64,000 bases of DNA, taken from positions 21,581 through 85,580 of the forward strand of contig JACPZZ010000017.1 of NCBI GenBank assembly GCA_016195275.1, in the 5' to 3' direction. This DNA is from Candidatus Aenigmatarchaeota archaeon. Its GTDB lineage: Archaea > Aenigmatarchaeota > Aenigmatarchaeia > JACPZZ01. Each line of letters opens with the position of its first letter. The first letter of the stretch is position 1. The position numbers and the translations under genes were made by a program. A model generated the notes under the pieces. That model was not told the DNA's origin and did not search any database. It was given only the letters and a program-made list of their open reading frames with translations. This document shows positions 1 through 64,000 of this stretch, piece after piece.

Positions 1-335
1 TTTTTTGACTGTAACACATCCCATGAAATTAGCTCTTTCTTCGCGGCCGGAAATCTTTTTGTGAATATTGCATACGCCTTTTTTAATTCTTCCCCATGCA
101 GCATTTTCGCACTGCCGGCGAACTGCAAACCCATTGTCGGAGCGCCGAATGTTTTGTGCTGTTTTGCTATTGTTCCGGCCACGCTGTTATTTTTTTCTAT
201 GTGCCTGCTGTGGTTCCGGTAATACCTGGACAGGAAATAAATATCGAAATTTTCATCGAATGCGTAAAATATTGTAGCACACCATGGTTTATTTTTGCTG
301 ACGGTCGCCATGGACATCAGCTTTACGTTTTCCAT
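1..335 (-). CDS. PNPOx-like (pyridoxamine 5'-phosphate oxidase family) FMN-binding protein, partial; C-terminus lies beyond the window edge
   Basis: Minus-strand ORF from ATG at 333-335 running off the left edge; translation MENVKLMSMATVSKNKPWCATIFYAFDENFDIYFLS...TMGLQFAGSAKM resembles the general stress protein 26 / PNPOx fold. Absent from the ORF track because it is truncated. Confidence 0.4.
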   Translation of the reverse strand, partial: MENVKLMSMATVSKNKPWCATIFYAFDENFDIYFLSRYYRNHSRHIEKNNSVAGTIAKQHKTFGAPTMGLQFAGSAKMLHGEELKKAYAIFTKRFPAAKKELISWDVLQSK

Positions 336-354
336 GTAACTTTTTGCCAGTTTT

Positions 355-1434
355 TTAGGATTTTGCCTCATCTTGATGCTCCAATGATTTTTGCTGATTT
401 TTTAAGTTCTCAGTCATTTCTGCGTAAACGTATTCGAATATTTTTCCAGGCTCTTCCGCAGGTACGGACTCGTATTTTTTTACGGCATCCTCAACCTTTT
501 TACCCAGTTTTGCAAGCAGCTTTTCTTCGTCAGCCTTTGACCATAATTTTTTTGATTCCATGTATTTTCTCAGCCGTTCTATGGGATCTTTTTTTACCCA
601 TTCGTCCACTTCGGATTTTTTCCTGTACTTCGATGCGTCGTCGGCTGTGGTGTGGTCGCCCATTCTATATGTAAACAATTCTATCAACGTGGGTCCGCCG
701 CCGGAACGGGCTTTTTCCAATGCGCTTTTGGTTGCGCTGTAAACCGCGAAAACGTCGTTGCCGTCGACCTGTACGCCCTCAAAACCGAAAGCGACTGCCT
801 TCTGCGCTATTGTCTGCGACGCGGTTTGTCTGCTTCTTGGCACAGAGATGGCCCATTGGTTGTTCTCGCAAACAAAAACCAAAGGAAGGCTGAACACGCC
901 CGCAAAATTCATAGCCTCGTTGGTGTCGCCTTCCGAAGTCGCCCCGTCTCCGAAATAAACAAGGGACGCGGTTTTTTCGCCCATTATTTTCATAGCCAGC
1001 GCAATGCCTGCTGCGTGCAACGGCTGCGTGCCCACCGGAATTGCAAACGTCAGATCATTTTCCCCGGAAGGAATTTTTTGGCCGCGTTCGTCTCCTCCCC
1101 AGTACTGCAATATCATTTCCATAGACAACCCCCGGAGAATCATGGAAGCGTGCTCCCTGAAAGCCGGTATCATCCAATCGTTTTTACCCAGCGCGTAGGC
1201 TGATGCGATTTGCGCAGCCTCCTGGCCTTTCAATGGCGGATATGTTCCTAAACGGCCCTCGCGCTGCAGTTTTATTGACCGCTCATCGAAAATTCTTGCC
1301 AATACCATCGACTCATAAATTTCTTTTATTTGCTTCTGTGTTAACCCAGGCTGCTCGGCGCATTTTCCGTTTTCATCCAGAATTTGCAGATAATTGACGG
1401 AAAATTTCGCTATTTCCTTTTCCATGATCCACAC
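355..1434 (-). CDS. pdhA: 2-oxoacid (pyruvate) dehydrogenase E1 component alpha subunit, TPP-dependent
   Basis: 359 aa; YRMGDHTTADDASKYR and GDGATSEGD motifs typical of E1 alpha TPP-binding subunits. Confidence 0.85.
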   Translation of the reverse strand: MWIMEKEIAKFSVNYLQILDENGKCAEQPGLTQKQIKEIYESMVLARIFDERSIKLQREGRLGTYPPLKGQEAAQIASAYALGKNDWMIPAFREHASMILRGLSMEMILQYWGGDERGQKIPSGENDLTFAIPVGTQPLHAAGIALAMKIMGEKTASLVYFGDGATSEGDTNEAMNFAGVFSLPLVFVCENNQWAISVPRSRQTASQTIAQKAVAFGFEGVQVDGNDVFAVYSATKSALEKARSGGGPTLIELFTYRMGDHTTADDASKYRKKSEVDEWVKKDPIERLRKYMESKKLWSKADEEKLLAKLGKKVEDAVKKYESVPAEEPGKIFEYVYAEMTENLKNQQKSLEHQDEAKS

Positions 1435-1458
1435 CCTAAAATAAGTTGCACTTTATTA

Positions 1459-2364
1459 TTAGATATCATTTTCGACCGCCTTGCTTTCCTTTTGCAACAC
1501 CGATTTTACAAAAAGCTCGCCTGCCCTGTACGATGAACGGATAAACGGGCCTGATGCAACGTAAAGGAAACCTTTTTGTTTACCGGCTAATTTTAACCTT
1601 TCAAAGACTTCCGGGTGGACGTATTTTTCCGCGGCCATTTGCTTCTTGGTAGGCCTTAGGTACTGCCCTATGGTAAAGAAATCAGCGCCTGCGTTACGCA
1701 GGTCGTCCATGGCCTCGCACACCTCCTGTTCCGTTTCGCCCAAACCCAGCATTATAGAGGATTTCGTGCGCATTTTCGGATCCAATTTTTTTGCGATCTT
1801 CAAAACTTCCAGCGACTGGCCATAATTTGCCCTGCGATCACGGACGAAAGGCTGCAGCCTTCTAACGGTTTCTATGTTATGCGCGATTACGTCTGGTTTT
1901 GCGTCGGTGATGTTTTTTATCAGGTCTTCGCGCCCCTGAAAATCCGGGATAAGAACCTCGACCAGTATTCCGGGATTCATCTTTTTTACAGCCCTGATGC
2001 AGGCTGCGAAATGCGACGAGCCCTGGTCAGGCAAATCATCACGATCAACGGAAGTTATTACAACATAATCCAGGTTAAACTCTTTCACGGCTCTGGCCAA
2101 TTTAACAGGCTCGAATATATCAACCTCTTTCGCCTTGCCATGGGACACTTCGCAGAAACGACAACCACGGGTACAGGTATCGCCCATGACCATGAACGTG
2201 GCTGTCCCTCCGGACCAGCATTCGGATATGTTCGGGCAGTGCGCGGATTCACACACCGTGTTTAACCCAAGGCCTTTCACTGTTTCGCGAACTTTGGCAA
2301 AAGAACCCATGGTCTGCAGTTTTGTTTTCAGCCATTCGGGCTTGTCAACTGAAACCAACGACAT
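1459..2364 (-). CDS. lipA: lipoyl synthase (radical SAM)
   Basis: 301 aa; CPNISECW and CTRGCRFC cysteine clusters diagnostic of LipA; adjacent to pdhA. Confidence 0.9.
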   Translation of the reverse strand: MSLVSVDKPEWLKTKLQTMGSFAKVRETVKGLGLNTVCESAHCPNISECWSGGTATFMVMGDTCTRGCRFCEVSHGKAKEVDIFEPVKLARAVKEFNLDYVVITSVDRDDLPDQGSSHFAACIRAVKKMNPGILVEVLIPDFQGREDLIKNITDAKPDVIAHNIETVRRLQPFVRDRRANYGQSLEVLKIAKKLDPKMRTKSSIMLGLGETEQEVCEAMDDLRNAGADFFTIGQYLRPTKKQMAAEKYVHPEVFERLKLAGKQKGFLYVASGPFIRSSYRAGELFVKSVLQKESKAVENDI

Positions 2365-2400
2365 GATTAGTAATCGAAAAGCAGAATAAAATACTTAGCG

Positions 2401-3462
2401 TCAGTTTCTTTTTACCCGTTTGAACCCGGATATCTCGACTATTTTCAATTTAAATTTCTTATCCAATTTATCGAGAACCAAGTTCATGCCCAGCGAATCC
2501 GAAGACATGTGGCCTGCCGCAACAACGTTGATATTGTGCGATTTCGCCTCTTCGTATTGGTCCTTTGACATGTGCATAGCGACGATAGTATTGATTCCGG
2601 ATTCGGCCATGACCTTCATTCTTGACTTATCCAATTCGGTGCCTCCGGTCATGTCAAATGTTATTTTACCGCATTCGTTTTCCGGGCTGCCTGTAAAAAT
2701 CGTAGGGCCCATTCCATGGGACGCGGCCCACTGGTATTCAGGTATTTTGTAAAGTATGTCGACCAGGTTCTTGATTGTCCTAGGTTTTTCCTTTTCCAAG
2801 AGTTTTTGCAAAAACATGTGTACATGGTTGTCTGCAACGGTGTGCATTGACATGAACGGAATGCCAAGCAGGCGCGCAGCGTCTATGGCGCGCGTATGGT
2901 TAAAAGGGTGCAAACCCCTTCTCACTTCGTCAACACGCGGCCGCACAACGGCTTCGGCCTGGGAAATGGGAACGCCTGCCTTATGAAGTATCCTTATCTG
3001 CATGTCCATTACCTGGTGCAACGCTGCCAGCGCGCGGCCTTCCGGGTGATGGGTTATTATGGCGTCAATTTTCGTTCCTTTCTGCTTCAGGCGGTCGACT
3101 AAAAGCATTTCCTGGCTTTCTATGTCTATACCGACTGCGACCGCTTCGATGTTTTTAGCGTCTTCACCGTTCAGGATAAGGCTGTCTGCAAAAGGGTTTT
3201 GCAGCCTTTCCCTGTCAAAATACTCTTTCTGGTAGCCTTTTAATTCACTGTAGCGTTCCTTTGCTTCCACAAGCAGCCTTTTTATCTCTTCTTCGCCCCG
3301 GGGATCCTCTTTTACCCCTTCCTTTATCGAGAATTCGTAAATTTCTTTCAGCGAAGGCATGAAATCACTTAATAATATGTAAATTTGTGTATAAATCTTC
3401 CGCGTATCGCCAGTCATAGACTGGCGGTATTGCCTTGACAACTCTTTGCCATAAAAACCCAA
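2401..3462 (-). CDS. Nif3-family (DUF34) dinuclear metal centre protein with N-terminal extension
   Basis: 353 aa; AIITHHP motif mid-protein and C-terminal VVAAGHMSSDSLGMN resembling the Nif3 AGHYxTExxG motif. Confidence 0.5.
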   Translation of the reverse strand: MGFYGKELSRQYRQSMTGDTRKIYTQIYILLSDFMPSLKEIYEFSIKEGVKEDPRGEEEIKRLLVEAKERYSELKGYQKEYFDRERLQNPFADSLILNGEDAKNIEAVAVGIDIESQEMLLVDRLKQKGTKIDAIITHHPEGRALAALHQVMDMQIRILHKAGVPISQAEAVVRPRVDEVRRGLHPFNHTRAIDAARLLGIPFMSMHTVADNHVHMFLQKLLEKEKPRTIKNLVDILYKIPEYQWAASHGMGPTIFTGSPENECGKITFDMTGGTELDKSRMKVMAESGINTIVAMHMSKDQYEEAKSHNINVVAAGHMSSDSLGMNLVLDKLDKKFKLKIVEISGFKRVKRN

Positions 3463-3475
3463 AACTAATTATTGG

Positions 3476-3487
3476 GATTGGTATATA
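3476..3487. promoter_or_regulatory. TATA-box-like element (ggtatataaatc) in a divergent intergenic region
   Basis: AT-rich TATA-like hexamer about 30 nt upstream of the start at 3517 (+) and about 16-24 nt from the minus-strand start at 3462; archaeal promoter architecture inferred. Confidence 0.25.
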
Positions 3488-3516
3488 AATCATACGGACA
3501 AATTTAACTTGATTAA

Positions 3517-4188
3517 ATGGAAGATCACAAATGCCCTGACTGCGGGAAAAATTTTGATTCTGCCGAAGCATTAAACCAGCACAAAGAGGCAAAACACACA
3601 ACCGAAATAAAAGCAGAAGAACAAAAAAATAACGCCAGAAGTTTTAACTTTGACAAAACTAAAGCTGTGCTTTACGCCTTGATTTTAATCGCAGGTGTTG
3701 CAGCGGCTTATGCGATAATGTCATCGCTATCAACCGGTCCGCGCATAGGCAGCGTTGGTTCGACACACGAGCACGTCGATTTCAAGATATACATCGAGGG
3801 CAAGCCGATAGATTTCTCCCAACAGAAATACCAGGTTGCAGCGCAATACGTTCATGTGGAAGGCGGTGTCGGCGGTGTCGTACACAAGCACGCAACAGGC
3901 GTCACGTTCCGCGATTTTCTTAAGACTGTGAACATGGATATGGAAAGCAAATGCTTCAAATCGGACAACAATAAAAATTACTGCGACGAAAACGGCGAAA
4001 CCCTGAAATTCTACCTGAACGGCAAGCTTAATGATAAGTTTGAAAGCTACGAGTTGCGCGATTTGGACAAAGTTTTGATAAGCTACGGCAATGAAACTGA
4101 AGACGAAATCAGACAGCAGCTTGCCGGCATAACCGATTTGGCAAAGATAGAATCCGGAAAACAAGGGGTTCCGAAACGTCTGGGATAA
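3517..4188 (+). CDS. membrane-anchored protein with N-terminal C2H2 zinc finger
   Basis: 223 aa; CPDCGKNFDSAEALNQHKEAKH C2H2 finger, then a hydrophobic helix (AVLYALILIAGVAAAYAIM) and a His-rich outer domain. Confidence 0.5.
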   Translation: MEDHKCPDCGKNFDSAEALNQHKEAKHTTEIKAEEQKNNARSFNFDKTKAVLYALILIAGVAAAYAIMSSLSTGPRIGSVGSTHEHVDFKIYIEGKPIDFSQQKYQVAAQYVHVEGGVGGVVHKHATGVTFRDFLKTVNMDMESKCFKSDNNKNYCDENGETLKFYLNGKLNDKFESYELRDLDKVLISYGNETEDEIRQQLAGITDLAKIESGKQGVPKRLG

Positions 4189-4238
4189 CCGCTGAATATC
4201 GGTATTATTACCGCAAACGCGGTTCCCTGTTTAATCTG

Positions 4239-5402
4239 CTAGATAACAAACAATCCGGTCGCGTACATCACGAAAAGTCCGGCGAAAAACCCGCCCACGT
4301 TGGTGAAGGTAAATATCGTTGTTGCCGTTTCTTTTTTCATGTATTTTATTATTTCAACCACAACGTGAAAAATCGCGCCCACCCCAACCGAGAGAAATAT
4401 CAAAGACCATAATTGGGAAAACGCGAAACCCCCTATCCATGCACCGATTATGGTAGGCCCGCCTGCTATTAGACCAAGCGTTATCAAATGCCGCAGGATA
4501 TTGTCTTCTTTATGCCTTGTTATCGGCGCAACTATCGCAATGCCCTCGGTAAGGTTGTGCATCATGAAACCGATGACCAACAACGACCCTAATGTTATTT
4601 CGCCCACAGAGAACGCGCTGCCTATCGCCAGGCCTTCGCCCATGTTGTGAAGCCCTATACCAAGCGCTATCATGTATGAAAGCCGCAGCGTGTGGCCAAT
4701 GACTCCTTTCTTTGTCACGTCTATCGAGCCGCGTTTGCTTATCGCCAGCAGCGTGAGATAAGGCAGGAAAAATCCTATGGTTATCAGGCTGACGCCCTGC
4801 AATGTCTGCGGTATTTCCGACGTCAACTCCAAAGCGCCTTCTAACGCATCTATCAGCAAGAAAACCAGCAAACCTACTGTTAGCGAAAGAAAAAAGTCGT
4901 ACCATCTCCTGCTTAAATTTCTCAGGAACGGCAGCCAAAGCAAACCTAGAAAAACCGGTATCACGCCGACGTAAAGTCCTATCACTGCAAAACTCAGTAT
5001 GTACCGTGCGTCAGGCACAGGCGTAGGCGTGGCGACTTTAATCTCCTTTTCAAAAGTCAGGCCGCTTGACGAAACAAGCTTGATGCTTAACGGCAGTGTT
5101 TCAAACCATGGATAATCCATACGAACAACAGCTTTTTCCAGATGCTTTAGCGTGCTTTGCGTTATACGGAACTGGTTGTAAGCGTCATTGATTAACACCT
5201 GCGACACCGTAACCTCACCAGGCCCGTCGTTGATTATGTACGCTGTTATTTTATCTTTTTCAAGGACGACCCTCTCAAACGCGATGGTTTCGACAGGTGG
5301 GAAAGCGGTTTTTAACAGGCCTAGCGGGCCAAACTGCAAAAACGACGCTATCAGAACCAGCAGCAAAACAACCGGAAGCGCTCCTGTGATCAGCTTTTTC
5401 AT
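4239..5402 (-). CDS. ZIP-family divalent metal transporter with N-terminal extra domain
   Basis: 387 aa; GLHNMGEGLAIG and MMHNLTEGIAIV signatures (HNxxEG) of ZIP/ZupT transporters; multi-TM; preceded by a non-TM N-terminal region of about 150 aa. Confidence 0.75.
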   Translation of the reverse strand: MKKLITGALPVVLLLVLIASFLQFGPLGLLKTAFPPVETIAFERVVLEKDKITAYIINDGPGEVTVSQVLINDAYNQFRITQSTLKHLEKAVVRMDYPWFETLPLSIKLVSSSGLTFEKEIKVATPTPVPDARYILSFAVIGLYVGVIPVFLGLLWLPFLRNLSRRWYDFFLSLTVGLLVFLLIDALEGALELTSEIPQTLQGVSLITIGFFLPYLTLLAISKRGSIDVTKKGVIGHTLRLSYMIALGIGLHNMGEGLAIGSAFSVGEITLGSLLVIGFMMHNLTEGIAIVAPITRHKEDNILRHLITLGLIAGGPTIIGAWIGGFAFSQLWSLIFLSVGVGAIFHVVVEIIKYMKKETATTIFTFTNVGGFFAGLFVMYATGLFVI

Positions 5403-6424
5403 GGTTCAACCTCGAAGAATCCCATCCAACCCAGCTCGGAAAACTCGGTCTGATGCGCATGGAACATGTACTTGCCCGGGAATTTGAACCGTAACTCGAG
5501 TATAGATCGTTCGGCCTGCCCAAGTTGGATAATATCTGTAAAAGCGCTTGGCGTGCTTAATGTTCCTGTCTGATACTCATTGAAAAAGTTTCCGTGTATG
5601 TGAATGGAATTGACCGGATCGAATTCGACCATATTTGCAACGTATATCCTTACAAGCTCACCCACTTTGGCCTTTATCGTGTTGTTAACGTAATAAAAGG
5701 CCTTTGTGTTGACCGCGTAAACTTCATTCTCGCCGTCAAAATTCGTATCAAAGGCGTTCATCATCATTATTAATTCATTGGCCGGTTCCCTTCTTTCAAC
5801 CGGATCCACTATAAACATTGCGTACATGCCCTGAGCTATGTGAGCCTTCAAAGGTGTCACATGGCAATGATAAAGATGCAAACCCACAGGCCCCGCCTTG
5901 AATTCATAAATAAAACTTTCACCAGGCTGAACAAACTGCTCTGGCATCGCGCCGTCCATGGAAGCTTCGTGATAACCGTGGAAATGCGCTGTGTGCGCAT
6001 GTGACCCCTGGTTTATCAGATGCACGCGTATTGTGTCGCCTTCTGTGGCGCGTATCGTCGGACCTGGAACTTTTCCGCTGTAGGTCCACGCATCAAAAAA
6101 AACACCGGGTGCAACCTCTATCTTTTTATCTATAGCGTATATCCAATACTCACGCAGCATTGTACCGTCGGACAGGTTCTGTTCTTTGTAAAATTTTTCA
6201 CGCTCTTTTTCAGGCAGGTCGTTGAAGTTCCAGGACTTCAAGTACGACATGGGATCGAAGTCGTCGAACGTGTATTCACCTACAACGCCGGTGTGTCCGT
6301 GCTTCGCCTGTGCGGCTTGCCCTGTCAAATTGCCTACTGTCTGAACCGGGAAAACCGAATAAAATACTGACAGCACAAAAACCGCTGCCAATATAGCTGC
6401 TGCATTCTTCGGCAAATTTATCAT
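5399..6424 (-). CDS. multicopper oxidase (two-domain cupredoxin, NirK/small-laccase-like)
   Basis: 341 aa with signal-like N-terminus; copper ligand motifs HLINQGSHAHTAHFHGYH and HCHVTPLKAHIAQGM (HCH...H....M); 4-nt overlap with the downstream ZIP gene (operon). Confidence 0.75.
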   Translation of the reverse strand: MINLPKNAAAILAAVFVLSVFYSVFPVQTVGNLTGQAAQAKHGHTGVVGEYTFDDFDPMSYLKSWNFNDLPEKEREKFYKEQNLSDGTMLREYWIYAIDKKIEVAPGVFFDAWTYSGKVPGPTIRATEGDTIRVHLINQGSHAHTAHFHGYHEASMDGAMPEQFVQPGESFIYEFKAGPVGLHLYHCHVTPLKAHIAQGMYAMFIVDPVERREPANELIMMMNAFDTNFDGENEVYAVNTKAFYYVNNTIKAKVGELVRIYVANMVEFDPVNSIHIHGNFFNEYQTGTLSTPSAFTDIIQLGQAERSILELRFKFPGKYMFHAHQTEFSELGWMGFFEVEP

Positions 6425-6511
6425 AAGTACGCCTTATTTTAGAGTAGATTAACAAATTTAGATACATCTAACATTATTAATCTTATATTTAAGCGTGGCC
6501 AATCGTGTAAT

Positions 6512-6928
6512 ATGGAAAAAATCAACACCCCCACTGTCGAGGATTACCTTGAAACTGTCTACAAGCTGACCAGGTCCAAGGGTTATGCCAAGGTCGTTGA
6601 CATATCGGAACGCCTCAATGTACGGCCCCCAACAGTAACGAGTATGATACAAAAGCTCGACAAAAAAGGTTTCATAAAATACGAGAAATACCGTGAAATA
6701 TCACTGACCGAAGCCGGGGAAAAGGTGGCTAAACAGGTCTCTGACACGCATTCAAAGATAATGAAATTCCTGACTATGATAGGTGTGGACGAGAAAACGG
6801 CCTACGCGGACACCGAAGGGATAGAGCATCACGTCCACCCGTCCACAATAAGGAAGATCGACAGCCTGGTTTTGTTCGCGGAAAAAAACCCGAAATGGGT
6901 AAAAAGACTGAAAAGGTTCACAAAATAG
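6512..6928 (+). CDS. DtxR/MntR-family metal-dependent transcriptional regulator
   Basis: 138 aa; N-terminal TVEDYLETVYKL...ISERLNVRPPTVTSMIQKLDKKGFI matches DtxR HTH; divergent from the metal transporter/oxidase operon. Confidence 0.8.
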   Translation: MEKINTPTVEDYLETVYKLTRSKGYAKVVDISERLNVRPPTVTSMIQKLDKKGFIKYEKYREISLTEAGEKVAKQVSDTHSKIMKFLTMIGVDEKTAYADTEGIEHHVHPSTIRKIDSLVLFAEKNPKWVKRLKRFTK

Positions 6929-6969
6929 GTCAATATTAAATACGGAAACCCACCAAATAGAGTTGACGT

Positions 6970-7881
6970 ATGTACGATCTCGTTATTGTAGGAGGCGGCG
7001 TTGTCGGTCTTGGCGCGGCGATGTACGCCGGCCGGCTTAATTTAAAAACTGCCATGATCGGCGACAACATAGGCGGAACGATAACTTTAACTGATATAGT
7101 CGAGAATTATCCCGGTTTCGAAAGGTTAACCGGGCTGGAACTTGCGGAAAAACTGCGCAAGCACGCCGAAAATTACGATGTGGCACTTGTGGAGAGCAAG
7201 GTTACAGACATAGAAAAAAAGGGCAGTTCTTTTGTTATAAAAACCGAGGAAAAATCGTATGAAGCAAAATCGATCCTGATAGCAACCGGTTCCAAGCACC
7301 GGGAACTTGGCGTGCCCGGCGAAAAGGAGTTTGAAGGCAAAGGTGTCCATACTTGCGCTCTATGCGATGGATACTATTATCGGGACAAAATCATAGCCGT
7401 TGTAGGAGGCTCTGACAGCGCAGGCAAAGAGGCCTTGCTTTTGACGCAATGGGGTAAAAAAGTTTACATTATATACCGCGGCGAAACAATACGTCCCGAA
7501 CCTGTGAATATGAAAAGGATAGAGGCAAACAAAAAAATCGAAATAATAAACAATACCAATGTCAAGGAAATAAAAGGGGATAAAATGGTAAAAAGCGTTG
7601 TTCTTGACAAGCCGTACAACGGGAAAAACGAGCTTGCGCTTGATGCCGTGTTCGTTGAGATAGGTGCGACGCCCATGTCTTACCTTGCAGAGAAACTGGG
7701 TGTTAAATTGAGCGAAAAAAAAGAAATAATCATTGACCGCGAATCGAAAACGAACGTGCCGGGCATTTTTGCCGCAGGCGATGTTGTTGACACTAAATTC
7801 AAGCAGGCCATAACAGGCGTTGGCGAGGCTGTATCCGCTGTATACTCGGCATACAAGTATGTGAACGAAAACGGGCTTTAG
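6970..7881 (+). CDS. trxB: thioredoxin-disulfide reductase
   Basis: 303 aa; FAD motif VIVGGGVVGLGAA, redox-active CALCDG, second NAD(P)H GG motif (AVVGGSDSAGKEA). Confidence 0.85.
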   Translation: MYDLVIVGGGVVGLGAAMYAGRLNLKTAMIGDNIGGTITLTDIVENYPGFERLTGLELAEKLRKHAENYDVALVESKVTDIEKKGSSFVIKTEEKSYEAKSILIATGSKHRELGVPGEKEFEGKGVHTCALCDGYYYRDKIIAVVGGSDSAGKEALLLTQWGKKVYIIYRGETIRPEPVNMKRIEANKKIEIINNTNVKEIKGDKMVKSVVLDKPYNGKNELALDAVFVEIGATPMSYLAEKLGVKLSEKKEIIIDRESKTNVPGIFAAGDVVDTKFKQAITGVGEAVSAVYSAYKYVNENGL

Positions 7882-7889
7882 GTGTCTTC

Positions 7890-8519
7890 ATGGCCGATGG
7901 AATTGTGAAATTGCTTGAATCCGTCAAAAATCCGGAACATCCTATGCTGAAGGTCATGAAAGCTGCCTGCGACAAGGCGAAACTCGCGGATAAAAACGGC
8001 AATTACAAGGTATACTCTGATGAAATCGGGGAAAAATATCCGCCGCATTTCAGCGCAACTATACAGAAACAAGGCGGTAAATATTCGTTCCTGGAAATAA
8101 AGAACATAAGCAACGGGGTCGTGTTTTCGGAAAAGGCTGCCCATAACATAATAATTTCCGAAATGGAACTGTCCAAATATCCGGACCAGATTCCGACAGA
8201 AGACGCTTTCAAAATAGCGCAAAAAATAACAACGCACGGGAAAATAATCCGCCTGGCAAAAGAGGACAGGCAAAAAGCCATGGAGAATGCAAAAAGGATC
8301 GTAGTTACGGAAAAATTGCCGGACATGCCAAAGGCTGTAAAGAATGAAATAATCAATGCAGCGCAATGGGATTTGCTGAGTGACGGCGCCAAATCCCTGA
8401 TAGCCGCGCAATGGGCAAGAAAAATCGGAGGAAAAACAATGGTCGTTGTCAACGACGATGAAACTACAGACAAGGAAAAATTGCGCGCTCTGATATTATA
8501 CATACAGAAGGAAGCCTGA
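7890..8519 (+). CDS. hypothetical protein
   Basis: 209-aa ORF with coding-like composition, no recognisable motif; stop overlaps start of next small ORF. Confidence 0.5.
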   Translation: MADGIVKLLESVKNPEHPMLKVMKAACDKAKLADKNGNYKVYSDEIGEKYPPHFSATIQKQGGKYSFLEIKNISNGVVFSEKAAHNIIISEMELSKYPDQIPTEDAFKIAQKITTHGKIIRLAKEDRQKAMENAKRIVVTEKLPDMPKAVKNEIINAAQWDLLSDGAKSLIAAQWARKIGGKTMVVVNDDETTDKEKLRALILYIQKEA

Positions 8520-8671
8520 TGAGGTCACTGAAACAAAACGATCGCATTGATGTGACCAGGGATTTTCGCAGAAGGGTTTGCCCGGAATGCGGATCCAACA
8601 AACTGATGGAAGACCCTTCGCACGGACGCGCCATGTGCGCAAAATGCGGGCATGTAATAAGGGAATAATAA
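8519..8671 (+). CDS. small zinc-ribbon protein (50 aa)
   Basis: ATG overlaps the upstream stop (TGATG); CPECGSNKL...CAKCGHV two CxxC pairs; below the ORF-track length cutoff. Confidence 0.4.
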
Positions 8672-8672
8672 T

Positions 8673-9215
8673 TTACTTAACCCAGCCTTTCCACTTCACC
8701 GAGCAGCCCACAGGCGTAGTTTCCGTTGTTGCAATCTCCTTGTTGGAAAGTATAGCATCAAGCGATTCCCTTAGGTATTTTCTTTTTGCTGCATTAGCGT
8801 TTTCCCAGTTGTCATCTATCGCGCCGACGTACCTTAACTTTCTGGAAGCATCGAAAACAAAAACATGCGGTGTAACCTTCGCCCCATAAACTCTTGCAAC
8901 GTCCTGAGATTCGTCCCTCAGGTATGGGAAATCAAATCTTTTCTCCTTTGCGCGTATTTTCATGTTTTCAAAGCTGTCTTCCGTGTATTTGGAGTCTTCA
9001 TTCGAATTAATCGCAACAACCTGCACGCCTTTCGCTGCGTAATCTTTTTGCACAGCCATTATTCTACCCTGATACGCCTTTGCATAAGGGCAATGATTGC
9101 ATGTGAAGATAACAACCAGTATTTTTTTGTCTGCAAATTCGCTGGTGGAATGTATTTTGTCATCTACGCCTTTCAGGCCAAATTCTGCAATTGAATCACC
9201 TATTTTCAACGGCAT
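8673..9215 (-). CDS. thioredoxin-fold thiol-disulfide oxidoreductase (redoxin/TlpA-like)
   Basis: CNHCPYAK CxxC motif in a redoxin-like context; start moved to the internal Met (MPLKIG) because the ORF-track start at 9263 would overlap the tRNA-Tyr 3' end. Confidence 0.7.
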   Translation of the reverse strand: MPLKIGDSIAEFGLKGVDDKIHSTSEFADKKILVVIFTCNHCPYAKAYQGRIMAVQKDYAAKGVQVVAINSNEDSKYTEDSFENMKIRAKEKRFDFPYLRDESQDVARVYGAKVTPHVFVFDASRKLRYVGAIDDNWENANAAKRKYLRESLDAILSNKEIATTETTPVGCSVKWKGWVK

Positions 9216-9241
9216 TTCAATTCCTCCAATGATCAAAAATG

Positions 9242-9550
9242 TCCCCCGGGGGCGAGTTTCCAAACGTTTTCTTTTGCCTTAAGGCTTTTCTTTTTCAAAA
9301 GAAAAGGCTTATTTGAACGCCCAACACTCCGGTTTCTGAGCAACGAAAACCGTAAGGTTTCGACGGAAAGCCGAAGCTTTCCGTGCACAGAAAACTAATG
9401 TGTTTTCTGTGTCGTGCATGGAAAATCAACGATTTTCTATGCAATAGCCAAATCTTGATGCAATAGCAGACCGACATATGCATTGCATATGTCAGCTTAT
9501 TACGGCACCAAACTACAGCCGGATACTCTACCGAGTTGAGCTACCGGGGG
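9242..9550 (-). tRNA. tRNA-Tyr(GUA) with two introns (about 179 nt at 37/38 and 56 nt at 59/60)
   Basis: Hand-folded: acceptor CCCCCGG/CCGGGGG with C1:G72 (archaeal Tyr identity), D-arm GCTC-AACTCGGTA-GAGT, anticodon stem TCCGG/CCGGA with loop CTGTAG|intron|A giving anticodon GTA, variable GTGTT, T-stem GGGCG/CGCCC, T-loop TTCAAA|intron|T, discriminator A. Mature length 74 nt. Confidence 0.7.
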
Positions 9551-9610
9551 TTAAACTAAATTCCTATTTACCCGATTACCTTATTAAGTTAATTTTTACC
9601 GGATATTATC

Positions 9611-10243
9611 ATGAATCTGGAATCCTTAAAAATTTTTTATGGTTCAAAAAAGGACGAGATTCACTCGCGCCTTGCGGAATTCTCGGAAAACGGCAAAAAC
9701 GATGAGAAAATTTTCCTCGAGCTTTGTTTTTGCCTGTGTACGCCCCGTTCTTCGGCAATAAAATGCGATCGCATCGTAAGACAGCTCGCAAGCAACAGGC
9801 TCCTTTTCACCGCCAACGCAGACCAGATAAAAAGGTACATGGACGAAATAAGTTTCCCGGATGAAAAATCCCGTTACATAGAAGAGGCCAGAAAAGTGTT
9901 TCTCGAAAGAAAAGTCGATTTCAGGGAATTCTTCAAGAGATTCCTGTCGCCAGCCGGGGCGCGGGAATGGTTTCTGAGAAACGTAAACGGCCTGGGCCGC
10001 AAGGAGGCTTCACATTTCCTGAGGAACATAGGAATGGGCAAAGAGTTCGCAATACTGGACGTCCATATACTGAAAAACCTGAAAGAATTCGGCGTTATAG
10101 AAGAAATTCCTGCCAGGCTCGACGACAAAAAATACCTGGAGATAGAGGCTAAAATGAAAAAATTCTCGGATAGTGCGGGCATACCGATGGACGAGCTTGA
10201 TTTGCTGTTATGGTCAAAGGAAACAGGCTTTATTTTCAAATAA
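9611..10243 (+). CDS. ogg: N-glycosylase/DNA lyase, HhH-GPD superfamily (archaeal Ogg2-type 8-oxoguanine glycosylase)
   Basis: 210 aa; HhH-GPD hairpin GLGRKEASHFLRNIG with catalytic Lys and downstream Asp (AILDVH); size and layout as archaeal Ogg2. Confidence 0.65.
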   Translation: MNLESLKIFYGSKKDEIHSRLAEFSENGKNDEKIFLELCFCLCTPRSSAIKCDRIVRQLASNRLLFTANADQIKRYMDEISFPDEKSRYIEEARKVFLERKVDFREFFKRFLSPAGAREWFLRNVNGLGRKEASHFLRNIGMGKEFAILDVHILKNLKEFGVIEEIPARLDDKKYLEIEAKMKKFSDSAGIPMDELDLLLWSKETGFIFK

Positions 10244-10284
10244 TCATACCGGCATTTGCCGACCAGCGTTTGATTGTTAAAACT

Positions 10285-11733
10285 TCACTCGTCGCGCTTT
10301 ACCCTTGCAACCTCGCCCAATTCGGCATAATTCGAGTCTACTCTCATGGAATTTTCGTTGGCGTCCCTGTATCTCAGGTAAGCCTTTGGCAGCGAAACAG
10401 TTCCCAAAACACCCATAACAGGGGACAATTTATAGGTTATTATCCTCTCTTCCTGGGGCTTGACATCGCCGATCTTCCATATCATTTCCGTGCCCACTGC
10501 AGTCTTCTTTACCAGTGGTTTTAAGGTGTCGTGGTGCGGCAACAGCTTCATCACTGGTGGTATCAGATCGCGTACAACGGCCGCATTCAACGTATTGCGT
10601 GAAGAGTTCTTGACAATTACCGTAACAGCAAATTCCCTTCCTATCTGGGCAGGACCGGAATGAAGCACGCGCTTGTATATCCTGGGCTTCTGGAGTTGTA
10701 TCAGTACAACAACGCTTCCGACAACCAGGAATGCAAGAATAACATAGGCGGGTGTGTAGGAAATCCTGTAAACGAAACTCGCAGTCTCTCCCGGGGTTAA
10801 CTCATCAACGGCCCAGAAATAAGAAACGTCTCCGCCGGACGAGGTCGTATAATTCGGTTTCGTGTCCGGCGATGCCAACCAGGAAACAACGCTGGAAAGG
10901 TCTTCGCGCACGGTTATGTTCCTTCCAACCAAATTACCTTCGTTGGACAATTTTATCGTGACAGTCTTGCCTGAAGATGTTTTTTGCTCGTCCTTTGTCT
11001 GCAATACGTTATAGTAAGTGTTTACAACAAATGAAGTCTGGTTCTGCGATACTTGCTCTCCGCTTTGTGACCTTAATCTGGCAGAAGCCTTGTAATCGCC
11101 GGCCATAGCATGCTTGTCTAACGCAATCGGTTTTTGTACTGTCTTTTCTTCAAGTCCTCCCACTCCCACAGGAACTGTTAATCCGGTCTGCCTGTTTAAC
11201 GGGTCTGTTATTGTTATTTCAAGCGAAAAGCCTTCCAGATCTGTAACAGCCAGGTTCGCGACCTTTATCACCGCGTTTATGTCCGTGCCCGGATTATACG
11301 CAGAATTATCGAGTTTAAAATCCCTGATTACAAGGGGGTATTTGAAATAAACCGTGAAAAAGAATTCCGCAGTGTCGAAAATGGTAGCGTCGTTAGCCGA
11401 GTCTGCGCGCACCACATAACGGTAAACCGACGGGTTTATCCCCACAGGTGGATTAACGGAAAGGTAAACAGTCTCCTCTCCGCCGGCCGGTATGACAACG
11501 CTGCTTTTTTCCAGTGTAACCCAGGAAGAGAATGTTCCCGAATATGACAATAGAAACTGGTCCGCCTTGTTTTCCATATTTTTTATTATAACGGCGTATT
11601 TGGTTGCGGATCCGCTGAAACCTTCGGCCTGTGACGGCGTAACGCTGACATCAACGCCTGCTGCCGAGACAAAAGATGATATGACAACCAGGGAAACAAA
11701 AACTGACAAAAACAGGCTTTTGCGCGCAAACAC
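10285..11733 (-). CDS. secreted/membrane-anchored surface protein, hypothetical
   Basis: 482 aa; N-terminal signal-like segment (LFLSVFVSLVVISSFVSAAG), long Ser/Thr/Val-rich beta-type ectodomain, single TM (AYVILAFLVVGSVVVLI), cytoplasmic tail. Confidence 0.55.
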   Translation of the reverse strand: MFARKSLFLSVFVSLVVISSFVSAAGVDVSVTPSQAEGFSGSATKYAVIIKNMENKADQFLLSYSGTFSSWVTLEKSSVVIPAGGEETVYLSVNPPVGINPSVYRYVVRADSANDATIFDTAEFFFTVYFKYPLVIRDFKLDNSAYNPGTDINAVIKVANLAVTDLEGFSLEITITDPLNRQTGLTVPVGVGGLEEKTVQKPIALDKHAMAGDYKASARLRSQSGEQVSQNQTSFVVNTYYNVLQTKDEQKTSSGKTVTIKLSNEGNLVGRNITVREDLSSVVSWLASPDTKPNYTTSSGGDVSYFWAVDELTPGETASFVYRISYTPAYVILAFLVVGSVVVLIQLQKPRIYKRVLHSGPAQIGREFAVTVIVKNSSRNTLNAAVVRDLIPPVMKLLPHHDTLKPLVKKTAVGTEMIWKIGDVKPQEERIITYKLSPVMGVLGTVSLPKAYLRYRDANENSMRVDSNYAELGEVARVKRDE

Positions 11734-11776
11734 AGAAACACCTATGTTTTCTTGGCTTTTTTGCCATATAAGTTTT

Positions 11777-12769
11777 CTAACCCAGCATCAGGGAAGCCAC
11801 GACAAAATAGATCACTATGGTAAGCATATCCGAAACAACCGTGGCTATCGGACCGCTGCCGATTGCAGGATCGACGCCCATCCTATAGAACCAGTAGACA
11901 ACCGCCAAAGACGAAAACGCGGAAAACATAAAGGAAACGATCATCGAGCTTGCGATCACAAACCCTATGAAAGGCTGGTTCCACAAAATGGAAACCGCAC
12001 CCAAGGTCAGCACTCCGCAAATCAGGCTTATTACCGTGGAAACGAACATCTGCCTTGAAAGGTAATTAAAAAATCTGAGATTTTTCCCAAGTATGGCGAT
12101 ATCACGCACCATGAGCGTCTGCAGTTGTGTTCCGATTGCATCGCTCATATACACCACGGTGGGCAGGAAAAAAGCAAGTATTAAGTGCCTTTCCACGGTT
12201 TTTTCAAGCGCGTTGATAAAAATAGCCGTAATCATCATCGAAACAAGACCGACAAGGAGCCACGGCAACCGGCTTTCAATGCTTTTGTAATACGGAACTT
12301 CAAGCGTGTTTTCAAACTCAAGGTGGGATTTATGAATACCTGCAAAATGCAATATGTCTTCCTGCAAAGACCTGTTGAGTATTGCCATTATCTTATGATT
12401 CGGGACAACGCCCAAGAACCTGCCTTTGCTTACAACAGGCACGTCCTTGATCTTGTGCTTTAAGGCGAGGTCCGAAACCTTTTCCTGGTCTGTTTCCGGC
12501 AATACGGTTATCAGGCTTGTTTTCATCAGCCTGTCGACCCTGGTCTTCCTGGGCGTGGAAAAAAGGTATTTCACTGAAAACACGCCGACGAGTTTTCCCC
12601 TTTTATCGACCACATAAATGTAATCAACCGTTTCCAGGTTTTTGCTTTCAGCGGCAAGCCTTTGGACAACACCTCCGACAGTCTCGCCCAAGCGTGCAAT
12701 GGGAACATTTGTTACCATCCTTCTTCCGGCAGAGTTGTGTGAATATCGCTCAACAGCAGAAGGCTGCAT
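11777..12769 (-). CDS. mgtE: magnesium transporter MgtE (CBS pair plus MgtE membrane domain)
   Basis: 330 aa; CBS-domain region (VVSKGRFLGVV) followed by a 5-TM MgtE-type domain. Confidence 0.8.
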   Translation of the reverse strand: MQPSAVERYSHNSAGRRMVTNVPIARLGETVGGVVQRLAAESKNLETVDYIYVVDKRGKLVGVFSVKYLFSTPRKTRVDRLMKTSLITVLPETDQEKVSDLALKHKIKDVPVVSKGRFLGVVPNHKIMAILNRSLQEDILHFAGIHKSHLEFENTLEVPYYKSIESRLPWLLVGLVSMMITAIFINALEKTVERHLILAFFLPTVVYMSDAIGTQLQTLMVRDIAILGKNLRFFNYLSRQMFVSTVISLICGVLTLGAVSILWNQPFIGFVIASSMIVSFMFSAFSSLAVVYWFYRMGVDPAIGSGPIATVVSDMLTIVIYFVVASLMLG

Positions 12770-12798
12770 GTGAATAATTTGATTTTCGGGATAAAAAA

Positions 12799-12931
12799 GG
12801 TGGGGTTAGGGTGATTTGAACACCCATATGAAGCTCTTTCTAAACCTTTCTTTTTCCCTTGAGGCTTTTTCTTTGGAAAGAAAAAGGCTCACCCAAAGCT
12901 CCTATGCTAAACCAGGTTACATCATAACCCC
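12799..12931 (-). tRNA. tRNA-Pro(UGG) with 56-nt canonical-position intron
   Basis: Hand-folded: acceptor GGGGTTA/TAACCCC, D-stem ATGT/GCAT, anticodon stem GGAGC/GCTTC, loop TTTGGG|intron|A giving anticodon TGG, variable ATAT, T-arm GGGTG-TTCAAAT-CACCC, discriminator A then CC. Confidence 0.7.
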
Positions 12932-13222
12932 GATTGTAAAATCAGATTGTCTGCATTACTTAAAAATAGATGTTTACCCTTCCCTGAACAGCCACTTAGG
13001 CAGCGGGACAGGTGAGAACTGGTTTTTCTTCGAAAGCTTCAATTGATATCGCGCATTTGAATGCGAATGCCTAATCTGCGCGAGTAACCGCATAGTCCTT
13101 ATGTACCGTGTCGCATCCGCAAGATTAGCCACAATATATTATTATCAGAGGTGGTTAAAATTTTTAACTATTTGGCTTGTTAACCGCTACAATTTGTCTG
13201 TAACGATACAAATGACTGCCAA

Positions 13223-13705
13223 CTACGATTCTATCGTTGCACCCTCAAATAATCTTTCTATCTGCCGTGCTATCGTGGACAACCTCAGGTTTATCCCGGT
13301 TTGATCAAAAACCGCTTTAGCTATGTCTTCAGGCAAGGTCGGACTATCCTGATATTGTTCAAACAACTCGGTTATCATACTGTCTATAAGAGGACGAATT
13401 TTAAGATACGATACGATATAAGCCTGACGCGATTCCTGAACTCCAGGCCTATCCCTATACTTTCGGTAGGATTGCAAGCGCCGCGCTCGGGCTTCTGGCG
13501 TTAATTCTTCCACCCTGTCTTTTCTACGCCTCTCCTCAAGATATCCGGGCGTCAATCTGCGGTATACAGTAAACATCCTGACTCCGTAAATATTGGCAAT
13601 GCTTTTGTGTATCTGAGCGCGCGACATGCCCGTTGATGAATATCGCCTTTCAAGATCAGCCCATTCCTCTACCATTGAATCTGGGATTTTCAAACCAGTC
13701 GGCAT
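13223..13705 (-). CDS. hypothetical HTH-containing protein
   Basis: 160 aa; putative HTH (MSRAQIHKSIANIYGVRMFTVYRRL); basic; located between tRNA-Pro and a toxin-antitoxin patch. Confidence 0.45.
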   Translation of the reverse strand: MPTGLKIPDSMVEEWADLERRYSSTGMSRAQIHKSIANIYGVRMFTVYRRLTPGYLEERRRKDRVEELTPEARARRLQSYRKYRDRPGVQESRQAYIVSYLKIRPLIDSMITELFEQYQDSPTLPEDIAKAVFDQTGINLRLSTIARQIERLFEGATIES

Positions 13706-13738
13706 AACCGCTTTTGGGAATAATAGAAATTTAAGGCC

Positions 13739-13882
13739 ATGTCATTGTTTTTGGATGGCAACAAACGCACAGCTTACGTTCTAGCCAAAACTCTGATACT
13801 TCAGAATGGGGTAGAACTGAAACCAAACTGCGAAAATGAAGGCAGAGCTTCCACAAAATCTTGTAAAGTGGTGTGTTGATAT
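13739..13882 (+). pseudogene. Doc (Fic/Doc family) toxin remnant, 47-aa fragment
   Basis: Translation MSLFLDGNKRTAYVLAKTLILQNGVELKPNCENEG parallels the HYFWDGNKRTAYVIAKTILL core of the intact Doc gene 100 bp downstream; lacks the N-terminal half. Confidence 0.5.
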
Positions 13883-13957
13883 ACGATATCGTTCACTTAG
13901 ATATAGAGAAACGTTGTCTACCACACTACAATTTACGGAAACGCCAAATAGGTTTTA

Positions 13958-14398
13958 GTGATTCGGATGGTTGTGACGAAAGAAGAAACGGAAAATCTGG
14001 TCAAAGTCTTTATAGACATACACAATGACATACTTCAAGTAACAGGACAACGTTCTAACCCTGAATTGCACGAAGAAGTACCAGCTGGCGGAGAATCGGG
14101 TGTAAGAGATCCTGGAGGACTACATGTATTGGCTTACAAAATACTATCGTTAGAAAGCGATCCAACAAAAATAACAGCTGATGTAGCGACTGAAGCATTG
14201 TATGATATCGCAACAAAACACTACTTTTGGGACGGGAACAAAAGAACTGCATACGTAATTGCAAAAACCATATTGTTAAGGGAGGACATGGTCTTGCTGC
14301 CTATTTATAAAGATGCTCTCGAATTTATTATCAGGGTAGCTGACAAAAAGATTCCCAAAAAAGAAATAAAAACATGGATTGAAGGTATGATCTTGTAA
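13958..14398 (+). CDS. doc: Doc (death-on-curing) toxin, Fic/Doc family
   Basis: 146 aa; HYFWDGNKRTAYV Fic/Doc active-site motif (HxFxDGNKR); no obvious Phd antitoxin upstream. Confidence 0.75.
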   Translation: MIRMVVTKEETENLVKVFIDIHNDILQVTGQRSNPELHEEVPAGGESGVRDPGGLHVLAYKILSLESDPTKITADVATEALYDIATKHYFWDGNKRTAYVIAKTILLREDMVLLPIYKDALEFIIRVADKKIPKKEIKTWIEGMIL

Positions 14399-14678
14399 AA
14401 GGGTGTTAGGGTGACTATTAAAGACATTAAAAGATGGCGTCAACAAGCAAAGAAGGTTATAGAAGAAGATATAGAGCTACTCAGGGAACTGGCGAAACGT
14501 TGATATTAATTCTAGATAGCCTCAGGCGGGCTCGGGAGAACAGTCAATAACACCAACTGTTGGAATATTATTTTTTAACACGATATATTAGCTTTTACAA
14601 CTTACACACAATCCATATGCTTTGAATATGCGGCACTATCCAGCCTTTTGCATCGTCTTTGAATATTTGTTTCCTGTA

Positions 14679-15098
14679 TTAACCTTTCAACAAGCCCGTT
14701 TTAATTTCTTTAATTATTCTTTTGCACTTTTCTATTGCGTGCAAAGCAGTCTCAAAATCCATTCTTTTGCCATAATAGGTCAGAGAATTTCGTTTGTATC
14801 TTACATCGCCGAAAAGGACATACAAATCAGTTCTTTTGAGAACATCCCTGATATAATAGCCAAGGCATACGTGGTTGCTTATCTTGTAACCATTTGATAA
14901 AACAATTGCCTGCAACATTTCCATAATTGAAGTATAATAATCCTCGAAAACGAAATTGCAGTTTTTCTCGTTTATTTCGCTTGTTAGTTTTATCCTTTCG
15001 GCTGCGGTTTCAACCAATGATTTTGCTCTTGCTCTATCTGGAGAAATTTTTACCGCTGTGTTCCCCTCTACGCAGTCGTTCCACGAGCTTTCTTTCAT
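14679..15098 (-). CDS. HEPN-domain protein (toxin component of HEPN/MNT module)
   Basis: 139 aa; helical HEPN-like protein immediately downstream of and overlapping (4 nt) the MNT gene; R...H-type motif near the C-terminus. Confidence 0.65.
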   Translation of the reverse strand: MKESSWNDCVEGNTAVKISPDRARAKSLVETAAERIKLTSEINEKNCNFVFEDYYTSIMEMLQAIVLSNGYKISNHVCLGYYIRDVLKRTDLYVLFGDVRYKRNSLTYYGKRMDFETALHAIEKCKRIIKEIKTGLLKG

Positions 15099-15628
15099 TT
15101 GAACACCTCAATAAATCCATTAAGCACAATACCGTTTACTATGTTGTTCACCAAACCGGTGTTTCCTATCTCCCTGATATTTTTATGCCGAAAAACTTGT
15201 ATCTTTCTTTGCAGAATCTTTTCAAATTTCTCAACGTTAATGTTTTTTTTGGAAGGCGTTTCCAAGTATAAATCTATGTCGCTGTTTTCTGTATCCTCCC
15301 CTTTCGAGTAAGAACCGAACAAAATTATAGTCGGGTTGCTTAATTCGTCTCTCAGCCAATCAACAATTCCGGATGCATGGATCTGTTTTAGATTAAAAAG
15401 CTTTTTCTCCATCAAGAAGTCCTCGTTCGTCCTGTTGGAAGTGTAAAAGACGACGTCGCCCGTCTTTGTTGTCGTTAGTATCCCCTCTTCCTTCAAATCC
15501 TTGCAATATCTGATCACAGAAGGCAACGGCAGTTTCAGTGTTTTTTCTATCTGCCTTACCCTCAATTTAGAGCCCGGATTGATAAAAAAATAACCCCTGA
15601 TCGTTTCCTTGATATCTTTTCTTATCAT
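15095..15628 (-). CDS. minimal nucleotidyltransferase (MNT) with N-terminal wHTH (antitoxin component of HEPN/MNT module)
   Basis: 177 aa; LFGSYSKGEDTENSDIDL nucleotidyltransferase motif (GS...DxD); N-terminal winged-helix-like region. Confidence 0.75.
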   Translation of the reverse strand: MIRKDIKETIRGYFFINPGSKLRVRQIEKTLKLPLPSVIRYCKDLKEEGILTTTKTGDVVFYTSNRTNEDFLMEKKLFNLKQIHASGIVDWLRDELSNPTIILFGSYSKGEDTENSDIDLYLETPSKKNINVEKFEKILQRKIQVFRHKNIREIGNTGLVNNIVNGIVLNGFIEVFK

Positions 15629-15727
15629 ATGATAATTTATATTATCAATTGATACTTAAAGTTATCATTTATGATCCGACCCAACGATAACACAGATTTT
15701 ATCCGGCGTTAGCCTTGGTAAAATAGG

Positions 15728-15748
15728 TTCTTGAATAAGCCTCAGGCG
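15728..15748. repeat. attL: 21-bp direct repeat agcctcaggcgagaattgaac (copy of tRNA-Thr 3' end)
   Basis: Identical 21-mer occurs at 56631-56651, where it forms the T-loop/acceptor 3' end of tRNA-Thr. Confidence 0.75.
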
Positions 15749-15850
15749 AGAATTGAACAATTGTCTACCTTACGTGCGTACTTGCTTGAGCAAGTCGCGT
15801 AGGAGGCGAGGTAGAGTCATCATTCCTATTGGCGCTGTCGGCTCATAAGT

Positions 15851-16597
15851 TTGATGCTCAAACCCTTGCATCCACAAAGCGGCAATCGTCCAAGACCGGA
15901 AGCGACGCCTACCAGCCAGGTAGGAGATGACGGTTCGAATCCGCCTTGCCGCATTTCTCTGCGTCTCTGTTCTGACAGGCAGGACTTCGAGGCGTTCCGC
16001 TGGATCATCGACACGTACCACACTTACAAGCCTTGGAAGCCTTCTCCCGGCAGGAAGATCTGCTGGCTTATTGAACGCGAAGGCGAGACCATCGGCTCCA
16101 TCGCAGTCCATAGCGCCGTGCTCACAATCAAGCCGAGAGAAGACTTCATTGGATGGGACCAGAGACAAAAGCTTGTCAACTTGAACAAAGTAGCCAACAA
16201 CTATCGTTTTGCACTCATTGAGCGGGGCGTTGGCTCTCGTGTGCTATCCGAGCTGGAACGTGAGGCCAAACGGGAATGGAAACGGAAATACGGCGATCCG
16301 CTCGTCCTGTTGGAAACTTTTGTCCAGCCGCCCTATGAAGGCACATCGTACAAAGCCGCGAACTGGACCTACATCGGTATGACCAAGGGCTTTGCTGTGA
16401 GGCGCGCCCCCGTCTCATTGTGGAAACGCGCGGGGGGCGAGAGAAAGAAGTTGTGGGAGTCCGATCCACATGCTGCGGCGAAACTGTACGCGGGCTGGAA
16501 TGGCGGCCAGCTTGTCAAAGTCACTCCGACTCCGAAGAAGCACATCTTCGCGCGCCCGCTGCATCGGTATTGGAGACGAGAGTTGCTGCGCGTCTAA
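15851..16597 (+). CDS. hypothetical GNAT-like protein (possibly DUF4338-like), likely 5'-truncated or with mis-assigned start
   Basis: 248-aa ORF; ERGVGSRVLSELEREA resembles GNAT motif A (RxxGxG); the annotated N-terminus overlaps a tRNA-like sequence (15879-15953) and has no in-frame alternative start until far downstream. Confidence 0.4.
   Translation: MMLKPLHPQSGNRPRPEATPTSQVGDDGSNPPCRISLRLCSDRQDFEAFRWIIDTYHTYKPWKPSPGRKICWLIEREGETIGSIAVHSAVLTIKPREDFIGWDQRQKLVNLNKVANNYRFALIERGVGSRVLSELEREAKREWKRKYGDPLVLLETFVQPPYEGTSYKAANWTYIGMTKGFAVRRAPVSLWKRAGGERKKLWESDPHAAAKLYAGWNGGQLVKVTPTPKKHIFARPLHRYWRRELLRV
15879..15953 (+). other. degenerate tRNA-like sequence (Gly-GCC-like) just inside attL
   Basis: 7-bp perfect acceptor stem GCGGCAA/TTGCCGC, anticodon hairpin CCTAC-CAGCCAG-GTAGG, T-arm GACGG-TTCGAAT-CCGCC, discriminator A; mismatches in the D and T stems and A33 suggest a pseudo-tRNA or element-borne tRNA. 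Confidence 0.45.
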
Positions 16598-16635
16598 CTC
16601 ACTGTGCTTATGAATCTGACGGCTCAATATCAATA

Positions 16636-16914
16636 ATGCCAAATCCAACTTTGTACTGGCTTGTCGGCCTGTTCTTGGCCGGAGTCTTGATTGTCGCTGT
16701 TGTCGCTGCGTTGAAGGGTATTTTCTCCGTTGCAATTGCAAGCGTTTCACTGGGTGGCACGATCCTGCTCGCCTATATCCTGATAATACCGGGTGTGCGT
16801 AACATCGCCCTTTATGTCCTCACGTTTCTGCTTGCGGCCATTACAGCGTGGATTGTGCCTCAAGCTCTGAGTGACCTGGTCACGATAGCCACAATTCTAC
16901 CTAAGACACTATAG
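16636..16914 (+). CDS. small membrane protein (about 92 aa, 3 TM)
   Basis: MPNPTLYWLVGLFLAGVLIVAVVAALKG...; strongly hydrophobic; nested in the 3' part of the longer ORF-track ORF 16420-16914. Confidence 0.4.
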   Translation: MPNPTLYWLVGLFLAGVLIVAVVAALKGIFSVAIASVSLGGTILLAYILIIPGVRNIALYVLTFLLAAITAWIVPQALSDLVTIATILPKTL

Positions 16915-16962
16915 GGGATGTTTTACCCATCGCCTGTCGAGGTAATTCCGATTCGCTTTCGT

Positions 16963-17334
16963 TCATGCCACTAATCTATTGATAATCTCTTCGAGGCCAT
17001 TTAGTCCAACTGGTTTCCTTAGCACATGATCGATCCCGGACTTTGAAAGCGCTTCATCGTCGAAGTCTATTAGCCATCCTGTGATCAAAACAATGGGAAG
17101 GTGAGGCATCGTCTCGTGGATTCTCGCAGCGCCCTCGATCCCGTTTTCTCCAGGGAGTCCAAAATTTATGACCACCAGGTCAAACCGCTCTTGTGAAAGC
17201 AGGGTGAAACCCTCATCGGTGTTATGGCACAGGGCAGCATAGGAACCCAAAGAACGAACAGCTTCGCACAGGGTCTCGCCTACTTCCTGGTTATCCTCTA
17301 TTACAAGTATTCTAGCTACCTGTCTGGAACCCAT
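16963..17334 (-). CDS. response regulator, stand-alone receiver (CheY-like) domain
   Basis: 123 aa; VIEDN, DLVVINFGLPGENG (phospho-Asp), VLITG, LRKP, the conserved REC residues; no output domain. Confidence 0.8.
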   Translation of the reverse strand: MGSRQVARILVIEDNQEVGETLCEAVRSLGSYAALCHNTDEGFTLLSQERFDLVVINFGLPGENGIEGAARIHETMPHLPIVLITGWLIDFDDEALSKSGIDHVLRKPVGLNGLEEIINRLVA

Positions 17335-17335
17335 G

Positions 17336-18178
17336 TCACTTGGGTATACAGCCAGATTCCTGGGCTAACGGCAGTGAGATCGTAAAGGCCGAGCCCTGGC
17401 CTGGCACGCTGTTTACCTCTATCTTGCCTCCAAACCTCTCCACCACTTCTCGTGCCAGTGTCAGCCCCAGACCTGTCCCCCGGTTTCCTTTGGTAGTGAA
17501 GAAGGGGTCAAAGATTTTATAGAGCAGCTCCTGGGGAATCCCTATGCCCGTGTCGGATACAACAATTCTCCTAACTGTGCCCCCTATTTCTGTGCTAATA
17601 GTGACGGTCCCCCCTTGGGATGTCAGCGCATCGAAAGCGTTCATGACGATGTTGGCCAAAGCGGTACGAAGTTCGGTTGCTTTCCCTTTTACCAGGCCCT
17701 GGCCTCCCAGGCTGACCTTTAGCTCAACGGGCCTACCCACCACCTCGGTCATCTCCTGGCGGTGAGGCTCGAAGAATTCAGCTACTTCCAGCACGAGCGA
17801 GTCCAGGTCAAGCAGCCCACCGGTCTCATCAAACCGGATATCACCGGATTGCCGCAAACGATTGACGACCTCTGCTGCGCCCAGGGTAGCAGTCCTCGCT
17901 AACTCAAGGTGCCGAAACTCTTTCCAGTCCAAATCGACTCCCATGGCCATGTCTATCCTGGCTAGTATGATGGTCAAGAGGTTATTTAGGTCATGGACTA
18001 CGCCATAGGATATATAGCCCAGATTATAGACTCGGTTTGCCTGTAAGAGTTCCCAGTATAAGGTATCCGAAATCGCTTGCTGTTGGTTCCACAACGATTC
18101 ACCGGGTTCAACGGTTTCCATGTGAATCTTCCCCGCGATGAACAAATTCCTGGCAGACGAACGATACCCAACAGCCAC
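17336..18178 (-). CDS. sensor histidine kinase (HisKA plus HATPase_c), soluble
   Basis: 280 aa; H-box VVHDLNNLL, N/G boxes (GTGLGLTLAREVVERFGGKIEV); no TM segments; 1-nt gap to the downstream receiver gene. Confidence 0.8.
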   Translation of the reverse strand: MAVGYRSSARNLFIAGKIHMETVEPGESLWNQQQAISDTLYWELLQANRVYNLGYISYGVVHDLNNLLTIILARIDMAMGVDLDWKEFRHLELARTATLGAAEVVNRLRQSGDIRFDETGGLLDLDSLVLEVAEFFEPHRQEMTEVVGRPVELKVSLGGQGLVKGKATELRTALANIVMNAFDALTSQGGTVTISTEIGGTVRRIVVSDTGIGIPQELLYKIFDPFFTTKGNRGTGLGLTLAREVVERFGGKIEVNSVPGQGSAFTISLPLAQESGCIPK

Positions 18179-18850
18179 CAGAGAACAGTGTCATGTCTCT
18201 AGACGACGATGTCCGTGGTGTTGGGTATGGGAGCACCAACCGAACCTTGTTATCACACTCCACGGGACCTATTTTACCCAGGGACGCCGGGCTTATCAGC
18301 ATGAGCCCATCATTGGCAATGATGACACTGGAGTTCAAAACCGTACTAACGGTCCCAACTCGACTCCTCAGCAATCTTAAGCCATTCGCGGTGACGCCGA
18401 ACAAGGTTAGGTACGCAAGGATTGACCCTTAGCAGCATTTCTACTGTGGATATACAACGTTCTCAGCAAAGACAACCGCCGTACCAGCAAGGGCTAGCAG
18501 AGCGGCAGTAGCGATGGCAATCCACTTTACGACAACCGGACGAACTTTGCGCATTTGGTTACACCTCCTAATGTTCTTAGGCAAAAACTAACAGGAGGCA
18601 GTAACCATTCGGTAACCAGGTTCAAAGGACAGTCGTGTGCGGAGAGGGCGCAGAATAGGGATTTAGCGGTCCAGACTGCGCCTTACGGTCTCCATAGGTG
18701 ACCACAGAGGCGGTTGGCAAAAAGGCAGGTGTCATGAAGCTCTACTATCTGATAACTGCCGCAAGGAGGAGACTGTGAAACGACCCAAGATAGATAGCCA
18801 AAGGAAATGAAAGTGGAGGATGTACAAGGAGGTCTGTGAACGCAGTCTAG

Positions 18851-21800
18851 CTACGCGGGTGGGGCTTTTGTTAATGCCTGATTGTAGAGGGACAGAAAAT
18901 GGGCTGGGACACTGATACCCAGCTCTGTACGGGCAGCCTTAATGTAGCGCTCCAGATATTTCAGTGATCCGAACCGGTCTCCTAATTTCAGACAAGTCTC
19001 TGCTAGTAGATAATTTGCTTCCTCATTATAGGGGTCCGACTCGACGAGCTTTTCCAGTACCTCAACAGATCGACCCAACTCACCTCTAGCGGTATAGTAT
19101 TTGGCAACGTTCATAAGTGCACGAATGTATTTTATCTCTAGAGAAGTACGTAAACTTTGACACCAGTCTGAGTAGAATTCATTCAGGAAAGGACCTATGT
19201 ACATCTCCATTGCCCTGAGCAGATTCTCCTCTTTGACAGGGCTTTCTTCCTCACATCGCTCAGCAGTCCTTAGGCTTTCTTCAAAGACCTCAAGGTCGAA
19301 ATCTACAGGGCTCTCGGGATTGAAGCAGTATCCATCACCTTTTGAGAGCACGCACCCTGGATAAAGAGCTTGTCTAAGGCGATAGATATTCATCTTTGAT
19401 GCAGCCGCAAAGTTCTCAAGGGTAACATCCGGCCATAGAGCTTCGATGATCTCCTCCTTGGTCACCACTCTTTTGGTACAAAGGAGAAAGTAGAAGAGTT
19501 CCTTGGCCTTGCGGCTTCTCCATTCGGAATCTGTTACCTCGTGTTTGCCCAGGAAAACACTGGCTTGCCCAAAGCTAAAGACCTTCAACGGAGGCAGCGA
19601 TCTCTGAGCAGGAGACGTAGTTCTGTCCGGCTCTGTCAGTTGTGCTCTTTCACTCATTCGTCTCGCTAGTCTCGTGAAAACTCCACCTGCCCCCTTTGCT
19701 GCACCGAATTGAACAAGCTCTGAAACCTGAGCACCATCTGCCAAAAGGAAACCCTCGTAACCGAGTCTTTGCGTGATGTGGTCAAGTTCTCGTAGGCAGA
19801 CTAGGGCTTCCCGAACTTGAGTCAGTTTATAAAAGACAAGTCCCTGGTGCAGTTTTGCCTCTGCCAGGCCCCTTTGACTTCCTACCTCACCGAACATCGC
19901 CTTTGCATCCCCTAGATGCTCTGTAGCCTCTTCAAACGAGCCCATCTGGCAATACACTTTGCCAAGCGAGAGGTGATAGCGAGCGCAGATGTATCTTTCC
20001 CCCGATTGCTCGGCATCGGGAATAGCTTGTTGTAATAACGCCTCAGCTTTGGATAACTCGCCTAAATCTCGATAAGTGTTTCCAAGGCCGTTCACAGCTT
20101 CAGCGATAAGTCGCTGGTCAAGAATGCTCCGGGCCATCTCTAGCCCTTCCAGGAGGCTCGTCAAGGCATCATGGTGGAGCCCGTTAGCTCTCTGCATGAT
20201 CCCTCTGGTGATCAGGACAAAAGCCTGCGTCCAACGTTCTCCAACGGCACGCGCTACTTTGAGAGCTTCGGTAATCTCATCGAGGGCAATATCGAAGTCC
20301 CCTAAATAGTAGTAGACATTGGCGAGGTTATTAAGGGTTAACGGCAAAGCGGTGTTGTTCTCCAGCTTCAACCAGCCCTGTCGTGCCTTCTCTAGATACA
20401 TAGATGCTTTATTCAGTTCTCCTGTCTCGATGTGTACAGCAGCTAGGCCATCATTTATCGTAGAAATGAGCGGCAGATTCTGCTGCGGAGCAATGTTTGA
20501 GGCCAACTCGAAATATTCTTTCGCTCGTTGAAATTCGCCTAGGCCAGCCAGGGCGCTGGCGAGCTGGCGATACGCTTCCGACAGATCCTCTGCCCTTGCA
20601 TTATGTGATCTCAGCACTGCGATGCCCTGCTCCGCTATTTTGACGGCAGCATCAAGCCTTCCCAGAGCCCTGGAAGCAGACGCCTTGTGGACCAGCACCC
20701 GTCCGGCGGTTGCCCAATCGTTTCCCTCTGCTATTGCAGTAGCTTTATCGAATTCTTCCATTGCCCGGGCAGGGTCGCCTGACCTGAGTAACACTGCCCC
20801 TCTAACCATCAGGATATGGGGGTCCCTCTCAGACAACTCGCGAGGAAGGAGATCTAGCCAGGCAGTCAGGGTCTGCCACTTTCGTTCCTGAAGGTATCTG
20901 TCAGCCACCTGTCTGATTATTTGGGCCGCCCCTTCTGCTTCGCCAGCCTTTGTCAGATGTCTGATAGCTGCATCGTGGTTTCCCACCTGCTGGAACAGGG
21001 AGCCTGCTCTCTGGTTAAACGCCTTATATGACTCAGGTTTCTCACTACTGAACTTCCTTTCCAGATATTCCCTGAAAAGGTCATGGTACCTGTAAACCGA
21101 GTCTTCACTGCCACGTTCCTCAAGGAACAGGCCTCTCTCTTTTATCTCGTGGATCAACTGACTGGAATGAGCTAGGTTAAGCAGATTGTCACAGAGCCTC
21201 ACACTGAACTCTTTCAGGATGGACGTTTGCAGAAGGAAAGATTTGAGACGTTCGGGAAGCCCATTGAAAACTTCCTGGGTCAAGTAATCGAAGAAGACAC
21301 TTTCATTGAGGCTGGCTAAAGTCGGCGATAGAGCGTCTCTTGAGCGTGTCCTGGCGGTCAGCAATACACCTGTGACCCAGCCACCAGTACGCGTGGCTAC
21401 TTCTTGAGCTTCTTCTGTTGGCACGGACCTTTCCCAGACACTGGATAGGGCTTCAGCGATTTCTTCCACAGAAAGGCGCAGAGTCTCGTTATCAAGCCAG
21501 GAGACGTCATCTTGGGCTACAAGTTTAGGTAGACAACTAATAGACGGCTTTGTTCTGCTTGCAATGAGGAAGTGGACATTGGACGGGGAACGCTCTATGA
21601 GTAAAGACAGAGCTTCTTTCAATGCTGACTTTGTATCTATGTGGTGTACGTCATCAAATATGAAGAGTAATTTGCCCTCAACCTTGTTATGAAACGCAGT
21701 TACCAGCAGGCCAACCAGGGTGCGCCAATCTGCCGTGGACGTTCGTATGAGCCAATTCACATCCCCTTTATTACCATCCTTAAACCGACTTTCAAGGGTT

Positions 21801-22057
21801 CTTACACAATATCGGAGAAACTCTAGAGGTTCATTGTCTTCAGGAGTAAAGGAGTACCAGCACACCGGAAAATCTGAATCTGAGATAAAGTCCACGAGTA
21901 GAGTTGTTTTTCCGTAGCCAGCAGGTGCCCAGAGAATCTGAACTCTTCTGTCGAGACCTGATTTTACAATATCAAGCGGCTTCGTCCGGCGGATAATACC
22001 TTCCCGCCGCTTCGGTATAAGGATCTTCGTGATGAACGGTAAATCAGTGGTTATCAA
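18851..22057 (-). CDS. MalT-like STAND ATPase - TPR repeats - C-terminal SARP module (OmpR-type wHTH plus BTAD)
   Basis: 1068 aa; N-terminal Walker A ILWAPAGYGKTTLL as in MalT/LAL regulators; extensive TPR-like helical repeats; C-terminal LKVFSFGQASVFLGKHEVTDSEW...LWPD (trans_reg_C) plus a BTAD-like helical tail. Confidence 0.75.
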   Translation of the reverse strand: MITTDLPFITKILIPKRREGIIRRTKPLDIVKSGLDRRVQILWAPAGYGKTTLLVDFISDSDFPVCWYSFTPEDNEPLEFLRYCVRTLESRFKDGNKGDVNWLIRTSTADWRTLVGLLVTAFHNKVEGKLLFIFDDVHHIDTKSALKEALSLLIERSPSNVHFLIASRTKPSISCLPKLVAQDDVSWLDNETLRLSVEEIAEALSSVWERSVPTEEAQEVATRTGGWVTGVLLTARTRSRDALSPTLASLNESVFFDYLTQEVFNGLPERLKSFLLQTSILKEFSVRLCDNLLNLAHSSQLIHEIKERGLFLEERGSEDSVYRYHDLFREYLERKFSSEKPESYKAFNQRAGSLFQQVGNHDAAIRHLTKAGEAEGAAQIIRQVADRYLQERKWQTLTAWLDLLPRELSERDPHILMVRGAVLLRSGDPARAMEEFDKATAIAEGNDWATAGRVLVHKASASRALGRLDAAVKIAEQGIAVLRSHNARAEDLSEAYRQLASALAGLGEFQRAKEYFELASNIAPQQNLPLISTINDGLAAVHIETGELNKASMYLEKARQGWLKLENNTALPLTLNNLANVYYYLGDFDIALDEITEALKVARAVGERWTQAFVLITRGIMQRANGLHHDALTSLLEGLEMARSILDQRLIAEAVNGLGNTYRDLGELSKAEALLQQAIPDAEQSGERYICARYHLSLGKVYCQMGSFEEATEHLGDAKAMFGEVGSQRGLAEAKLHQGLVFYKLTQVREALVCLRELDHITQRLGYEGFLLADGAQVSELVQFGAAKGAGGVFTRLARRMSERAQLTEPDRTTSPAQRSLPPLKVFSFGQASVFLGKHEVTDSEWRSRKAKELFYFLLCTKRVVTKEEIIEALWPDVTLENFAAASKMNIYRLRQALYPGCVLSKGDGYCFNPESPVDFDLEVFEESLRTAERCEEESPVKEENLLRAMEMYIGPFLNEFYSDWCQSLRTSLEIKYIRALMNVAKYYTARGELGRSVEVLEKLVESDPYNEEANYLLAETCLKLGDRFGSLKYLERYIKAARTELGISVPAHFLSLYNQALTKAPPA

Positions 22058-22342
22058 ATTTACCTACCACGCCTGGATGGTAAAATCTCTGCCACGGCTG
22101 ACTCACAATTGCAGGACTGCTTCAGGAAGCCACGTACATGCTGGATGTACTCTATCACAGTCAATTCTTAGACTCACCTGTGGCAGCAGGTCTAACGAGA
22201 TTATAGCATTTCAGGAACAGCCGTTGTGACACAAAACCTATGTACACGTCGCCCAGCGAGGCGTACAGGAGCTTCACCGGAACATCCCGCTCGGCAAGGT
22301 CCCGCCGCCACCTGTATAAGCCGTCCGTGTCATTGATTATGT

Positions 22343-22849
22343 ATGAACTACCAAAACGACTTCACCCAAAAAATCTCGCAATACCTGGAGCAGCTTAGGA
22401 ACGAATTGAATGAGGACGTTCCTAGGCTCGGAGAGCTGGTTGGGGACCTAACGCTTTCTCAGGCTGACATCTACGTTGAGCAGGCCAGCGAACTTCTCGA
22501 CAATTATCATAGCATGTTCCGCCCTGACGCCGAATCCGGTGAGGCCGGTAAAACGCGAACCAACTGGTATCAGCGTCGCAAAGTCCTTCAGGAATACGAC
22601 GCCAAGATAGAGGCTGCACTCCCAGAGATATTCGAGAAGGACGGTTATGTGACGGCAGCGATTATTGAGAGCCAAGTTGGAATTGAGTCGAAAGAGGCGG
22701 AGAAGCGGTTGAGAATCCTGTCAAAGAAATACAAATGGAGAACGAGGCAGGACCCAGAGCACCCGGAGTCGATCCGTTATCTCGCGTCCCGCCTATCGAG
22801 ACAAAGCTCCGAAACGCAGCCTACCCCTGGTAAGGGAGAGCAGGGTTAG
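22343..22849 (+). CDS. hypothetical protein
   Basis: 168-aa acidic/helical ORF, no motif recognised. Confidence 0.45.
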   Translation: MNYQNDFTQKISQYLEQLRNELNEDVPRLGELVGDLTLSQADIYVEQASELLDNYHSMFRPDAESGEAGKTRTNWYQRRKVLQEYDAKIEAALPEIFEKDGYVTAAIIESQVGIESKEAEKRLRILSKKYKWRTRQDPEHPESIRYLASRLSRQSSETQPTPGKGEQG

Positions 22850-23286
22850 ACTCCTGGCCGGTTTTTTCTCCAAGTCGGCTGCCAAGGCGAAGTTCTTCAG
22901 GTGATCTGTAACTCTGCTTTTGATCCGCGCAATTCACAATCGTCATCTCATCCACCCCCTCCACCCTAGCCACCTATACATGCTTCAGTCCTTTCTCCAG
23001 GCGAGCTTTCTTGATATAATCTCCGAAAGTAGTCGGCTCACCATAGCGAGATGTGCTGAATGACAGGACAAGCGGCTTCACAAACACTTGTGCCGAATCT
23101 GCATATTGATTGTGGATTGATGCTGAACGGTTGAGTGATCATGGAGATTGCTATCATGAAGATAGGATGGCTGCGGTCTCTCGCATAACAACTAGCCGAC
23201 TGGCATCGCTCTCCACCGCCTCTCAGCTATGAGAGCCGGGTTGCCATCATAGAATTGAGGACTTCCTCACATGGCCCAAACCTGTT

Positions 23287-24996
23287 TTACCTGGCTGACA
23301 ACTTCAGCGGCAGGAAACTAACCGCATCACTCTTCACTTCAGTTAAAGTTGCGTCCATTCTATCAGGATAGTGTGAACTCAATTGATCCCTTGCCAATAT
23401 AGGCAGGATTGCTTCCAGCTCAACACTATCTCCATCTATCCAAACCTTAAGCTGGAGAGTTTCTAATAAAAGACGCCTGGCTTCAAAGCTGAATTCCTGC
23501 AATCTCCTTAACACCAGATTACAGAGTGATTTGATGCCTTCTTCGTCTAATTGCCATCGTCGCAGGTTCTTGAGACGTTGTTCAAACACCTCTTTCTCGC
23601 TGAGGAGGCGCTTGCGTTCAATTTCAATACTCGCTTTCTCTCTTTGCAGCAAGTCGTCATCGAATTCTCCAAACGAGTAAAGCCGTATTAGGCGTACCTC
23701 CCTATTGCGAAGCTTGTCAAGCATAGCATCAATTGTCTTGAGATCCTCTTCTGCTGAATCTCCGGACAAAAGGGTCTCCTGCCTTCTTCTTAGCAGCTCA
23801 TAGACAAAATCAGGGTTGGTCATGGCTTCTTCGAGTCGTTCCCAAACCAATCTCTCTAATCTTGCGGCACTATAGGTACGGTTCCTGCACTTTGTAGGGA
23901 AGTCGATGTGTTGTTTGGCTGCACAAGCATAGCTGGGAACCTTCTTCTTCGGCATTCCCCAATATCTTCTACCGCACCATTTACAGTATACGTAGCCGCT
24001 AAACAGGTATTGATGCTTGCTGTTTCTTTTGGCTAGTTCGCTATTCCTCTGAAGCTGCTTCTGGACACTGTTGAACAGTTCTTCAGTGATAATAGCTGGT
24101 GTTGCACCAGGAACTTCGATCCATTCGTCCCGCGGCCTCCAGGCCCTGCTGGTTAGTAGGCGCGAGGGATTTGACTTCAAACGCCTCTTTGGTTCTGCTG
24201 GCGTCATGGTGAATGCGTATGTCTTGCCTGTGTAAGCAGGGTTGGTGAGAACCCTGTGGACTGTGCTCTTTATCCATGTTTCCTTGCCTGAGGGACTTGG
24301 AATCCCAAGATCTCGTAGTCTCCGAACAATAGCGTTGAGAGTCAACCCTTCTTCCACAAGCCAACTGTATATTTTCTTCACGACCTCGGCGTTCTCTGGA
24401 ACGATTGCTCTGATTCCTTCTCCGTCTCCTCTGCCTGGAATATAGCGATACCCATAGGGAGAGGTATGTCCAGCGCTAGGGATTTTACCGCGCAAGGCCC
24501 GCATCTTCTTGCCGCGCGTTGTGCGCTCAAGGATTTTCTCCTTTTCTATCTGGGCAGCGTAGCCAATGACATAACGGATTAGCTGACCTTCAGGGGTATT
24601 ATCCAAAGGCTCAGTCACGAAGATCAACTCAACCTTTCTCTTTTCGCACTCCTCAGCAATGATAGCAATATGTATTGGATTCCTCGCCAGCCTGTCAGTG
24701 GAGTGTACAATGAACGCATCAATCTTCTTCTCCTTAAGAAGAAGGCGCGCGTGCATCAGTAATGGCCTGTCCAGGGTCGCGCCTGAATAATCCTCCTTAA
24801 AGATGAACTCGTCTGGGACCTCGTATCCTTTTGCCTTTGCCAGCGCCAAGCATCGCTCAAGCTGCGTCTCCAGGCTCGTGCCTTCTTCCTTTTGTCTCGT
24901 GGTGCTTACACGAGTGTAAATTGCCGCGGTTTTCATGCGTGCCTCCTTGCCGAAGTTCTCAATGGGTTTACTTCGGCTCTTGTTTTTCCAGATCAC
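23287..24996 (-). CDS. large serine recombinase (resolvase/invertase catalytic domain plus recombinase domain plus zinc ribbon plus coiled coil)
   Basis: 569 aa; N-terminal AAIYTRVSTTRQ catalytic-Ser motif; CKWCGRRY...CAAK zinc ribbon; long C-terminal coiled coil typical of large serine recombinases. Confidence 0.85.
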   Translation of the reverse strand: MIWKNKSRSKPIENFGKEARMKTAAIYTRVSTTRQKEEGTSLETQLERCLALAKAKGYEVPDEFIFKEDYSGATLDRPLLMHARLLLKEKKIDAFIVHSTDRLARNPIHIAIIAEECEKRKVELIFVTEPLDNTPEGQLIRYVIGYAAQIEKEKILERTTRGKKMRALRGKIPSAGHTSPYGYRYIPGRGDGEGIRAIVPENAEVVKKIYSWLVEEGLTLNAIVRRLRDLGIPSPSGKETWIKSTVHRVLTNPAYTGKTYAFTMTPAEPKRRLKSNPSRLLTSRAWRPRDEWIEVPGATPAIITEELFNSVQKQLQRNSELAKRNSKHQYLFSGYVYCKWCGRRYWGMPKKKVPSYACAAKQHIDFPTKCRNRTYSAARLERLVWERLEEAMTNPDFVYELLRRRQETLLSGDSAEEDLKTIDAMLDKLRNREVRLIRLYSFGEFDDDLLQREKASIEIERKRLLSEKEVFEQRLKNLRRWQLDEEGIKSLCNLVLRRLQEFSFEARRLLLETLQLKVWIDGDSVELEAILPILARDQLSSHYPDRMDATLTEVKSDAVSFLPLKLSAR

Positions 24997-25540
24997 TCAA
25001 GAGCAGTCTCGCCAACTTATCCAAAACAGGATCGAGTCCAACAAATGCGCGTGCTTCACCCATGCGCAAAACCTCTTGCGGCTCCGCTACCCTGTCAACA
25101 CTATGCACCGAGTCCGGCTCATCGAGGACCCGTTCATCTTCGCCTGGCTCCTGGAAAAGCGCAGGAAGCTCTCCTTCTTCGCTTTCCGCTCTCCCAACAC
25201 GTCTGGGTCCAGCTTTCTGTTCATTTTCTCTATGGAGGCCCTGGGATAACTGGGCATCCTCGTCTGCTTCACGACTTCCCTCAAGCTTGGGCTTCGGGGT
25301 AGGCTGGGTGGGACAGCCTACGGCATCAGCCCGTTCCTCGTCAATAGGGATAGCAGTATTGCTTTCTCTTTCTACTTCCACTTTCTCAGAGGAACTCTCC
25401 CCGGCTGGCCAGAGGGAAAGTTGCATAGCCCTGATTTGCTTCTTGCCAAGGCGTTGTGCCCGGCTTTCAAGCTGGCCCTCCTCTGTTTTCCCGACTCGCC
25501 GCCGGGTGTCCGTCTTGCGCTCTTTCATTCTCTGTTTCAC
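24968..25540 (-). CDS. hypothetical acidic protein
   Basis: 190-aa Glu/Arg-rich ORF immediately upstream of, and overlapping, the serine recombinase start; low complexity. Confidence 0.35.
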   Translation of the reverse strand: MKQRMKERKTDTRRRVGKTEEGQLESRAQRLGKKQIRAMQLSLWPAGESSSEKVEVERESNTAIPIDEERADAVGCPTQPTPKPKLEGSREADEDAQLSQGLHRENEQKAGPRRVGRAESEEGELPALFQEPGEDERVLDEPDSVHSVDRVAEPQEVLRMGEARAFVGLDPVLDKLARLLLSDLEKQEPK

Positions 25541-25557
25541 GCCGACCTGTTTCTGGT

Positions 25558-26830
25558 TTAGCCCTCATTAAGGCGTTGCCAATTACACTGCGTCACTGAA
25601 ACGAAATAGAACGCAGTCAGGGGTCTTGGGGAAGGCTTGCCTGCGCATAGGGCGATGGATGCCGGACCGGAGCGATTCGCAGAGAAGCGAGGGAAGAAAG
25701 GCATCGCTCGTTTGCGCTCTCCACATCGGACGACACTGTGGCGATGCCCTGACACAAATCGGCGGCGGTCTAAGCCCGACGCCATAAATGAATGTGAGCC
25801 GCATTGCGACCCAGAGTCTTTGTTCCGATCATTAACCATGTCTCTTACATCTTTCCGACCTGTTTCATCCCTGAAACTGATCGCGTAAGGGGATGGGTTC
25901 GGGAAACCGCGAGAGGTTTTCCGATAGGGCTTCCGAGTGAGCGCAAGCGAGCTCGCCGAGCGGAGCGAGGGGAGAAGCCCGTGAGGGTTACGGGAGCGCA
26001 GTCTCCCGATTACAAAATGGGCGGCGTCCGCCCCAATTACGCCACGGTTAGAGGGCAACAGGTGTCCCCACCGTTGCCTCTCTTTCCGATACCAGGCGTC
26101 ATCGATTGAGCCTGCAATCGCTCTGGCGATGTCCAGGCCGAACTTGCTGTCGAACCGGACGACCTGAACCTCGTCGGGTTCGTCCCAGTACAGTCGGAAT
26201 TCCTCCTCTTGGAAATCGACCAGCACTTTGGGAAGTCCTCCCTTCGATTTCGTTTGTCTGCAATTTCACAGACACCACCTCCACACACCTATTCGCGAAT
26301 CCCCGCTTGAAGCTTTCATCAGAAAGATTCAAGAACGGGGATGAGCGGTCACTTGTGGAGGTGGTGTGAAATACAGACTGAAATTGCAAGAGGGGAAGGT
26401 TTGCGAACCTTGCCCGGTCTTCCACGTCCTCGCCCGCTATCCCTTCGCCTTCCGCCCAGAGGATACGATCCGAGTAGCCCGCACCATACGAGGGATACTT
26501 TGGCTCGCGTATCCGGTAGGAGCTTCTCTCACGCCTATACGAGAGCCACAGGTTCTCGATCAGGTGGTAGGCTCTTGGCCGCCACATTCGGTATCCGGTC
26601 ATTCCGTTCGCCCTGCCTTCCTCAGCTCGCGCAGCAGTAGCTTTCCTTTCGGGCTGTCGAACGGCACGAACTCAAGAGGTCTGTCCCAACAGAACTTTCG
26701 GAACGTCCTGAGCCGAAAGTCCACGTTGTACCCATTCCACTTCAGAAACCGCCTCATACGCTCACCCCTGTTTAGGGAGAGGAACGGGGCTTCTTCCCCT
26801 TCCTTCTTTTCTTTTCAATCAACCAGATGC
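25558..26830 (-). other. decayed coding region (broken ORFs, frameshifted fragments)
   Basis: Minus-strand translations give conserved-looking stretches (MRRFLKWNGYNVDFRLRTFRKF...; MWRPRAYHLIENLWLSYRRERSSY...; MLVDFQEEEFRLYWDEPDEVQVVRF...) interrupted by stops or frame changes; also contains a degenerate copy of the island repeat at 25891-25928. Confidence 0.35.
25891..25928 (+). repeat. island repeat element, degenerate copy f
   Basis: gggttcgggaaaccgcgagaggttttccgatagg aligns to the CGGGAAACCG...AGGTTTCCGG core of copy a. Confidence 0.4.
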
Positions 26831-26833
26831 GGG

Positions 26834-27319
26834 TCATGCTTTCACCGCCGCTGCGGATTGCGAAGAAGAGGGCGCATCCTCCTTCTCCGTCTCCACCGTG
26901 CTACAGGTGGATGGCTTGGCATTTACTTTGCCGAGCAGCCACTCGGCGAAGTTGTCAGCCAACTTCTTCACACCGTCCGATGACAGCCCAGTCGGTGCCC
27001 AGCACGTTGCTGCGGCTTTCAAAGCGACTGAGTAGACCATCAAGGTCTCCCGTTCGTAGAGGCCGAAGCCCCTTGGAACGGTGTCCGACAGCTTGGCAGT
27101 CGGGGTCTCCACGACCTCAATCGCCTTAATGTTTCGGAACTTCCCGTTCTCCACATAGGCGATGGCCACCTGCTGTCCTTCTTTCACCGGACACTCTTTC
27201 TCGAAGGCGCTGTAATACTCGCCCCCGACCCTGACGGCGTACCGGTCTGGGTTTCTCCAGACCAACTCCACGCGGCCTGCCGTCAGCCGCATCCCCCTTT
27301 TTTCTTCTTTCCCTGACAT
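26834..27319 (-). CDS. hypothetical protein
   Basis: 161-aa ORF with coding-like composition (MSGKEEKRGMRLTAGRVELVWRNPDRYAVRVGGEYY...). Confidence 0.4.
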   Translation of the reverse strand: MSGKEEKRGMRLTAGRVELVWRNPDRYAVRVGGEYYSAFEKECPVKEGQQVAIAYVENGKFRNIKAIEVVETPTAKLSDTVPRGFGLYERETLMVYSVALKAAATCWAPTGLSSDGVKKLADNFAEWLLGKVNAKPSTCSTVETEKEDAPSSSQSAAAVKA

Positions 27320-27450
27320 GTTCTCTCAACTCCTTGGGATGGCTTCTTTTCGAGCCACCCCTGCTTTTTCGTTTACTTCAGTCGTGGTCGGCGCAGGCGA
27401 GGCGACCCTCACACTGAGTGCAGAGAGGAGAAACCGAGAATATGCCCAGC

Positions 27451-27521
27451 GGGGCTTATCTCGGTTTAGCCCGCCTGCGCGAGGGAAGGCCGAGCACGGG
27501 AAACCGTAGGTTTCCGGTGCC
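27451..27521 (+). repeat. island repeat element copy a (extended about 70 nt; core 27481-27521)
   Basis: ggggcttatctcggtttagccc...gagggaaggccgagcacgggaaaccgtaggtttccggtgcc; the core is nested in an outer inverted repeat CCTGCGCG...CGCGgagCGCAGG. Confidence 0.6.
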
Positions 27522-27739
27522 TTCGCGCGGAGCGCAGGTTGACCTCTAGCTGACTCTTCATCCCTCTTTCTCCGAATTGAGGAACCTGACAAGGGTGGAC
27601 GGCGCGACTTTTTCCCTGTCCGCTCTCCCAAGCTCACTCCTTACGAGTTCCTCGATCTGCCCGAGATGGGTCTTGCTCTCGCTCAGGACGATCACGCTCG
27701 CGCAGCCCAGGTTTTGGATGTTCCTCTGGTTCTCTCTTG

Positions 27740-29899
27740 TCACAGAAGGCTCACATTGAAGGGTGGCGGCGAGAGGTAGAAATCGAGAAGCGTGCTGAAC
27801 CGCACGTGGCGCAAGTCCTCGCCGCTGAGACGCTTGCTGGCAAGCTCCTTGATGGACTGCAAGTGCTTTTCGCCCTCGGCCAGGACGAACACGACATCGC
27901 AGAACTTCAAGTCAGCCTGGATGTTGCGCAGCTCGTCCTCTGGCCGGGTCGTCTCGGAAATCTCGGTGCCGATCACTTGGTTCTCAATCCGAGCCAGCAC
28001 GTCAACAGCCTTCCCTGTCGTCTGGTCCTCGATAGTGACGTTGGCGTTCGGCAGCGACGCGGTGATGCGTTCCGCGATCTTGTGCTGCCAGAACTGATGG
28101 ATGAAGGAACCGCGGCCTGATGGCCGTTTAGCCTTGCGCTTGTACTGCTCAAGCAGCGCCCATCCCTTGTCTGTGACTTCGATCAGCTTGGTCGGGCTGC
28201 CACGCCTCACCAAACGGACCTGGTACTCTCGGATCAGGCCCAACTTACCCAGCTTGTCGCGCCGGCCATTGCCTGCCCCATGAGAAACACCTAGTCTCGT
28301 GTCTCTATCTGTGGCCGCTTCGAATGGGGTTGCTGCTATGTCTTGAAGATAGTCGAGCAAGGTGGAATCCATCGACCGGTCTACGTATTGGCTCTCCTGT
28401 TCGCCTTTCTCGTCGCGCGCAGGCTCTCCGTTGACCGCAGCATCGCCTTCCTTATGGTGTGCTTCGTTGCGTGCAGCAGGCGTGGTTCCGTTTCGGGCTG
28501 ACGCTGGTGTCCACTTCAAGGCCGCGAGTATGGCTTTCATCATTTCGGCGATCTGCTCCTCTGTGACAGGAATGTTGAAGCTAATTTCCGGCATCCTGAC
28601 CAGGAAAGGCTTCGCGACCTCCGGGTGGCGCATCATCGCAAATCTCATAGGTAGTTCTTGAAACAGCCGCGCCTGCTCCAACGTCAGCGAGTGGTCGCTG
28701 GCGATCCGCTTGATTGACTCCCCATCTGTTGTGCCGTAATACAAATGGGTCGCCGAGTTGCCGCTAATTACCGAAGGAAGGTCCTTCGCCTCCTGGGTCG
28801 TTGTGACAACCCCCAGTTTGCGTTTCCGGCCCGTACGAACCGTGTCAAAAAGCAGCGGCTCCCCAAGGATCGTCTCAGCATGTCCCGCTGATTTCACGAA
28901 GCGATGCCCTTCCTCCAGGAAGAGGACGTTGCGAAGGTCCGCGTCGCCGAGCTTGGCCTTGTAGTCATCGAACGCAGTGAGCAGCTCAATCGGAAAGAAC
29001 ACTCTGGTGTCCGAAGCCATGCCTTGAAGGTTGAACACCCATGAGCGGTGCGCAAGCTCTCCGAACGAAAAACCCTCAAGCGCGTCGTAAGTTCCGGCCA
29101 GGTGAAGCACTAACCCCGTGAAGCGGTTGATAAGTCCTTCGAGATATTGCGCACGTCGCATGTCAACGGCCCGGTTCATCTTCGCCCGGCGACGCACCAG
29201 TTCCTCGTGGAACTCCCTCACTGTGAATACGCCCTGCCGCTGGTACATCTCGAACCCGATCTCAGTCCCCAGGTTGACGCCACCGTCCCCTACCCAGACC
29301 TCCCTGTCGATGTCCCGCATCCGCGCATCCACATCCGCAAACGATTCGCCAGGCAAAGGCTCGAACAGGTTGCGCTTGAACTGGCCCTCTTTGATCGTGC
29401 AGCGCACAATTCGGCCAGGTGGGGCGTAGGCCGGCAGGTCCCAGACCTCGTTCTCCGAGTCAAGGAAAATGAAATGGTCGCCAAGCTGCTCAAGCTGTAG
29501 CGCCAACGACCTATTCGTAACGGACTTCCCAGTGCCGGGCGCACCCACGTTCACAACGTGGCGGTCGAAATGCTCTCGCTTAAGAAAGACCGGAAAGCCA
29601 AGGGACCAGTCCGGGTTGACGACATAGCCGACCAGAATGTCCCCGACCACGGCTTCGGGCGGCGGCACATCAAAGGGATGAGGCGGTCGATCCGAATTAA
29701 ACGGGCGCATCATATTGACCACCTGAATGACTGGTCTCCAGTTGCCCGTTCTGAGCGCAAGGTTGAAGAACGAGAGGACGCGCGGGTCATGGTCCAGGCC
29801 AGCAACGTGGATGAGCTCCATGACTTGCTGCACGTCGTTGTGTTGGGGTGCATGACCGACGCTCCTCAAAGTAGCCATCAGTCGCAACGTCCTTTGCAA
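27740..29899 (-). CDS. FtsK/HerA/TraG-superfamily P-loop ATPase (DUF87-like) with C-terminal wHTH and additional domain
   Basis: 719 aa; Walker A VNVGAPGTGKSV, Walker B-like FIFLDSEN, VVTTTQEAKDL...HLYYGTTD region as in HerA/VirD4-type ATPases; C-terminal LGKLGLIREYQVRLVRRG wHTH-like segment; last gene of a 7-gene operon. Confidence 0.7.
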   Translation of the reverse strand: MQRTLRLMATLRSVGHAPQHNDVQQVMELIHVAGLDHDPRVLSFFNLALRTGNWRPVIQVVNMMRPFNSDRPPHPFDVPPPEAVVGDILVGYVVNPDWSLGFPVFLKREHFDRHVVNVGAPGTGKSVTNRSLALQLEQLGDHFIFLDSENEVWDLPAYAPPGRIVRCTIKEGQFKRNLFEPLPGESFADVDARMRDIDREVWVGDGGVNLGTEIGFEMYQRQGVFTVREFHEELVRRRAKMNRAVDMRRAQYLEGLINRFTGLVLHLAGTYDALEGFSFGELAHRSWVFNLQGMASDTRVFFPIELLTAFDDYKAKLGDADLRNVLFLEEGHRFVKSAGHAETILGEPLLFDTVRTGRKRKLGVVTTTQEAKDLPSVISGNSATHLYYGTTDGESIKRIASDHSLTLEQARLFQELPMRFAMMRHPEVAKPFLVRMPEISFNIPVTEEQIAEMMKAILAALKWTPASARNGTTPAARNEAHHKEGDAAVNGEPARDEKGEQESQYVDRSMDSTLLDYLQDIAATPFEAATDRDTRLGVSHGAGNGRRDKLGKLGLIREYQVRLVRRGSPTKLIEVTDKGWALLEQYKRKAKRPSGRGSFIHQFWQHKIAERITASLPNANVTIEDQTTGKAVDVLARIENQVIGTEISETTRPEDELRNIQADLKFCDVVFVLAEGEKHLQSIKELASKRLSGEDLRHVRFSTLLDFYLSPPPFNVSLL

Positions 29900-30255
29900 T
29901 TCCAGCCCGCGTTAAGGAACCCCGGGTGCCCGCATTCAGCGCAGACCGGGCGATGGCACTTCCCGCATTCCTTGCTGGTCGCGCAATCTCCGCACATGAC
30001 ATGCAGGCACCTGTAGCAGGCGCACGTCGCGATCTCGGGAGATCGAAAGACCTTTTGGCACCCTTTGCAAAGCCCGGCGCGTATGGTTGTGGTGAAGCCG
30101 TTCTTCGCTGTGGGAGCCTCGACCTCGAAGACTCGCTGGCCCAATTTCACGTGGTCGAGCAGGATCCAGGCCGAATTGCCACCAGCAGACTGCGGGTCTG
30201 CTGGAAAGTTGGGCCGCATCCCCGTACCCCCCTGGCCGGACTCAGTAGCACTCAT
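29878..30255 (-). CDS. Cys-rich small protein, paralog 1 (6 CxxC pairs)
   Basis: 125 aa; N-terminal VKLGQRVFEVEAPTAKNGFTTTIRAGLCKGC then CxxC repeats; paralogous to the next gene (VKVGQKVFEVEEPSARNGFTRTIKAGICKGC); overlaps the ATPase start. Confidence 0.55.
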   Translation of the reverse strand: MSATESGQGGTGMRPNFPADPQSAGGNSAWILLDHVKLGQRVFEVEAPTAKNGFTTTIRAGLCKGCQKVFRSPEIATCACYRCLHVMCGDCATSKECGKCHRPVCAECGHPGFLNAGWNCKGRCD

Positions 30256-30607
30256 TGCAGTGCCACTCCTCTGTCAGGCCATCTTCACCACCACAATCCG
30301 GGCACACCGGCCGTCGGCATATCGCGCATCTCTTCTGCTCTTTGCACTCCGAACACATCACATAATGGCAGCGGCAGCATGAAGTCCTGGCCGCGTTCGC
30401 GGACTGGAAGATGTCTTCGCAGCCCTTGCAAATCCCGGCCTTGATAGTCCTCGTGAAGCCGTTCCTGGCAGAAGGCTCCTCGACCTCGAAGACCTTCTGA
30501 CCGACCTTCACGTAGTCCATCGTGAGGTAGACTGTGTTGTCTGCCACGTTGGGACTGACCATGCCTGGTTGCCCGGACCCAGTGCCCATCCTCGTGTCGA
30601 GTTCCAT
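30242..30607 (-). CDS. Cys-rich small protein, paralog 2
   Basis: 121 aa; same two-domain layout as paralog 1; 14-nt overlap with paralog 1. Confidence 0.55.
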   Translation of the reverse strand: MELDTRMGTGSGQPGMVSPNVADNTVYLTMDYVKVGQKVFEVEEPSARNGFTRTIKAGICKGCEDIFQSANAARTSCCRCHYVMCSECKEQKRCAICRRPVCPDCGGEDGLTEEWHCNECY

Positions 30608-31017
30608 GCTGAACCTCCTATCTGGCTCTTACCTTGGCAAATTGGGCAAACTGCTGACCCTCCGCTCATTTGGGCGCAGCGTGAGCAGGCCTGGCGGCCG
30701 CACACGCATCTGAAACGGGGTGCGCAGTACGTGCAGAGAATGAAGCCGTCGAACATGCACATCGACCCGGCTTCAGCCTCGGACTTTATGAGATCGCCCG
30801 TCCCGGCGCACGTCGCCACCTGAATCTGGGTCTCGTTGATGAGCACTCCGTCTTCGCGGAGGTCAACGACCTGCACCTCCGCGTACGGTGATCTGCCGAT
30901 ACCTGCCGGCCCAATCGGCACCATTCGTCGCACAGTTACGGTTCGCACTGGCTGTGTCACTTCGCTAGGTCTTCCGAAACTCACCCCTGGCACGTTGTTG
31001 GGGTTTGGCGTTACCAT
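30508..31017 (-). CDS. Cys-rich small protein, paralog 3 (divergent)
   Basis: 169 aa; preceded by AGGAGGTG RBS; central Cys cluster CTYCAPRFRCVCGRQACSRCAQ...CPICQG. Confidence 0.5.
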   Translation of the reverse strand: MVTPNPNNVPGVSFGRPSEVTQPVRTVTVRRMVPIGPAGIGRSPYAEVQVVDLREDGVLINETQIQVATCAGTGDLIKSEAEAGSMCMFDGFILCTYCAPRFRCVCGRQACSRCAQMSGGSAVCPICQGKSQIGGSAWNSTRGWALGPGNQAWSVPTWQTTQSTSRWTT

Positions 31018-31027
31018 CGTTCACCTC

Positions 31028-31354
31028 CTAGTAATGGTCCATCTCAGGTGTTCGGCCCGGATTCAACAATCGCTGCATCGAGACGTGGTCAGGCACGAAC
31101 TCTGGGATGCTGCTAGTCAATCGCGGCGACTGAAGCACTGGCGAAAGCGGCGGACGCCTGGTGGGTGACACGCGCCGATTCAGCATACCTTCGAGCGAGT
31201 TCCTATAAAGCGCCCTCGCTTCAAAATCTCGGTTCGGATAGACCCTGTTCCTGTTCGGCCTGTTGGCGTACGAGACCTTATGAGCTTGTCTCGCCTTAGC
31301 TGCCTTCGCTCTCTGCTTCTTGTAGACCCACCACGGGACTTTTCGGTTGGACAT
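31028..31354 (-). CDS. basic low-complexity protein
   Basis: 108 aa, Lys/Arg/Pro-rich; AGGAGGTGAAGG 8 nt upstream of the ATG. Confidence 0.45.
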   Translation of the reverse strand: MSNRKVPWWVYKKQRAKAAKARQAHKVSYANRPNRNRVYPNRDFEARALYRNSLEGMLNRRVSPTRRPPLSPVLQSPRLTSSIPEFVPDHVSMQRLLNPGRTPEMDHY

Positions 31355-31364
31355 CCTTCACCTC

Positions 31365-31598
31365 CTAGAATCCGTCGCATGACTTGTATCCGGACCTGAC
31401 GCAGAACACGCACGCCCTAGCCTTGACCATCTGCTCGCCGCAGCCAGGACAAGCCTCGCCATCGCCAGACGCAACGCCGACATCTACACGAGGTCCGCCA
31501 CCATCGCCACCCTCGGTAGGGAGACGAACGTTGCTGTTGCGGATGCCAATACTGGAAATCCTCGTCCCTTCCTTTTGAGCCTCCATAGGCGTCTCCAA
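31365..31598 (-). CDS. small zinc-ribbon protein
   Basis: 77 aa; CPGCGEQ...CVFC ribbon; same strand and spacing as the operon. Confidence 0.4.
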   Translation of the reverse strand: METPMEAQKEGTRISSIGIRNSNVRLPTEGGDGGGPRVDVGVASGDGEACPGCGEQMVKARACVFCVRSGYKSCDGF

Positions 31599-31608
31599 TC
31601 CGAACCGT

Positions 31609-31980
31609 TCAGAAAGGCGGTCTTATTAATCGATGCCATCGCCGTCTCCCCTTGCGCGCTGGGCCCATCAGGTTTGTCGTACGGCCCGCTAGCTCCTTGT
31701 TTCTCCACAGCAGAATCAGGGCAATCCCGTACAAAGGTGTCATAACGCCGAGCGTCGCGCTCCCGGCAATGAAGAGAGCAGTGGCCGACCTGTCACCCGC
31801 GGCGTCCAATATTGCGGTCGCGAGAAAAAGACAGAGCGGCACACAAAACGCGCAAAACCCAAGACCCCATATCCGCCAGCTTCTTCTCAGGGCTGGCAGA
31901 CCAATAGGCAGCAGGCTCATCAGCGCAAACGGAATCGCCGTGAGCGTTACAGCGTTATTGCCTATACAATCCTGTGCCAT
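31609..31980 (-). CDS. small membrane protein (3-4 TM)
   Basis: 123 aa, hydrophobic segments LTAIPFALMSLLPIGL, LGFCAFCVPLCLFLATAIL, GVMTPLYGIALILL. Confidence 0.45.
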   Translation of the reverse strand: MAQDCIGNNAVTLTAIPFALMSLLPIGLPALRRSWRIWGLGFCAFCVPLCLFLATAILDAAGDRSATALFIAGSATLGVMTPLYGIALILLWRNKELAGRTTNLMGPARKGRRRWHRLIRPPF

Positions 31981-32206
31981 TCCGCTCTCTTACCGGCTGC
32001 GGTTGTTCCACGCCTAGTCTTCTCAGATACACGCGCCCGATAACCTGGTCCTCTGGCGAAAGTCCCTCTGGCAGGCCGTGGTCTGTCACGTACGCACTCC
32101 ACTTCGAGAACTCGCGCGGTCGAGTCGTCTTGAAGTCGTCGAACTCCCACTCCGCCGCAGTCTCCAGAAGCCATCTTTTTACGAAGTTCACAACCCATCG
32201 CCGCAT
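31955..32206 (-). CDS. hypothetical protein, first gene of the operon
   Basis: 83-aa ORF overlapping the next gene by 26 nt. Confidence 0.35.
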   Translation of the reverse strand: MRRWVVNFVKRWLLETAAEWEFDDFKTTRPREFSKWSAYVTDHGLPEGLSPEDQVIGRVYLRRLGVEQPQPVRERNGTGLYRQ

Positions 32207-32408
32207 ATATTTGTCCTCGGGGGTTCTTATGCATTACGGTCCCTGTTGCTTGACACTCTTGGTCGTGGGGGGTAGCATAGATTTGGCTTCTCCGACTCGG
32301 CATTGTCGCCGAAAACTTGTCCACGCCACCACTATAATCTGAAGTGCCTGCTGCGGTGCCGCAGGAAAACCGCAGACCGCCGCAAAACAACCGCAAAAGA
32401 GGTCGAGC

Positions 32409-35400
32409 ATGGCAAGCCAAGGTCGTCCTCACACCAGAGCTCCGTGGAAAGACAAGATCCTGATTTGGCAGGAATACTATAGGAACCGAGTCATTAAACG
32501 AGTGGCTGAGGACCTCAGCTTCCAAAAGGCGGATGGCGAATGGTATGGCTATAGCGAGGACACCGTAGCAAGAATAATCAAGGAGTTGGACTACATCTCC
32601 GAAGAAGATGCGGCGAGTCTGTCATCAGAGATTCAAGAACTCAGACGTAGCCGTACACAGGCACCAAACCAACAGGCGTCGCCACAACAAATCGGTCAAC
32701 AATCAGACTACAAAGTTGATTTGCAAGCACTCCGGCAGTCTTGTTCGGATGGGCTCAGGGCTCACCTTGATCGGCATTCGGTAGAGTTTAATAGCAAAAG
32801 CTACGTACCACGCGCCGCCATTGAAGGGGAATTCCGCGAGTTCTTAGATTCGACAAAGCTTTGTTTTCCCATCATTGGCGAAGCAGGCATGGGCAAGACA
32901 ACTTTGCTTTGCCATTTAGCAGACGAGTACTCGCATAGAACCGAACAGCACCCAGACCATTTAGTTTGGGTGTTGTCCGCGAGACCGCTGGCCAATATTC
33001 GCGATCACCCGTTGCGTACGGCGGTAGGCGAGGAAGCGACGGACGTGGGAGCTGCGATCAAGAGCCACCTCTCACGGCACCTCAGCATGGTCGATGTCAC
33101 TAAGAGATCAGAGGTTGACTTCACGGAGGTCGTGGAAGCTCTCTATCGTGAGTTAAGAGACACCGGCGACAAGAAGTTCATCGTGTTAATCGACGCGCTG
33201 AACGAACACCCCCAGGCTGACAAGCTAATTGCATCGCTGGACTCAGCGGTGGCAAGCCTCGCGGACCTCTCCGATGAACTCGATGGCCTCTCAAGGCGCT
33301 TCAAGATCTGTGTGACGTGCCGACCATATTCGTGGCACCGGGCTATCAGCGAAGAACTCCATAGCAGGATCAGGTATTCCCATTATCATGCCCTGCAAGA
33401 GCAGAACTTATTGCCCCAAGTGACTCTTGGAGAATACTCAGAGCAGGAGCTTCAAACGATTTACGAAGGGACAAAGGTTATCACAGACGATGGGAGACGA
33501 TCGGAGTTGCGCCCGGAGTTCACAGCCTTGAAAAGGGACGCCCCCAAGTGGATCAATCGACTATCCGACCCCTACCTGTTCGCCTGCGCGATAGAGGTGG
33601 CAAGGAAGAATGACGGTTATATCCCTCTAGGCTTAACCAAGGCTCAAATGCTGAGAGCCTATATCGACCGGCTGACCAACAATGACAAAGTAGCGCAGAG
33701 ACTCCTCGCGGAAATAACAGAGCGCATGCGGGTGACCATGAGTCCCCAACTGACTCGGCGCGAATTGGAGAGTTGCGCGCAAAGGCTCACCTTGGACCTC
33801 GATGCTCCTGACTCCCCCTATAACCGTCTGATAGATGCAGGAATTCTCCAAGAGTTGAACGATGCGACGAACGACCCGACCCAACTAGCGGTGGGTATCC
33901 GCAACGACCGCATCCTGGAGTACCTCTTGTATGAGCGTCTCAAGCTGCTTCAGCAAGATGTTACGCACATCCGCGATACGCTGATACAAGCGGAATTGTA
34001 CCCTCAGTTGTGGGCTGCCTTGCATACCCTATTCGTTGAAGACTGGGATCAAGCCACCGTTAGTCAACTGGCCGCCATCCGCAACGAGGACCAAACGGCC
34101 CCCGTCGTTGTTCGGGCCTTTATTCCAGGCGTATGTCGCGAAGTGTACAAAGACCGGCCGAAGGAGGTGAATGACCTCGTCCAGACTCTCTTGAAGTCGA
34201 GCGACAATGTGGCATTGATGATGGCAGTGGCGGTTGCCTATACTGTCAAGGACACGGACGGTCTGCTTCAAGCGTTGCAAAACAAGAGCTTAGTTGCACA
34301 GAGACTGGCCATCCAATACTCGTATCTTTTTTGGCGGGCTCACCGTAAGAATGGCTACGCCCTGTTAAACAGATTAAGTGACCGAATATCCGTGGCACCT
34401 GATAGGAAAACAATCCAAGCGTTCGTTGACCTTAGCGTGGCGATCGGAACCAAGCATTTTCGACAACCAGAAATCCGAGAGGAAATTATTGCACTGGCAC
34501 AACGCACGGCTCACGGGTTGATGCACCCCGATCTGAGGAAATCCGGGTTGAATCCCGCCCAGAGGATGAAGAGGCGAGCCGCTAGCTTAATCCTTCGAGC
34601 ATCAACGTCGTTTGCCGGTGGTCCTCTCGTCAATGCAGCGGCTGTTTACTTGGAGAAAACGCTCCGTGTCGCCGAGGACAACAACACCATAGGTAACTAT
34701 TCGGACGTAGCCGCCTTCTTCAAACACGTGCCGCCCCGCGATAGACACCCATATAAAGTGCTGTTGAATTTTTGGGGGCCAGAAGAAGCCAATCTCGTTA
34801 AATTGCGAAACATCATTTGTGATTTGGCGCACAGGCAAGATGGTGTGTTCTACTCCCTCGCAGCCGGGGCTTTGGTCATCCAAGCCTACTATCGACCCGA
34901 AGCTGCACTCAAGATGTTCAATGAGGTTTACGATAGTGCCGAGCAGAATGCGCTTCAAAAACGGCTGGTGCTACGGGCGTCCGATGTCTTGTCTCCACTG
35001 GCCAGCGGAAAGCATCTGAACTCCCAACTCCGGTCCCACAGCGACCTAGTCCGGAGGTTCATCGATGAAACAGCAGGCCGGTGCACCGTGGCAGGCCACA
35101 ATCGGACCATGTGCGGAGTACCGCTTTATCACACTTCGTTAGTAGAAGTTTCTTCACGCGGTAGCTTGACTATCCTGCCCGACGCTATTACTAAAGCTCT
35201 GGTACGGAATGACCCCGAGCTGCTCGTGTCATTAGCTGAAGTTATTAACCAAATGGTCTGGTATATTGAGCCAGAACGCGTCCTCTCACTCAGGGAGTCA
35301 CTGCTTTGGCTACTCGCTTACGGGGACAATCCCCAAGGGAACGTGTACCAAGCTGCGCTGCGCACCGTTGCCACCTTAGCTCTGATATATCCGGATGCAG

Positions 35401-35675
35401 GTGAAGACGTCATTGCAGCAATCGCCAACAAAGAGGAACGGCAACGAGTCAGGAGCGGACTCAAACGCATTGCGGCGGACGAATTGGTCACCCCCGTGAG
35501 CGTTTACTTGGGCGGGATGCACGATGCGGGCATATATACGCTGCTTTCGTCTGACGGTGACGCAGTACGACGATTAGTCGTCGAGATATTGAACGCCGGA
35601 TTGAACGAGAAAACCGTACATGGTCTCATGCGGCTAGTTGCGCGTAGGAGCCTTAAACTATTGCAAGCTACGTAG
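32409..35675 (+). CDS. NACHT-like STAND NTPase with long C-terminal HEAT/ARM-like helical repeat region
   Basis: 1088 aa; about 150-aa N-terminal region, Walker A CFPIIGEAGMGKTTLLCHL, Walker B FIVLIDALNE; more than 600 aa of helical repeats. Confidence 0.75.
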   Translation: MASQGRPHTRAPWKDKILIWQEYYRNRVIKRVAEDLSFQKADGEWYGYSEDTVARIIKELDYISEEDAASLSSEIQELRRSRTQAPNQQASPQQIGQQSDYKVDLQALRQSCSDGLRAHLDRHSVEFNSKSYVPRAAIEGEFREFLDSTKLCFPIIGEAGMGKTTLLCHLADEYSHRTEQHPDHLVWVLSARPLANIRDHPLRTAVGEEATDVGAAIKSHLSRHLSMVDVTKRSEVDFTEVVEALYRELRDTGDKKFIVLIDALNEHPQADKLIASLDSAVASLADLSDELDGLSRRFKICVTCRPYSWHRAISEELHSRIRYSHYHALQEQNLLPQVTLGEYSEQELQTIYEGTKVITDDGRRSELRPEFTALKRDAPKWINRLSDPYLFACAIEVARKNDGYIPLGLTKAQMLRAYIDRLTNNDKVAQRLLAEITERMRVTMSPQLTRRELESCAQRLTLDLDAPDSPYNRLIDAGILQELNDATNDPTQLAVGIRNDRILEYLLYERLKLLQQDVTHIRDTLIQAELYPQLWAALHTLFVEDWDQATVSQLAAIRNEDQTAPVVVRAFIPGVCREVYKDRPKEVNDLVQTLLKSSDNVALMMAVAVAYTVKDTDGLLQALQNKSLVAQRLAIQYSYLFWRAHRKNGYALLNRLSDRISVAPDRKTIQAFVDLSVAIGTKHFRQPEIREEIIALAQRTAHGLMHPDLRKSGLNPAQRMKRRAASLILRASTSFAGGPLVNAAAVYLEKTLRVAEDNNTIGNYSDVAAFFKHVPPRDRHPYKVLLNFWGPEEANLVKLRNIICDLAHRQDGVFYSLAAGALVIQAYYRPEAALKMFNEVYDSAEQNALQKRLVLRASDVLSPLASGKHLNSQLRSHSDLVRRFIDETAGRCTVAGHNRTMCGVPLYHTSLVEVSSRGSLTILPDAITKALVRNDPELLVSLAEVINQMVWYIEPERVLSLRESLLWLLAYGDNPQGNVYQAALRTVATLALIYPDAGEDVIAAIANKEERQRVRSGLKRIAADELVTPVSVYLGGMHDAGIYTLLSSDGDAVRRLVVEILNAGLNEKTVHGLMRLVARRSLKLLQAT

Positions 35676-35723
35676 GTCCATAGAAGCTGCTTCTATCCAA
35701 AGGAGGAATAGGCGTATAAACAA

Positions 35724-36083
35724 CTATGAAATCTCCTGCACGTTTATTCGAAATCTCCTCTCACCAGTTTCTCTACCCTGCCGGTCAATTGCTTCAAGGC
35801 GACCTAGTAAATACTCCGCCCTTTCAAAGTTTACCGGATAGACTGGCCTTCGATATCCTCTAGCATCATTCGGGTAATAGTCTCGCATCCTCATTTTTAC
35901 CACTGGTTCCCCGATCACGCCTAACTGTCTCAGGTACTTGATTCCCTCTTCGGTAACAGGCTCCCTCCGCATGTAATAAAGGTCTCTGGTTGGCCGCGAA
36001 GATAATCTTCGTGATTCGTTCACTACGTGACGTAATGCCTTGTTGATAGTCGTCAAATACATCTGCTTGAGTTCCCGCTTCAT
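35724..36083 (-). CDS. hypothetical protein
   Basis: 119-aa basic ORF. Confidence 0.4.
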   Translation of the reverse strand: MKRELKQMYLTTINKALRHVVNESRRLSSRPTRDLYYMRREPVTEEGIKYLRQLGVIGEPVVKMRMRDYYPNDARGYRRPVYPVNFERAEYLLGRLEAIDRQGRETGERRFRINVQEIS

Positions 36084-36340
36084 AATTTACTTCATTATGG
36101 GTGCCACCTTAAATAGATTGACTGGTTTGTTGGTGCCAATGTTTTCTACCTTATAACCTCTCAGTCGATAGCTTTCTGCCATGACTCACTTCAGCTTGTA
36201 TTATCCTCATGCATTTTCGCCTCCTTCGCCTTTTCGTAGGCTTCATGGATTTCACGTATCGTGTCCTCAAAAACTGAATCAAACCCCATGCGCAAGCTGC
36301 TCTCTGCGCTGTAACGACCTGTCGGAATTTTTTTGAGTAG

Positions 36341-36577
36341 CTAACATCGGCCTGAACAATTCTCAGAAGTGTGCACCCTGGCCCGGCCACAACACACAAA
36401 CTGCAAAATGCCGCAGTGCTCAACGAGCGTTGCGTTGTGTGCGGAGCTGAACACCAATCGCAGGCCCGCCGTCTCCTTGCAGAAACCGCACATCGGATGA
36501 CCGTCCTGAGTCCACTTGCACCTCGGCAGGACCTGGACCATCGCCTGCCCGTTGATTGTGACAACGCCGTCTCTCAT
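36341..36577 (-). CDS. small Cys-containing protein (cassette copy 1, gene B)
   Basis: About 78 aa from MRDGVVTINGQAMVQVLPRCKWTQDGHPMCGFC...; conserved in copy 2 with conservative substitutions; start overlaps the stop of gene A (ATGA). Confidence 0.45.
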   Translation of the reverse strand: MRDGVVTINGQAMVQVLPRCKWTQDGHPMCGFCKETAGLRLVFSSAHNATLVEHCGILQFVCCGRARVHTSENCSGRC

Positions 36578-36939
36578 ACGGTGCGACCCCCGCACGTCAC
36601 GCACGTCATCGGAATCGCTTCCCCCGTACCTTTGATCTTCGGACACCTGCAATGTTCGCAGTCGCACAGTTCGTCGGCCGGGCGACGTCTCCCCGACCAA
36701 ACGAGCGCCCGCTTTGGTATCTCCCAAATCCGACCGCCGAGAGACGTTAGCTCAGACTCGCGGAAGTATCCCAACTCTTCATCGAAGCCTTGGTCCAACC
36801 CGAAGTACAAGACATCTGCGTCTGTCTTTTCTGTGACCTCAGTCGCGAACCAAAACCAGCCAATGTAGCTTTCGAAGCCCTTGATAACCTCCTTGCCGTC
36901 GATGTACAACTTCCCGTCCCTTTCCTCAAACTTTGCCAT
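36574..36939 (-). CDS. conserved hypothetical protein with C-terminal zinc ribbon (cassette copy 1, gene A)
   Basis: About 121 aa from MAKFEERDGKLYIDGKEVIKGFESYIGWFWFATE...ADELCDCEHCRCPKIKGTGEAIPMTCVTCGG; start trimmed from the ORF-track start (37083) to the Met conserved in copy 2. Confidence 0.55.
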   Translation of the reverse strand: MAKFEERDGKLYIDGKEVIKGFESYIGWFWFATEVTEKTDADVLYFGLDQGFDEELGYFRESELTSLGGRIWEIPKRALVWSGRRRPADELCDCEHCRCPKIKGTGEAIPMTCVTCGGRTV

Positions 36940-37112
36940 GTTGATCCCCCCCCCCTTGGCGATGCTCTTTGGCACCACCCTACTTGCTGGCTTACCAGTT
37001 CCCCCATGCTGAGGGGGATAGGGGGTGCAGGGATCGCACCGTATCCACACTGCGACCCGCACACCCACGACAAAGCGGGGCAAGCCAGAATAACCCTAGC
37101 GGGAGGACCGAG

Positions 37113-37183
37113 CGCGGGTTATCTGGATTGAGCACTACACTGGAGGGAAAGCCGAGCACGGAAAACCGAAGGTTGTCGGTGCC
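37113..37183 (+). repeat. island repeat element copy b (core 37142-37183)
   Basis: gcgggttatctggattgagcac...ggagggaaagccgagcacggaaaaccgaaggttgtcggtgcc. Confidence 0.6.
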
Positions 37184-37235
37184 AATTACAACTCTATCTT
37201 TGCAGTTTTGCCTGGCCAGATACGGTTTTTAGGGC

Positions 37236-38288
37236 TTGTCGGGTGTAACTGCCAGATACGGGAATTCAAAAAGCGCAAAGATGGAGTACAAAACTGTAAG
37301 GGACAACAGGACACATAACCCAATAGGTCGGTTAGGGTATAATGTTAGTAACAAGTTGAACTTTGAGATTGTGTTGTCGGGAGTGGCAGCCGCCGTAAGG
37401 CGAATGGAGATCAGGTTGACGATGCCTGCTCAAACGGAGGGGGTCAATTTGATACATCATCTGACCCTTACTGGTCTACTTGTTCTATTTTTTCTCATTG
37501 CATCGGCTTGTGCTCAGCCTACGCCCACCACAGCACCTACACTTACTCCGGCACCTGTACTGACCCCACCCCCTATCCCTAGCCCAACTTCTCCACCCAT
37601 GCCTGGTCCGACACTAACAGGACCTACATTTACCCCATCACCTACCCTGACCCCTACTCCCACTTTGACACCTACAGTTACATCAGCCCCTACTCCCACC
37701 CCTACTACCAAGGCACCAGGTGTAGTCTCTGGTTCATCAGGGGAAGTTTCGGCGGACGGCAAGGTACTAGCAGCCTTGATAGGTGCTCTCGGAGCGGGAG
37801 GAGCTGCTTTGATCGTAGGCGCAGTCAACTTTTTCATGAACAGGAGAGCACTACGCCAGCAAGCTGAGGCGCTGAAGAAAACACTGGATCACCAAGAAAA
37901 GGTTCTGGCTCTACAGGAGAAGGCCTTGGAAAGAACATCGAACCAAGAAACGGCTGCATTAAGGGCTGAATATACGAAATTACATACTGAAAATGTCCTG
38001 AAGGTATATCAGGATGTTTCTAAGCAATTAGCTCTTTTCCGTGCTTATTTGGAGGGAAAGGAGCCTGCTTCAAGTCTACTAGGCGTAATTGAGACCTTTT
38101 ATTGGGCTTATCCCTTCTTAGGTCAAGATACCATTAACGAATTTGACACGAAAATCGTCCCACTAGCCTTAGACCCAGAGAAGCTTCGAGACCTTGACTA
38201 TCCTCGACTTCAGTTACTCCTAGCCGATGTCCTTGAAAAGGTGCGGAGCGATGTGGATGCTATCAAGAGAGGAGAACCGAAAATATGA
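37236..38288 (+). CDS. Pro/Thr-rich membrane-anchored protein with C-terminal coiled coil
   Basis: 350 aa; TM (LTGLLVLFFLIASACA), about 100-aa PT-rich linker (PTPTTAPTLTPAPVLTPPP...), second TM, helical C-terminal domain; the true start may be the internal MEYKTV. Confidence 0.55.
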   Translation: MSGVTARYGNSKSAKMEYKTVRDNRTHNPIGRLGYNVSNKLNFEIVLSGVAAAVRRMEIRLTMPAQTEGVNLIHHLTLTGLLVLFFLIASACAQPTPTTAPTLTPAPVLTPPPIPSPTSPPMPGPTLTGPTFTPSPTLTPTPTLTPTVTSAPTPTPTTKAPGVVSGSSGEVSADGKVLAALIGALGAGGAALIVGAVNFFMNRRALRQQAEALKKTLDHQEKVLALQEKALERTSNQETAALRAEYTKLHTENVLKVYQDVSKQLALFRAYLEGKEPASSLLGVIETFYWAYPFLGQDTINEFDTKIVPLALDPEKLRDLDYPRLQLLLADVLEKVRSDVDAIKRGEPKI

Positions 38289-38767
38289 CTGAACTAAAAG
38301 TCACGCTGGAACATGAAGGAGATCAATCACTAGCTACAGTCGCCCGCCCTTTAGTATCCCTATCTCAGTTGTATTATTTCCTTTGGCTGGTCGACCACGG
38401 TAAGCGTGAAAACTGGGATGCTTGGCTTCAAGGATTTCGTGAATGGATTGGGGAAGATGGCTTAAAACTTAAAACATTCCACTACGGTTCTATTTGTGAG
38501 GCTACTCTTGAAGTCAAGAAAGAGAATGAGTCCACGGCCCGCAGACTGGCTGAGGCAGCCATGAAGGTGGTAGAACGCCTGCGGGACATCGGACAAAAAC
38601 CAGAGCAACAACGTCGAGAACAAATCAGCGACCAAGTTGTTATTCAACTCCTTCCTGAAATTGATAAAGTCCCAAATGATCTACGTTCACCAGTGATTGG
38701 CCAATTGCGGTTTACCTTATTCGGACTAAGCAGAATAAAACTGATGGGCTTTGAAATAGGTGAATAA
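38285..38767 (+). CDS. hypothetical protein
   Basis: 160 aa; start overlaps the upstream stop (ATGA), suggesting co-translation. Confidence 0.5.
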   Translation: MTELKVTLEHEGDQSLATVARPLVSLSQLYYFLWLVDHGKRENWDAWLQGFREWIGEDGLKLKTFHYGSICEATLEVKKENESTARRLAEAAMKVVERLRDIGQKPEQQRREQISDQVVIQLLPEIDKVPNDLRSPVIGQLRFTLFGLSRIKLMGFEIGE

Positions 38768-38853
38768 ATGACGAATCTGTAAAGGCAACCTAGAGGCGAT
38801 TGCGGTTACGTGATAGTTGATGATATGCAAGACATTTCCCCACCCTTTGAGAC

Positions 38854-39198
38854 TCAATAATCCTCTGGAAACATAATCGTCCTGCCGCCCGTCTCGTTGT
38901 CCATCATCCAGAAGCGGTTTCCTTTGTACGTGAACTCGACTAAGTCCTTGTCCTTAGCCCGGTTGTAAGCGGCTCTGGCAGAATCTTCCAGCTCTCTGTA
39001 CGGTTTGGAAATGTCAGCGTCATTTTCCAGGCCGCCCAAGAAAGCGTACACGGCACTGGTCACGCGATTCACGTCGTGCCGCGAAAGTTTAGCCACGTCA
39101 TGCAGCACGCCGTCGGCCAGAGCCATTTCGTCGGTGTAGCTGAAGATCACATTGCCGAATAACTCAGCCTCATAATCCTTTCGTTCCTTGTCGTTCAA
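38854..39198 (-). CDS. hypothetical protein
   Basis: 114-aa acidic ORF. Confidence 0.4.
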   Translation of the reverse strand: MNDKERKDYEAELFGNVIFSYTDEMALADGVLHDVAKLSRHDVNRVTSAVYAFLGGLENDADISKPYRELEDSARAAYNRAKDKDLVEFTYKGNRFWMMDNETGGRTIMFPEDY

Positions 39199-39264
39199 TT
39201 CTAGTCACTACCAAGAATCGGTCCCTCGCCCAGATAAAGATTCCTTCAACGCTCTGCCTTTCAT

Positions 39265-40769
39265 GCCTGTAAACACGACTTGGAGGGTTATTGCCTGGGA
39301 AGGTTCAAAGGGTGAAAATGATAGGCATCAGTGAAGGAGAGGGAAGGTGTGACTCATGCTCCCCATTGTGGAAGTCCCAGAGTCCATCCGACGTGGTATG
39401 GAGCGCTACCGCTCCATTTTCTGCCGCCAGGAAGGCTTCGACCATGTCTGCCGCTATGTCACAGGTTTGATAGTCTTACCCAATAAAACCCTCCAGGGCA
39501 TCCATGACCTCCAGGTCTGGGAGGACCACACCCCCAGTAGAAGGTCTATGCATGAAGCAGTTTTCGAGGCCCACTGGGATGACGATCAATTGATGAAGGA
39601 TCATCGCAAGGCAGTGAGCCAGGACCACCATGGGCTGGGACGTGAGGTGATCGGTCTGGATTGGACTTTCTCTCATCATGAGCGGGGGCCAAAAATATAC
39701 GCCACCACTCGGGCCTGGGACTACGTGAATAACCTCTATAGCAGGTTCCAGACGGTAGTCACCGCTTCCATTGCCAACCGCCAGCTCATCGATGGCCTTG
39801 AGGTGAAGGTCCAAGAGCCTAAGCTCTGGAAGAAGGAGCTAGAGGCCCTCAAAGTCACTGCCCAGGAGGACTACAACCAGTTGGAAGATGCACGCAGCCG
39901 GCTACTGGAACTCCTGAGGTATCGGCTACATAGGAAACAGTATCGTAAGAGGACAGAGATAGCAGTGGAGATAGCAAAACAGATAGAGGAAGAAGGCCAC
40001 TTCCCCCAGGCCAGCTATGCCTTTGATAGTGCAGTGCTGACCCCGGAGTTGGCACGGCTGATAGAAGGAGCTGGCAAGCACTGGGTGAGTGAACTTCAGA
40101 GCAACCGTCAGATCCAATGGCGTGGCGAGTGGAAGCGGGTGGATGAGGTGGATAAGGAGCTGAGGGAGCAGCACCCTGAGAGCTTCAGGGAGGTAAGGGC
40201 TCGCTGCCGTAATGGAGAGGAAAAGACCCACTTTGCCTTTACCAAGGTAGTGCGCCTGAGAAGGTATGGACGCAAGCGGTTGGTGATAGTCCATGAAAAG
40301 GAAGATTTGAAAGACGAGCCTCGCTTCTTGCTCACCGATGCCCTTCATTGGGAAAGCAAGCGGGTGATAGAGAACTGGAACTTTCGCTGGCCTATAGAGG
40401 TCTTTCATGAGTTCAGCAAGCAGGTGACGGGGCTGGAGTCGGCTCAGGTACGCAAGGAGGAAGCGGTTAAACGCCACTTCCGATTGAGTTGTGTAGCGCA
40501 GTCGCTGGTACAGCGGGCACCTGTGAGTGGGACGACATCGGAAAGATTTGCCTTTGTGACAAACCAGCAAGGGAGCATAGGTCAGCGGTGCAGGAGCATC
40601 ATGCGAGAAGTGTTGAAGGGAGTGTTACAGCTTGCGAAGAACCTGTTTGAGCAAGGGCGCTCATGTGATGAGGTGCTGGAGGTGCTGATGCCAGCCTGAT
40701 GAGTAGTAGCACAGATATTCTCAAAATTAATCAACCCTCCAAGTCGTGTGTAAACAGGGAGCTAGAGAT
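39265..40769. mobile_element. insertion sequence (about 1.5 kb) with about 24-bp imperfect terminal inverted repeats, IS4/IS701-like
   Basis: IRL cctgtaaacacgacttggagggtt (39265-39288) versus the reverse complement of IRR aaccctccaagtcgtgtgtaaacaggg (40743-40769): 16/16 core identity plus flanking matches; single transposase ORF inside. Confidence 0.65.
39356..40699 (+). CDS. DDE transposase (IS4/IS701-like)
   Basis: 447 aa; layout and segments (VIGLDWTFSHHERGPKIYATT..., ...LTDALHWESKRVIENWNFRWPIEVFHEFSKQ) reminiscent of IS701/IS4-family transposases; bounded by IRs. Confidence 0.6.
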   Translation: MLPIVEVPESIRRGMERYRSIFCRQEGFDHVCRYVTGLIVLPNKTLQGIHDLQVWEDHTPSRRSMHEAVFEAHWDDDQLMKDHRKAVSQDHHGLGREVIGLDWTFSHHERGPKIYATTRAWDYVNNLYSRFQTVVTASIANRQLIDGLEVKVQEPKLWKKELEALKVTAQEDYNQLEDARSRLLELLRYRLHRKQYRKRTEIAVEIAKQIEEEGHFPQASYAFDSAVLTPELARLIEGAGKHWVSELQSNRQIQWRGEWKRVDEVDKELREQHPESFREVRARCRNGEEKTHFAFTKVVRLRRYGRKRLVIVHEKEDLKDEPRFLLTDALHWESKRVIENWNFRWPIEVFHEFSKQVTGLESAQVRKEEAVKRHFRLSCVAQSLVQRAPVSGTTSERFAFVTNQQGSIGQRCRSIMREVLKGVLQLAKNLFEQGRSCDEVLEVLMPA

Positions 40770-40983
40770 TCACTTCCCGCCAGCTTTCAAATACCAGGGT
40801 GGAGCCCATCGTCCGCACGACCTACAAGTACCGCTATCTCGGCCAGGAAGACCAGTCCCAGTGGGAGCCAGACCCACAGGTAAACCAGGATTGAAAGCCT
40901 GGCGTTTGTTCTGAGAGGTAACCTGGATTTCAACTGCTCAGCAACTACCAACCTTTATATACTTTGCCATATAATATAAAAAG

Positions 40984-41664
40984 GTGATTGTCATGAAATT
41001 GAGGCAGTTTTACGAGGATTTGCAGGACAGATGGGCAGGCAGCCTGGTCAAAGTTCAGTATTTGGACCATCCTCACGCCAAGGAATACATGTACCGGTTA
41101 GCTAGAGAAGGCTTGGTGGAAAATGTTGCATGGGGCTGGTACTGGGTGCCAGCTCAGTTGGAAGATGTTTGGGACTTTCTCGCCAACGATAAAAACTTCA
41201 AAGTGATTGCTGGCCAGACTGCTGCCTCTCTCTGGAATGGAGACTTTGTTCACCGCGAGCTCTATCTGGTAAAGGTTAAGGATCGCTCTTACGGCCAAGC
41301 ATTAAAGGCCTTTGGTGAAGGAAAGGGCTGGGACCTTGAGGTAGAAGTAGCCCGCAAACCTCCAGCCTACACCAAGATTGACGGCCTGCTGGTCGAGACC
41401 ATCGACGAGACTATCCTGGACTGCCTGAGCAGGTGGGCTTTTCTGGATGCCTTTGCCATTCTGCATGAACATCCGGAGATAGATTTCAGAACAGTGGCAA
41501 AACAGGGCTACTGGCAACGCTTGCCCGGCACACACATCAGGCTGAAACCGGTGCTGGAATACGGGTATTCCAGACTCACAGGACGCAAGAGTAGACCGCT
41601 GGCAGACCCATTCGTGGCGAGGGAAGTGGAAGAAGCGGTGGAAAAGGTGATGGAGATTGGCTAG
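40984..41664 (+). CDS. AbiEi-like antitoxin / transcriptional regulator (type IV TA, abortive infection)
   Basis: 226 aa; N-terminal wHTH-like region; immediately upstream of, and overlapping (8 nt), an AbiEii-type nucleotidyltransferase. Confidence 0.55.
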   Translation: MIVMKLRQFYEDLQDRWAGSLVKVQYLDHPHAKEYMYRLAREGLVENVAWGWYWVPAQLEDVWDFLANDKNFKVIAGQTAASLWNGDFVHRELYLVKVKDRSYGQALKAFGEGKGWDLEVEVARKPPAYTKIDGLLVETIDETILDCLSRWAFLDAFAILHEHPEIDFRTVAKQGYWQRLPGTHIRLKPVLEYGYSRLTGRKSRPLADPFVAREVEEAVEKVMEIG

Positions 41665-42394
41665 ACAGCTCAGGCTTGCCCATGCCCGGGAAGAGGTGAT
41701 TGCCGACCTTCTTAACAGGTTGGCCGAAAAGTCGCATGGCTTCAGTTCACCTAAACTGGTCCTCATCGGCGGATATGCCTTGAGGGCGTTTGTGCCCTTG
41801 TCCAGGTCCACCCGGGATTGCGACTTTGCCCTGCGGAAAGGACAGGATTGGCAGATTGACAGAATCCGCACATGGTTCTCAGACCTTGAGGTGCTCACTC
41901 TAGAGAAAAGGGATGACCATGGCTTTATGCGCTGCTTGAAGCTGATCAGAATCAATGACAGTACAGCCAGGGTCTCATTGGACTTCATGGAAGACAAAGT
42001 GGTGGGCAGAGATATGGAAGAGGTCATCAACTTGGATGCGAGGTTTGAAGGGGATGCCCAGAATGTGCGTATTACCATTGCCAACCAGCCAATTGATGTG
42101 GTGGTGCCATGCTACCGCGACTATTTCATACTGAAGGCCGTATCTGCCAGAAGAAGCGATATCCGTGATATAGCTGCGCTGGTGTGGAAGCTGGGCGTGC
42201 CTGAAGTGAAGCCAAGGTTAGAGGAGATACTGCCTTATCCCGATGTTTTTTACCGGAAGGTCAGGGAGGTCATCATTCCCGACATCGAGGATACCAGATT
42301 TATCCACTCGTGGCGCGGCACGTTTGTCACGACTGCGTTCTCTGAACAAGATAAACAAAATGTGATTGATGAGCTGAGGGAATTGTGCGGGTGA
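41657..42394 (+). CDS. AbiEii/AbiGii-family nucleotidyltransferase toxin (DUF1814-like)
   Basis: 245 aa; VLIGGYALRAF...TRDCDF polymerase-beta-type NTase motif (GG...DxD) in the position typical of AbiEii. Confidence 0.65.
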   Translation: MARQLRLAHAREEVIADLLNRLAEKSHGFSSPKLVLIGGYALRAFVPLSRSTRDCDFALRKGQDWQIDRIRTWFSDLEVLTLEKRDDHGFMRCLKLIRINDSTARVSLDFMEDKVVGRDMEEVINLDARFEGDAQNVRITIANQPIDVVVPCYRDYFILKAVSARRSDIRDIAALVWKLGVPEVKPRLEEILPYPDVFYRKVREVIIPDIEDTRFIHSWRGTFVTTAFSEQDKQNVIDELRELCG

Positions 42395-42418
42395 CTTTGA
42401 GGGCAGTGTGGTAAGCTG

Positions 42419-42739
42419 ATGGAAAATGAAGTGTTAATAGAATTGAAAGTGCCGCTTGATATGGTGGACGACCTGCGGAAGCTGGAACAGGTAGAGCACA
42501 TAGACAGGTCTACGGCAGTACGAAAGCTGCTTTACTCAGGTCTTCGTGAATGGAAACTCGAACATGCAGCTACGCTTTATAGGGATAACAGGGTGACCCT
42601 TGCGCGGGCAGCCGAAGAGGCAGGCGTCCCGGTGAGGGAGATGATGGAGTATTTCAGGCAGAAGAAAGTGCCCATGCAATATGACATGGACGATTTCGAG
42701 AAGGACCTGAAAGGGATTTACGAGCGACTCGGAAAATGA
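42419..42739 (+). CDS. small HTH protein, UPF0175-like putative antitoxin
   Basis: 106 aa; helical, C-terminal HTH-like TLARAAEEAGVPVREMMEYFRQ; weak assignment. Confidence 0.35.
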   Translation: MENEVLIELKVPLDMVDDLRKLEQVEHIDRSTAVRKLLYSGLREWKLEHAATLYRDNRVTLARAAEEAGVPVREMMEYFRQKKVPMQYDMDDFEKDLKGIYERLGK

Positions 42740-42794
42740 ACAGCCTCAGGTCAGCGGAGTGAATATCAACCTGCCATGCTCTGGTTTCACTGTT

Positions 42795-43643
42795 TCAATG
42801 CCCTAGCTGAACCTCCTCATCTGCAACGGACACCCATTCAAACCACGAGGAAACTCCAAGCTCCTCTGCCCACCGGTTGACAGTCTCTATGTCCTGCTGC
42901 TGGCCGCCATCAGGCGACGACCAGATTGACCTCGCCATCCGCTCCCCGCGTCGATAGTAGGGAGTCCTGACGTACGGCTGCCTCATTCTCCTATCATCCA
43001 GCAGCCAACCGAGATACGAAGCAAAGGCTGAGTTCATGGTCACGGAAGCGTCGTACACCTTCTTCGGAGTGAACGCCTGAACTGCTGGCTTCAACCCCTC
43101 GGCATTCTGCTCTACTTGCCTCCTGAGAGCGCGTCTCTGCGCTGGCCGCAAACCTTCGTAGCTCTCATACATCCATCGTTCGATACGCATGTCCACAGGC
43201 ATGTTGTTGACCTGGCGAACTACGCCATCATGCCACATCTTCAGGACATGGCCCAAAGCCTCTTCGGGCATACCTCTATCGGCCAGCCGGAAAAGGTGGT
43301 CCTTCAGCTCGTAGCCAACCGAACGACGCTGCTCGTTGGTGACGGTGGGAAGTCTGCGCATATCCTCCGGCCCTCGGAAAAAGCGCAGAATGTGACCGGC
43401 TTCATGAGCGAGGTAATAGGGAAGGTGCTCCTCAAGATGCGGCGAATATCGGACGACGTGCAACGGATCGCCGGGCCCTGCCAGCCTCACAGTTGCGTTG
43501 GCGTACTCTTCAATGCGGGCATCTGGCACCAACAAGAAGCCTTTCCCTGTGAGGTCCTCCACTTCCTGCCAGATGCGATTGACATCATCCGGCAAGCGTA
43601 GCAGGTAGTTCTGTGCCCTACAGATCACCTTGTAATCTGTCAA
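42795..43643 (-). CDS. HExxH-motif protein, putative zinc metallopeptidase
   Basis: 282 aa; YYLAHEAGHILRF (HExxH); no other recognised domain. Confidence 0.45.
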   Translation of the reverse strand: MTDYKVICRAQNYLLRLPDDVNRIWQEVEDLTGKGFLLVPDARIEEYANATVRLAGPGDPLHVVRYSPHLEEHLPYYLAHEAGHILRFFRGPEDMRRLPTVTNEQRRSVGYELKDHLFRLADRGMPEEALGHVLKMWHDGVVRQVNNMPVDMRIERWMYESYEGLRPAQRRALRRQVEQNAEGLKPAVQAFTPKKVYDASVTMNSAFASYLGWLLDDRRMRQPYVRTPYYRRGERMARSIWSSPDGGQQQDIETVNRWAEELGVSSWFEWVSVADEEVQLGH

Positions 43644-43899
43644 AGGCGTGAGGGGCTTTGGCTAAGATTTCATCGCGAGAAAAAGGAGTGACCGGGAACA
43701 TCTCAAAAGGAGTGGGGTCAAAGCCTCGCAGCCCTGCGTCCACGGCGTCTCTAAGGCTCTTGAATTCCCCTGAGTCGTAATGACAGTATCGCTTGCGGTC
43801 TGTGCCAACGTAAAGGCGGTACGATCCTGGGGCTGCTTCTAAAAAGAGCAGGTGGTATTTGCCCATTCTCGTTTCTATGTATGGAAGCGCCCGAGACAC
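43618..43899 (-). CDS. hypothetical protein
   Basis: 93-aa ORF overlapping the downstream gene by 26 nt. Confidence 0.35.
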   Translation of the reverse strand: MSRALPYIETRMGKYHLLFLEAAPGSYRLYVGTDRKRYCHYDSGEFKSLRDAVDAGLRGFDPTPFEMFPVTPFSRDEILAKAPHAFDRLQGDL

Positions 43900-43968
43900 A
43901 CAATGATTTGCCCAGCAGGGACTTATAAAGTCTCGGACGAAGGCTTGCCAGCCTTGCGGGTGAGATTC

Positions 43969-45015
43969 TCACCCTTCCTTCTTAACTCTCAACAGCCTGA
44001 TGTTACCCCTCATGTCCGCGCGCTCGCTCTCGATCAGTCCCACCGAGATTAAAGTTGCCACATACGCGGAAAATGTGCGCGAGGCGACCGGCCTCTTGCC
44101 AATATCCGAGCAATGCCTCAAGTAACCTTGCCACAACGTGTTGGAAAGCATACCTTCAGATCCTGAACCTTTGATTAGCTCGAATATGGCCCTGTGGTGC
44201 TCGGTCAGGCTCTGGAGCAGGTAACGCTGCTCCAGTTCTCTGGCAGACGTGAATCCTGACTCAACGTGTTGCGCCAGGATGACCCGGCTTCTGTCGGATT
44301 CAGCCAGCTCCGCAGCGTTGTTCAAGGTTTGAATCGCTACTCTGGCATCGCCGTCGGATAGCGATGCGATCCTGCCCAGCGTTTCCTGATCCCAGGAACC
44401 GGAAACAAGCGCTTCCCTTGCCCTCTGCTCAACCATGCCTACAAGCTCTTCGGCACTGTACGGCTCGAAAGCGATCTGCCTTAACGCAACCCTTGATAAA
44501 ACCCTCGGGTCCACATTCATCAAAAAGTAGCGCGAATTACAGATGGCGACCAACCCTACGCTGCCGATCCTTGCAAGGTTGTAGAGAATGGCATTTCTCT
44601 CTTTCGGGGCGGGTTTGTCTATCTCGTCCAGGACGATGACGAAAGGTTTGTTGCCGATGCTCCTTTCAAAGCGTTCCAGCTTCAAAGCCGCCTCGGTTTT
44701 GTCGGCGAACATGATGCGAAGCTCTTTGACAATCTCATCAGCCACCAGGTACAGGGAGTTGTGCTTCCACCAGTTTATGTAAACAGATTGGATAGGAGAC
44801 TCTCGCCTCAGGCGTTGCAGGGCCCACCGGGCCACAGCGGTCTTGCCTGTTCCAGGATTACCGTACAGCCAGATATTAACAGGCTTCCGGTGTTTCAATG
44901 CCGGAGCGAGGCGTAGATTAAGCTGATGGATTTGCTCCTCCCTGCCTGACAAGGACGCCGGCATATATTCTTCTGAAAGGACCGCAGGCTCCCTGATGAT
45001 GCGAATCTCTTCCAT
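43969..45015 (-). CDS. Orc1/Cdc6-family AAA+ replication initiator with C-terminal winged helix
   Basis: 348 aa; Walker A LYGNPGTGKTAVA, Walker B VVLDEIDK, sensor ICNSRYF, C-terminal wH; archaeal plasmid/virus-type initiator. Confidence 0.85.
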   Translation of the reverse strand: MEEIRIIREPAVLSEEYMPASLSGREEQIHQLNLRLAPALKHRKPVNIWLYGNPGTGKTAVARWALQRLRRESPIQSVYINWWKHNSLYLVADEIVKELRIMFADKTEAALKLERFERSIGNKPFVIVLDEIDKPAPKERNAILYNLARIGSVGLVAICNSRYFLMNVDPRVLSRVALRQIAFEPYSAEELVGMVEQRAREALVSGSWDQETLGRIASLSDGDARVAIQTLNNAAELAESDRSRVILAQHVESGFTSARELEQRYLLQSLTEHHRAIFELIKGSGSEGMLSNTLWQGYLRHCSDIGKRPVASRTFSAYVATLISVGLIESERADMRGNIRLLRVKKEG

Positions 45016-45083
45016 ACTTATCTTTAGTAGTCCAAACTTTAATCGACGGGCGGGAGCGATCTGCGGGTTATGCGCTTAACCGC

Positions 45084-45302
45084 TCACTTGAAATTCTCAA
45101 CGCGCCACCTCACGCGGTTCATCTTCATTTCCCGATGCGCACTCACCAGGTACTCCGGTATGTGGTACTGGGCCAAATAATCACGCCTGACCCGGTAAAG
45201 CTCGTTAGCTACGTGTTCGGCCTGCTGCGCCAACTCCGCAAACCTGTACTTCAACTGCTCCACCGATGACTGCACAGCTTCCACGCCAGAGAGCTTGTTC
45301 AA
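45084..45302 (-). CDS. hypothetical protein
   Basis: 72-aa helical ORF; start overlaps the upstream stop. Confidence 0.35.
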   Translation of the reverse strand: MNKLSGVEAVQSSVEQLKYRFAELAQQAEHVANELYRVRRDYLAQYHIPEYLVSAHREMKMNRVRWRVENFK

Positions 45303-45988
45303 GAACGTCGCATTGAGCTCAACCCTGCATCCCTGGCTCGCTGCATCTCGTCGTTGCGCACGAACGCATCGAGAAACTTGCTGCTGTCTGTCGCCTCCAT
45401 CAACAGCTTGTTCAGAGTCAGATGCACCAGATAGGGCTGCTGAGTTGAAGTGGGTAGATTGGTAAACCTTTGAGGGTTCATGAAACTCGCCACCCGGACC
45501 GCCAGGCTTCGGACAGATCTGGTCAACGGCGGCAGTCTTTTCTCAAGCTCTCGGATCTCCTGCGTGATTTCTGGATGCTGCTGTTCAAACTCCACAAATC
45601 TCCCAGGCTCGAAAATGGTAGAGTAGCCGTCCAACAAGGGCTTGAGTATTCCAAGAAACGGTGCCGGATAGTAGAACCGATCCTGGCTGATCTGGAATAG
45701 CTCCAGTTGCTCTTTCTGGATCTCCCTGGCCGCGAATTCTTCATCGCTGACTGCCCAGGCGTGGCTTCTGGTTTTCACAGCATGTTCAAGATCCTTCAGC
45801 CGGTCCGATAGAGGGTCGATAACAGTGACAATCTCCTCCACCACACGGTCTCGCGATGCCAGTGTTCGGTTTTGGTTTATCAGGGTGCGGTTTTGAAGCG
45901 CCAGCCAAAGTGTGATAGTGGCCAGCAGCGTTGTGGAAATGGCGCTGAGCCAGGGGGCGTTGATCTGCAAAAACTCTAAAACCCCCAT
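45299..45988 (-). CDS. membrane-anchored hypothetical protein
   Basis: 229 aa; N-terminal TM (WLSAISTTLLATITLWLAL) followed by a helical domain. Confidence 0.45.
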   Translation of the reverse strand: MGVLEFLQINAPWLSAISTTLLATITLWLALQNRTLINQNRTLASRDRVVEEIVTVIDPLSDRLKDLEHAVKTRSHAWAVSDEEFAAREIQKEQLELFQISQDRFYYPAPFLGILKPLLDGYSTIFEPGRFVEFEQQHPEITQEIRELEKRLPPLTRSVRSLAVRVASFMNPQRFTNLPTSTQQPYLVHLTLNKLLMEATDSSKFLDAFVRNDEMQRARDAGLSSMRRS

Positions 45989-46253
45989 AGTCGGTCACAC
46001 GCCAATCCTTCATACCAACGCGAAGGGTCCTACTTATTTTCGGCGGCTGGCGAGATAAGGTTGTGCCTGTGGTCAGGCGATAAAAAAGCAGGTGGTATCC
46101 CAGGATAATCGCAGCCACCCTGCCAGACATAGGAACCACTCCTGAGGTGGTCGGTAGAGGCTCTCCTCCCAAATAGGGGGTTCATAATGCTTGGTTTATA
46201 TTTAGCTTATGTGTGATTATTCTAGGACACTACCAAAAAGCATTGACGATAAA

Positions 46254-46281
46254 GAAATGGAAAACCGAAGGTTGTTGGTGC
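46254..46281 (+). repeat. island repeat element copy c (3' half only)
   Basis: aaatggaaaaccgaaggttgttggtgcg matches the GGAAAACCGAAGGTTGTCGGTGCC half of copy b. Confidence 0.5.
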
Positions 46282-46453
46282 GTGTTCTTATTTCGGTCAC
46301 AAGCCGGGGGCAGATCAAGTAGCAAGATCCAGGATGGACTGCCGCATGACATAGGAGGTTGGCTTTGTTGAAACCCAAGAATGGAAATCGCGCTGAGTCC
46401 CGTTTGAACTATCCCCTCAGCGATCAGGGCCGCTTACCTGCTGATTCGAGCAG

Positions 46454-46861
46454 CTAGCCATCATACGCCATACCAAACCAGAGGTCGAATGAATTGGCAC
46501 TTGGAAGCTTCATCCCCAGAGTCATCAGGAAGTCATTGAGGAAGTCTCTGCCCAGTACCACGACCCTCCGGTCTCTGGGTTGGGGATCCTCCATGACACG
46601 TATAGGAAAATAGTGCGAGAAGCCAGAGATTTTAATGTCTGCATCGTATATAGAAGAACCAGATAAAACTCCGACGGGTGCCCACGGCCGAAGTTGGGCA
46701 AACACAAACGCCGGGATCCTCGAATAGTCTGCACTGGTATCGATCCTGGCCACCAAACCCCCAGCCGCCATTTTGGACCGCGACGAGCGAATCGCCTCTA
46801 CATTAACGATTAACTCTGGCGGAAGTGCAGACAACGCATATGAGTATAAAAACCCTGGCAT
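46454..46861 (-). CDS. retropepsin-like (clan AA) aspartic protease domain protein
   Basis: 135 aa; ARIDTSADYSRIP resembles the D(T/S)GA active-site loop of retropepsin-like proteases; 3-nt gap to the upstream gene. Confidence 0.45.
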   Translation of the reverse strand: MPGFLYSYALSALPPELIVNVEAIRSSRSKMAAGGLVARIDTSADYSRIPAFVFAQLRPWAPVGVLSGSSIYDADIKISGFSHYFPIRVMEDPQPRDRRVVVLGRDFLNDFLMTLGMKLPSANSFDLWFGMAYDG

Positions 46862-46863
46862 TG

Positions 46864-48534
46864 CTATTCGTCCTCATGCCAGAACTCCAGATCCGGAATA
46901 TGCGAAAGCTCTGCTTCCGTCAGTAGTACTGTAAATAGCGGTCGTCCCCGATATTCTGGAGGTAATTTTCGGGTGAGTTGACCCGATGTAGGCGCCACGG
47001 CTATAACCGACTCTCCACTGATGGCCACATATTGTCTAGGGTAAGTCTTCAATAACCGATCTTTGTCCCTGAGATAAAATCGCCATCCGGTGAGAAAATC
47101 CATCCCACCTTTGTCCTCGGCCAACGAGCGGAGTGCTTCGCGCGGCAACTCTGGAACTCCGTATTCTGTGACTAGCTCTCTATATAATTTCCACCATTCT
47201 GCGGCTCCCACTATGCCACCCTCTTGATCTATATTATGGGATCGCGGACTGATAAATCTATCTGGTATCTCTTTCCCAAACATCGCCTCGTGCTGGTAGG
47301 GAAACGCCATGTATAACCCAGAATCGGGTAATTTGCACGTTGCAAGGAACTGGGTTACGTTAGGCAACACTTCCTGCACCAGTGATGAGACGAGGCCCAG
47401 GTACTCCGGTGATGAGCCTAACCCCTTCCCCTCTACTAGCAGATAAATTACTTTGAGAGTGTTCAACCCGAAGCGTTCTGAGCACACACTCGGCAGTGAG
47501 TCAACTGTGGAGAAATTAGTTACGGCCCCGTCAGAGAGACATGAGTGTAAGAATCTCAGTGGTCCTGCTGAGTCGAGCCACGCGAGATCATCGCCATTTG
47601 GCTTAATTGCCTCCATGCTAAGTAGCGCACGCACTAGCTGAAGAGCATATCTAGTGTGTAACAAATCCGGGATCTGGTCGTCTTTACGGTTCCTCCTGAA
47701 TCCCCCGCTGTTCTTGTCCCAGCAGTATTGGAGTAATCTCGCCACCTTGGGACCCTTAGCCCGCAACTGCGCTAGCAGGTTCCGGTACGAAGGGTTATCT
47801 TTACCCAGCAACTCTCCCAAAATAATGCAGACTCTATACGCCTGTTCAGTCACGGATAGGCAAGGCTCCTCTGCGCCAGTGTCCCGGAACCCGAATGTCA
47901 CCGAATCTTCATAAGTGAAATCCTGGCGGAGCAATGTATCTGCTACGGTCTCTAATGGGAATTCGATATTAGGGAGCACACTAAAGTGCTCACGGGCTTG
48001 ATTGTATGTGCGGATGGCCGAGACACTAGAAAATATGCCGAAAACACCTGGGTTCCGCCACTCCGACAGACTATAAGCCTTCTCGGGTTCGATATATGCC
48101 TTCCGGACAAACTGCCCACACGCAGCCAGGATGGAATGAAAGTCTGAACTCACTATTTGAGGCCGCTGTGCAGAGTTTACGAACAGAAGGCGCAGACCAA
48201 GGTCAATTGCCTGTACAGAAGGGGTATCCCCCTCGTACATCCGAAAAACTTTTCGGTCGGGGTCTATGAATTCTCTGCTTATGCAGCCGGTGTTTTGGGG
48301 AACCGACGGTCCTTCTTCGATTGGCTGGTTGTAGAAGAACCTATCCTCACTTCTTGACCCTTGAAGGAGCTGTGCCAGTTCTTGGGCGTAGTTTTGGGTG
48401 GTTCTAGCGAAGTATAGAGCGTCCAGAGCGGGCGCTACCGCCCACACATAGTAAAGCTCAGCAATCTCCTTGGATGGGGCAGTTGCTCTCCAATACCGTA
48501 TGGTCTCATTGAGGAGTTCTTGATAGAAAGTCAC
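46864..48534 (-). CDS. large hypothetical protein with one prenyltransferase/squalene-oxidase-type repeat match (possible alpha/alpha-toroid domain; assignment weak)
   Basis: 556 aa; DKNSGGFRRNRKDDQIPDLLHTRYALQLVRALL fits the QxxDGGF...D...T..AL repeat of terpenoid cyclase/prenyltransferase barrels; otherwise unassigned. Confidence 0.45.
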   Translation of the reverse strand: MTFYQELLNETIRYWRATAPSKEIAELYYVWAVAPALDALYFARTTQNYAQELAQLLQGSRSEDRFFYNQPIEEGPSVPQNTGCISREFIDPDRKVFRMYEGDTPSVQAIDLGLRLLFVNSAQRPQIVSSDFHSILAACGQFVRKAYIEPEKAYSLSEWRNPGVFGIFSSVSAIRTYNQAREHFSVLPNIEFPLETVADTLLRQDFTYEDSVTFGFRDTGAEEPCLSVTEQAYRVCIILGELLGKDNPSYRNLLAQLRAKGPKVARLLQYCWDKNSGGFRRNRKDDQIPDLLHTRYALQLVRALLSMEAIKPNGDDLAWLDSAGPLRFLHSCLSDGAVTNFSTVDSLPSVCSERFGLNTLKVIYLLVEGKGLGSSPEYLGLVSSLVQEVLPNVTQFLATCKLPDSGLYMAFPYQHEAMFGKEIPDRFISPRSHNIDQEGGIVGAAEWWKLYRELVTEYGVPELPREALRSLAEDKGGMDFLTGWRFYLRDKDRLLKTYPRQYVAISGESVIAVAPTSGQLTRKLPPEYRGRPLFTVLLTEAELSHIPDLEFWHEDE

Positions 48535-49109
48535 GCGTTACACTCCGATGGCTTAGAGTCCTCCCTCGCCCACGCCGCGGTCTATGGACCGCCCTTTAGA
48601 GTAAAGACTAGGCGACCCACAGTCCGGTGAACGAACACAACCTTGAGACAGTAACGTTCGGTGTGGAAAACACCACCACCCTTAACTGATACGCTCAACT
48701 GTCTGCCTCCCGTTGTTCTTCCCAGAGTACCCTAATAAACGAGGGAGAAGCCCTTCTCATGCGGTACATTGCTCTCCCAAAACTATCGCGTCTGGTAGGT
48801 CACTATGGCAACTCACTAAAGTTGCTCCAACAGAAATATCTGGAGCGGATTGGCACTGTCACGATCCTGGCCTGACCGTCACCTCTGTAAAACACGCCAG
48901 GGCCGGAACCTTGCGTCGTGTGACACCTCAGCGCCAGCCCGCGTTCGCCCCCAAGCCCACTATTGTCGTCCAAGTACCCCACCTTAGTATAGTCGACCAG
49001 TATTTCCGTGTCAATACTTTGAATCTCCCCTAATGATACATTGGTGCAATTCTCACGGAACACCAGATGCAACCCCGAGGCAACAATAGTGTTCTAACCT
49101 GCTGGATCA

Positions 49110-50372
49110 TCAACTTGCAAATGCCACAGTGAACATGTCGGATTGGAAACTACGACTTCCAACCCACGCTCGAATGCACACTTTTTGCTCCCCTATGGCA
49201 AGTCTTTTCGGTATCTGGAAGTAAACCGTGTGAGTCTCAACGTCGCTTATCACATAAGTAGGCAAGGCCAATGTGTCCAGCCAGTTTCCCCTAATGAAGA
49301 CCTGTACCCTTTGCAGTTGCGATGGCTGCGATACCCTAAAGGTCACTACCACCGCCAAGTTTATGTCATGGGTGGTCTCACTAAGACCGCCAATGGCTGG
49401 GTTCCCGCCCGAAAGCAGCATATATCTTTGAACTTCGACCTCCAGAGAGCCTTGTTCCCGGTCCGCCAATTCTTCATTGGGCGGCCGAAGAATTTGTCGT
49501 GTTACCCTGCCTCCAGGCAACACTCTAACCTTGTCACCAGTGTCTTCCTGCATTCCATCGGGGAACTTACCTCGCAATGTTAGCTTCGTAAGAAACACCC
49601 GGACGAAAGTCGCTGCTACACCCGCCGCGTAGTGTCTCCATAGAGCCCTCTGTTCAGACGCGCCCAAGCCTGCTCCGTCAGACGTCAAACCGGGCACGTC
49701 AGAAATACCACGTATCATCAGGGCTCCGATCGACTGCTTTGACTGAGTAAGACGTATCGCTGAACCTACGCCAGTACCCTCCATCTCGATCGCGTCGGCT
49801 TCAGGAATCCCCTTCCTCAGATCCTGAACAAGGGGATAGTTAAGGTCGTCGACAGTTGCGTTGATGGAAACTACATATCCACTGTCTACTTTGGGAGTTC
49901 GCTTTTCTTCCGGCTTCGGCCAAGCTATCCCCACGTTATCCACCCATTCCGGACTCATTTTAGCTATGAGCTCCGCGTGTTCTAGCAGAGTTCTGTCAGG
50001 CCTCCAATCTTGGTCAGGCCTTCTCTTGAAGCTCCCGCCAATTATTTTCCCGACCACGCCATACACATTGCTGGCGATTATAACGTCCCCATGACGAAAT
50101 TTACCATCTGGAAAGCCTCCAGCGATACCGACGATGAGCACCCACCTGGGTTCAAACGTTGTGATAACCTGTTGCAATGACGACGCGGCGTTCTCCTGAT
50201 ATTTACCCACCTGCACACAGACTACCTGGAACTTCCCAATTTGGCCTCGCTTGGCGGGGAGGAGTTGATCTATAGGATCGAATGAATGGCCTAGTTGGCT
50301 AGCCATCGCAGCCCATTCCTCAGGCAAAGGGCACGCGAGCAAGAAGTCCACTGAGCTATGATCACTGCTCAT
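49110..50372 (-). CDS. PNP/MTAN-family (PNP_UDP_1) nucleosidase/phosphorylase domain fused to about 180-aa unknown C-terminal domain
   Basis: 420 aa; LIVGIAGGFPDG, AIEMEGTGVG, MIRGISDVPG, the three signature blocks of the MTA/SAH nucleosidase/purine nucleoside phosphorylase fold; C-terminal beta-rich domain without matches. Confidence 0.7.
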   Translation of the reverse strand: MSSDHSSVDFLLACPLPEEWAAMASQLGHSFDPIDQLLPAKRGQIGKFQVVCVQVGKYQENAASSLQQVITTFEPRWVLIVGIAGGFPDGKFRHGDVIIASNVYGVVGKIIGGSFKRRPDQDWRPDRTLLEHAELIAKMSPEWVDNVGIAWPKPEEKRTPKVDSGYVVSINATVDDLNYPLVQDLRKGIPEADAIEMEGTGVGSAIRLTQSKQSIGALMIRGISDVPGLTSDGAGLGASEQRALWRHYAAGVAATFVRVFLTKLTLRGKFPDGMQEDTGDKVRVLPGGRVTRQILRPPNEELADREQGSLEVEVQRYMLLSGGNPAIGGLSETTHDINLAVVVTFRVSQPSQLQRVQVFIRGNWLDTLALPTYVISDVETHTVYFQIPKRLAIGEQKVCIRAWVGSRSFQSDMFTVAFAS

Positions 50373-50701
50373 AGGGACACCTCCTAATGTTCGCTACGCT
50401 ACTGGTGGCCCAATCCTACATGTGGCCTGGCTCCGAGTCAAGAATCCTGGCCTGGAGTGCGTCTCACCATTCGATGACAAAATACCCAACTGGAGCGGCG
50501 TCAGTAGTTACCTCGTGCCCAACTGCATTCACCCTGATGGCGATCTCAGCGGCAAACCGAGAGCCCGATGCAGTTGTGGCTGACCGCACGTGGGGCTAGT
50601 TAGAAAGTCCCCTTCGTCTTCGGATCAGCCATATCTTCCTCTGCCGCATGAAATAGTCGATTGCGGCAATTATACTCTCTCTGGCCTGCGGCTTCATCAC
50701 C

Positions 50702-50920
50702 TCAACCACTACAACCCCCTGCCTCTGCCCAGCCGCAACGCACAAACTGCACGATCCCGCAATGCTCCAACAGCGTCGCATCGTGCGCACTGCTGTAAAC
50801 GAGTCGTATTCCGGCGGCACCGCAGAAACCGCACCACACCCGACCGTCTCCGGTCCTCTTGCACCTCGGCAATACCTGAACCATCGCCCGGCCGTTGATC
50901 GTGACCACGCTGTCGCTCAT
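50702..50920 (-). CDS. small Cys-containing protein (cassette copy 2, gene B)
   Basis: About 72 aa from MSDSVVTINGRAMVQVLPRCKRTGDGRVWCGFC...; paralog of 36341-36577. Confidence 0.45.
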   Translation of the reverse strand: MSDSVVTINGRAMVQVLPRCKRTGDGRVWCGFCGAAGIRLVYSSAHDATLLEHCGIVQFVRCGWAEAGGCSG

Positions 50921-51282
50921 ACGTTGCAGCCACCGCAGGACACACACGTCGTCGGGATCGCTTCTCTTGTGCCGCTTATCTTGGGACACCTGCAATGTTC
51001 GCAGTCGCACAGTTCGTCGGCCGGGCGGCGTCTCCCCGACCATACGAGCGCCCGCTTTGGTATCTCCCAAATCCGACCGCCAAGAGACTTTAGCTCGGAC
51101 TCACGGAAGTAACCCCACTTCTCCTCGAAGCCCTGCACGAACCCGAAGTACAAGACATCGGCGTCTGTCTTCTCAGTGATCTCGGTTGCAAACCAGTACC
51201 AGCCGCCGAAGCTCTCGAAGCCTTTGATGACCTCCTCGCCGTCGATGTACAGCTTTCCATCTTTGTCCTCAAACTTTGGCAT
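50917..51282 (-). CDS. conserved hypothetical protein with C-terminal zinc ribbon (cassette copy 2, gene A)
   Basis: About 121 aa from MPKFEDKDGKLYIDGEEVIKGFESFGGWYWFATE...ADELCDCEHCRCPKISGTREAIPTTCVSCGG; about 80% identical to copy 1. Confidence 0.55.
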   Translation of the reverse strand: MPKFEDKDGKLYIDGEEVIKGFESFGGWYWFATEITEKTDADVLYFGFVQGFEEKWGYFRESELKSLGGRIWEIPKRALVWSGRRRPADELCDCEHCRCPKISGTREAIPTTCVSCGGCNV

Positions 51283-51461
51283 TCCTAACACGCTCCTTAG
51301 GCGACCTTCTTCGAGGCCACCTCTACTTGCGTGCTTACTTCTTGATCGTTGCCCCCTGCGGGGGCCAGGGGCGGAGTGGGGGTATTGGCCTTGATGGTGT
51401 GAACGCACAATATGCCTAGCTCGACGAAGGAGAGCGGCTTATGTGCGTTCAGCACGACGCA

Positions 51462-51498
51462 TGGAAAGGCGACATGGGAAACAGCAGGTTTCCGGTAG
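51462..51498 (+). repeat. island repeat element copy e
   Basis: ggaaaggcgacatgggaaacagcaggtttccggtagc, preceded by gcggcttatgtgcgttcagcac matching the extended 5' part of copies a and b. Confidence 0.5.
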
Positions 51499-51505
51499 CT
51501 CCAAG

Positions 51506-52852
51506 CTATTCAGTTGTCCGACCGCAGGTCGACACTTCGACATCGCTTCTCTTCTCACTGATCCTTTTGGCCGCCATCTGCACGTATTCCGGCTTGAGGT
51601 CCACGCCCCCGAAGTTACGGCCAAGCGCGGCTGCCACAACACCGACTGTTCCAGACCCCATGAACGGGTCGAGCACCAGCGCGGGCGCAATTTCCGAACC
51701 TGAGCATTGGCAGGTAGCCTGCCATCCCAGGGTGCGCGTCGTCCTGAGTCTTCTCACTTCATAAGGCCGGGCAGCACCCCCCAGAAGCGGCACGCCTTTT
51801 CGAGTCATGTTGTTGTTCCCCCGGCCAGCGTCCACATAAGAGACGGAAACTTTTCGGCGCCGGGGAGCGCCACATGAAGAACAGCATCCTGCCTCGCTGC
51901 TGCCAGTCAGGATGCACCGCCTTGCCAGCGCCTCCGGAAACGTTGCGAAATGCGCACCAGGAAAGGGCTGTGTCGGAATGGTCCACACGCTACGAATGTT
52001 CCTGCCCCGACCGTCGTCCGACCACGGTACGCAGCTCGCGATGTGGCGGTTCGTTCTCGACCGCTCCCCAAGTTTGGCAACGAAGCGCCGAACATTCCCG
52101 CTGCTTTTGTCCTTCTCTACGACAGGCTCCCTGGCAGCCTCCTGGTCGAACAGATAGGTCGCGCTTTTGGTCAGCAAGAAAACGTACTCGTGCGCCTTGG
52201 TGGGTCTGTCGCGCACGCTCTCCGGCATGGGATTCGGTTTTGCCCAAATGACATCGGATCGAAGCCACCACCTGTCCGCCTGCAAAGCGAACGCAACACG
52301 CCAGGGCATACCCACAAGGTCCTTCGGCTTGAGGCCGGAACCTTTGCGGTTGTACGGCCTGAGATAGGTATCGCCTTTCTTCCCGTCCCTGAAGTCGCCG
52401 CCAGGAGAACCGCTGCCCGCGTAGCAGTCACCCAGGTTCAGCCAGAACGTCCCGTCGCTTCTGAGAACCCGCCAGACTTCCCTGGCCACCTCGGTGATGT
52501 GCTGGACGTACATCTCCGGTGTATGCTCCAACCCAAGCGATCCTCGCCACGCAGTGCAGAGCGAGCAGAAAGCACTGGGTTGTGGCGCACACGCGGTAGC
52601 ATGGACCTTGCCAGGATCAAATCGGCCTCCACTGTACCAACCGTTCGTATTTCCTCCGCTTCCTAACTTCGTGGACGGAGGCTTACCATTGCCCCATTGA
52701 TGAACGCATCCGGCATCGCCTCCCCAAACGCTCGGCGGCAGACCGTAATCGCGCAACCCCCAATACGGCGGGCTGGTTACCACGCAATGGACGCTTCCAT
52801 CTTTGAGAGGGAGGTGACGAGCGTCACCGACATATAGTTGGCTCCGGAGCAA
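51506..52852 (-). CDS. DNA methyltransferase, N6-adenine/N4-cytosine type (beta class; motif IV before motif I)
   Basis: 448 aa; VVTSPPYWGLRDY (motif IV, SPPY) near the N-terminus and LDPFMGSGTVGVVA (motif I) near the C-terminus; no adjacent restriction endonuclease recognised. Confidence 0.8.
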   Translation of the reverse strand: MLRSQLYVGDARHLPLKDGSVHCVVTSPPYWGLRDYGLPPSVWGGDAGCVHQWGNGKPPSTKLGSGGNTNGWYSGGRFDPGKVHATACAPQPSAFCSLCTAWRGSLGLEHTPEMYVQHITEVAREVWRVLRSDGTFWLNLGDCYAGSGSPGGDFRDGKKGDTYLRPYNRKGSGLKPKDLVGMPWRVAFALQADRWWLRSDVIWAKPNPMPESVRDRPTKAHEYVFLLTKSATYLFDQEAAREPVVEKDKSSGNVRRFVAKLGERSRTNRHIASCVPWSDDGRGRNIRSVWTIPTQPFPGAHFATFPEALARRCILTGSSEAGCCSSCGAPRRRKVSVSYVDAGRGNNNMTRKGVPLLGGAARPYEVRRLRTTRTLGWQATCQCSGSEIAPALVLDPFMGSGTVGVVAAALGRNFGGVDLKPEYVQMAAKRISEKRSDVEVSTCGRTTE

Positions 52853-52895
52853 GGCAATCCCTTAGAGAATCGGCCTGACAGCAGAAAGCCCTTGC

Positions 52896-52937
52896 GGGGA
52901 GGGAAAGCCGAGCACAGAAACTGTGGGTGTCGGCACC
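52896..52937 (+). repeat. island repeat element copy d
   Basis: ggggagggaaagccgagcacagaaactgtgggtgtcggcacc; carries compensatory changes relative to copy b (CGG/CCG to CAG/CTG; TCGGT to TCGGC). Confidence 0.6.
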
Positions 52938-52974
52938 TACTCAATAGCGTTCATCAGGCCAACATTGTACAATC

Positions 52975-53335
52975 GATGACGATGACAATTGCTAAGCAAG
53001 CAACGTGCGGCCCGGTCGAAAGAGACGCCCTCATCGAGTATCTAATGGCTACGCCGGTTCGATGGGCGGCTGATCTCATACGGGGTGGCGCTCAACTATC
53101 AAAGGGAGAAGTCAACTCTCGCGAGTTCCTTGGATCGCTTGAAACTATCTTTGAGAACCTGGGCGGGCGTCACCCCCGAGGCGTGGACGGCAGAAAGCGA
53201 TTTCTGGTTCGAGAGGTCCTTCCTGCCCTCCAGGACCCCCAATGCACGGACAAGGCTTCGTTGGAAAGGCTCTTGCTCTACATGAAGCTCGACGCCGCGA
53301 ATACCCTGGAGATCAAGATAACTATCGTCCAGTAA
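52975..53335 (+). CDS. hypothetical protein
   Basis: About 120 aa from MTMTIAKQATCGP...; start trimmed from 52838 because the upstream part is occupied by repeat copy d. Confidence 0.4.
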
Positions 53336-53718
53336 GGCGGTGAACTCATGATTGTAGACGGGAACAAGCGGGCCGCTGCTTGCTACGAAAGACGCCGGAC
53401 CGCCTCCTTCGGCAGGATCCCAGTGTATGTCATCTCTTTGTGACATAGGGGAGCGTCAAGTGGCTAAGGTCCTCCAGTACGGTTCGAACTGTGATGAACG
53501 GCGCGCCTTAACTCTCCTGACCGGCTAGACGGTGCTGCGACGCCCATTGGAAAGGCGCAGACCGTCGACCAATAACTACATCGCGTGGGGCAAGTCGGTA
53601 ACTTGAAGCATCTGAGCTTGTGCCACAGCAGATTTCGAGTTCCAGTCAGCTAAAAAGTGCTGAATTGTGTATTTCAATCTATGGTTCCTATTCGGTCCTT
53701 AGAACTCTGTGAAGGAGA

Positions 53719-54714
53719 ATGCTTATGGACGCAGCAAGTGCTCTCAAACTCTTTAATGAGAAGGCAAAGAAGTTAGAAGGCCTCAGCTTCACAAAAATGC
53801 TGGCTGAACAGAAAACAGGCGTCACGCTCTCAGGGAAACAAGGGCATCCTTTAACCATAGAGCGCTCCGGCCCCGGCGATGAAGCCATAGATGCTTTCGT
53901 ACTTACACTGAGATTCTTCGTCCAGGACAACGAAAGTATATCACTGAGGAATTTCGCACATCTTTACGCGGGTCTACCTGTTGATCAGGAACTGATTGAC
54001 AACTTCAACGCTGCCAGGGACGCCTTGAACAGCTTTCTCGACAACAAGCCGCTCGTCGTTGTCCTTGATGAGATCGACAAGGCCCAGCCCAAGGACCAGA
54101 GCTCCATCCTCTACACGCTTTCGGAGCTTGAGAACGCAGGAGTCGTTTGCATTTCCAACAGCCGCGCGACCCTTCTGTCTCTTGATGACAGGGTGAAGTC
54201 GCGGCTGAACTCAGTCTTCATCGGCTTCGACCCGTACAACAATGATGAACTTCGACGCATCCTCGAGGCCAGGGCAGGGCACGCGCTCTTTCCTGGCTGT
54301 TTTGTGCCGGAGATTCTTGACCGGATTGCCGGACTTTCTGGTGGCGATGCCCGTGTCGCAATTCAAACGCTGAGACAGGCCGCGCAGCTAGCCGAGGTCC
54401 AGGGCACCCGCACCATCGCTGCTGACCACATCGAGCACGGCGTTGTCACCGTGCGCACCCTGCGGACCCAGTATGCCCTGAACAAGCTGACTGAGCATCA
54501 CCGCATACTGTTCACTATCGTCTCCTCTGCCCGTGAGATCACGAACATCGCGCTGTGGGTAGCCTACATCGAGAAATGCAAGGAGACGAGCAAGACTCCG
54601 ATTGCTGATCGCACGTTTCGGGCCTATCTGAATACCCTGGTCTCGCAGGGCCTCGTGTTGAGGGAGCGCTTGGCCGAGCCTGGCGCTCTGTTCCGTTTCC
54701 GGCCGTGCGCGTGA
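53719..54714 (+). CDS. Orc1/Cdc6-like protein lacking the Walker A P-loop (degenerate paralog)
   Basis: 331 aa; Walker B VVVLDEIDKAQPKDQSSILYTL, sensor ISNSRATLL, GGDARVAIQTL and C-terminal wH all align to Cdc6; no GxxGxGKT, and an in-frame stop lies just upstream of the ATG. Confidence 0.6.
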   Translation: MLMDAASALKLFNEKAKKLEGLSFTKMLAEQKTGVTLSGKQGHPLTIERSGPGDEAIDAFVLTLRFFVQDNESISLRNFAHLYAGLPVDQELIDNFNAARDALNSFLDNKPLVVVLDEIDKAQPKDQSSILYTLSELENAGVVCISNSRATLLSLDDRVKSRLNSVFIGFDPYNNDELRRILEARAGHALFPGCFVPEILDRIAGLSGGDARVAIQTLRQAAQLAEVQGTRTIAADHIEHGVVTVRTLRTQYALNKLTEHHRILFTIVSSAREITNIALWVAYIEKCKETSKTPIADRTFRAYLNTLVSQGLVLRERLAEPGALFRFRPCA

Positions 54715-55016
54715 GTCGGCAAGGTCGCTTGCCAGCGGTTATTAGCCAGCGCGGGCGAATCTCTGCCGTGACAAAAGAATCGTCTCGTTCCGATGATGCG
54801 TCGATCAACTCGCTGGCATTGAGCATCCTCGCTCGGCTGGCAGCTAGGCTACCCTGCCAAGGGTGCGTACCCTTCCCGGTGGTGTTCAGCAGGATATGCC
54901 CTGAGCTTTGTATCAAGAAGTCCGAGGCCTGGGCTGTACTGAAGAGCCTCAGGGCTTCAGGCTCGATAGAAATCGTTCCGTTCCACGGGATCCGCATCAA
55001 AGGTGATCGGGGTTGA
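54705..55016 (+). CDS. small wHTH-like protein
   Basis: 103 aa; C-terminal AWAVLKSLRASGSIEIVPFHGIRIK resembles a winged-helix; overlaps the Cdc6-like gene end. Confidence 0.4.
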   Translation: MRVSRQGRLPAVISQRGRISAVTKESSRSDDASINSLALSILARLAARLPCQGCVPFPVVFSRICPELCIKKSEAWAVLKSLRASGSIEIVPFHGIRIKGDRG

Positions 55017-55294
55017 GGAAAGAGGACCTCGTTAATGAACTGAACGATCTGTTGGAAATGGAACACCCGATCAGCGTGTGGCAGTGTTTGCAGATCAGGA
55101 AATACGAACTCGAGGAGATTGTTTCAAAGGTGAGGCTCCTCCATGACTCCTCGCGCGGGTATTCAAGGAGCGCCGGCATTGACACTCCTGTGGATGACCA
55201 AGCGTATCGGCAGCCCCGTGCCTTAACGCAAGTCCAATACAACGCGGCTCCGACGCCGTACAGGCGTAGACCCAAAGGTGGGGACGGCCTATGA
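55013..55294 (+). CDS. hypothetical protein
   Basis: 93-aa ORF, start overlaps the upstream stop. Confidence 0.3.
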   Translation: MRKEDLVNELNDLLEMEHPISVWQCLQIRKYELEEIVSKVRLLHDSSRGYSRSAGIDTPVDDQAYRQPRALTQVQYNAAPTPYRRRPKGGDGL

Positions 55295-55382
55295 ACGATG
55301 TCGGCGTGAAGAAATTCTCCACGATGAAAGAGCTTCTCGAATACATTGAAACGGAAGCGAAGAGGCGCGCTGCACAGCAAGC

Positions 55383-56582
55383 TTAAGCCTTCAACAGTTT
55401 CGTCTTCAGAATCTCTTCTACGCGCACCTCTATCATCTTGTCGATCATTTCGGGTGTCAGGAGTTTTAGCACCTGCTGCTCTCTGTCCTCCAACTCAAAC
55501 AGACCCTTCACCGAGATCGCTCTGCTGCACTGGACACAAAAATCCGCACTTAGCGAGTTTTCAGTTTTGCAGAACGTGCAAACCGTAGTGCTAACGACCC
55601 CGAGGGCACGCTTCTCTCGCTGTTCGATTGAGTGCTGTTTCAATACATACTCCTCAACTTGCTTCTCTGCCAGGTGTTCATAGAATCTGAATGCCTTGCT
55701 TTCTACCGAGTGCCCTACGAGTTTCTTTATCATTATCTCGTTCCATCCAGCTTCGAGCAGATGTGTGATCCTGCTGTGCCGTAGAAGATAGGAGTACACT
55801 CGCTTCTCCATACCTAACTTTTTGGCCGTCCTCTTGAGAGTGACGTTGAATCCCTCCGGTTGTAGAAACTGCTTGGTTAGGTAGCTCACATAGCTTGACG
55901 GAAAGAGAGGCGCATTCTGATCGCGCCTCAATGGGTGGACGTTGAGCCAAGCCCTCAAATAGCGATCAGAGTCCATTGCGAAGATCGTCCTCGTGAAAGT
56001 CTTGCTCTCCCGCAAGAAAATCCTTGTGTACCCTTCTGTGGATTTGAGACTTCCAACAGTAAGGGTGAGCAACTCCGATGGTCTTGCTGCGGTTTCATAC
56101 GCAAGCGCAAAAAGACATTTGTACATCGGACTGTGGACCGCGTTAACAAGTTGTTCCACTTCATCCTTGGTTAGCAGGTCGTTGTAGGTGATATCGAATT
56201 TCCTCGGCCCGTTTCTTTTCGTCTTGATCCAACGATATTTCTCAGGATTGAAGCTGTCACCCAGAACAAATTTCAGGAGTCGCTTCACCGCAATCTTGTA
56301 GTCATTCATTGTCCATGCCGCAAGACCTCGCGCGGTGATTTGCGCGAGTGCCGCCTCAATATCTCGGTTGTCGAGGTCGGCGTAGTCTTTCTTCATGGCA
56401 ATGGTGAGGTCGCGTAGGAGGATCAGATACTTCTTGATGCGGCCAAGAGAGATGCCTTCGGCGCGGAGCCTCTGTGCAAAGGCTGCCAGGGTCTCTGCGT
56501 TGTTGGGCGAGATTTCCGGCATGACGCGAATCTGGCACAGCACACGCTCGTAATCCTTGTTGCTCCTATAGAACGAATCCAT
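55383..56582 (-). CDS. int: tyrosine recombinase / integrase with C-terminal zinc ribbon
   Basis: 399 aa; N-terminal SAM-like core-binding domain, catalytic region with LRHSRITHLL (HxxR) and downstream Tyr; C-terminal CTFCKTEN...CVQC; adjacent to tRNA-Thr/attR. Confidence 0.85.
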   Translation of the reverse strand: MDSFYRSNKDYERVLCQIRVMPEISPNNAETLAAFAQRLRAEGISLGRIKKYLILLRDLTIAMKKDYADLDNRDIEAALAQITARGLAAWTMNDYKIAVKRLLKFVLGDSFNPEKYRWIKTKRNGPRKFDITYNDLLTKDEVEQLVNAVHSPMYKCLFALAYETAARPSELLTLTVGSLKSTEGYTRIFLRESKTFTRTIFAMDSDRYLRAWLNVHPLRRDQNAPLFPSSYVSYLTKQFLQPEGFNVTLKRTAKKLGMEKRVYSYLLRHSRITHLLEAGWNEIMIKKLVGHSVESKAFRFYEHLAEKQVEEYVLKQHSIEQREKRALGVVSTTVCTFCKTENSLSADFCVQCSRAISVKGLFELEDREQQVLKLLTPEMIDKMIEVRVEEILKTKLLKA

Positions 56583-56630
56583 GCAATTACATGGGTCAGT
56601 CTGCTAATAAAAGATATACACTTGTTCAAA

Positions 56631-56651
56631 GCCTCAGGCGAGAATTGAACT
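56631..56651. repeat. attR: 21-bp direct repeat agcctcaggcgagaattgaac within the tRNA-Thr 3' end
   Basis: Identical to 15728-15748. Confidence 0.75.
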
Positions 56652-56733
56652 CGCGACCTTTACCTTACCAAGGTTTAGCGACAAACTTCGCTTGGAAATT
56701 CGTTAACGCTCTACCAACTGAGCTACTGAGGCG
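56631..56733 (-). tRNA. tRNA-Thr(GGU) with about 30-nt non-canonical intron in the 5' strand of the anticodon stem
   Basis: Hand-folded: acceptor GCCTCAG/CTGAGGC, D-arm GCTC-AGTTGGTA-GAGC, exon junction TTA|...|CC restoring anticodon stem TTACC/GGTAA, loop TTGGTAA (anticodon GGT), variable AGGTC, T-arm GCGAG-TTCAATT-CTCGC, discriminator U. Intron position 28/29 or 29/30, ambiguous by one A. Confidence 0.65.
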
Positions 56734-56867
56734 ATTACAACCAGAAACAGACATTTCGTAAACTGAAGCATACCGATACACCATACGGTATGCTTCTAGC
56801 TGAACGTCTGTTTCAGTTTACTGTTTGTTTTCTCACTCTTAAATCTTATCGGATTATTATCAACCAT

Positions 56868-58157
56868 ATGAAAGTCCTCGTTGTAGGCGGCGGCGGGCGA
56901 GAGGATGCGATTGCACGGAAGTTCAGGGAGGAGCTTCGCGGCGCGATGGACGAGCTTTACGTTGCGCCCGGTAACGCAGGCACCGGCATAATTGCGCAGA
57001 ACGTGCCTATAGAAGCCGACAATATAAACGCGCTCGCTGAATTTGCCGAAGAAAAAAGGATCGATCTTACTTTTGTCGGACCGGAAAAGCCTCTAGTTTT
57101 GGGCATCGTAGACGAGTTTAATCGCAATGGTTTGCCGATAGTAGGCCCGACAAAAGCTGCTGCAGAATTGGAAGGCAGCAAAATATTTTCATACCAATTC
57201 ATGGAAAACTACGGAATACCGTGCCCGGAATCCTACGTGGCCGATACCGCGAGACAAGCTTTTGAACTGGGCAAACGATTTCTCAAGTCAGACGACATAG
57301 GTGTAATAAAGCTGGATGGCTTGGCTTTGGGCAAAGGCGTGGCGGTTTATCATAACGAAAAGGAACTCGAACAATCTATAGACGAGTTGATGGTCAAAAG
57401 TCCGTACAGAGGGCGTGCATTAATGCAAAAATTCCTGCCTGGCCAGGAAGCGTCTTTCATAATTTTCACAGACGGTGAAAATACCGTACCGACACCTCAC
57501 ACCAAAGACTATAAGCCTGTTTATAATAATGACAAAGGCCCGAACACGGGCGGAATGGGAGCGTATGCCCGCGCCCCTGTCATCACACCTGAAATCGAAA
57601 AGAAGGTGATGCGCGAGATAATAATGCCAACTCTAAACGGCATCAACCGGGAGGGCGCAAGGTATAGGGGAATATTGTACGCAGGCCTTATGATTGTCGA
57701 CGGCGAACCTTATGTTTTGGAATACAATTGCCGTGGCGGCGATCCGGAAACGCAATCTTCGATACCCCTGTTAAAATCCAGCCTTCTTGAAATTGGTTAT
57801 GGTATAACCGAAAATAATTTGAAGGGTGTAAATCCTGTATGGTCGCCCCAATCTGCGGTTACTGTTGTGTTAGCGTCGCAAGGCTACCCGTCCGACGAAT
57901 ACAGAAAACATTTGGATAAAGAGATATACGGCCTAGGCAGGAATGATGTGATGATTTCCCATGCCGGCACAAAAAGATTGCCGGATGGCAGAATCGTAAC
58001 TTCGGGCGGCCGTGTTCTTGCCGTGACAGCATTAGGCAATGATACAACAGAAGCGAGAAACACGGGATATTCAGCGATCGGCCAAAAAAACAACGGAATT
58101 TATTTCGAGGGTATGTTGTACAGAACTGATATAGCAGCCAAACCTCTTCAAATCTAA
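56868..58157 (+). CDS. purD: phosphoribosylamine--glycine ligase
   Basis: MKVLVVGGGGREDAIARKF N-terminus and ATP-grasp body typical of PurD; start trimmed to this Met (ORF-track start 56790). Confidence 0.85.
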   Translation: MKVLVVGGGGREDAIARKFREELRGAMDELYVAPGNAGTGIIAQNVPIEADNINALAEFAEEKRIDLTFVGPEKPLVLGIVDEFNRNGLPIVGPTKAAAELEGSKIFSYQFMENYGIPCPESYVADTARQAFELGKRFLKSDDIGVIKLDGLALGKGVAVYHNEKELEQSIDELMVKSPYRGRALMQKFLPGQEASFIIFTDGENTVPTPHTKDYKPVYNNDKGPNTGGMGAYARAPVITPEIEKKVMREIIMPTLNGINREGARYRGILYAGLMIVDGEPYVLEYNCRGGDPETQSSIPLLKSSLLEIGYGITENNLKGVNPVWSPQSAVTVVLASQGYPSDEYRKHLDKEIYGLGRNDVMISHAGTKRLPDGRIVTSGGRVLAVTALGNDTTEARNTGYSAIGQKNNGIYFEGMLYRTDIAAKPLQI

Positions 58158-58423
58158 CCGCCTTTAGCCAAGGCGGCTTTCTTTTCTTTCTTGAACTGGG
58201 CCAATAGATTAGATAATTTCATAGTATGCCCGCAGAAGCCGCATTTCACAGAAAAGGGTTTTTTCCATTCCTCGGTTGTTTCTGCGCCTTTTACGCACAT
58301 AGGGCACACATACTTCACTTTGGCGTCGTTGCTGTCTTTTGGGACCAAGACTTTTATCATACCTGTTACTTTGCCTTCGTCGTTCTGCAATTCTCTCGTC
58401 GTAAGGTATTTTACGTTGCTCAA
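58154..58423 (-). CDS. small zinc-ribbon protein, hypothetical
   Basis: 89 aa; CPMC...CGFCGH ribbon; Lys-rich tail. Confidence 0.4.
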   Translation of the reverse strand: MSNVKYLTTRELQNDEGKVTGMIKVLVPKDSNDAKVKYVCPMCVKGAETTEEWKKPFSVKCGFCGHTMKLSNLLAQFKKEKKAALAKGG

Positions 58424-59265
58424 ACCAAAACACCTGCTAAAAATGCTATAATCGCTGTCAGCATATTTATTTTTATTAATTCGTCCGTTTTCGCCAGCCG
58501 CACCGCGTTTTTGCCGTTTTTAACAATGTTGAACAGCGCAACAAACGCCACAAGGGAACTTATCGTTATCAGCGCCAAGTAACTGATTGAAACCAATCCC
58601 AATAGATAAGGCACGGGACTGAGGATTATGAATATCGCCAGCGACGCTGCCGCCGCCTTCCTCGTTCTGTCTGCATCGAATCTGATGTAAGATGAAAAAT
58701 GCTTCAGCAGGCTTATCAAGAAACTCGTCCTGTCTTTCATCTCCTCTGTTATGCTCTTCACCATGTCGCCCGCAGCGTTTGAAAAGAAAAGCAGCAACGC
58801 CATAAAATAGGCGGTGTACGAGAGTCCTGCAACATCCGAGCCTAAAATTACGGCAACAGACGCAGCCGCGCTGGTTATGATACTTCTTACGAAGCGCACG
58901 TTCCTGAGGTATTGGATATTAACCCACAAAAGTAACGCGGCCAAAGCGTAAAGCGACGCCGTATAAACGCTGATGCCATAGGAAACTGCAAAACCGGCTG
59001 CCAGTAAAATCGTGGAAATTAACAGCGAATTTCTCGATTCGCCGCCGCTCTTCCGGTAAATTTTTTTTATGATATTATAAACTTTATTTCTGGAAAATCC
59101 GCTGAACGTGTTTGCAGCCGCTGTCAGGAAAAACATGGACAACAGCGTTTTGGCCAGCTCCATTGTTACGTCCACCGAACCGGCCGATACGAAATAAGCG
59201 CTCGCTGACAGTATTGCAAAGAAAAAGAAATTCATAGGGCGTAAAAAATCTAAGCGTGGCATCAT
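58420..59265 (-). CDS. polytopic membrane protein (7-8 TM), family unassigned
   Basis: 281 aa, almost entirely hydrophobic helices; no D-rich prenyltransferase motifs seen. Confidence 0.5.
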   Translation of the reverse strand: MMPRLDFLRPMNFFFFAILSASAYFVSAGSVDVTMELAKTLLSMFFLTAAANTFSGFSRNKVYNIIKKIYRKSGGESRNSLLISTILLAAGFAVSYGISVYTASLYALAALLLWVNIQYLRNVRFVRSIITSAAASVAVILGSDVAGLSYTAYFMALLLFFSNAAGDMVKSITEEMKDRTSFLISLLKHFSSYIRFDADRTRKAAAASLAIFIILSPVPYLLGLVSISYLALITISSLVAFVALFNIVKNGKNAVRLAKTDELIKINMLTAIIAFLAGVLV

Positions 59266-59268
59266 GCG

Positions 59269-59445
59269 TCACACTTTAATGTCCTTGTTCTTTAACCTCA
59301 GGAAAGCGTAGCCGCATCTCCTGCACTGGACCTTGCCGCCCGCTATTTTCTTCAGGTTTGTTCGCAGTTTGGCGTTGCAACGCATGCAAACGTAAACGTT
59401 CTTGAAAAGCCTCTGTTCGATCTCCGGGAATTTCTTCTTTGCCAT
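59269..59445 (-). CDS. rpl40e: 50S ribosomal protein L40e
   Basis: 58 aa: MAKKKFPEIEQRLFKNVYVCMRCNAKLRTNLKKIAGGKVQCRRCGYAFLRLKNKDIKV, the F..K..CMRCNA...KC(R)RCGY..LR.K pattern of archaeal L40e; below the ORF-track cutoff. Confidence 0.7.
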   Translation of the reverse strand: MAKKKFPEIEQRLFKNVYVCMRCNAKLRTNLKKIAGGKVQCRRCGYAFLRLKNKDIKV

Positions 59446-59498
59446 GCCATATTTTAATTTCTTGGATTTAATAACATTAACATGGTATAAAATACCAT

Positions 59499-60566
59499 CT
59501 ATAAAGCACGTTTGATTCTGTCTTTCAAGTTCCGATTCAAATCGAAAAATCCCTCTTCGAAGAGTCTTCTGGTAGCGTCCGGCGGCATGTGAACCCTGTA
59601 ATTGCCTGTCCTTCTATCCTGCCGGGGTCTTAGCCCTGTTACCCCAATTCCGGATATCATCCCTGTTAGATCTTCGGCAAATTGCCTAGAGCCTGTATAT
59701 ACAGATGATATGCGCTCCGTTTTATCGAAATAGGTAGCAGACGGCAAAAAATACATTAGAAATTCCAGCTGTTTAACCGGAGCCATCCCCTTTATTTTTT
59801 CAGGCACGCCTGAATGCAATGCCACATCGTCAGTCCTTGCCAAACCTATATAGTCTATCAAATATGACGCTAGTGCCTTTGAACAGATTATCAGGTAATG
59901 CGAATAGCCTCTGCTATTTTTATTTTCTAAAGGTTTGGTCCGGATATTAAATGCATCTTCGATTGCGGGTATGCCGGAATGTTCATAAAATCCCAATTCT
60001 TCATGCTGAAAATGAAAAATACTATAGCTGCCCTGATTAAACACAAAACTATATTGGGCAAGAATAACCCCCAAGGCGCGGGCTGCTTGTGCGTCTATTT
60101 CAATTGGCAGATATAGACCTCTCAGAATATCACGGGTGCTAAACCGTATGTCCGTAAATTCCTCCGGGTTGGAAGCAGTAAAGCCAAGATCTGTAACAAG
60201 CTGTTCGGTGCTGCCAAAATGTTTCCTTAACCTTTTCTCACCGTTTAGCGCAGCGTTCTCTGTAGGCGCACCGCAAAGCTCAGTGATATTTTTACCTGTT
60301 ACTAGGATAGGCCTTCTTCCTCTGGGACCTTGCTCAAGAGGTCTCCCGGATACATAAAAATCAGAAGCATCCGCCAACAGCCTGGCAGCCATTTTGTAGT
60401 TTTCGGGCTCGTTGTGACATCCTAGGTCTGCAAGTCTTTCTGCGGCCTCATTTTCAGGAATACCCAAGCCTTCGGATATTATGCGTTCCCATATTCCCAT
60501 ACGTTCCTGGTATGGTCTTCCCCAGCGTCCCTGCAATTCGGGCGGATAATATTTTATATAACCCAT
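59499..60566 (-). CDS. hypothetical protein
   Basis: 355-aa ORF with coding-like composition; no confident motif (weak LAGLIDADG-like stretches only). Confidence 0.5.
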   Translation of the reverse strand: MGYIKYYPPELQGRWGRPYQERMGIWERIISEGLGIPENEAAERLADLGCHNEPENYKMAARLLADASDFYVSGRPLEQGPRGRRPILVTGKNITELCGAPTENAALNGEKRLRKHFGSTEQLVTDLGFTASNPEEFTDIRFSTRDILRGLYLPIEIDAQAARALGVILAQYSFVFNQGSYSIFHFQHEELGFYEHSGIPAIEDAFNIRTKPLENKNSRGYSHYLIICSKALASYLIDYIGLARTDDVALHSGVPEKIKGMAPVKQLEFLMYFLPSATYFDKTERISSVYTGSRQFAEDLTGMISGIGVTGLRPRQDRRTGNYRVHMPPDATRRLFEEGFFDLNRNLKDRIKRAL

Positions 60567-60647
60567 ACGGTCTTATGTAAAATAAAACTACTTAAAAGTT
60601 TGCAAAACTTTAAAACCTCATCGACTTCAGATTCAAGTATATAAGAT

Positions 60648-61481
60648 TCAAAACTTCAACGCTTTTAAGTTCCTTATTCTTGCTTCTGTGCTTGGGTGCG
60701 TGGACAGCAAATTAATTAGAATATCCCCGCTGAAAGGGTTTATTATGAACATGTGCGACGTGGCAGGATTGCCTTTGAGATGAACGTGTTTTGATGCATC
60801 GGAAATTTTTGTTAAAGCGCTTGCCAGGCCGCTTGTTTCTTTGATTAGCGCAGCTCCGGTCCGGTCTGCTGAAAACTCCCTGCTGCGTGAAATCGCCAAC
60901 CGCACTATTGTAGCTGCCAGAGGCACGAAAATTATCATTAAAACGAGACCGATTGGATTGCGATTCCGATCACGTCCGCCGAAAAGCGCGCCGTAGTAAG
61001 CCATCTGGGCTATGAATGCCAAAGCGCCTGCGAACGTAGCGGCTAGCGTGGAAATCAGTGTGTCACGGTTCTTAATGTGCGCGATTTCATGGGCCAAAAC
61101 GCCTTTGATTTCATCATTATCTAAAATGTCCATCAAACCTGTCGTGACTGCCAAAGCCCCGTTTTTCGGGTCGCGGCCGGTTGCAAAGGCGTTGGGCGCT
61201 TTTTGGTCAACAATGTAAATTTTCGGTTTTGGTACGCCTGCCTTCTTTGTGATTTCTTCCACTATTTTGTGTATTCCGGGATTTTGAGCTTTGCTTACTT
61301 CCTTGGCGTTGTACATCTTCAGAACAATTTTATCAGAATACCAATAGGCCAAAAAGTTCATAGCTAGGGATAAGACCAACGCAATCGTCGCGCCGCCGCT
61401 GCCCCCCAGGTAATAACCGACGCCTAAAAACAGGCCTGTCAATAAACCTAACAACGCCACGGTTTTTATTGTCTCGAACAT
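60648..61481 (-). CDS. htpX: HtpX-like M48 zinc metalloprotease (membrane)
   Basis: TM helices flanking LAHEIAHIKNRD (HExxH) and a downstream Glu; start trimmed to MFETIKTVALLG to avoid overlap with the upstream gene. Confidence 0.8.
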   Translation of the reverse strand: MFETIKTVALLGLLTGLFLGVGYYLGGSGGATIALVLSLAMNFLAYWYSDKIVLKMYNAKEVSKAQNPGIHKIVEEITKKAGVPKPKIYIVDQKAPNAFATGRDPKNGALAVTTGLMDILDNDEIKGVLAHEIAHIKNRDTLISTLAATFAGALAFIAQMAYYGALFGGRDRNRNPIGLVLMIIFVPLAATIVRLAISRSREFSADRTGAALIKETSGLASALTKISDASKHVHLKGNPATSHMFIINPFSGDILINLLSTHPSTEARIRNLKALKF

Positions 61482-61515
61482 ACAAAGAATGAATTGAATA
61501 GCTATGATATAAATG

Positions 61516-62016
61516 TTATCGCAGCCTTTCAACGTGTCTAAACATCGTCCGGGCAACCGATTTTGGCGTTTTCCTGTAAGTGTCGATCTCAATGCACTTT
61601 TTACCGTGAATGTCCAAAGCCTCGCCCAATATCACATTCAATCTTTCCGCCTCAAGGTTTTCCTCGATTTTTCCGCCATTCCATCCACGGTTTTCCATCC
61701 GTTTTCTTAATTCGCCTATATTTGCGCGCAAAACAAAAACAACGTCGCCTTTGAAATAATGCGCAAGGTGGCTTTCAATTATCAAATCTTGGTTGTCCTT
61801 AACCTGCTCAGAAACGAATTTATTCAGTTTGCGCATATCCACATTTTTGGATTTTCTTTTTTTGTCAACAGAAGACCATAACCCGCGCCTTAAGATTTCA
61901 GTGTTGATGTGGAGCACCTTGAATTTTTTGCCCGTTTTCCTGTCAAGCGCCTTTGCCAATTCATTGGAAATTCTGGTCTTTCCTGTGGCTGGCGTGCCTG
62001 TAATAATGATTATCAT
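61516..62016 (-). CDS. AK6/Fap7-like nucleoside monophosphate kinase
   Basis: 166 aa from MIIIITGTPATGKT (P-loop); start trimmed from ORF-track 62391 (N-terminal extension has no coding signal). Confidence 0.7.
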   Translation of the reverse strand: MIIIITGTPATGKTRISNELAKALDRKTGKKFKVLHINTEILRRGLWSSVDKKRKSKNVDMRKLNKFVSEQVKDNQDLIIESHLAHYFKGDVVFVLRANIGELRKRMENRGWNGGKIEENLEAERLNVILGEALDIHGKKCIEIDTYRKTPKSVARTMFRHVERLR

Positions 62017-62074
62017 ACCAACACTCTGCCTCAATCCTTTATATTTCACGCACCCTTCTTCATATTGACCAGCC

Positions 62075-63037
62075 ATGCAGGAAAAACAGTTTGAAATGTG
62101 GACCGAAAAACACAGGCCCAAAGATTTTTCTGAATTGGCCGGCCAGGAGCAGATAACGAAAAGGCTTGCTGAATTCGCCAAAAATAAAAATCTGCCGCAC
62201 ATGATGTTCGCCGGTCCTGCCGGCTGCGGCAAAACAACAGCAGCGCTGGTAATGGCGCGCTCTTTGTTCGGCGATTCGTGGAAGCACAATTTCCTTGATC
62301 TCAATGCGTCTGATGAACGCGGGATAGACGTAATTCGCAACAAAGTAAAGGAATTTGCAAGGACAAAATCGCTGGGCAGCGCGCCTTTCAAGCTGGTTTT
62401 CCTCGACGAAGCCGATGCATTGACAACGGAAGCTCAAAACGCGTTGCGCAGGACAATGGAAAATTACACGAACACCGCCCGTTTCATCATAAGCTGCAAC
62501 TATTCCTCAAAAATCATCGAACCTATACAATCGAGATGCGCTGTTTTCCGCTTCAAACCGCTTGCCGCAGATCATATTGAAAAACAACTGTCCAAAATAG
62601 CGGCCAAAGAGAACCTGAAAACAACCAAAAGCGCGCTGCCGGCTGCTGCCAGCCTGGCCGAAGGCGACATGAGAAAGGCAATAAACATTTTGCAGGCCGC
62701 TGCCGCAGTCAAGGATGAAATATCCGAGGACGATATTTTCGAAATCGCGTCGAGCGCGAAGCCGAAAGAAGTTGAAGAAATGCTGGCTAATGCTGTTAAT
62801 GGTAATTTCAAGGCCGCCCGTGAAAATCTGAAAAAATTGGTTATCGAACAGGGCTTATCCGGAAAGGATGTAATTTCCGAACTCCACAGGCAGGTTTTCG
62901 ATCTGGATGTGGCGGAAAAAGCAAAAATCTCAATGCTTGAAAAAGTCGGCGAGTGCGAATTCCGCTTGTCAGAGGGCTGCGACGAAATAATACAGCTTGA
63001 ATCGCTTCTCGCCCAGTTTGCGCTCTATTCAAGATAG
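62075..63037 (+). CDS. rfcS: replication factor C small subunit
   Basis: 320 aa; WTEKHRPKDFSELAGQE (RFC box II), Walker A GPAGCGKTT, DEAD-like LDEAD, SRC motif. Confidence 0.85.
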   Translation: MQEKQFEMWTEKHRPKDFSELAGQEQITKRLAEFAKNKNLPHMMFAGPAGCGKTTAALVMARSLFGDSWKHNFLDLNASDERGIDVIRNKVKEFARTKSLGSAPFKLVFLDEADALTTEAQNALRRTMENYTNTARFIISCNYSSKIIEPIQSRCAVFRFKPLAADHIEKQLSKIAAKENLKTTKSALPAAASLAEGDMRKAINILQAAAAVKDEISEDDIFEIASSAKPKEVEEMLANAVNGNFKAARENLKKLVIEQGLSGKDVISELHRQVFDLDVAEKAKISMLEKVGECEFRLSEGCDEIIQLESLLAQFALYSR

Positions 63038-63157
63038 AAACCTGAATTAACCAGCGAATGTAAATCTTTAATACGTCTTTTATCGAATAGCGAAAGGCAT
63101 ATAAATAGGATAAAAGATAGTTTATATCCAGAAACCGAACGCCGGTTTAAAGGATAC

Positions 63158-63451
63158 TTGGTTCGCATGACATCAGGTGAAATGAGCAGATTTTTCGTTT
63201 TGTCCGAATTGATTACAAATTCCTCTGTACATTGTGTCAGATATCATGCCGCGAAAGAAGCAAGAATACTGAAGTCCATTTTATCCGGCGCGGGAATCAG
63301 AGTGGAAGAGTCGCATGAACGCGTCGCCGGGACCGGAATCATTAATCGCTATGCTCCGCGCATGATAACCGCGTACGGCGCGCCGGACCAATTTTCGATG
63401 TATTCTAAACAGATAGGCAACACTGTAAACTTCTATCACCTGAAAGATTAA
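63158..63451 (+). CDS. hypothetical protein
   Basis: 97-aa ORF, no motif. Confidence 0.35.
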   Translation: MVRMTSGEMSRFFVLSELITNSSVHCVRYHAAKEARILKSILSGAGIRVEESHERVAGTGIINRYAPRMITAYGAPDQFSMYSKQIGNTVNFYHLKD

Positions 63452-63492
63452 CCTTTTAAATCTTTGATAGCATGGTCATTTAACAGATCACT

Positions 63493-64000
63493 ATGGCAGA
63501 TCAGGAAAACATTTCCAGGCTTAGACAACGGCTTATAGAGTCTTTGTTTAATTGGGACGTGTTCGAATTCGATACGCGCCTGTCGCCGGACTGGGTAGTT
63601 CACCCATTTTTCATGAGGCTGGGAAGGGCGCTTGGAACAGGAAAAAGGTTAAGAACGCTGCGCGATGTTTACAGACAATTGGTTCTGGATAACATCCGCG
63701 AAGATCCTGATTTCGTTTACGGCCCAGCGTATAAGGGCATCCCTCTAGCAGCGCTGACAGCAATGGCTATTGGCGAAGACGATTCAACCAAACCGGTCAG
63801 CTACGGCTTTAATCTTCCGGGAGGCGCGACAAGAAGGGTACAAGATGTCATAACCGATGGAAATTACATTACCGATGTAAGCTCCACATTTCGTGCATGG
63901 GTGCCGTTTAGTGAAGTTGATAATTCCAAAAAACTGAGAGAATGGGCAACATACGCTGCGCAGACGTGGCACCACAATTACAACGTGGAACCTCACCACA
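63493..64000 (+). CDS. orotate phosphoribosyltransferase-like (type I PRTase) protein, partial (runs off window)
   Basis: VYGPAYKGIPLAA motif characteristic of OPRTase-like PRTases; C-terminus beyond the window. Confidence 0.5.
   Translation, partial: MADQENISRLRQRLIESLFNWDVFEFDTRLSPDWVVHPFFMRLGRALGTGKRLRTLRDVYRQLVLDNIREDPDFVYGPAYKGIPLAALTAMAIGEDDSTKPVSYGFNLPGGATRRVQDVITDGNYITDVSSTFRAWVPFSEVDNSKKLREWATYAAQTWHHNYNVEPHH

Follow-up and report, generated by a model that had tools for sequence, protein, structure and literature searches.

A window of 64,000 nucleotides from a Candidatus Aenigmatarchaeota genome, the whole stretch of DNA analysed here, carries a Chloroflexota-type cassette, which we read as the genes of an auto-inducing system in which a secreted peptide would be sensed by the TPR array of a large transcriptional regulator. 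Two genes would form the core of the cassette: one encodes a MalT-type STAND ATPase with a C-terminal SARP output module, and behind it lies a 37-residue, signal-peptide-like open reading frame (ORF). Sequence comparison indicates that this pair is conserved across the regulator's family and identifies the small peptide gene, rather than the neighbouring kinase and receiver, as the regulator's real conserved partner. We give the reading as a whole an even chance of being correct; it gives a hint of peptide signalling of an undescribed kind, typical of Chloroflexi bacteria.

The regulator (1068 residues; 18851..22057, minus strand), the kinase and the receiver were all recovered as minus-strand ORFs with the boundaries previously assigned to them. 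The N terminus of the regulator matches the MalT family (NCBIfam NF003420, residues 10-420, E = 1.7e-69), and a PDB search with the family profile retrieves MalT itself (8bob, E = 1.6e-81). TPR_MalT and TPR_12 exceed their Pfam thresholds, and WHD_MalT is present in the precomputed annotation of the protein. At the other end, BTAD passes the Pfam cut-off (residues 920-1059, E = 1.6e-12), and Trans_reg_C by itself stays below threshold (20 bits vs 26.2), but in the search of the family profile against the PDB residues 823-1069 align to residues 40-286 of the AfsR SARP module (E = 7e-40), with EmbR also matched (E = 1e-12). The AlphaFold model (pLDDT 87.6) places the nucleotide-binding NOD at residues 25-240 (nt 21985-21338), an arm/WHD at residues 245-340, a TPR sensor array of ~470 residues at 341-808 (nt 21037-19634) and the output module at 823-1063 (nt 19591-18869), where a β-strand and three helices form the wHTH (823-915) and a helical BTAD follows (918-1063). 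Walker A (APAGYGKT), Walker B (FIFDD) and YRYHDLF motifs are present, as are all family-invariant columns. Foldseek returns MalT as the best structural match, PH0952 as the second (E = 1.4e-14) and peptide-binding TPR proteins after these two. A Pfam search found no match to GerE, the C-terminal LuxR-type HTH, in a protein that ends in wHTH and BTAD instead, and RRNPP families are absent among the Pfam and NCBIfam matches. By sequence and model, the protein combines the OmpR-type wHTH and BTAD succession of the SARP family with the MalT-type NOD (Walker A/B) and arm/WHD of the MalT/LAL family; the STAND-TPR-SARP order first proposed for it is correct.

That order had been regarded as unusual, but it belongs to a large family. 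The search yields 566 homologues of the regulator (E ≤ 1e-10); among the best 120, the majority measure ~1070 residues and contain WHD_MalT, TPR_MalT and BTAD. The layout recurs in more than 500 full-length homologues, of which nearly all belong to Chloroflexota, and full-length relatives share 23-47% identity with the window protein. Annotation pipelines already name the family 'MalT/SARP'. The best 80 genome loci are all bacterial and almost all from Chloroflexota, where the homologues reside in varied housekeeping contexts rather than in defence islands, and no other archaeal homologue is found among the best matches. Within the subfamily the TPR array shows no excess divergence, with a mean identity of 0.50 vs 0.46-0.54 for the other domains.

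The small ORF (18441..18554, minus strand) lies 297 nt downstream of the regulator. Its 37 residues, MRKVRPVVVKWIAIATAALLALAGTAVVFA followed by the seven-residue tail ENVVYPQ, are laid out like a signal peptide, with an n-region of charge +4, a hydrophobic core, a glycine at -6 and V-F-A at -3 to -1. The ORF has no Pfam or NCBIfam family match; it is called as a gene in Logan contigs, and its ATG is preceded at 9 nt by a strong Shine-Dalgarno site (AGGAGG, 18564..18569, minus strand), with similar sites in front of nearly all homologous small ORFs. Signal-peptide-like ORFs within 500 nt downstream of the regulator on the sense strand occur in 20 of 67 loci, compared with 1-8% in eight control regions, and a looser filter combined with Shine-Dalgarno sites yields peptide candidates in ~30 loci. 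Among the eight loci that are nearest to the window and have enough downstream sequence, seven hold a peptide ORF (one IS-split and one frameshifted) with a clear repeat box in front of it; locus L012 also has the ORF, but the repeat there, GTAACC/GTTACC, is weak (5/8). Detection of the peptide gene across all loci amounts to only about a third to half of them. The peptides share the tripartite layout, a helix breaker at -6 and an A-x-A motif, after which the tails vary (ENVVYPQ, EYTSYP, DGGGSSSD, DGGSISE, GADYSD, DNWGLP); tandem copies with QSPFF/QSPLF occur as well, and tandem paralogues differ in the tail. The hydrophobic cores measure 14-22 residues, a length that a membrane anchor would fit equally well. 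Tails from the Anaerolineae branch, which are rich in glycine, show a fair degree of conservation (GAGAPxDGGG) and have a proline after the small residues, a combination that is a poor fit to cleavage and ligand diversification. In the window's own branch, the DUF5317 gene found at other loci is often absent and the peptide is kept.

Upstream of the peptide ORF, two TGGTTAC repeats spaced 11 nt apart form a candidate SARP box (18600..18617, minus strand; GGTTACC at 18617-18611 and GGTTACT at 18606-18600), and a -10-like hexamer (TAGTTT, 18585..18590, minus strand) begins 9 nt past the heptamer repeat, or 8 nt if the repeat is taken as TGGTTACYG. The geometry of this predicted site fits the published rule for SARP promoters, in which direct repeats stand 11 or 22 bp apart and the 3' repeat lies ~8 bp from the -10 element (PMC10936776). 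The earlier note had looked to the direct-repeat-rich regions across the island for the regulator's targets, a view that is not supported: the search for SARP-type repeats did find an exact box, GGTTAC-N5-GGTTAC, but its sole occurrence in the 64 kb is this one, directly downstream of the regulator and in front of the small ORF. Across the family, boxes defined as 8-mers repeated at an 11-12-nt period with at least 7/8 matching positions precede the peptide gene in 17 of 29 loci, against 2.0 ± 1.3 in shuffles (at most 6 in 200 shuffles) and 2-3 in real control regions, and TAnnnT follows 9-12 nt past the 8-mer window in 11 of the 17 box-bearing loci. The subfamily consensus reads TGGTGACC. The recognition helix of the wHTH and the sequence of the box vary together, a correlation that follows phylogeny and is thus not independent evidence.

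The kinase and receiver, thought to lie immediately downstream of the regulator, are indeed co-oriented with it and 1 nt apart from each other, but the kinase begins 729 nt from the regulator, and the interval holds the conserved small ORF and a probable degenerate DUF5317 remnant (18111..18428, minus strand). Only the core motif VLNSSVIIANDGLMLISPASL of the latter is recognizable: an HMM derived from the DUF5317 genes of syntenic loci has its best match in the whole window here (E = 8e-4), the Pfam DUF5317 model scores under its cut-off (14.7 bits vs 25, E = 0.031), and the position agrees with the order of peptide, DUF5317 and output genes in relatives. The kinase (17336..18121, minus strand; 261 residues, or 280 from an upstream GTG at 18178) is cytoplasmic and sensor-less, as had been stated, with neither a sensor domain nor a transmembrane segment found. 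HATPase_c matches with E = 1.3e-26. The NCBIfam alignments cover residues 43-274 and with them the H-box VVHDLNNLL and the motifs DTGIG, FDPFFTTK and GTGLGL; none of the H, N, G1, F and G2 boxes is missing, and the sequence has both the H-box histidine and the ATP-binding domain expected of a two-component kinase. Its closest homologue (P0122) is 47% identical, and others, from diverse bacteria, reach at most 40%. In the 123-residue stand-alone receiver (16963..17334, minus strand; Response_reg E = 2.8e-16), the acidic residues E13/D14 are kept, as are the conserved threonine and lysine, but N57 aligns with the phospho-acceptor aspartate of CheY (D57), Spo0F (D54), FleR and DrrD, and the receiver lacks the acceptor residue at the end of β3. 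The closest homologous receiver, in L086, has the aspartate; that of L005 also has asparagine.

Downstream on the sense strand, HD-GYP genes are found in 22 of 64 loci, DUF5317 genes in 18 and kinases in 4, compared with 0-1 in controls. The usual block behind the peptide gene consists of DUF5317, a ~100-residue protein and a GAF-HD-GYP phosphodiesterase; in a minority of loci a histidine kinase, sometimes joined by a receiver, takes this place. L006, L065 and L089 each have a kinase after the regulator and the peptide gene, and L086, the source of the closest kinase homologue, has the order DUF5317, kinase, receiver; because of these arrangements, the gene cluster in the window is probably one unit. 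By sequence and comparison it is of the kinase type, its DUF5317 decayed and its receiver devoid of the phospho-acceptor aspartate. The proposed grouping of regulator, kinase and receiver into a signalling unit survives to that extent, but kinase and receiver are not the usual partner and are missing from most homologous loci.

A 40.9-kb element has inserted into tRNA-Gly and carries the cassette as cargo at its left end. A 22-bp direct repeat, AAGCCTCAGGCGAGAATTGAAC, is present as an attL-like copy at the left end (15737..15758) and as an attR-like copy (56629..56650) overlapping the 3' end of the integration target, tRNA-Gly(TCC) (56630-56732, minus strand), next to which lies a tyrosine integrase gene (55383..56582, minus strand; Phage_integrase E = 4.5e-22). 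The element carries two Orc1/Cdc6-like genes. GC content shifts at ~15.7 kb, with 50-53% in the cassette vs ~45% in the host flanks, and the flank holds an intron-bearing tRNA-Pro and a PurD that is 60-68% identical to those of several Aenigmatarchaeota MAGs, followed by matches of at most 51%. These features bear out the view of the region as an archaeal island, and the bacterial origin of all 80 best regulator loci agrees with the remark that such content is unusual for an archaeal element; the cassette likely moved from Chloroflexota to the archaeon. Also on the island are defence-type genes, namely a NACHT STAND gene, AbiEii, a DruA-like gene, a PNP_UDP_1 protein and a methylase. No Opp transporter was found within the window, and Opp genes lie nearby in only ~8 homologous loci.

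In the mechanism that we favour, the peptide would leave the cell and be cleaved behind A-x-A, and the released tail of 5-8 residues would, after re-import, be sensed directly by the TPR array, closing an auto-inducing loop that would resemble RRNPP quorum sensing but be built on a STAND/NLR-like receiver. The peptide's role as ligand is what we infer here, and the same gene may be a mere target, as in AfsR-AfsS regulation, of a regulator that senses an unrelated metabolite or protein without feedback. We regard this as possible but not probable, and its corollary, a small membrane protein that acts together with DUF5317 and the output, be it HD-GYP or kinase, as equally tentative. The SARP-box promoter speaks for regulation of the peptide gene, not for sensing of the peptide. 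AfsR acts via an 11-bp repeat box to switch on a small gene behind it, and MalT senses a sugar; moreover, the peptide gene abuts DUF5317 in ~18 loci, the hydrophobic cores are long, and the Anaerolineae tails are conserved and glycine-rich. The favoured peptide-sensing loop accounts better for the window's branch, which retains the peptide where DUF5317 is often absent and conserves A-x-A ahead of very short, highly variable tails, as well as for the divergent tails of tandem paralogues and for a sensor built of TPRs, which are typical peptide binders and whose peptide-binding representatives are the next structural matches after MalT and PH0952. We consider it quite improbable, in turn, that the kinase phosphorylates the receiver and that the latter modulates the regulator in a three-protein unit. 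The genes are adjacent and co-oriented, kinases recur in the three loci named above, and a homologous pair lies behind DUF5317 in L086; however, the asparagine in place of the phospho-acceptor leaves modulation by a phosphorylated receiver, as the earlier note had it, unsupported, most loci are without kinase or receiver genes and have HD-GYP as their usual output, and the regulator has no recognizable receiver-docking feature. The kinase is, in addition, encoded behind the promoter that the regulator itself would target, a position more in keeping with an output than with an input.

Whether the cassette works at all in its present host is a separate matter, and its activity there is doubtful. 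SARP activation depends on contacts with the bacterial sigma70 RNA polymerase, and the cassette is for this reason probably not active in the proposed way in the archaeon. Two of its parts, the truncated DUF5317 and the receiver with its D-to-N replacement, look compromised. That it is inert, decaying cargo, captured from a Chloroflexota donor and functionless in the archaeon, is accordingly an appreciable, if minority, possibility, consistent as well with the deviating GC content and the lack of another archaeal homologue among the best matches; it is compatible with the peptide-sensing mechanism, which describes the ancestral state. Against decay speak an intact 3.2-kb regulator ORF with all family-invariant residues in place and the likewise intact box, -10 element, Shine-Dalgarno site and peptide ORF; the receiver's asparagine, too, recurs in the bacterial relative L005. 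A role in defence, with the STAND protein as an Avs-like sensor of invaders that turns on a membrane-damaging peptide for abortive infection, appears very improbable: defence-type genes abound on the island, phage proteins are known to be sensed by STAND-TPR proteins and small hydrophobic peptides can be toxins, but the Chloroflexota homologues are found outside defence islands, the output is a transcription module and the genes conserved downstream encode signalling enzymes (HD-GYP or kinase).

Should the peptide-sensing reading hold, the cassette may represent the first peptide-pheromone system on a STAND (NLR-like) receptor, in which a secreted 5-8-residue peptide, freed from a 30-50-residue precursor by signal peptidase, would activate a MalT-type ATPase, a claim that we advance only tentatively. 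The STAND switch would then drive its own pheromone promoter via the C-terminal SARP module and link the pheromone to outputs of the c-di-GMP (HD-GYP) or phosphorelay kind. Among filamentous Chloroflexota the system would occur widely, and the window would hold a copy caught after transfer into the mobile element of a DPANN archaeon.

The regulator relates to several characterized systems. PH0952, an archaeal STAND protein with a TPR sensor (PDB 6mfv), has the same NOD-plus-TPR layout but belongs to another family and lacks a SARP module, and the window protein groups with Chloroflexota rather than archaeal proteins. With MalT and the LAL regulators it shares the homologous N-terminal NOD, the arm/WHD and a helical-repeat sensor, and an ATP- and ligand-dependent switch is to be expected; they differ in that a LuxR-type HTH there is replaced by wHTH and BTAD here, and in that a conserved peptide gene, and no sugar gene, adjoins the window regulator. 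The Streptomyces AfsR/afsS pair resembles ours in the combination of SARP module, STAND NOD and TPR array, in a direct-repeat box of 11-bp period that overlaps the -35 region near a -10 element, and in a small target gene adjoining the regulator. Characterized small and large SARPs, AfsR included, carry the module N-terminally, whereas here it occupies residues 823-1063 of 1068; AfsR furthermore has an NB-ARC/AfsR-type rather than a MalT-type NOD and comes from Actinomycetota, not Chloroflexota. AfsS is a soluble protein of 63 residues, in contrast to the signal-peptide-like hydrophobic peptide of the window.

The RRNPP/RRNPPA systems (Rap-Phr, PlcR-PapR, NprR-NprX, AimR-AimP) differ in hosts, Bacillota instead of Chloroflexota, and in their N-terminal HTH, which only some of them have and which stands against a SARP DNA-binding module here. 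Their receptors are TPR proteins of 250-500 residues without an NTPase (PMC10075063), a size range that the 1068-residue regulator with its STAND ATPase exceeds, and homology to these families (Rap, Rgg, NprR, PlcR, PrgX, AimR) was not detected with Pfam and NCBIfam. The likeness lies in the organization: a cytoplasmic TPR protein beside a small gene, whose product is a Sec-type propeptide there and a putative one with a signal-peptide-like layout here, a short and variable C-terminal tail, tandem paralogues of the small gene, and a regulator that controls, by prediction in the window, the promoter of the peptide gene and would thereby allow feedback.

The regulator encoded at 18851-22057 (- strand), a 1068-residue MalT-type STAND ATPase with a TPR array and a C-terminal SARP module, stands up to domain analysis as an earlier sequence-only note had read it, and the three minus-strand open reading frames of regulator, kinase and receiver were all confirmed. 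Residues 10-420 match MalT (NCBIfam NF003420, E 1.7e-69), TPR_MalT and TPR_12 repeats are present and the BTAD domain exceeds the Pfam threshold (E 1.6e-12). The OmpR-type winged helix (Trans_reg_C) remains sub-threshold with the single sequence (20 vs 26.2 bits), a doubt removed by a profile built from 18 family members, in which residues 823-1069 align with AfsR residues 40-286, its SARP module (E 7e-40), and with EmbR (E 1e-12), and residues 10-414 with MalT (8bob, E 1.6e-81). An AlphaFold model computed with 64 homologues as input (pLDDT 87.6, pTM 0.61) agrees, partitioning the protein into a NOD (25-240), an arm/WHD segment (245-340), a 24-helix TPR array (341-808), a disordered linker, the wHTH (823-915) and the BTAD (918-1063); in structural comparison it comes closest to MalT and to PH0952, an archaeal STAND-TPR protein, with peptide-binding TPR proteins next. 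The ATPase motifs and family-invariant residues are intact, and a per-domain comparison of divergence, looking for a fast-evolving TPR array, gave no informative difference.

The architecture itself, previously taken as unusual, is widespread: a search of 5.8 billion proteins returned 566 matches at E <= 1e-10, and the majority of the best 120 are 1050-1110 residues long and carry WHD_MalT, TPR_MalT and BTAD. As a domain fusion, the regulator is unremarkable within its large, uncharacterised family, whose proteins go under the names 'MalT / DNA-binding SARP family' at JGI and 'BTAD domain-containing putative transcriptional regulator' at NCBI and whose nearest relative among the matches listed shares 47% identity with the regulator. 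A literature search found no publication describing this family, and searches on DUF5317, Franean1_4349, STAND/SARP proteins with peptide signalling and BTAD in Chloroflexi returned nothing relevant.

The kinase does not directly follow the regulator, as had been assumed; a 729-nt interval separates them and holds a 37-codon open reading frame (18554-18441, - strand), located 297 nt past the regulator stop codon and preceded by AGGAGG 9 nt before its ATG. Its signal-peptide-like product is MRKVRPVVVKWIAIATAALLALAGTAVVFAENVVYPQ. Since the reading frames downstream of three close homologues resembled each other, we scanned all fetched loci and identified signal-peptide-like frames of 18-75 residues on the sense strand within 500 nt downstream in 20 of 67 GTDB loci, compared with 1-8% in eight control regions (antisense, further downstream and upstream). 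Shine-Dalgarno-guided starts place the peptide gene in about 30 loci, some with two or three tandem copies, and among close relatives with enough downstream sequence it is present in 8/8 (the window and the homologous loci L012, L083, L084, L085, L088, L089 and L090). In alignment, the peptides of the window's branch have a basic n-region with a charge of +3 or +4, then a hydrophobic core, P, G or N as helix breaker at position -6 and an A-x-A motif, and their short tails, the residues after A-x-A, are highly variable (ENVVYPQ, EYTSYP, DGGGSSSD, DGGSISE, GADYSD, GGDASNSD, DNWGLP and EGDWG). Neither Pfam nor NCBIfam holds a family that matches them. Another branch has the tails QSPFF, QSPLF, QSPLI and QSPFL in tandem genes. 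The tails of tandem duplicates differ slightly in L004 (9515-9839; QSPFF/QSPLF) and L037 (9680-9919; QSPLI/QSPFL) and are identical in L038 (9326-9660). In L090 (~8430-8545, downstream of homologue P0005) a frameshift breaks the peptide frame (MRSPKPSS followed by a stop, with ...ALALAPTLIALAGGDASNSD in the other frame), the mark of a pseudogene or of a faulty assembly. Separately, six loci in which no peptide gene was found (L039, L042, L043, L047, L078 and L079) carry genes for an Opp-type oligopeptide ABC transporter (oligo_HPY ATPases, OppC_N permease) on the strand opposite to the regulator, 6-9 kb upstream of it.

Work on AfsR describes SARP targets as carrying direct repeats whose spacing is 11 or 22 bp, the 3' one lying 8 bp from the -10 element (PMC10936776). 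In the window, GGTTACC and GGTTACT recur with an 11-nt period 46 nt upstream of the peptide ATG, followed 8-9 nt further by TAGTTT. This exact two-repeat pattern occurs once in the 64-kb window, where two matches with 2 mismatches are at chance level, and the proposal that the regulator targets direct-repeat-rich regions across the island is therefore unsupported. Across homologous loci, repeat boxes (8-mers that agree at >=7/8 positions and recur at a period of 11 or 12 nt, in the 140 nt before the ATG) precede the peptide gene in 17 of 29 cases, against 2.0+-1.3 in shuffles (maximum 6 in 200) and 2-3 in three kinds of real control region. Among the spacings, 11 nt stands out as a sharp maximum (15 loci vs 2.8 expected), and TAnnnT lies 9-12 nt after the repeats in 11 of the 17 loci with boxes. 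Within the window's subfamily the box, usually just past the intrinsic terminator of the regulator gene, reads TGGTGACC twice in four loci, TTCGTCAC twice in one and TGGTTACY twice in the window itself. Furthermore, the recognition helix differs from box to box in the residues that precede its conserved YRLR (LKTN with TGGTGACC, SKMN with TGGTTACC, LRFKN with TTGAAGCC and AFHSN with CG(G)CGAGA), a co-variation that is consistent with cognate recognition and is confounded by phylogeny. On this evidence the regulator probably targets the peptide promoter directly, with binding itself predicted from sequence. In L083 (11198-13019, homologue P0010) an insertion sequence with a DDE_5/DDE_Tnp_1 transposase has inserted itself ahead of the peptide gene, which it uncouples from the TGGTGACC repeat box.

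Clustering of neighbouring reading frames reveals a recurrent same-strand block behind the peptide gene, made up of a DUF5317 membrane protein (PF17248, E 2.5e-34), a protein of about 100 residues that resembles Frankia_peptide below threshold and is in some cases fused to Peptidase_M78, and a GAF + HD-GYP protein (HD_5, E 8.6e-36). On the sense strand of the 64 loci with at least 2.5 kb of downstream sequence these occur in 18, 22 and 22 loci, respectively, versus 0-1 in upstream and antisense controls. The M78 domain, of ImmA/IrrE type, is fused to or follows the 100-residue protein in L052 (7044-7943), L027 (8418-9302) and L029 (10319-11155). In a few loci a kinase takes the place of HD-GYP: L065 encodes a sensor-less 238-residue kinase with the same HDLNNLL H-box as the window kinase, L006 a PAS-kinase-receiver hybrid and L089 a PAS protein and a hybrid kinase, while L005 has a receiver at the operon end. 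In the window, the frame between peptide and kinase (18111-18428) keeps the DUF5317 core motif VLNSSVIIANDGLMLISPASL and scores best in the window with an HMM of the syntenic DUF5317 genes (E 8e-4); it matches the Pfam model weakly (E 0.031) and is devoid of the N-terminal helices and C-terminal part of DUF5317.

As previously described, the histidine kinase (17336-18121, - strand; H, N, G1, F and G2 boxes) has neither sensor nor membrane segment, and the stand-alone receiver (16963-17334, - strand) starts 1 nt past its stop codon. No terminator was detected between peptide gene and kinase in a scan of 16.8-22.5 kb; promoter-like sites over that range are no commoner than in shuffles, an outcome compatible with shared and with separate transcription of the two. 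The only close homologue of the kinase (47% identity) lies on a 1.5-kb contig, where it comes after a C-terminal fragment of DUF5317 (Pfam E 5e-7) and before a stand-alone receiver. Based on this gene order and the DUF5317 remnant in the window, kinase and receiver most likely descend from a regulator-peptide-DUF5317-kinase-receiver operon. The other kinase relatives, at <=40% identity, are spread over many phyla, and the search did not pinpoint a donor lineage. A single-sequence phmmer search of the surroundings of regulator homologues had suggested that kinase and receiver are unlinked to the regulator; that search misses divergent kinases (NarL-type pairs upstream in L084, for example, were not recovered), and the idea was revised after the neighbour clustering and the closest kinase homologue, which showed a weak but real recurrence near regulators. 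To the extent of this probable operon ancestry the trio is a unit; the kinase, sitting downstream of the promoter that the regulator targets, is an output found in some loci rather than a conserved partner.

Alignments to FleR, DrrD, 3rqi (a further PDB response regulator), CheY and Spo0F place Asn57 at the receiver's phospho-acceptor position, with the acidic pair E13 and D14 and the Thr and Lys retained; the position is Asp in the L086 receiver. Judged from these residues, the protein would have no usual route to phosphorylation. Because Asn57 replaces the phospho-acceptor Asp, the mechanism advanced in the earlier note, a phosphorylated receiver modulating the STAND/SARP regulator, loses its central step. 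The note's observation holds, and its interpretation survives in part. The window protein is either a functional Asp-less receiver or a product of decay. The stand-alone receiver of L005 (9205-9750), at the end of a regulator-peptide-DUF5317 operon, also has Asn at this position, so that loss of the Asp may be a feature that recurs and not a sign of decay.

The bacterial character of this content in an archaeal element, also pointed out before, is borne out: the best 80 genome loci for the regulator (GTDB, one genome per species) are all bacterial and nearly all from Chloroflexota (Anaerolineae, Dehalococcoidia, Ktedonobacteria and Chloroflexia), and the sole archaeal copy among the matches listed is the window's own, labelled Candidatus Aenigmarchaeota at NCBI. 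A 22-bp direct repeat, AAGCCTCAGGCGAGAATTGAAC, at 15737-15758 and 56629-56650 bounds an integrated element of 40.9 kb with a GC content of 50-59%, compared with ~45% outside. Its second copy is the 3' end of a tRNA-Gly(TCC) gene (56630-56732, - strand; Rfam 52.9 bits), which adjoins a tyrosine integrase gene (55383-56582, - strand). The PurD of the host flank shares 60-68% identity with PurD from several independent Aenigmatarchaeota MAGs and <=51% with anything else, and the tRNA-Pro(TGG) of the flank (12799-12931, - strand; found by ARAGORN in intron mode only), which carries a 56-nt intron, supports an archaeal host. An assembly chimera is ruled out by the matching repeats at both element-host joins and by an independent Logan assembly that covers the left junction and the cassette, from regulator through receiver. 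Given the repeats, the flanking genes and that assembly, the cassette is cargo of bacterial type, carried by an element integrated in an archaeal genome. A promoter built on bacterial logic should fail in such a host, and the cassette may therefore be silent or decaying there.

Inside the element, two Orc1/Cdc6-like AAA+ genes (Cdc6_lid; 43969-45015, - strand, and 53719-54714, + strand) suggest a replicon derived from an archaeal plasmid or virus. A large serine recombinase (23287-24996, - strand; Resolvase, Recombinase and Zn_ribbon_recom domains), ~1.2 kb from the regulator start with a divergently oriented 168-residue frame in between, might have brought the bacterial cassette in as a nested insertion. 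A PNP_UDP_1 phosphorylase-domain protein of 420 residues (49110-50372, - strand), an AbiEii/DUF6036 nucleotidyltransferase (41657-42394, + strand), an N6/N4 DNA methylase (51506-52852, - strand) and a DDE transposase (39356-40699, + strand) give the element a defence-island flavour, and a second large STAND NTPase (1088 residues; 32409-35675, + strand), which has NACHT/NB-ARC-like matches and no relation to the MalT-type regulator, is a possible defence sensor. Just inside attL, a DruA-like frame (15851-16597, + strand; PF14236, E 2e-15) overlaps a weak tRNA-Gly(GCC)-like match (15879-15953, + strand; Rfam 35.6 bits). Just outside it lies a toxin-antitoxin-like cluster (13958-15628) of only ~40% GC, with a Fic-domain frame (13958-14398, + strand) and an NTP_transf_2 gene (15095-15628, - strand) that overlaps its 139-residue partner (14679-15098, - strand) by 4 nt.

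Taken together, the comparisons show a conserved gene pair, a SARP-type promoter geometry and a variable output block. We propose that the STAND switch decides whether the SARP dimer can reach the box, that the peptide would be exported and then cleaved after A-x-A, and that its tail could bind the TPR array as ligand, which would complete an auto-inducing loop of the RRNPP kind. Alternatively, the peptide could be a mere small membrane target, as in AfsR-AfsS, a reading favoured by the tight coupling of its gene to DUF5317 and by the Gly-rich tails conserved in Anaerolineae. Limited to receptors of 250-500 residues in Firmicutes and viruses (PMC10075063), RRNPP_detector, the tool chiefly used to detect peptide quorum sensing of this kind, could not have found the regulator family.

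The interest of the system lies in an overlooked peptide gene, a putatively cognate SARP box and an inter-domain location: a Chloroflexota signalling cassette in a tRNA-integrated Aenigmatarchaeota element makes what is probably a clean case of bacterium-to-DPANN gene flow via a mobile element. The auto-inducing loop, if true, would be the first hypothesis on a ligand for this large and uncharacterised family of regulators, one that is directly testable because the promoter rule predicts box and recognition helix for each species; with the regulator tied to c-di-GMP turnover, it could also bear on multicellular behaviour in filamentous, mat-forming bacteria. Peptide quorum sensing through cytoplasmic receptors is regarded as a speciality of Bacillota, and a STAND-TPR-SARP protein conserved together with a secreted-looking peptide and its readable cognate promoter in hundreds of Chloroflexota genomes would extend its logic to a new phylum and receptor class, with the tandem peptide genes of L004, L037 and L038 recalling the duplicated copies of pheromone propeptides.

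Follow-up and report, generated by a model that had tools for sequence, protein, structure and literature searches.

The repeat described earlier in an archaeal mobile element as a set of six copies is here tentatively read as the upstream part of a modular cis-regulatory leader of about 200–250 nt. In the gene sense the full module is composed of P2′, a 40-nt segment conserved in sequence that corresponds to the core of the earlier note, the hairpin P1′, two variable hairpins and the hairpin P5, which stands just ahead of the Shine-Dalgarno sequence (SD) AAGGAG and the ATG codon. The module is carried by a 40.9-kb element that has inserted into a tRNA gene in an Aenigmarchaeota (DPANN) MAG, and a small clade of relatives of this element carries it too. 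No RNA family described so far corresponds to it, and it is absent from Rfam. Over the whole window, by which the entire analysed stretch of 64,000 nucleotides is meant, Rfam 15 gave two tRNA matches and nothing else at the gathering threshold, and at E values up to 10 the regions of copies a and b returned chance matches far below threshold (mir-1421, SNORA50, Vax2os1). Of the features expected of a cis-regulatory 5′ leader, covarying structure, a fixed position and a constant orientation upstream of an ORF were found, and transcription with the gene is supported for P5.

Copies of the module and the genes that follow them

Coordinates of the copies, of the genes behind them and of the borders of the element are collected in Table 1.

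Table 1. Copies of the module, downstream genes and boundaries of the element (window coordinates)
Feature	Position	Strand	Components and remarks
Full leader module a	27320–27521	−	P2′ 27481–27521, P1′ 27427–27474, variable hairpins, P5 27330–27364, SD AAGGAG
Full leader module b	36940–37183	−	P2′ 37143–37183, P1′ 37077–37137, P3/P4, P5 36951–36983
Full leader module c	51283–51499	−	P2′ 51459–51499, P1′ 51397–51457, P5 51293–51326
d-type leader	52853–52937	−	P2′ alone (52898–52937) and 45-nt spacer before TTG
Copy e	46257–46283	−	truncated P2′, only its 5′ half in gene sense, then an AT-rich stretch
Copy f	25891–25928	−	GGAAAACC/GGTTTCC hairpin only; no significant kinship to other copies
161-aa gene after module a	26834–27319	−	ATG at 27319
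121-aa gene after module b, HY051_02880	36574–36939	−	ATG at 36939; weak DUF2958 match and Zn-ribbon
Paralogous 121-aa gene after module c, HY051_02950	50917–51282	−	ATG at 51282
N6/N4 DNA methyltransferase after d-type leader	51506–52852	−	TTG start at 52852
Left attachment repeat	15737–15758	+	AAGCCTCAGGCGAGAATTGAAC; bounds the 40.9-kb integrated element
Right attachment repeat	56629–56650	+	3′ end of the intron-bearing tRNA
Target tRNA, intron-bearing	56630–56732	−	
Tyrosine integrase	55383–56582		adjoins the right attachment repeat

A degenerate 24-mer of the core matched at four places against 0.01 expected, and an nhmmer profile built from three sequences recovered a, b and c with E values from 4e-27 to 7e-32, d with 7e-4 and e with 0.014. 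In the covariance model module a scored 56 bits (E 4.5e-13), module b 76.6 bits and module c, whose P2′ is the most diverged copy, 81.4 bits. The repeat is thus real, as three full copies (a, b, c), one copy with P2 only (d) and one with truncated P2 (e), which is probably a remnant. The sixth proposed copy, f, had to be abandoned, as no profile detected it. Confinement to the island was borne out: nhmmer hits outside 25.9–52.9 kb were noise (E > 1), and otherwise the module occurs only in related mobile elements. The core motif does lie on the + strand in every copy from a to e, as each immediately precedes a minus-strand gene; the impression that its orientation is independent of neighbouring genes was therefore misleading. 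Nor is the conserved unit free-standing and 40–80 nt long, as first supposed, since it comprises the entire 200–250 nt.

Within the module P2′ and P1′ are connected on the gene strand by the linker TGTGnnnnGCTnAAC, and the variable hairpins are joined to P5 through GAAGTAAGC..GCAAGTAGG. The termini are GGCACC... and ...AAGGAG-N-ATG and form no TIR; in module b the role of SD is taken by a run of G10 after P5. Conservation stops sharply right after P2, and the copies are embedded in GC-rich leaders of unrelated genes. At least three types of gene starts carry the module, namely DUF2958-like/Zn-ribbon genes, an unrelated family of 161–171-aa proteins and, with P2′ alone, a DNA methyltransferase. 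The structure model of HY051_02880 predicts a small beta-barrel followed at the C terminus by a CxxC...CxxC tail; a fold search with this model gave no significant match, which counts against the leader reading. The reservation that the copies may be only parts of duplicated genes applies to b and c, which lie in a duplication of ~800 bp including the paralogous gene. Copies a and d, however, precede unrelated genes, and the repeat is therefore not merely a by-product of gene duplication.

Five independent metagenomic sequences also carry the module, there too ahead of homologous genes. It is colinear as a whole in a, b and c and at the external loci L003/L004, L005, L006–9, L067, L111/112 and L114, with P2 missing in L006 and P1 missing in the d-type leader, for which an ortholog is present at L114:6913-6990. 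In all external copies orientation to the downstream gene is constant, and the gene on the opposite side is unrelated every time. Copies a, c and that of L114 are flanked by co-directional genes, so that a read-through transcript would take in the module. Homologues of the 161-aa gene in L111–L115 adjoin the same VirB4/HerA-like ATPase. At 55 loci with more distant homologues of the 121-aa gene the module is missing; it is therefore a cassette and no part of the gene, and junctions of a half-P1 with a full P1 in L005 and L114 indicate recombination inside it.

Structural constraints on P1, P2 and P5

P1 is a hairpin of 19 bp. Its two bulges, of 1 nt and 2 nt, and its conserved mismatch keep to fixed sides, and its conserved core reads ATAAGCC/GGCWTAT. 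Its terminal loop is variable in length, the arms being 3 to at least 22 nt apart. Across nine distinct sequences 93.3% of the cells are paired and 9 of the 19 pairs show double-sided changes, values that were reached by none of 500 shuffles; sliding of the 3′ partner by 1–3 columns reduced pairing to 21–46%. The outer stem covaries even between copies within one genome. Preservation of the bulges and of the U·U/A·A mismatch in almost all copies speaks for an asymmetric structure under selection rather than a simple palindrome. The 5′ extension described in the earlier note is in fact the 3′ arm of this hairpin, which had been overlooked.

For P2 no such support was obtained. The nested two-helix model leaves 76% of cells paired with one compensatory pair and was equalled by 87 of 500 shuffles, while the rival long hairpin (81.5% paired) was equalled by 129 of 500. 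Covariation in P2 is non-significant, and the segment is conserved by sequence rather than by structure. The claim of a structured repeat with compensatory substitutions therefore proved true overall, owing to real covariation in P1, but the core helices proposed for it have no statistical support: the change from CGG/CCG to CAG/CTG is real (d and L003, with CACGG/CCGTG in L114), though it is the sole double change in the core.

P5 has eight pairs with compensatory changes in four of them and ~14 G·U pairs (15 of 68 pairs by a count made by hand), all in the gene sense, which makes the segment beside the gene sense RNA, i.e. mRNA. Transcription of P5 in the gene sense is thus supported by its pairing pattern, and G·U pairs read by eye in P3 of copy b and of L067 take the gene sense too. 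For P2′-P1′ we infer presence in the same transcript and a regulatory role. In the proposed mechanism the module would be co-transcribed with its gene, whether at the 5′ end of the message or between cistrons of an operon, and would control expression of this gene in cis. P5 might govern mRNA stability and SD presentation, while P1 with its asymmetric bulges would be a putative recognition site of a trans-acting factor, for which an element protein or a complementary RNA is a candidate. It counts against this leader reading that no promoter can be recognised at a constant distance ahead of P2′.

DNA-level and antisense alternatives

Read on the + strand, 154 pairs of P1 include 151 Watson-Crick, three G·U (G·T) and no A·C pairs, which in the gene sense become no G·U and three A·C. 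By comparison with ~20% of G·U in P5 this disproportion speaks against the leader, as does the MFE of the P2′-P1′ segment, lower on the + strand in eight of nine sequences; the latter may be a simple effect of G-richness of the + strand. P1, with P2, might instead be a hairpin of + strand DNA, the template strand of the served genes, active when single-stranded or extruded as a cruciform and used as a promoter or priming site, with transcription beginning at the hairpin base and producing the P3–P5 leader. We regard this as unlikely; with the antisense RNA considered below it is the main rival of the leader. In its favour P1 is nearly pure in Watson-Crick pairs, unlike the neighbouring P5, one arm has conserved extrahelical bases and the terminal loop varies in length; all three G·T pairs also fall on the + strand, although a 3:0 count is weak evidence. 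Furthermore, sense-RNA P3 begins only ~10–15 nt past P1′, which leaves no space for a usual promoter, and none is visible. On the other hand, host and element look archaeal, judging by the score of Orc1/Cdc6 above the TIGR02928 cutoff and by the intron in the target tRNA, and single-stranded promoters are not known from archaea.

Hairpins do serve as the early promoters of phage N4, and Frpo/ssi single-strand promoters, whose template is single-stranded DNA that arrives by conjugation, were reportedly described by Masai and Arai in 1997. With the latter the module shares several copies on one strand before small establishment-type genes and methyltransferases, as well as a template-strand hairpin with conserved mismatches, at the foot of which RNA would begin. 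It differs in the stem of just ~19 bp, against a Frpo fold of ~300 nt whose stem restores −35 and −10 hexamers, in that the P1 stem shows neither −35/−10 elements nor clear TATA/BRE (no copy has a sigma-70-type site), in the lack of sequence similarity and in belonging to an archaeal element with an Orc1 initiator, in which no relaxase or oriT was identified. The one-strand copies before small genes and an orphan-type methyltransferase resemble leading regions of conjugative plasmids, which carry several Frpo copies (PMC11541004). The element also encodes a VirB4/HerA-like ATPase, but its VirB4 match is weak (22.9 bits, far under the cutoff of 590), and scanning of island ORFs turned up no relaxase or HUH protein. 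In the most specific version P1 (with P2) would do in archaea what single-strand DNA promoters or priming sites do elsewhere, starting early genes (DUF2958-like/Zn-ribbon, 161-aa, orphan methyltransferase) of a possibly transferable DPANN element from single-stranded or extruded DNA, which we consider decidedly unlikely.

Control by antisense RNA is common on mobile elements, as exemplified by the plasmid modules FinP/traJ, CopA/CopT and RNA I/RNA II, and phage HK022 has its put RNAs. P1-P2 may accordingly be imagined as a small cis-antisense RNA (countertranscript) of the + strand, pairing by its loops with the P2′-P1′ hairpins of the mRNA leader. If the helices must form on both strands, restriction of covariation to Watson-Crick pairs would be expected, and the two-hairpin unit with abrupt end of conservation after P2, as well as the slight folding preference of the + strand, conform to this idea. 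With such systems the module shares two neighbouring hairpins with covarying stems in 5′ leaders of genes on mobile elements, and its repetition at two or more transcription units within an element is reminiscent of putL/putR of HK022. Nevertheless, we consider it unlikely: upstream of P1 the + strand shows no promoter of TATA-like or sigma-70-like type, most copies have no T-run or terminator after P2, L006 is devoid of P2 and the d-type leader of P1. A countertranscript should have a promoter and 3′ end of its own; promoter-like or T-run signals were not seen beside P1-P2 on the + strand, though archaeal signals may be too faint. Unlike known antisense modules, it has no visible antisense promoter or terminator and no sequence or Rfam similarity to them, and, unlike in the put system, no terminators that an antiterminator could override were found.

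A selfish REP/MITE-like repeat, as was suggested initially, or a site for proteins on double-stranded DNA, for example an operator or a box for origin recognition by Orc1 (ORB), is very improbable, even though the unit is palindromic and multi-copy, P2 is conserved by sequence rather than structure, and two Orc1/Cdc6 genes of the island have c, d and e within a few kb. Terminal inverted repeats and target duplications are absent, the island ORFs scanned include no Y1 transposase (RAYT/TnpA), and every occurrence of the module is joined to a conserved 5′ leader and start codon, never free between genes. The variable gap between the P1 arms and within-genome covariation of the outer stem misfit a dimeric protein on B-form DNA. 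Copies have no adjoining AT-rich unwinding element, and as archaeal ORBs they were rejected: the leaders are GC-rich, a and b are 7–17 kb from the nearest orc1, and a covarying bulged hairpin is at variance with double-stranded recognition. For the P1-P2 part the other initial suggestion, a small structured RNA or a factor-binding site, is possible.

Least credible, and highly improbable, is an integron attC-like site or another ssDNA-folded site of a tyrosine recombinase marking gene cassettes. The stem base is AAC/GTT in five of the seven copies examined first, followed by a 5-bp segment and a conserved inner box, but attC boxes should read RYYYAAC ... GTTRRRY and pair over ~7 bp. The 5′ GCTnAAC fits roughly, while the 3′ flank has pyrimidines for purines (GTTTCYC or similar, e.g. 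GTTTCTC, CTTGCCC, GTTCACA, GTTTTCC) and only nAAC/GTTn′, 4 bp, pairs. The 5-nt segment is fully paired and covarying, so that there is no unpaired central spacer, and the extrahelical 1 nt and 2 nt lie on one arm, presumably, if aadA7 attC is taken as a guide, not the arm on which cassettes in their usual orientation would carry them. An attC array has about one site per cassette, less than ~4 kb apart, with IntI or as CALIN; here there are just three sites (27.4, 37.1 and 51.4 kb), separated by 9.6 and 14.3 kb with many genes in both orientations between them. The island integrase is XerA-like, XerA_Arch being its best model at a score itself below cutoff, and reaches 52.9 bits with the integron integrase model TIGR02249 (cutoff 265 bits). 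Integrons with attC sites have been reported for Archaea including Aenigmatarchaeota (PMC9668308). Conservation of structure above sequence, the AAC...GTT stem foot, extrahelical bases of one arm, variable terminal structure and single orientation are common to attC and P1, unlike GTTRRRY, the unpaired spacer, the array and IntI. Moreover, different “cassettes” of the island share the conserved P3–P5 mRNA leader downstream.

Comparison with mobile regulatory cassettes and significance

As a leader, the module resembles in behaviour PeSL (promoter-early stem-loop), which according to Arbiol et al. 2010 are said to be mobile regulatory cassettes of T4-type phages. Both are conserved stem-loop regulatory modules, present in several copies per genome, oriented with the genes and placed before small accessory ORFs, and both bear signs of inter-copy recombination, here the b/c duplication and the half-P1 junctions. 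The archaeal module is, however, far longer than the short PeSL (~200–250 nt, five hairpins), has no recognisable promoter and resides in an archaeal host, and it is not known to give mini-circles or shuffling products.

A sense-RNA hairpin beside a nearly pure Watson-Crick hairpin with fixed asymmetric bulges poses a testable question, whether this is a leader recognised by protein or RNA or a signal acting at the level of DNA. In the first case it would be one more cis-regulatory motif without known ligand or partner, in the second, archaeal elements would have their first example of a hairpin promoter or priming signal. Knowledge of gene control by mobile elements of DPANN is almost nil, and here a covarying structured non-coding module is well supported, which is portable between genes and which integrative elements of one small clade, from groundwater-type metagenomes, have in common.

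Delimitation of the repeat and its position relative to genes

Copies a, b and c are alignable over approximately 200–250 nt if read in the sense of the gene that follows each of them, and it is this length, rather than the 40–80 nt proposed in the earlier note, that makes up the conserved unit. On the gene strand the module is composed of segment P2′, which is the reverse complement of the previously described core, linker TGTGnnnnGCTnAAC, segment P1′, variable hairpins P3 and P4, the stretch GAAGTAAGC..GCAAGTAGG, hairpin P5, AAGGAG and ATG (P1 and P2 without prime designate the same segments on the + strand). The “5′ extension” noticed before is actually the 3′ arm of P1, whose 5′ arm was missed.

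A degenerate 24-mer gave 4 matches versus 0.01 expected. An nhmmer profile built from a, b and c returned these copies with E-values from 4e-27 to 7e-32, copy d with 7e-4 and copy e with 0.014, while elsewhere in the 64 kb it registered only noise (E > 1). It did not detect copy f, which has in common with the others only the GGAAAACC/GGTTTCC hairpin. Of the six claimed copies of a structured repeat, the core is retained at a–d and, truncated, at e, but f falls out. With the covariance model of P1 the window yielded three copies, no more, and the host flanks did not contribute any, which, together with the absence of anything but noise outside the copies, agrees with the claimed confinement to the island. 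The duplication that includes b and c is larger, spanning about 800 bp and taking in the paralogous genes HY051_02880 and HY051_02950, both located on one 123-kb contig of a MAG labelled Candidatus Aenigmarchaeota. The initial observation is partly confirmed, and it became stronger once the element was correctly delimited.

Every copy resides directly upstream of a minus-strand gene, e and f lying between minus-strand ORFs. That is why all of them appear on the + strand, and their orientation, previously considered as independent of the neighbouring genes, is in fact linked to them. In the gene of copy b the Shine-Dalgarno sequence is replaced by a run of ten G, which could be an artefact of assembly or the outcome of slippage or phase variation.

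Repeat copies and other features of the window
Feature	Positions	Strand	Basis or context
Copy a, core motif	27481-27521	+	sequence match; before 161-aa gene (minus strand, ATG at 27319)
Copy b, core motif	37143-37183	+	sequence match; before 121-aa paralogue (minus strand, ATG at 36939)
Copy c, core motif	51459-51499	+	sequence match; before 121-aa paralogue (minus strand, ATG at 51282)
Copy d, core motif	52898-52937	+	sequence match; 45 nt before methyltransferase start (minus strand, 52852)
Copy e, truncated core	46257-46283	+	sequence match; between minus-strand ORFs
Copy f	25891-25928		between minus-strand ORFs
Run of ten G	36946-36955	-	gene of copy b
22-nt direct repeat	15737-15758; 56629-56650		exact
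tRNA with insertion	56630-56732	-	Rfam, 52.9 bits
tRNA-Gly(GCC)	15879-15953	+	63% GC
Orc1/Cdc6	53719-54714	+	profile
Orc1/Cdc6	43969-45015	-	profile
TPR-BTAD STAND NTPase	18851-22057
NACHT NTPase	32409-35675
AbiEii/UPF0175 pair	41657-42739
PNP_UDP-family nucleosidase fusion	49110-50372
110-nt direct repeat	30047-30156; 30408-30517		73% identity; 361 nt apart

Secondary structure and the folding strand

Compensatory substitutions reported for the repeat are real, but it is P1, not the core, that carries the covariation exceeding shuffles. In nine distinct sequences this hairpin has 19 base pairs with 93.3% of cells paired and both-sided changes in 9 pairs (24 cells), and none of 500 shuffles matched the observed pairing, the number of doubly changed pairs or the covariation score. 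When the 3′ partner was shifted by 1–3 columns, pairing fell to 21–46%. In the + strand orientation P1 has two bulges, one of 1 nt (A) and the other of 2 nt (YA), together with a U.U mismatch, all at fixed places and in fixed arms, and its terminal loop varies from 3 to more than 20 nt, often having a covarying helix of its own. For P2 neither the two nested helices of the earlier note nor a long-hairpin alternative exceeded shuffles, each having one compensatory pair. This segment is conserved mainly as a sequence; by eye, a 33-nt stretch of it is identical in b and in the related metagenomic sequences L005 and L067 despite their differing P1.

Hairpin P5 (8 pairs, 4 of them compensatory) has about 14 G.U pairs, and since all of them are formed in the gene sense, P5 belongs to the mRNA. 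G.U pairs of P3 in b and L067, as read by eye, are also in the gene sense. P1, in contrast, is nearly free of them: 151 Watson-Crick pairs are accompanied by 3 G.U, all three on the + strand, so that the gene sense has 0 G.U and 3 A.C. P2 gave no signal when G.U was compared with A.C, the tallies being nearly even (8 to 9 and 6 to 5). Minimum free energies favoured the + strand for the P2′–P1′ segment in 8 of 9 sequences and the gene sense for P3–P5 in 6 of 9, but base composition confounds both estimates and this asymmetry is suggestive only; z-scores were mixed. The difference between G.U-rich P5 and P1 is the most interesting unexplained feature of the module. It is compatible with a helix that a protein recognizes, with one that each strand has to form, as antisense pairs do, or with a DNA hairpin.

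Portability of the module

Independent metagenomic sequences also have this module upstream of homologues, with its orientation to the gene unchanged (L003/L004/L071, L005, L111/L112 and L006–L009, the last group having P1 and lacking P2). In L067 it stands before a 42-aa gene with a Zn-ribbon only, and in L114 it is followed by a 161-aa gene homologue. A methyltransferase of L114 is in addition preceded by a d-type P2′ with an equal 45-nt spacer. The divergent genes that flank the module on its other side are all unrelated, showing no synteny, and 55 more distant homologue loci of the 121-aa protein (bacteria, archaea and viral contigs) have no module upstream. The module thus represents a portable cassette belonging to a narrow clade and does not characterize the gene family as such. 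In L005:1205-1283 and L114:8478-8563 it bears a recombination scar, an L006-type 5′ half of P1 passing into a complete P1 where a short GCGCTA repeat occurs.

In related elements the homologue of the 161-aa gene is preceded by another conserved leader, about 150 nt long (L111:9852-10001 and L115:2467-2626), with GGGCCGCTCGCTTCCTTCTTGACCGCG... and a GCCTAT...ATAGGC hairpin, so leaders have been swapped between elements.

In viral contigs the exact pattern GCCGAGCACGGRAAACCG gave two matches and the gapped P1 pattern 31, all by chance, and the P2 pattern none; in metagenome contigs the latter matched 13 times, and only L067 and L071 are real.

The integrated element

The exact 22-nt direct repeat AAGCCTCAGGCGAGAATTGAAC coincides with the 3′ end of a tRNA adjoined by a tyrosine integrase, and the island is therefore a 40.9-kb tRNA-integrated element bounded by these repeats as attachment sites. 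The anticodon loop of this tRNA, which was missed by ARAGORN in bacterial mode, is interrupted by about 30 extra nucleotides resembling an archaeal-type intron. The tRNA-Gly(GCC) gene just past the left repeat is inside the boundaries and therefore element-borne.

The element encodes two Orc1/Cdc6 proteins, one scoring above the TIGR02928 cutoff and the other truncated; the match of the plus-strand gene to the profile does not begin until position 118, so this gene is N-terminally truncated or divergent. Also encoded are a large serine recombinase, STAND NTPases, a DNA methyltransferase and an AbiEii pair, together with an IS, and a 719-aa ATPase is VirB4/HerA-like by weak matches only. The cargo looks like a defence island. 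The 110-nt direct repeat sits in the series of small ORFs, on the minus strand, that follows the gene of this ATPase. For the 121-aa protein the Pfam match to DUF2958 has E = 0.007 only, PHROGs and NCBIfam gave no match, and its AlphaFold model (pLDDT 81.5) found no PDB fold with E < 0.8.

Possible nature of the module

As the best explanation we tentatively favour a cis-regulatory leader, structured and modular, that an archaeal integrated element carries as a cassette. That P1–P2 is a strand-specific DNA hairpin signal, as the scarcity of G.U pairs in P1 permits, appears unlikely, and its role as a cis-antisense RNA, compatible with the same scarcity, is rather doubtful. Scans for sigma-70 promoters and intrinsic terminators revealed nothing at the copies, with counts equal to those in shuffles. 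AT-rich TATA-like motifs are present upstream of P2′ in operon-starting copies, but their distance varies from 0 to about 45 nt and therefore defines no transcription start site.

A REP/MITE-like repeat, suggested in the earlier note, an operator or an ORB is very improbable: the element has no TIR, TSD or RAYT and is fused to gene starts, while variable arm spacing and covariation disfavour recognition of double-stranded DNA. Integrons occur in Archaea (PMC9668308), and P1 resembles attC in its AAC/GTT foot, one-sided extrahelical bases and variable loop, but without GTTRRRY, unpaired spacer, array and IntI a recombination site of this type is hardly credible. Pairing of the CUUUCCCUCC tail or AACCUU loop with the Shine-Dalgarno sequence was rejected, the complementarity being too short and inconsistent; interpretations as a bulge-helix-bulge, a K-turn, domain V of a group II intron, a CRISPR-repeat-like sequence or a TnpB/IscB guide RNA were dropped for lack of the features that define them.

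Rfam has no match to the module. Its layout is similar to that of Frpo, multi-copy in leading regions, on one strand and upstream of small genes and methyltransferases (PMC11541004). It differs from Frpo in the absence of −35/−10 boxes, short stem and archaeal setting. In behaviour it comes nearest to mobile regulatory cassettes such as T4-type PeSLs and to the leader or antisense modules with two hairpins known from plasmids and phages. The module is an undescribed example of an already known kind of feature.

What the first reader, a model, noticed from the sequence alone, without database searches (positions are those of the whole stretch)
27740..32206. A seven-gene same-strand operon couples a FtsK/HerA/TraG-like ATPase (with wHTH tail) to three paralogous multi-CxxC proteins plus small basic, membrane and Zn-ribbon proteins
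Genes are tightly packed or overlapping from 32206 down to 27740. Several have canonical AGGAGGTG ribosome-binding sites. The three Cys-rich proteins are 125, 121 and 169 aa. They share an N-terminal about 35-aa beta-type module (VK(L/V)GQ(R/K)VFEVE.P.A.NGFT.TI.AG.CKGC) followed by 5-6 CxxC pairs, likely three zinc ribbons. The terminal 719-aa ATPase has a HerA/VirD4-type P-loop core and a C-terminal winged-helix plus an unassigned about 150-aa domain. HerA/FtsK ATPases partnered with small nucleic-acid-binding proteins recur in conjugation and in several recently described defence systems. This exact architecture is not one I recognise, so it is a candidate novel module, either DNA-translocation/transfer or defence.
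Basis: partly seen in the sequence, partly recalled or inferred. Interest (0 to 1): 0.7.

Follow-up and report, generated by a model that had tools for sequence, protein, structure and literature searches.

The report
HerA motor-nuclease module of integrative elements
The gene block is real and conserved: a DNA-pumping HerA-type ATPase, fused to a DNA-binding and a nuclease-like domain, sits with cysteine-rich zinc-binding partner proteins beside the integrase of small mobile elements, and neither family is annotated, so its job (DNA transfer, replication or defence) is still open.

Summary
Eight co-oriented, tightly packed minus-strand ORFs (32206 to 27740) encode an 83-aa protein, a 3-TM protein, a Zn-ribbon, a basic protein, three Cys-rich paralogs and a 712/719-aa ATPase. 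The array continues on the same strand to a large serine recombinase (23287-24996).

It lies inside a 40.9-kb island with perfect 22-nt att repeats at a tRNA in a DPANN (Aenigmarchaeota) genome.

The ATPase belongs to the HerA clade: the family profile hits HerA 4D2I at E 5e-32, well ahead of VirB4 and FtsK.

An exhaustive search finds about 2,100 relatives, none annotated. In 10 of 11 independent loci a homologous Cys-rich protein lies upstream; four of these carry a C-terminal TM anchor. In all nine loci with enough downstream sequence, an integrase follows on the same strand, and four of these abut a tRNA or tmRNA gene, mostly in bacteria. Only the Cys-rich/ATPase pair is universal.

No VirB/Tra, capsid or known defence system matches. 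Best reading (about 0.4): the DNA-handling core of an undescribed family of integrative elements, a membrane-tethered, site-directed dsDNA motor-nuclease. Rivals are a replicative helicase and a defence cargo. I rate it a new variant of a known kind.

The parts
31955..32206 (-). 83-aa first gene of the array, function unknown
   Evidence: ORF. Homolog at the same position in L001/L004 (35% identity, E 6e-11). No family hit.
31609..31980 (-). 123-aa small membrane protein with 3 predicted TM segments
   Evidence: Hydropathy scan. Positional homolog of 104 aa with 3 TM in L004. Analogous 1-3-TM proteins lie upstream of the Cys-rich gene in L008, L009, L012 and L013.
31365..31598 (-). 77-aa Zn-ribbon protein (CPGC...CVFC)
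   Evidence: Homologs in L004, L007 and L002 (E 1e-8). Weak match to the C-terminal Zn-ribbon of B12-dependent ribonucleotide reductase.
31028..31354 (-). 108-aa very basic protein (pI 11.4) with no Cys, preceded by AGGAGGTG
   Evidence: Weak homolog in L004 (E 1.5e-4). Positional basic analogs in L002 (144 aa, pI 11.8) and L014 (127 aa, basic by its sequence).
30508..31017 (-). Cys1: 169-aa Cys-rich Zn-binding protein (10 Cys) with a C-terminal W-rich tail
   Evidence: Orthologs P0004-P0010. Its last 100 nt overlap the start of the next gene in another frame.
30242..30607 (-). Cys2a: 121-aa Cys-rich paralog (13 Cys, 6 CxxC)
   Evidence: RBS AGGAGGTT lies inside the Cys1 ORF.
29878..30255 (-). 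Cys2b: 125-aa Cys-rich paralog (13 Cys, 5 CxxC), a tandem duplicate of Cys2a
27740..29878 (-). 712-aa ATPase (719 aa from the TTG at 29899): N-terminal helical region, HerA-type P-loop core, disordered linker, wHTH, PD-(D/E)xK-like domain
28559..29647 (-). HerA/DUF87-type ATPase core (about residues 78-440 of the 712-aa form). Walker A GAPGTGKS starts at residue 112; Walker B is FLEEGH with E323; R351 and Q362 are conserved
   Evidence: Family profile versus PDB: HerA 4D2I at E 5.3e-32 over profile positions 71-422. 30 of 46 relatives match Pfam DUF87. Invariant residues.
28139..28372 (-). Winged helix-turn-helix (about residues 503-580)
   Evidence: AF2 pLDDT 82-89. Foldseek finds MarR-type wHTH structures. 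Sequence profile hits LrpA at E 9.5e-4 and MarR at 4e-3.
27755..28117 (-). Restriction-endonuclease-like (PD-(D/E)xK-like) domain (about residues 588-708) with invariant E617, D626, E639 and near-invariant K623, N652, D656
   Evidence: AF2 gives an alpha-beta-beta-beta-alpha-beta topology at pLDDT 72-90. Foldseek top hits are EcoT38I, BstEII and the Can2 nuclease domain (E about 1e-2). Invariant columns in 46 and 21 sequences. No Pfam family.
27558..27743 (-). 61-aa ORF, a relic copy of the ATPase C-terminal end
   Evidence: 23/53 identical to ATPase residues 651-703, E 2e-6.
26834..27319 (-). 161-aa conserved downstream gene, function unknown
   Evidence: 64% identity in L004 and 40% in L007. 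No PDB or Pfam match.
26259..26388 (.). 130-nt near-perfect hairpin in the non-coding gap, a candidate cis-acting site
   Evidence: Nested perfect inverted repeats. Folding z-score -7.1. The same arms occur in L004 at the equivalent place.
24968..26226 (-). Two ORFs (222 aa and 190 aa) between the hairpin and the recombinase, conserved in L004
23287..24996 (-). Large serine recombinase, the integrase of the sub-element
   Evidence: Pfam Resolvase 4.7e-31, Recombinase 5.4e-24, Zn_ribbon_recom 2e-9. Same position in L004, L007, L009, L011, L012 and L014.

Best explanation
The block is the DNA-handling core of a previously undescribed family of small (about 10-16 kb) integrative elements. These elements insert next to tRNA or tmRNA genes using a serine or tyrosine recombinase.

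The large protein is a HerA-type, presumably hexameric, dsDNA-translocating ATPase. It carries its own DNA-recognition module (a winged helix) and its own cutting module (a PD-(D/E)xK-like domain with an invariant E-D-E triad).

The Cys-rich proteins are Zn-binding adaptors. In many relatives they are tail-anchored in the membrane. Here they are soluble, duplicated, and accompanied by a separate 3-TM protein.

Proposed mechanism:
1. After excision, the motor is loaded on the element's DNA through the wHTH.
2. The nuclease domain nicks or cuts.
3. The HerA ring pumps the DNA at the membrane, held there by the Cys-rich/TM partners.

The result would be export to a neighbouring cell or into a vesicle or particle. 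Functionally this is a one-motor system in the manner of Streptomyces TraB, built on a different branch of the FtsK-HerA superfamily.

Shown here: homology, domain architecture, invariant residues, gene linkage, and the mobile-element context. Inferred: oligomeric state, nuclease activity, membrane tethering, the direction and purpose of pumping, and any interaction between the Cys-rich proteins and the ATPase.
For: ATPase clade:
- A 46-sequence family profile hits HerA 4D2I at E 5.3e-32 across the whole core.
- Weaker hits are VirB4 at 2.6e-13, a DNA translocase coupling protein (6O1W) at 3.7e-10, and FtsK at 2.8e-8.
- 30 of 46 relatives match Pfam DUF87.

C-terminal half:
- AF2 models it confidently as a wHTH plus an alpha-beta-beta-beta-alpha-beta domain.
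- It matches MarR-type wHTH structures and the restriction enzymes EcoT38I and BstEII and the Can2 nuclease domain.
- E617, D626 and E639 are invariant in 46 sequences and in 21 sequences that include stand-alone copies.

Linkage:
- In 11 independent loci, only the ATPase (11/11) and the Cys-rich family (10/11) are shared.
- The Cys-rich alignment keeps seven Cys columns invariant (an eighth at 90% or more) over 19 sequences.

Membrane link:
- The Cys-rich protein has a C-terminal TM segment in L008, L010, L012 and L014.
- Small 1-3-TM proteins are encoded just upstream in the window, L004, L008, L009, L012 and L013.

Mobile-element backbone:
- An integrase follows on the same strand after 0-5 small genes in all nine loci that have enough downstream sequence.
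- A tmRNA or tRNA gene lies at the integrase end in L007, L012, L013 and L014.
- Defence-like cargo occupies a different, variable slot upstream: NACHT here, a VWA/PP2C/kinase triad in L010, a caspase in L012, HEAT in L007.

Fusions that point to mobile-element DNA transactions:
- The wHTH-nuclease module is also fused to a T4SS coupling-protein-like ATPase (P0107: TraG-D_C, T4SS-DNA_transf) and to tandem HerA/TrwB-like ATPases (P0103).
- The ATPase is fused to an excisionase-type HTH_17 in P0022.

No capsid, portal, terminase, relaxase or VirB gene was found among the 20 larger island ORFs scanned.
Against: - No experiment exists, and no member of the family has been characterised.
- The window's own ATPase is below Pfam thresholds for every family.
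- The TraB analogy is functional only. FtsK_SpoIIIE matches are weak (4 of 46 relatives), the ATPase has no N-terminal TM segment, and TraB has no nuclease domain.
- No clustered 8-mer repeats (clt-like sites or iterons) were found in the element or in five relatives.
- One relative fuses the same ATPase to a Prim-Pol domain (P0024), which points to replication rather than export.
- HerA paired with a PD-(D/E)xK nuclease is also the logic of known defence systems. The best PADLOC hit is a defence-operon ATPase, mad8, at E 3.4e-9.
- The loci were found through the ATPase or the Cys-rich protein, so 'always beside the integrase' could also describe a cargo hotspot.
- In the window, L004, L002, L007 and L009 the Cys-rich proteins have no TM segment. 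In L002 and L007 no neighbouring TM protein was found beside the block.
Confidence: 0.4

Rival explanations
1. Replication protein. The HerA-type ATPase is the element's initiator-helicase. The wHTH binds the origin, the nuclease domain nicks it, and the ring unwinds DNA after excision. This is analogous to the primase-helicase with a C-terminal winged-helix origin-binding domain of satellite phage P4, or to rep-xis-int operons of actinomycete integrative elements (both from my own knowledge).
For: - P0024 fuses a Pfam Prim-Pol domain (E 7.6e-11) to the same ATPase and C-terminal module. It sits as HTH_3 - PrimPol-ATPase - 62 aa - serine recombinase in L011.
- The order ATPase - small genes (an HTH_17 excisionase-like gene in L013) - integrase mimics rep-xis-int.
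- No other recognisable replication gene was found in the sub-element or in relatives.
- A conserved 130-nt hairpin lies 1.4 kb downstream and could be an origin.
- In the other half of the island, the position next to the tyrosine integrase is taken by an Orc1/Cdc6 initiator that, like this ATPase, is a P-loop ATPase. Its C-terminal winged helix was not detected here (one search shows only lid domains); that Orc1/Cdc6 proteins end in one is from my own knowledge.
Against: - To my knowledge HerA-clade ATPases are dsDNA translocases and are not known as replicative helicases.
- The Prim-Pol fusion is a single case.
- The TM-anchored Cys-rich partner and the small membrane proteins have no obvious role in replication.
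- No iteron-like repeats were found.
- The same C-terminal module is also fused to a T4SS coupling-protein-like ATPase.
Confidence: 0.25
2. Defence cargo. The Cys-rich protein and the HerA-nuclease form a compact anti-phage or anti-plasmid system carried in an integrase-proximal hotspot of unrelated mobile elements. The HerA ring would assemble and activate the fused nuclease on invading DNA, as in the DUF4297-HerA and Sir2-HerA systems.
For: - The profile hits HerA proteins of defence complexes strongly: 8YHO (DUF87 protein) at 1e-31, 8J4U at 1.4e-23, plus 8XAU, 9C1M, the DptH ATPase 7ES4 and TdpA 8WET.
- PADLOC mad8 matches at E 3.4e-9, and HerA models match weakly.
- Only the two genes are universal, while the rest of each element differs.
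- Defence genes are nearby: NACHT/Avs2-like at 32409-35675, and a STAND-TPR protein at 18851-22057.
- Integrase-adjacent hotspots are known in phage satellites (my own knowledge).
Against: - No PADLOC model covers the Cys-rich protein or the full ATPase architecture.
- In close relatives the pair is embedded between conserved backbone genes on both sides, while the clearly variable slot lies elsewhere.
- Fusions to Prim-Pol, to a T4SS coupling-protein-like ATPase and to excisionase-type HTH_17 are typical of mobile-element housekeeping, not defence.
- The pair is always co-oriented with the integrase.
Confidence: 0.2
3. Provirus morphogenesis module. The ATPase is a terminase-like packaging enzyme that combines recognition, cutting and pumping in one chain. 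The basic protein condenses DNA. The Cys-rich and TM proteins are virion or assembly-site components of a small membrane-containing virus.
For: - PHROG 2666, annotated 'terminase large subunit', is matched by 41 of 46 relatives, with a best E of 1.5e-16.
- The FtsK-HerA superfamily supplies packaging ATPases of membrane-containing viruses; STIV B204 is hit at 3e-5.
- There are many small ORFan genes, a very basic protein and membrane proteins.
- HerA-like helicases in archaeal 'dark matter' islands were proposed to be viral pumps or helicases (PMC4158269).
Against: - No capsid, portal or other virion hallmark was detected.
- No relative was found in 50,697 phage genomes or in IMG/VR.
- The ATPase groups with HerA proper, not with the short A32/B204-type packaging ATPases.
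Confidence: 0.1

Closest known systems
HerA (archaeal HerA-NurA end-resection helicase; Pfam DUF87/HerA_C; PDB 4D2I)
   Same: The P-loop core is homologous. The family profile aligns over the whole ATPase domain at E 5.3e-32, with the Walker A, Walker B and conserved Arg/Gln positions.
   Different: - No NurA partner is present.
- The N-terminal region is helical rather than a recognisable HAS barrel; this part of the model is poor.
- It carries a C-terminal wHTH plus a PD-(D/E)xK-like domain.
- It is encoded on mobile elements next to an integrase, with a Cys-rich partner.
Bacterial HerA-effector defence systems (DUF4297-HerA, Sir2-HerA; PDB 8YHO, 8J4U, 8XAU and others)
   Same: A HerA-type ATPase is combined with a nuclease of the restriction-endonuclease fold; that DUF4297 has this fold is from my own knowledge. 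Profile hits are strong.
   Different: - The nuclease here is fused in cis behind a wHTH.
- The partner gene is a Cys-rich Zn protein, not Sir2 or DUF4297.
- No PADLOC model fits.
- The context and domain fusions point to mobile-element functions.
TraB of Streptomyces conjugative plasmids and actinomycete integrative and conjugative elements (my own knowledge)
   Same: Both are a single FtsK-HerA-superfamily motor with a C-terminal winged helix, on small integrative elements that lack a type IV secretion system and a relaxase. Small membrane proteins are encoded alongside in both cases.
   Different: - It belongs to a different clade: HerA, not FtsK/SpoIIIE.
- It has no N-terminal TM segment.
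- It has an extra nuclease-like domain.
- No clt-like repeat cluster was found.
- The hosts are not mycelial actinomycetes.
arCOG00280 'HerA-like helicase' of archaeal dark-matter islands (Makarova et al. 2014, PMC4158269)
   Same: Both are HerA-like ATPases enriched in integrated elements together with integrases. [quoted passage not shown]
   Different: Membership in that arCOG was not tested here. The passages I read from the paper do not mention the wHTH-nuclease tail or a Cys-rich partner. Most relatives found here are bacterial.
Type IV coupling proteins and VirB4 (TrwB, TraG, VirD4, VirB4)
   Same: They belong to the same superfamily. The wHTH-nuclease module is fused to a TraG-D_C/T4SS-DNA_transf protein in P0107.
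   Different: - The window ATPase matches VirB4 models only far below their cut-offs (NF045975: 22.9 bits against a cut-off of 590).
- No other T4SS gene is nearby.
FYVE / cross-brace zinc fingers
   Different: The scores are below significance. The N-terminal three-stranded sheet and the third Zn site have no counterpart in FYVE domains. It is effectively a fold without a solved relative.

Membership tests
HerA / DUF87 ATPases (FtsK-HerA superfamily) | Sequence-profile membership of the P-loop core | tested here: met
   The family profile hits HerA 4D2I at E 5.3e-32 over the whole core. 30 of 46 relatives match DUF87 and 19 of 46 match HerA_C. The window protein alone is sub-threshold (AAA_10 at 22.9 bits against 27.5).
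HerA / DUF87 ATPases (FtsK-HerA superfamily) | Walker A, Walker B and conserved Arg | tested here: met
   GAPGTGKS starts at residue 112. E323 lies in FLEEGH. R351 is conserved in at least 90% of 46 sequences.
HerA / DUF87 ATPases (FtsK-HerA superfamily) | N-terminal HAS barrel and hexameric ring | tested here: inconclusive
   The AF2 model of residues 63-505 has pLDDT below 50 because the alignment had only 3 sequences. Oligomeric state cannot be tested with these tools.
HerA-NurA end-resection pair | Adjacent NurA nuclease gene | tested here: not met
   None of the operon ORFs or the two flanking genes scanned matches NurA in Pfam or NCBIfam.
Type IV secretion / conjugation operon (VirB/Tra) | VirB4, a coupling protein and a relaxase nearby | tested here: not met
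   The NCBIfam VirB4 model scores 22.9 bits against a cut-off of 590. No Tra, VirB or relaxase family appears among 30 scanned ORFs of the island. Small ORFs were not all scanned.
TraB-type (FtsK/SpoIIIE) conjugative translocase | FtsK_SpoIIIE domain, N-terminal TM segments, clt repeats | tested here: not met
   FtsK_SpoIIIE matches in only 4 of 46 relatives, weakly. No TM segment in the ATPase. No 8-mer repeat clusters. A C-terminal wHTH is present.
Known defence systems (PADLOC v2: Sir2-HerA, DUF4297-HerA, MADS, Avs) | All component genes matched by the system's models | tested here: not met
   Only the ATPase core matches mad8 (E 3.4e-9) and HerA models (1.9e-4 and weaker). The Cys-rich and small proteins match nothing. 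No MADS partner genes are present.
PD-(D/E)xK nuclease superfamily (C-terminal domain) | alpha-beta-beta-beta-alpha-beta core with conserved acidic residues on strands 2 and 3 | tested here: met
   Topology in the AF2 model at pLDDT 72-90. Foldseek hits to EcoT38I, BstEII and Can2. E617, D626 and E639 are invariant. Caveats: the Foldseek E-values are only about 1e-2, the canonical Lys after the third acidic residue is absent, and no Pfam PDDEXK model matches.
PD-(D/E)xK nuclease superfamily (C-terminal domain) | Nuclease activity | not testable with these tools
   This needs biochemistry.
Phage terminase / A32-type packaging ATPase | Adjacent capsid and portal genes; short A32-like ATPase | tested here: not met
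   PHROG 2666 matches, but no capsid or portal family is present. There is no match in phage genomes. STIV B204 is only at 3e-5, against HerA at 5e-32.
Integrative mobile element | Integrase plus att repeats at a tRNA/tmRNA gene | tested here: met
   - Perfect 22-nt direct repeats at 15737-15758 and 56629-56650; the second covers the tRNA 3' end.
- Tyrosine integrase at 55383-56582.
- Serine recombinase at 23287-24996.
- In four relatives (L007, L012, L013, L014) a tmRNA or tRNA gene lies at the integrase end.
- The ends of the serine-recombinase sub-element itself were not found.

The most novel reading that the evidence does not exclude
The Cys-rich/HerA-wHTH-nuclease pair is a self-sufficient, single-motor DNA export (conjugation-like or particle-loading) machine, evolved independently of both type IV secretion and FtsK-type TraB. 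It would be used by a large, unrecognised family of tRNA/tmRNA-integrating elements that circulates in bacteria and has entered a DPANN archaeon. That would make it a mobile-element lineage spanning both prokaryotic domains, with a new route of horizontal transfer suited to cells living in tight physical contact.
Probability: 0.25. Interest if true: 0.85.

Novelty: new variant of a known kind. Interest (0 to 1): 0.6.

Why it matters
**Unexplained mobility.** Small integrative islands without recognisable transfer, replication or packaging genes are very common, and how they move is largely unknown. Here one large multidomain enzyme combines a motor, a DNA reader and a cutter. Together with one Zn-binding partner, it is the only conserved equipment besides the integrase across elements in bacteria and in a DPANN archaeon.

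**If it is a transfer or packaging engine.** It would define a new minimal mechanism of horizontal gene transfer, and a marker gene for finding such elements (about 2,100 homologs are already detectable).

**If it is a replicase.** It would be the first HerA-clade replicative helicase.

**If it is a defence system.** It would be a new fused HerA-nuclease immune module.

**Practical value.** In every case the family is uncurated, and the C-terminal wHTH-nuclease module and the Cys-rich fold have no Pfam or PDB counterpart. Annotating them would improve mobile-element detection in metagenomes.

Tried and rejected
- **Known-family annotation of the eight operon proteins and neighbours.** I scanned Pfam, PADLOC, PHROGs and NCBIfam. 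Only sub-threshold P-loop hits came back for the ATPase, and nothing for the small proteins.
- **Word-indexed homolog search.** The ATPase alone, and then a 3-sequence profile, found only three proteins. Only the exhaustive HMMER search revealed the family.
- **PDB sequence search with the 3-sequence profile.** Nothing found. The 46-sequence profile was needed.
- **AF2 of the full ATPase with 3 sequences.** The core was unusable (pLDDT below 50) and only the C-terminal half was informative.
- **tblastn against reference collections.** The window ATPase has no match in INPHARED phages or PLSDB plasmids. P0014 gives only generic DUF87 hits that cover no more than 54% of the query.
- **Pattern scans of public collections.** GTDB representative genomes and IMG/VR gave no relatives; these scans have low sensitivity. 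Wider alignments were rejected as too divergent.
- **PDB profile searches** for the conserved 161-aa and 114-aa backbone proteins found nothing.
- **Iteron or clt-like repeat search.** No clusters of exact 8-mers.
- **Sigma-70 promoter and terminator scan.** Not above shuffled controls, and of doubtful relevance in an archaeon.
- **Rfam.** Only the two tRNAs and a spurious miRNA hit on the hairpin.
- **Rejected readings.** A VirB/Tra operon has no components present. HerA-NurA has no NurA. MADS is matched only at the ATPase core.
- **Literature.** My searches found no description of this architecture.

Full report
**What is there**

Between 32206 and 27740 the minus strand carries eight consecutive ORFs:
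- an 83-aa protein
- a 123-aa protein with three predicted TM segments
- a 77-aa Zn-ribbon
- a 108-aa protein of pI 11.4
- three Cys-rich proteins of 169, 121 and 125 aa
- a 719-aa ATPase, which is 712 aa from the ATG at 29878 (the NCBI model)

The genes are separated by 10 nt or overlap. The ATPase ATG overlaps the preceding stop codon. AGGAGGTG or AGGAGGTT precedes three of the genes.

The same-strand array does not stop at 27740. It runs on through:
- a 61-aa relic ORF
- a 161-aa gene
- a non-coding gap holding a 130-nt hairpin
- two more ORFs
- a large serine recombinase at 23287-24996

**Where it sits**

The ATPase is identical to a protein of a Candidatus Aenigmarchaeota MAG. The flanks are archaeal: a replication factor C small subunit, and an intron-containing tRNA.

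G+C rises from about 0.45 to 0.52-0.59 between roughly 16 and 56 kb. A perfect 22-nt direct repeat at 15737-15758 and 56629-56650 brackets that stretch, and the second copy is the 3' end of the tRNA.

The 40.9-kb island also holds:
- a tyrosine integrase beside the tRNA
- two Orc1/Cdc6 genes
- a DNA methylase
- a PNP_UDP-family phosphorylase
- a DDE transposase
- two STAND NTPases

One of the STAND genes is the NACHT gene 32409-35675, which diverges from the operon. None of the 20 larger island ORFs scanned matched a capsid, portal, terminase, relaxase or VirB family.

**Conservation**

Three close relatives of the ATPase (57-71% identity) lie on metagenome contigs in the same gene order.
- L001/L004 show 83 aa, TM, Zn-ribbon, basic, Cys1, one Cys2, ATPase, the 161-aa homolog, two ORFs, and the serine recombinase. 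L007 keeps most of this order.
- L002/L003 lack the first two genes.

The 121- and 125-aa genes are therefore a local tandem duplication.

Genes beyond the NACHT gene are also shared with L004 and L007: 35724-36083, 36574-37083 and 38854-39198. The NACHT position itself holds a 459-aa membrane protein in L004 and a HEAT protein in L007. The operon therefore belongs to the backbone of a serine-recombinase element, and the NACHT gene sits in a variable cargo slot.

**The ATPase**

Alone, it scores below every Pfam threshold and matches nothing in the PDB.

An exhaustive HMMER search finds 2,125 proteins at E <= 1e-3 and 111 at E <= 1e-30. Many are 650-730 aa long and aligned end to end. Their own hits to HerA families are significant, and in several cases above Pfam's cut-offs:
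- 30 of 46 match DUF87 and 19 of 46 match HerA_C at E <= 1e-3.

A 46-sequence profile places the core in the HerA clade:

| PDB hit | E-value |
|---|---|
| HerA 4D2I (profile positions 71-422) | 5.3e-32 |
| HerA proteins of defence complexes | 1e-31 to 4e-15 |
| VirB4 | 2.6e-13 |
| DptH | 3.3e-12 |
| a coupling protein | 3.7e-10 |
| FtsK | 2.8e-8 |
| STIV B204 | 3e-5 |

In the 46-sequence alignment the Walker A residues are invariant, and the Walker B glutamate, an arginine and a glutamine are at least 90% conserved.

The C-terminal 200 residues are modelled confidently (pLDDT 72-90) as a winged helix followed by an alpha-beta-beta-beta-alpha-beta domain.
- Foldseek returns MarR-type winged helices and the restriction enzymes EcoT38I and BstEII and the Can2 nuclease domain.
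- The wHTH is confirmed by sequence, with LrpA at E 9.5e-4.
- E617, D626 and E639 (712-aa numbering) are invariant, both in full-length proteins and in stand-alone copies of the domain.
- No Pfam family covers it.

**The Cys-rich proteins**

The two subfamilies are homologous: hhalign gives probability 98.1% and E 8.9e-14. A 19-sequence alignment across all loci keeps seven Cys columns invariant and an eighth at 90% or more.

**Wider context**

I fetched the neighbourhoods of seven more distant ATPase relatives.

Six of them have a homologous Cys-rich gene 0-5 genes upstream.
- In L008, L010, L012 and L014 it ends in a TM segment.
- In the window, L004, L008, L009, L012 and L013 a small 1-3-TM protein is encoded just upstream.

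An integrase (serine or tyrosine type) follows on the same strand after 0-5 small genes in all nine loci with enough sequence. In L007 and L014 it abuts the tmRNA gene next to smpB, and in L012 and L013 it abuts a tRNA gene. Those hosts are bacterial, and one relative is from a Chloroflexota MAG.

All-against-all BLASTP shows that only the ATPase (11/11) and the Cys-rich family (10/11) are universal.

The exception is L011, where the ATPase is fused to a Prim-Pol domain. Other fusions are:
- the wHTH-nuclease module on a TraG-D_C/T4SS-DNA_transf protein
- the module on tandem HerA/TrwB-like ATPases
- the ATPase with an excisionase-type HTH_17

**Interpretation**

Shown:
- a HerA-clade motor with its own DNA-binding domain and a nuclease-like domain
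- obligate linkage to a Zn-binding partner that is often membrane-anchored
- residence in the integrase-proximal backbone of small tRNA/tmRNA-integrating elements
- defence-like cargo placed elsewhere in the element

Inferred: the motor loads on element DNA through the wHTH, cuts it, and pumps it at the membrane, for export to another cell or into a particle. That would be a functional analog of TraB built on the HerA branch. I put this at about 0.4.

Rivals:
- **Replicative initiator-helicase, 0.25.** Supported by the Prim-Pol fusion, the rep-xis-int-like order and the nearby conserved hairpin.
- **Two-gene defence cargo, 0.2.** Supported by the HerA-plus-nuclease logic, the PADLOC mad8 hit and the fact that only the pair is universal. 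The sampling here was conditioned on the ATPase or the Cys-rich protein, so integrase adjacency cannot exclude a hotspot.
- **Provirus packaging module, 0.1.** Supported by PHROG 2666 'terminase large subunit' matched by 41 of 46 relatives. No capsid gene was found, and there is no relative in phage or IMG/VR collections.

**Comparison with the known**

The core is a member of the HerA/DUF87 family at profile level. The system is none of the following:
- HerA-NurA, because there is no NurA
- a VirB/Tra operon, because no components are present (NCBIfam VirB4 scores 22.9 bits against a cut-off of 590)
- a TraB/FtsK translocase
- any PADLOC system

HerA-like helicases are known to be enriched with integrases in archaeal dark-matter islands, with the function left open (PMC4158269). 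My literature searches found no description of the HerA-wHTH-nuclease architecture or of its Cys-rich partner.

I therefore rate it a new variant of a known kind, with moderate to high interest (0.6). The module is real, widespread, uncurated and mechanistically suggestive, but its function is unresolved.

Noticed in passing
window 15737-15758 and 56629-56650 (island 15737-56650): A perfect 22-nt direct repeat brackets a 40.9-kb high-GC island. The right copy is the 3' end of an intron-containing tRNA (56630-56732, minus strand), and a tyrosine integrase lies beside it (55383-56582). This is a classic integrated element in a DPANN archaeal genome, carrying two Orc1/Cdc6 genes.
   Followed up: partly
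window 27558-27743 (-): The 61-aa ORF just after the ATPase stop codon is a 43%-identical copy of the ATPase's last ~55 residues (E 2e-6). It looks like the leftover 3' end of a different ATPase allele, which suggests a past replacement of the gene by recombination.
   Followed up: partly
window 26259-26388; L004 13788-13879: A 130-nt near-perfect hairpin (folding z-score -7.1) lies in the non-coding gap between the 161-aa and 222-aa genes. The same arms (CACCACCTCCACA / TGTGGAGGTGGTG, containing GGAGGTG and its complement) occur at the equivalent place in L004. It could be an origin, a transfer or packaging site, or an RNA regulator.
   Followed up: partly
window 27480-27520, 37142-37182, 46259-46281, 52898-52920: A roughly 45-nt motif (GAGGGAARGCCGAGCAC..GGAAACCGWAGGTT..CGGTGCC, with an internal hairpin) recurs in four places in the island: one between genes, the others at gene boundaries or over a doubtful 53-aa ORF (46217-46378). 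Two copies share about 85 nt. It is absent from all fetched loci. It may be a regulator site or a miniature mobile repeat.
   Followed up: partly
window 30508-30607; also L004 10426-10540, L002 2988-3102, L007 10423-10519: The C-terminal W-rich tail of Cys1 and the N-terminus of Cys2 are encoded by the same 97-115 nt in two reading frames. Both frames are conserved in four loci, and the Cys2 ribosome-binding site lies inside the Cys1 ORF. L009 lacks the overlap.
   Followed up: partly
window 32409-35675 (+): A 1088-aa NACHT-type STAND NTPase (weak Avs2 match) diverges from the operon. The same position holds unrelated genes in L004 and L007, so it is a cargo slot. L010 carries a VWA/PP2C/Ser-Thr-kinase triad, and L012 a caspase plus a ThiF-like gene, upstream of the conserved block.
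   Followed up: partly
window 36479-36778 and 50822-51121: A 300-nt direct repeat (84% identity) reflects paralogous 169-aa and 163-aa genes, and homologs of these genes are backbone genes in L004 and L007. The island may therefore contain two related elements, one with the serine recombinase and one with the tyrosine integrase.
   Followed up: no
L007 16096-16445; L014 14122-14482; L012 14315-14407; L013 14353-14429: Relatives of the element sit at tmRNA (next to smpB) or tRNA genes in bacterial contigs, while the window copy is in an archaeon. The element family appears to span both domains. The ends of the serine-recombinase sub-element in the window were not found.
   Followed up: partly
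L007 10804-12910 and 14557-15823: In L007 the ATPase is split into 402-aa and 296-aa ORFs and the serine recombinase is fragmented. This copy is probably decaying.
   Followed up: no
window 15879-15953 (+): A weak tRNA-Gly (Rfam 35.6 bits) lies just inside the left att repeat of the island. It is followed by a histidine-kinase-like ATPase gene (17336-18178) and a 1068-aa STAND-TPR-BTAD protein (18851-22057).
   Followed up: no
L008, L012, L013 (upstream of the Cys-rich gene): ThiF/E1-like genes recur a few genes upstream of the Cys-rich/ATPase pair in three distant loci. No counterpart was recognised in the window.
   Followed up: no
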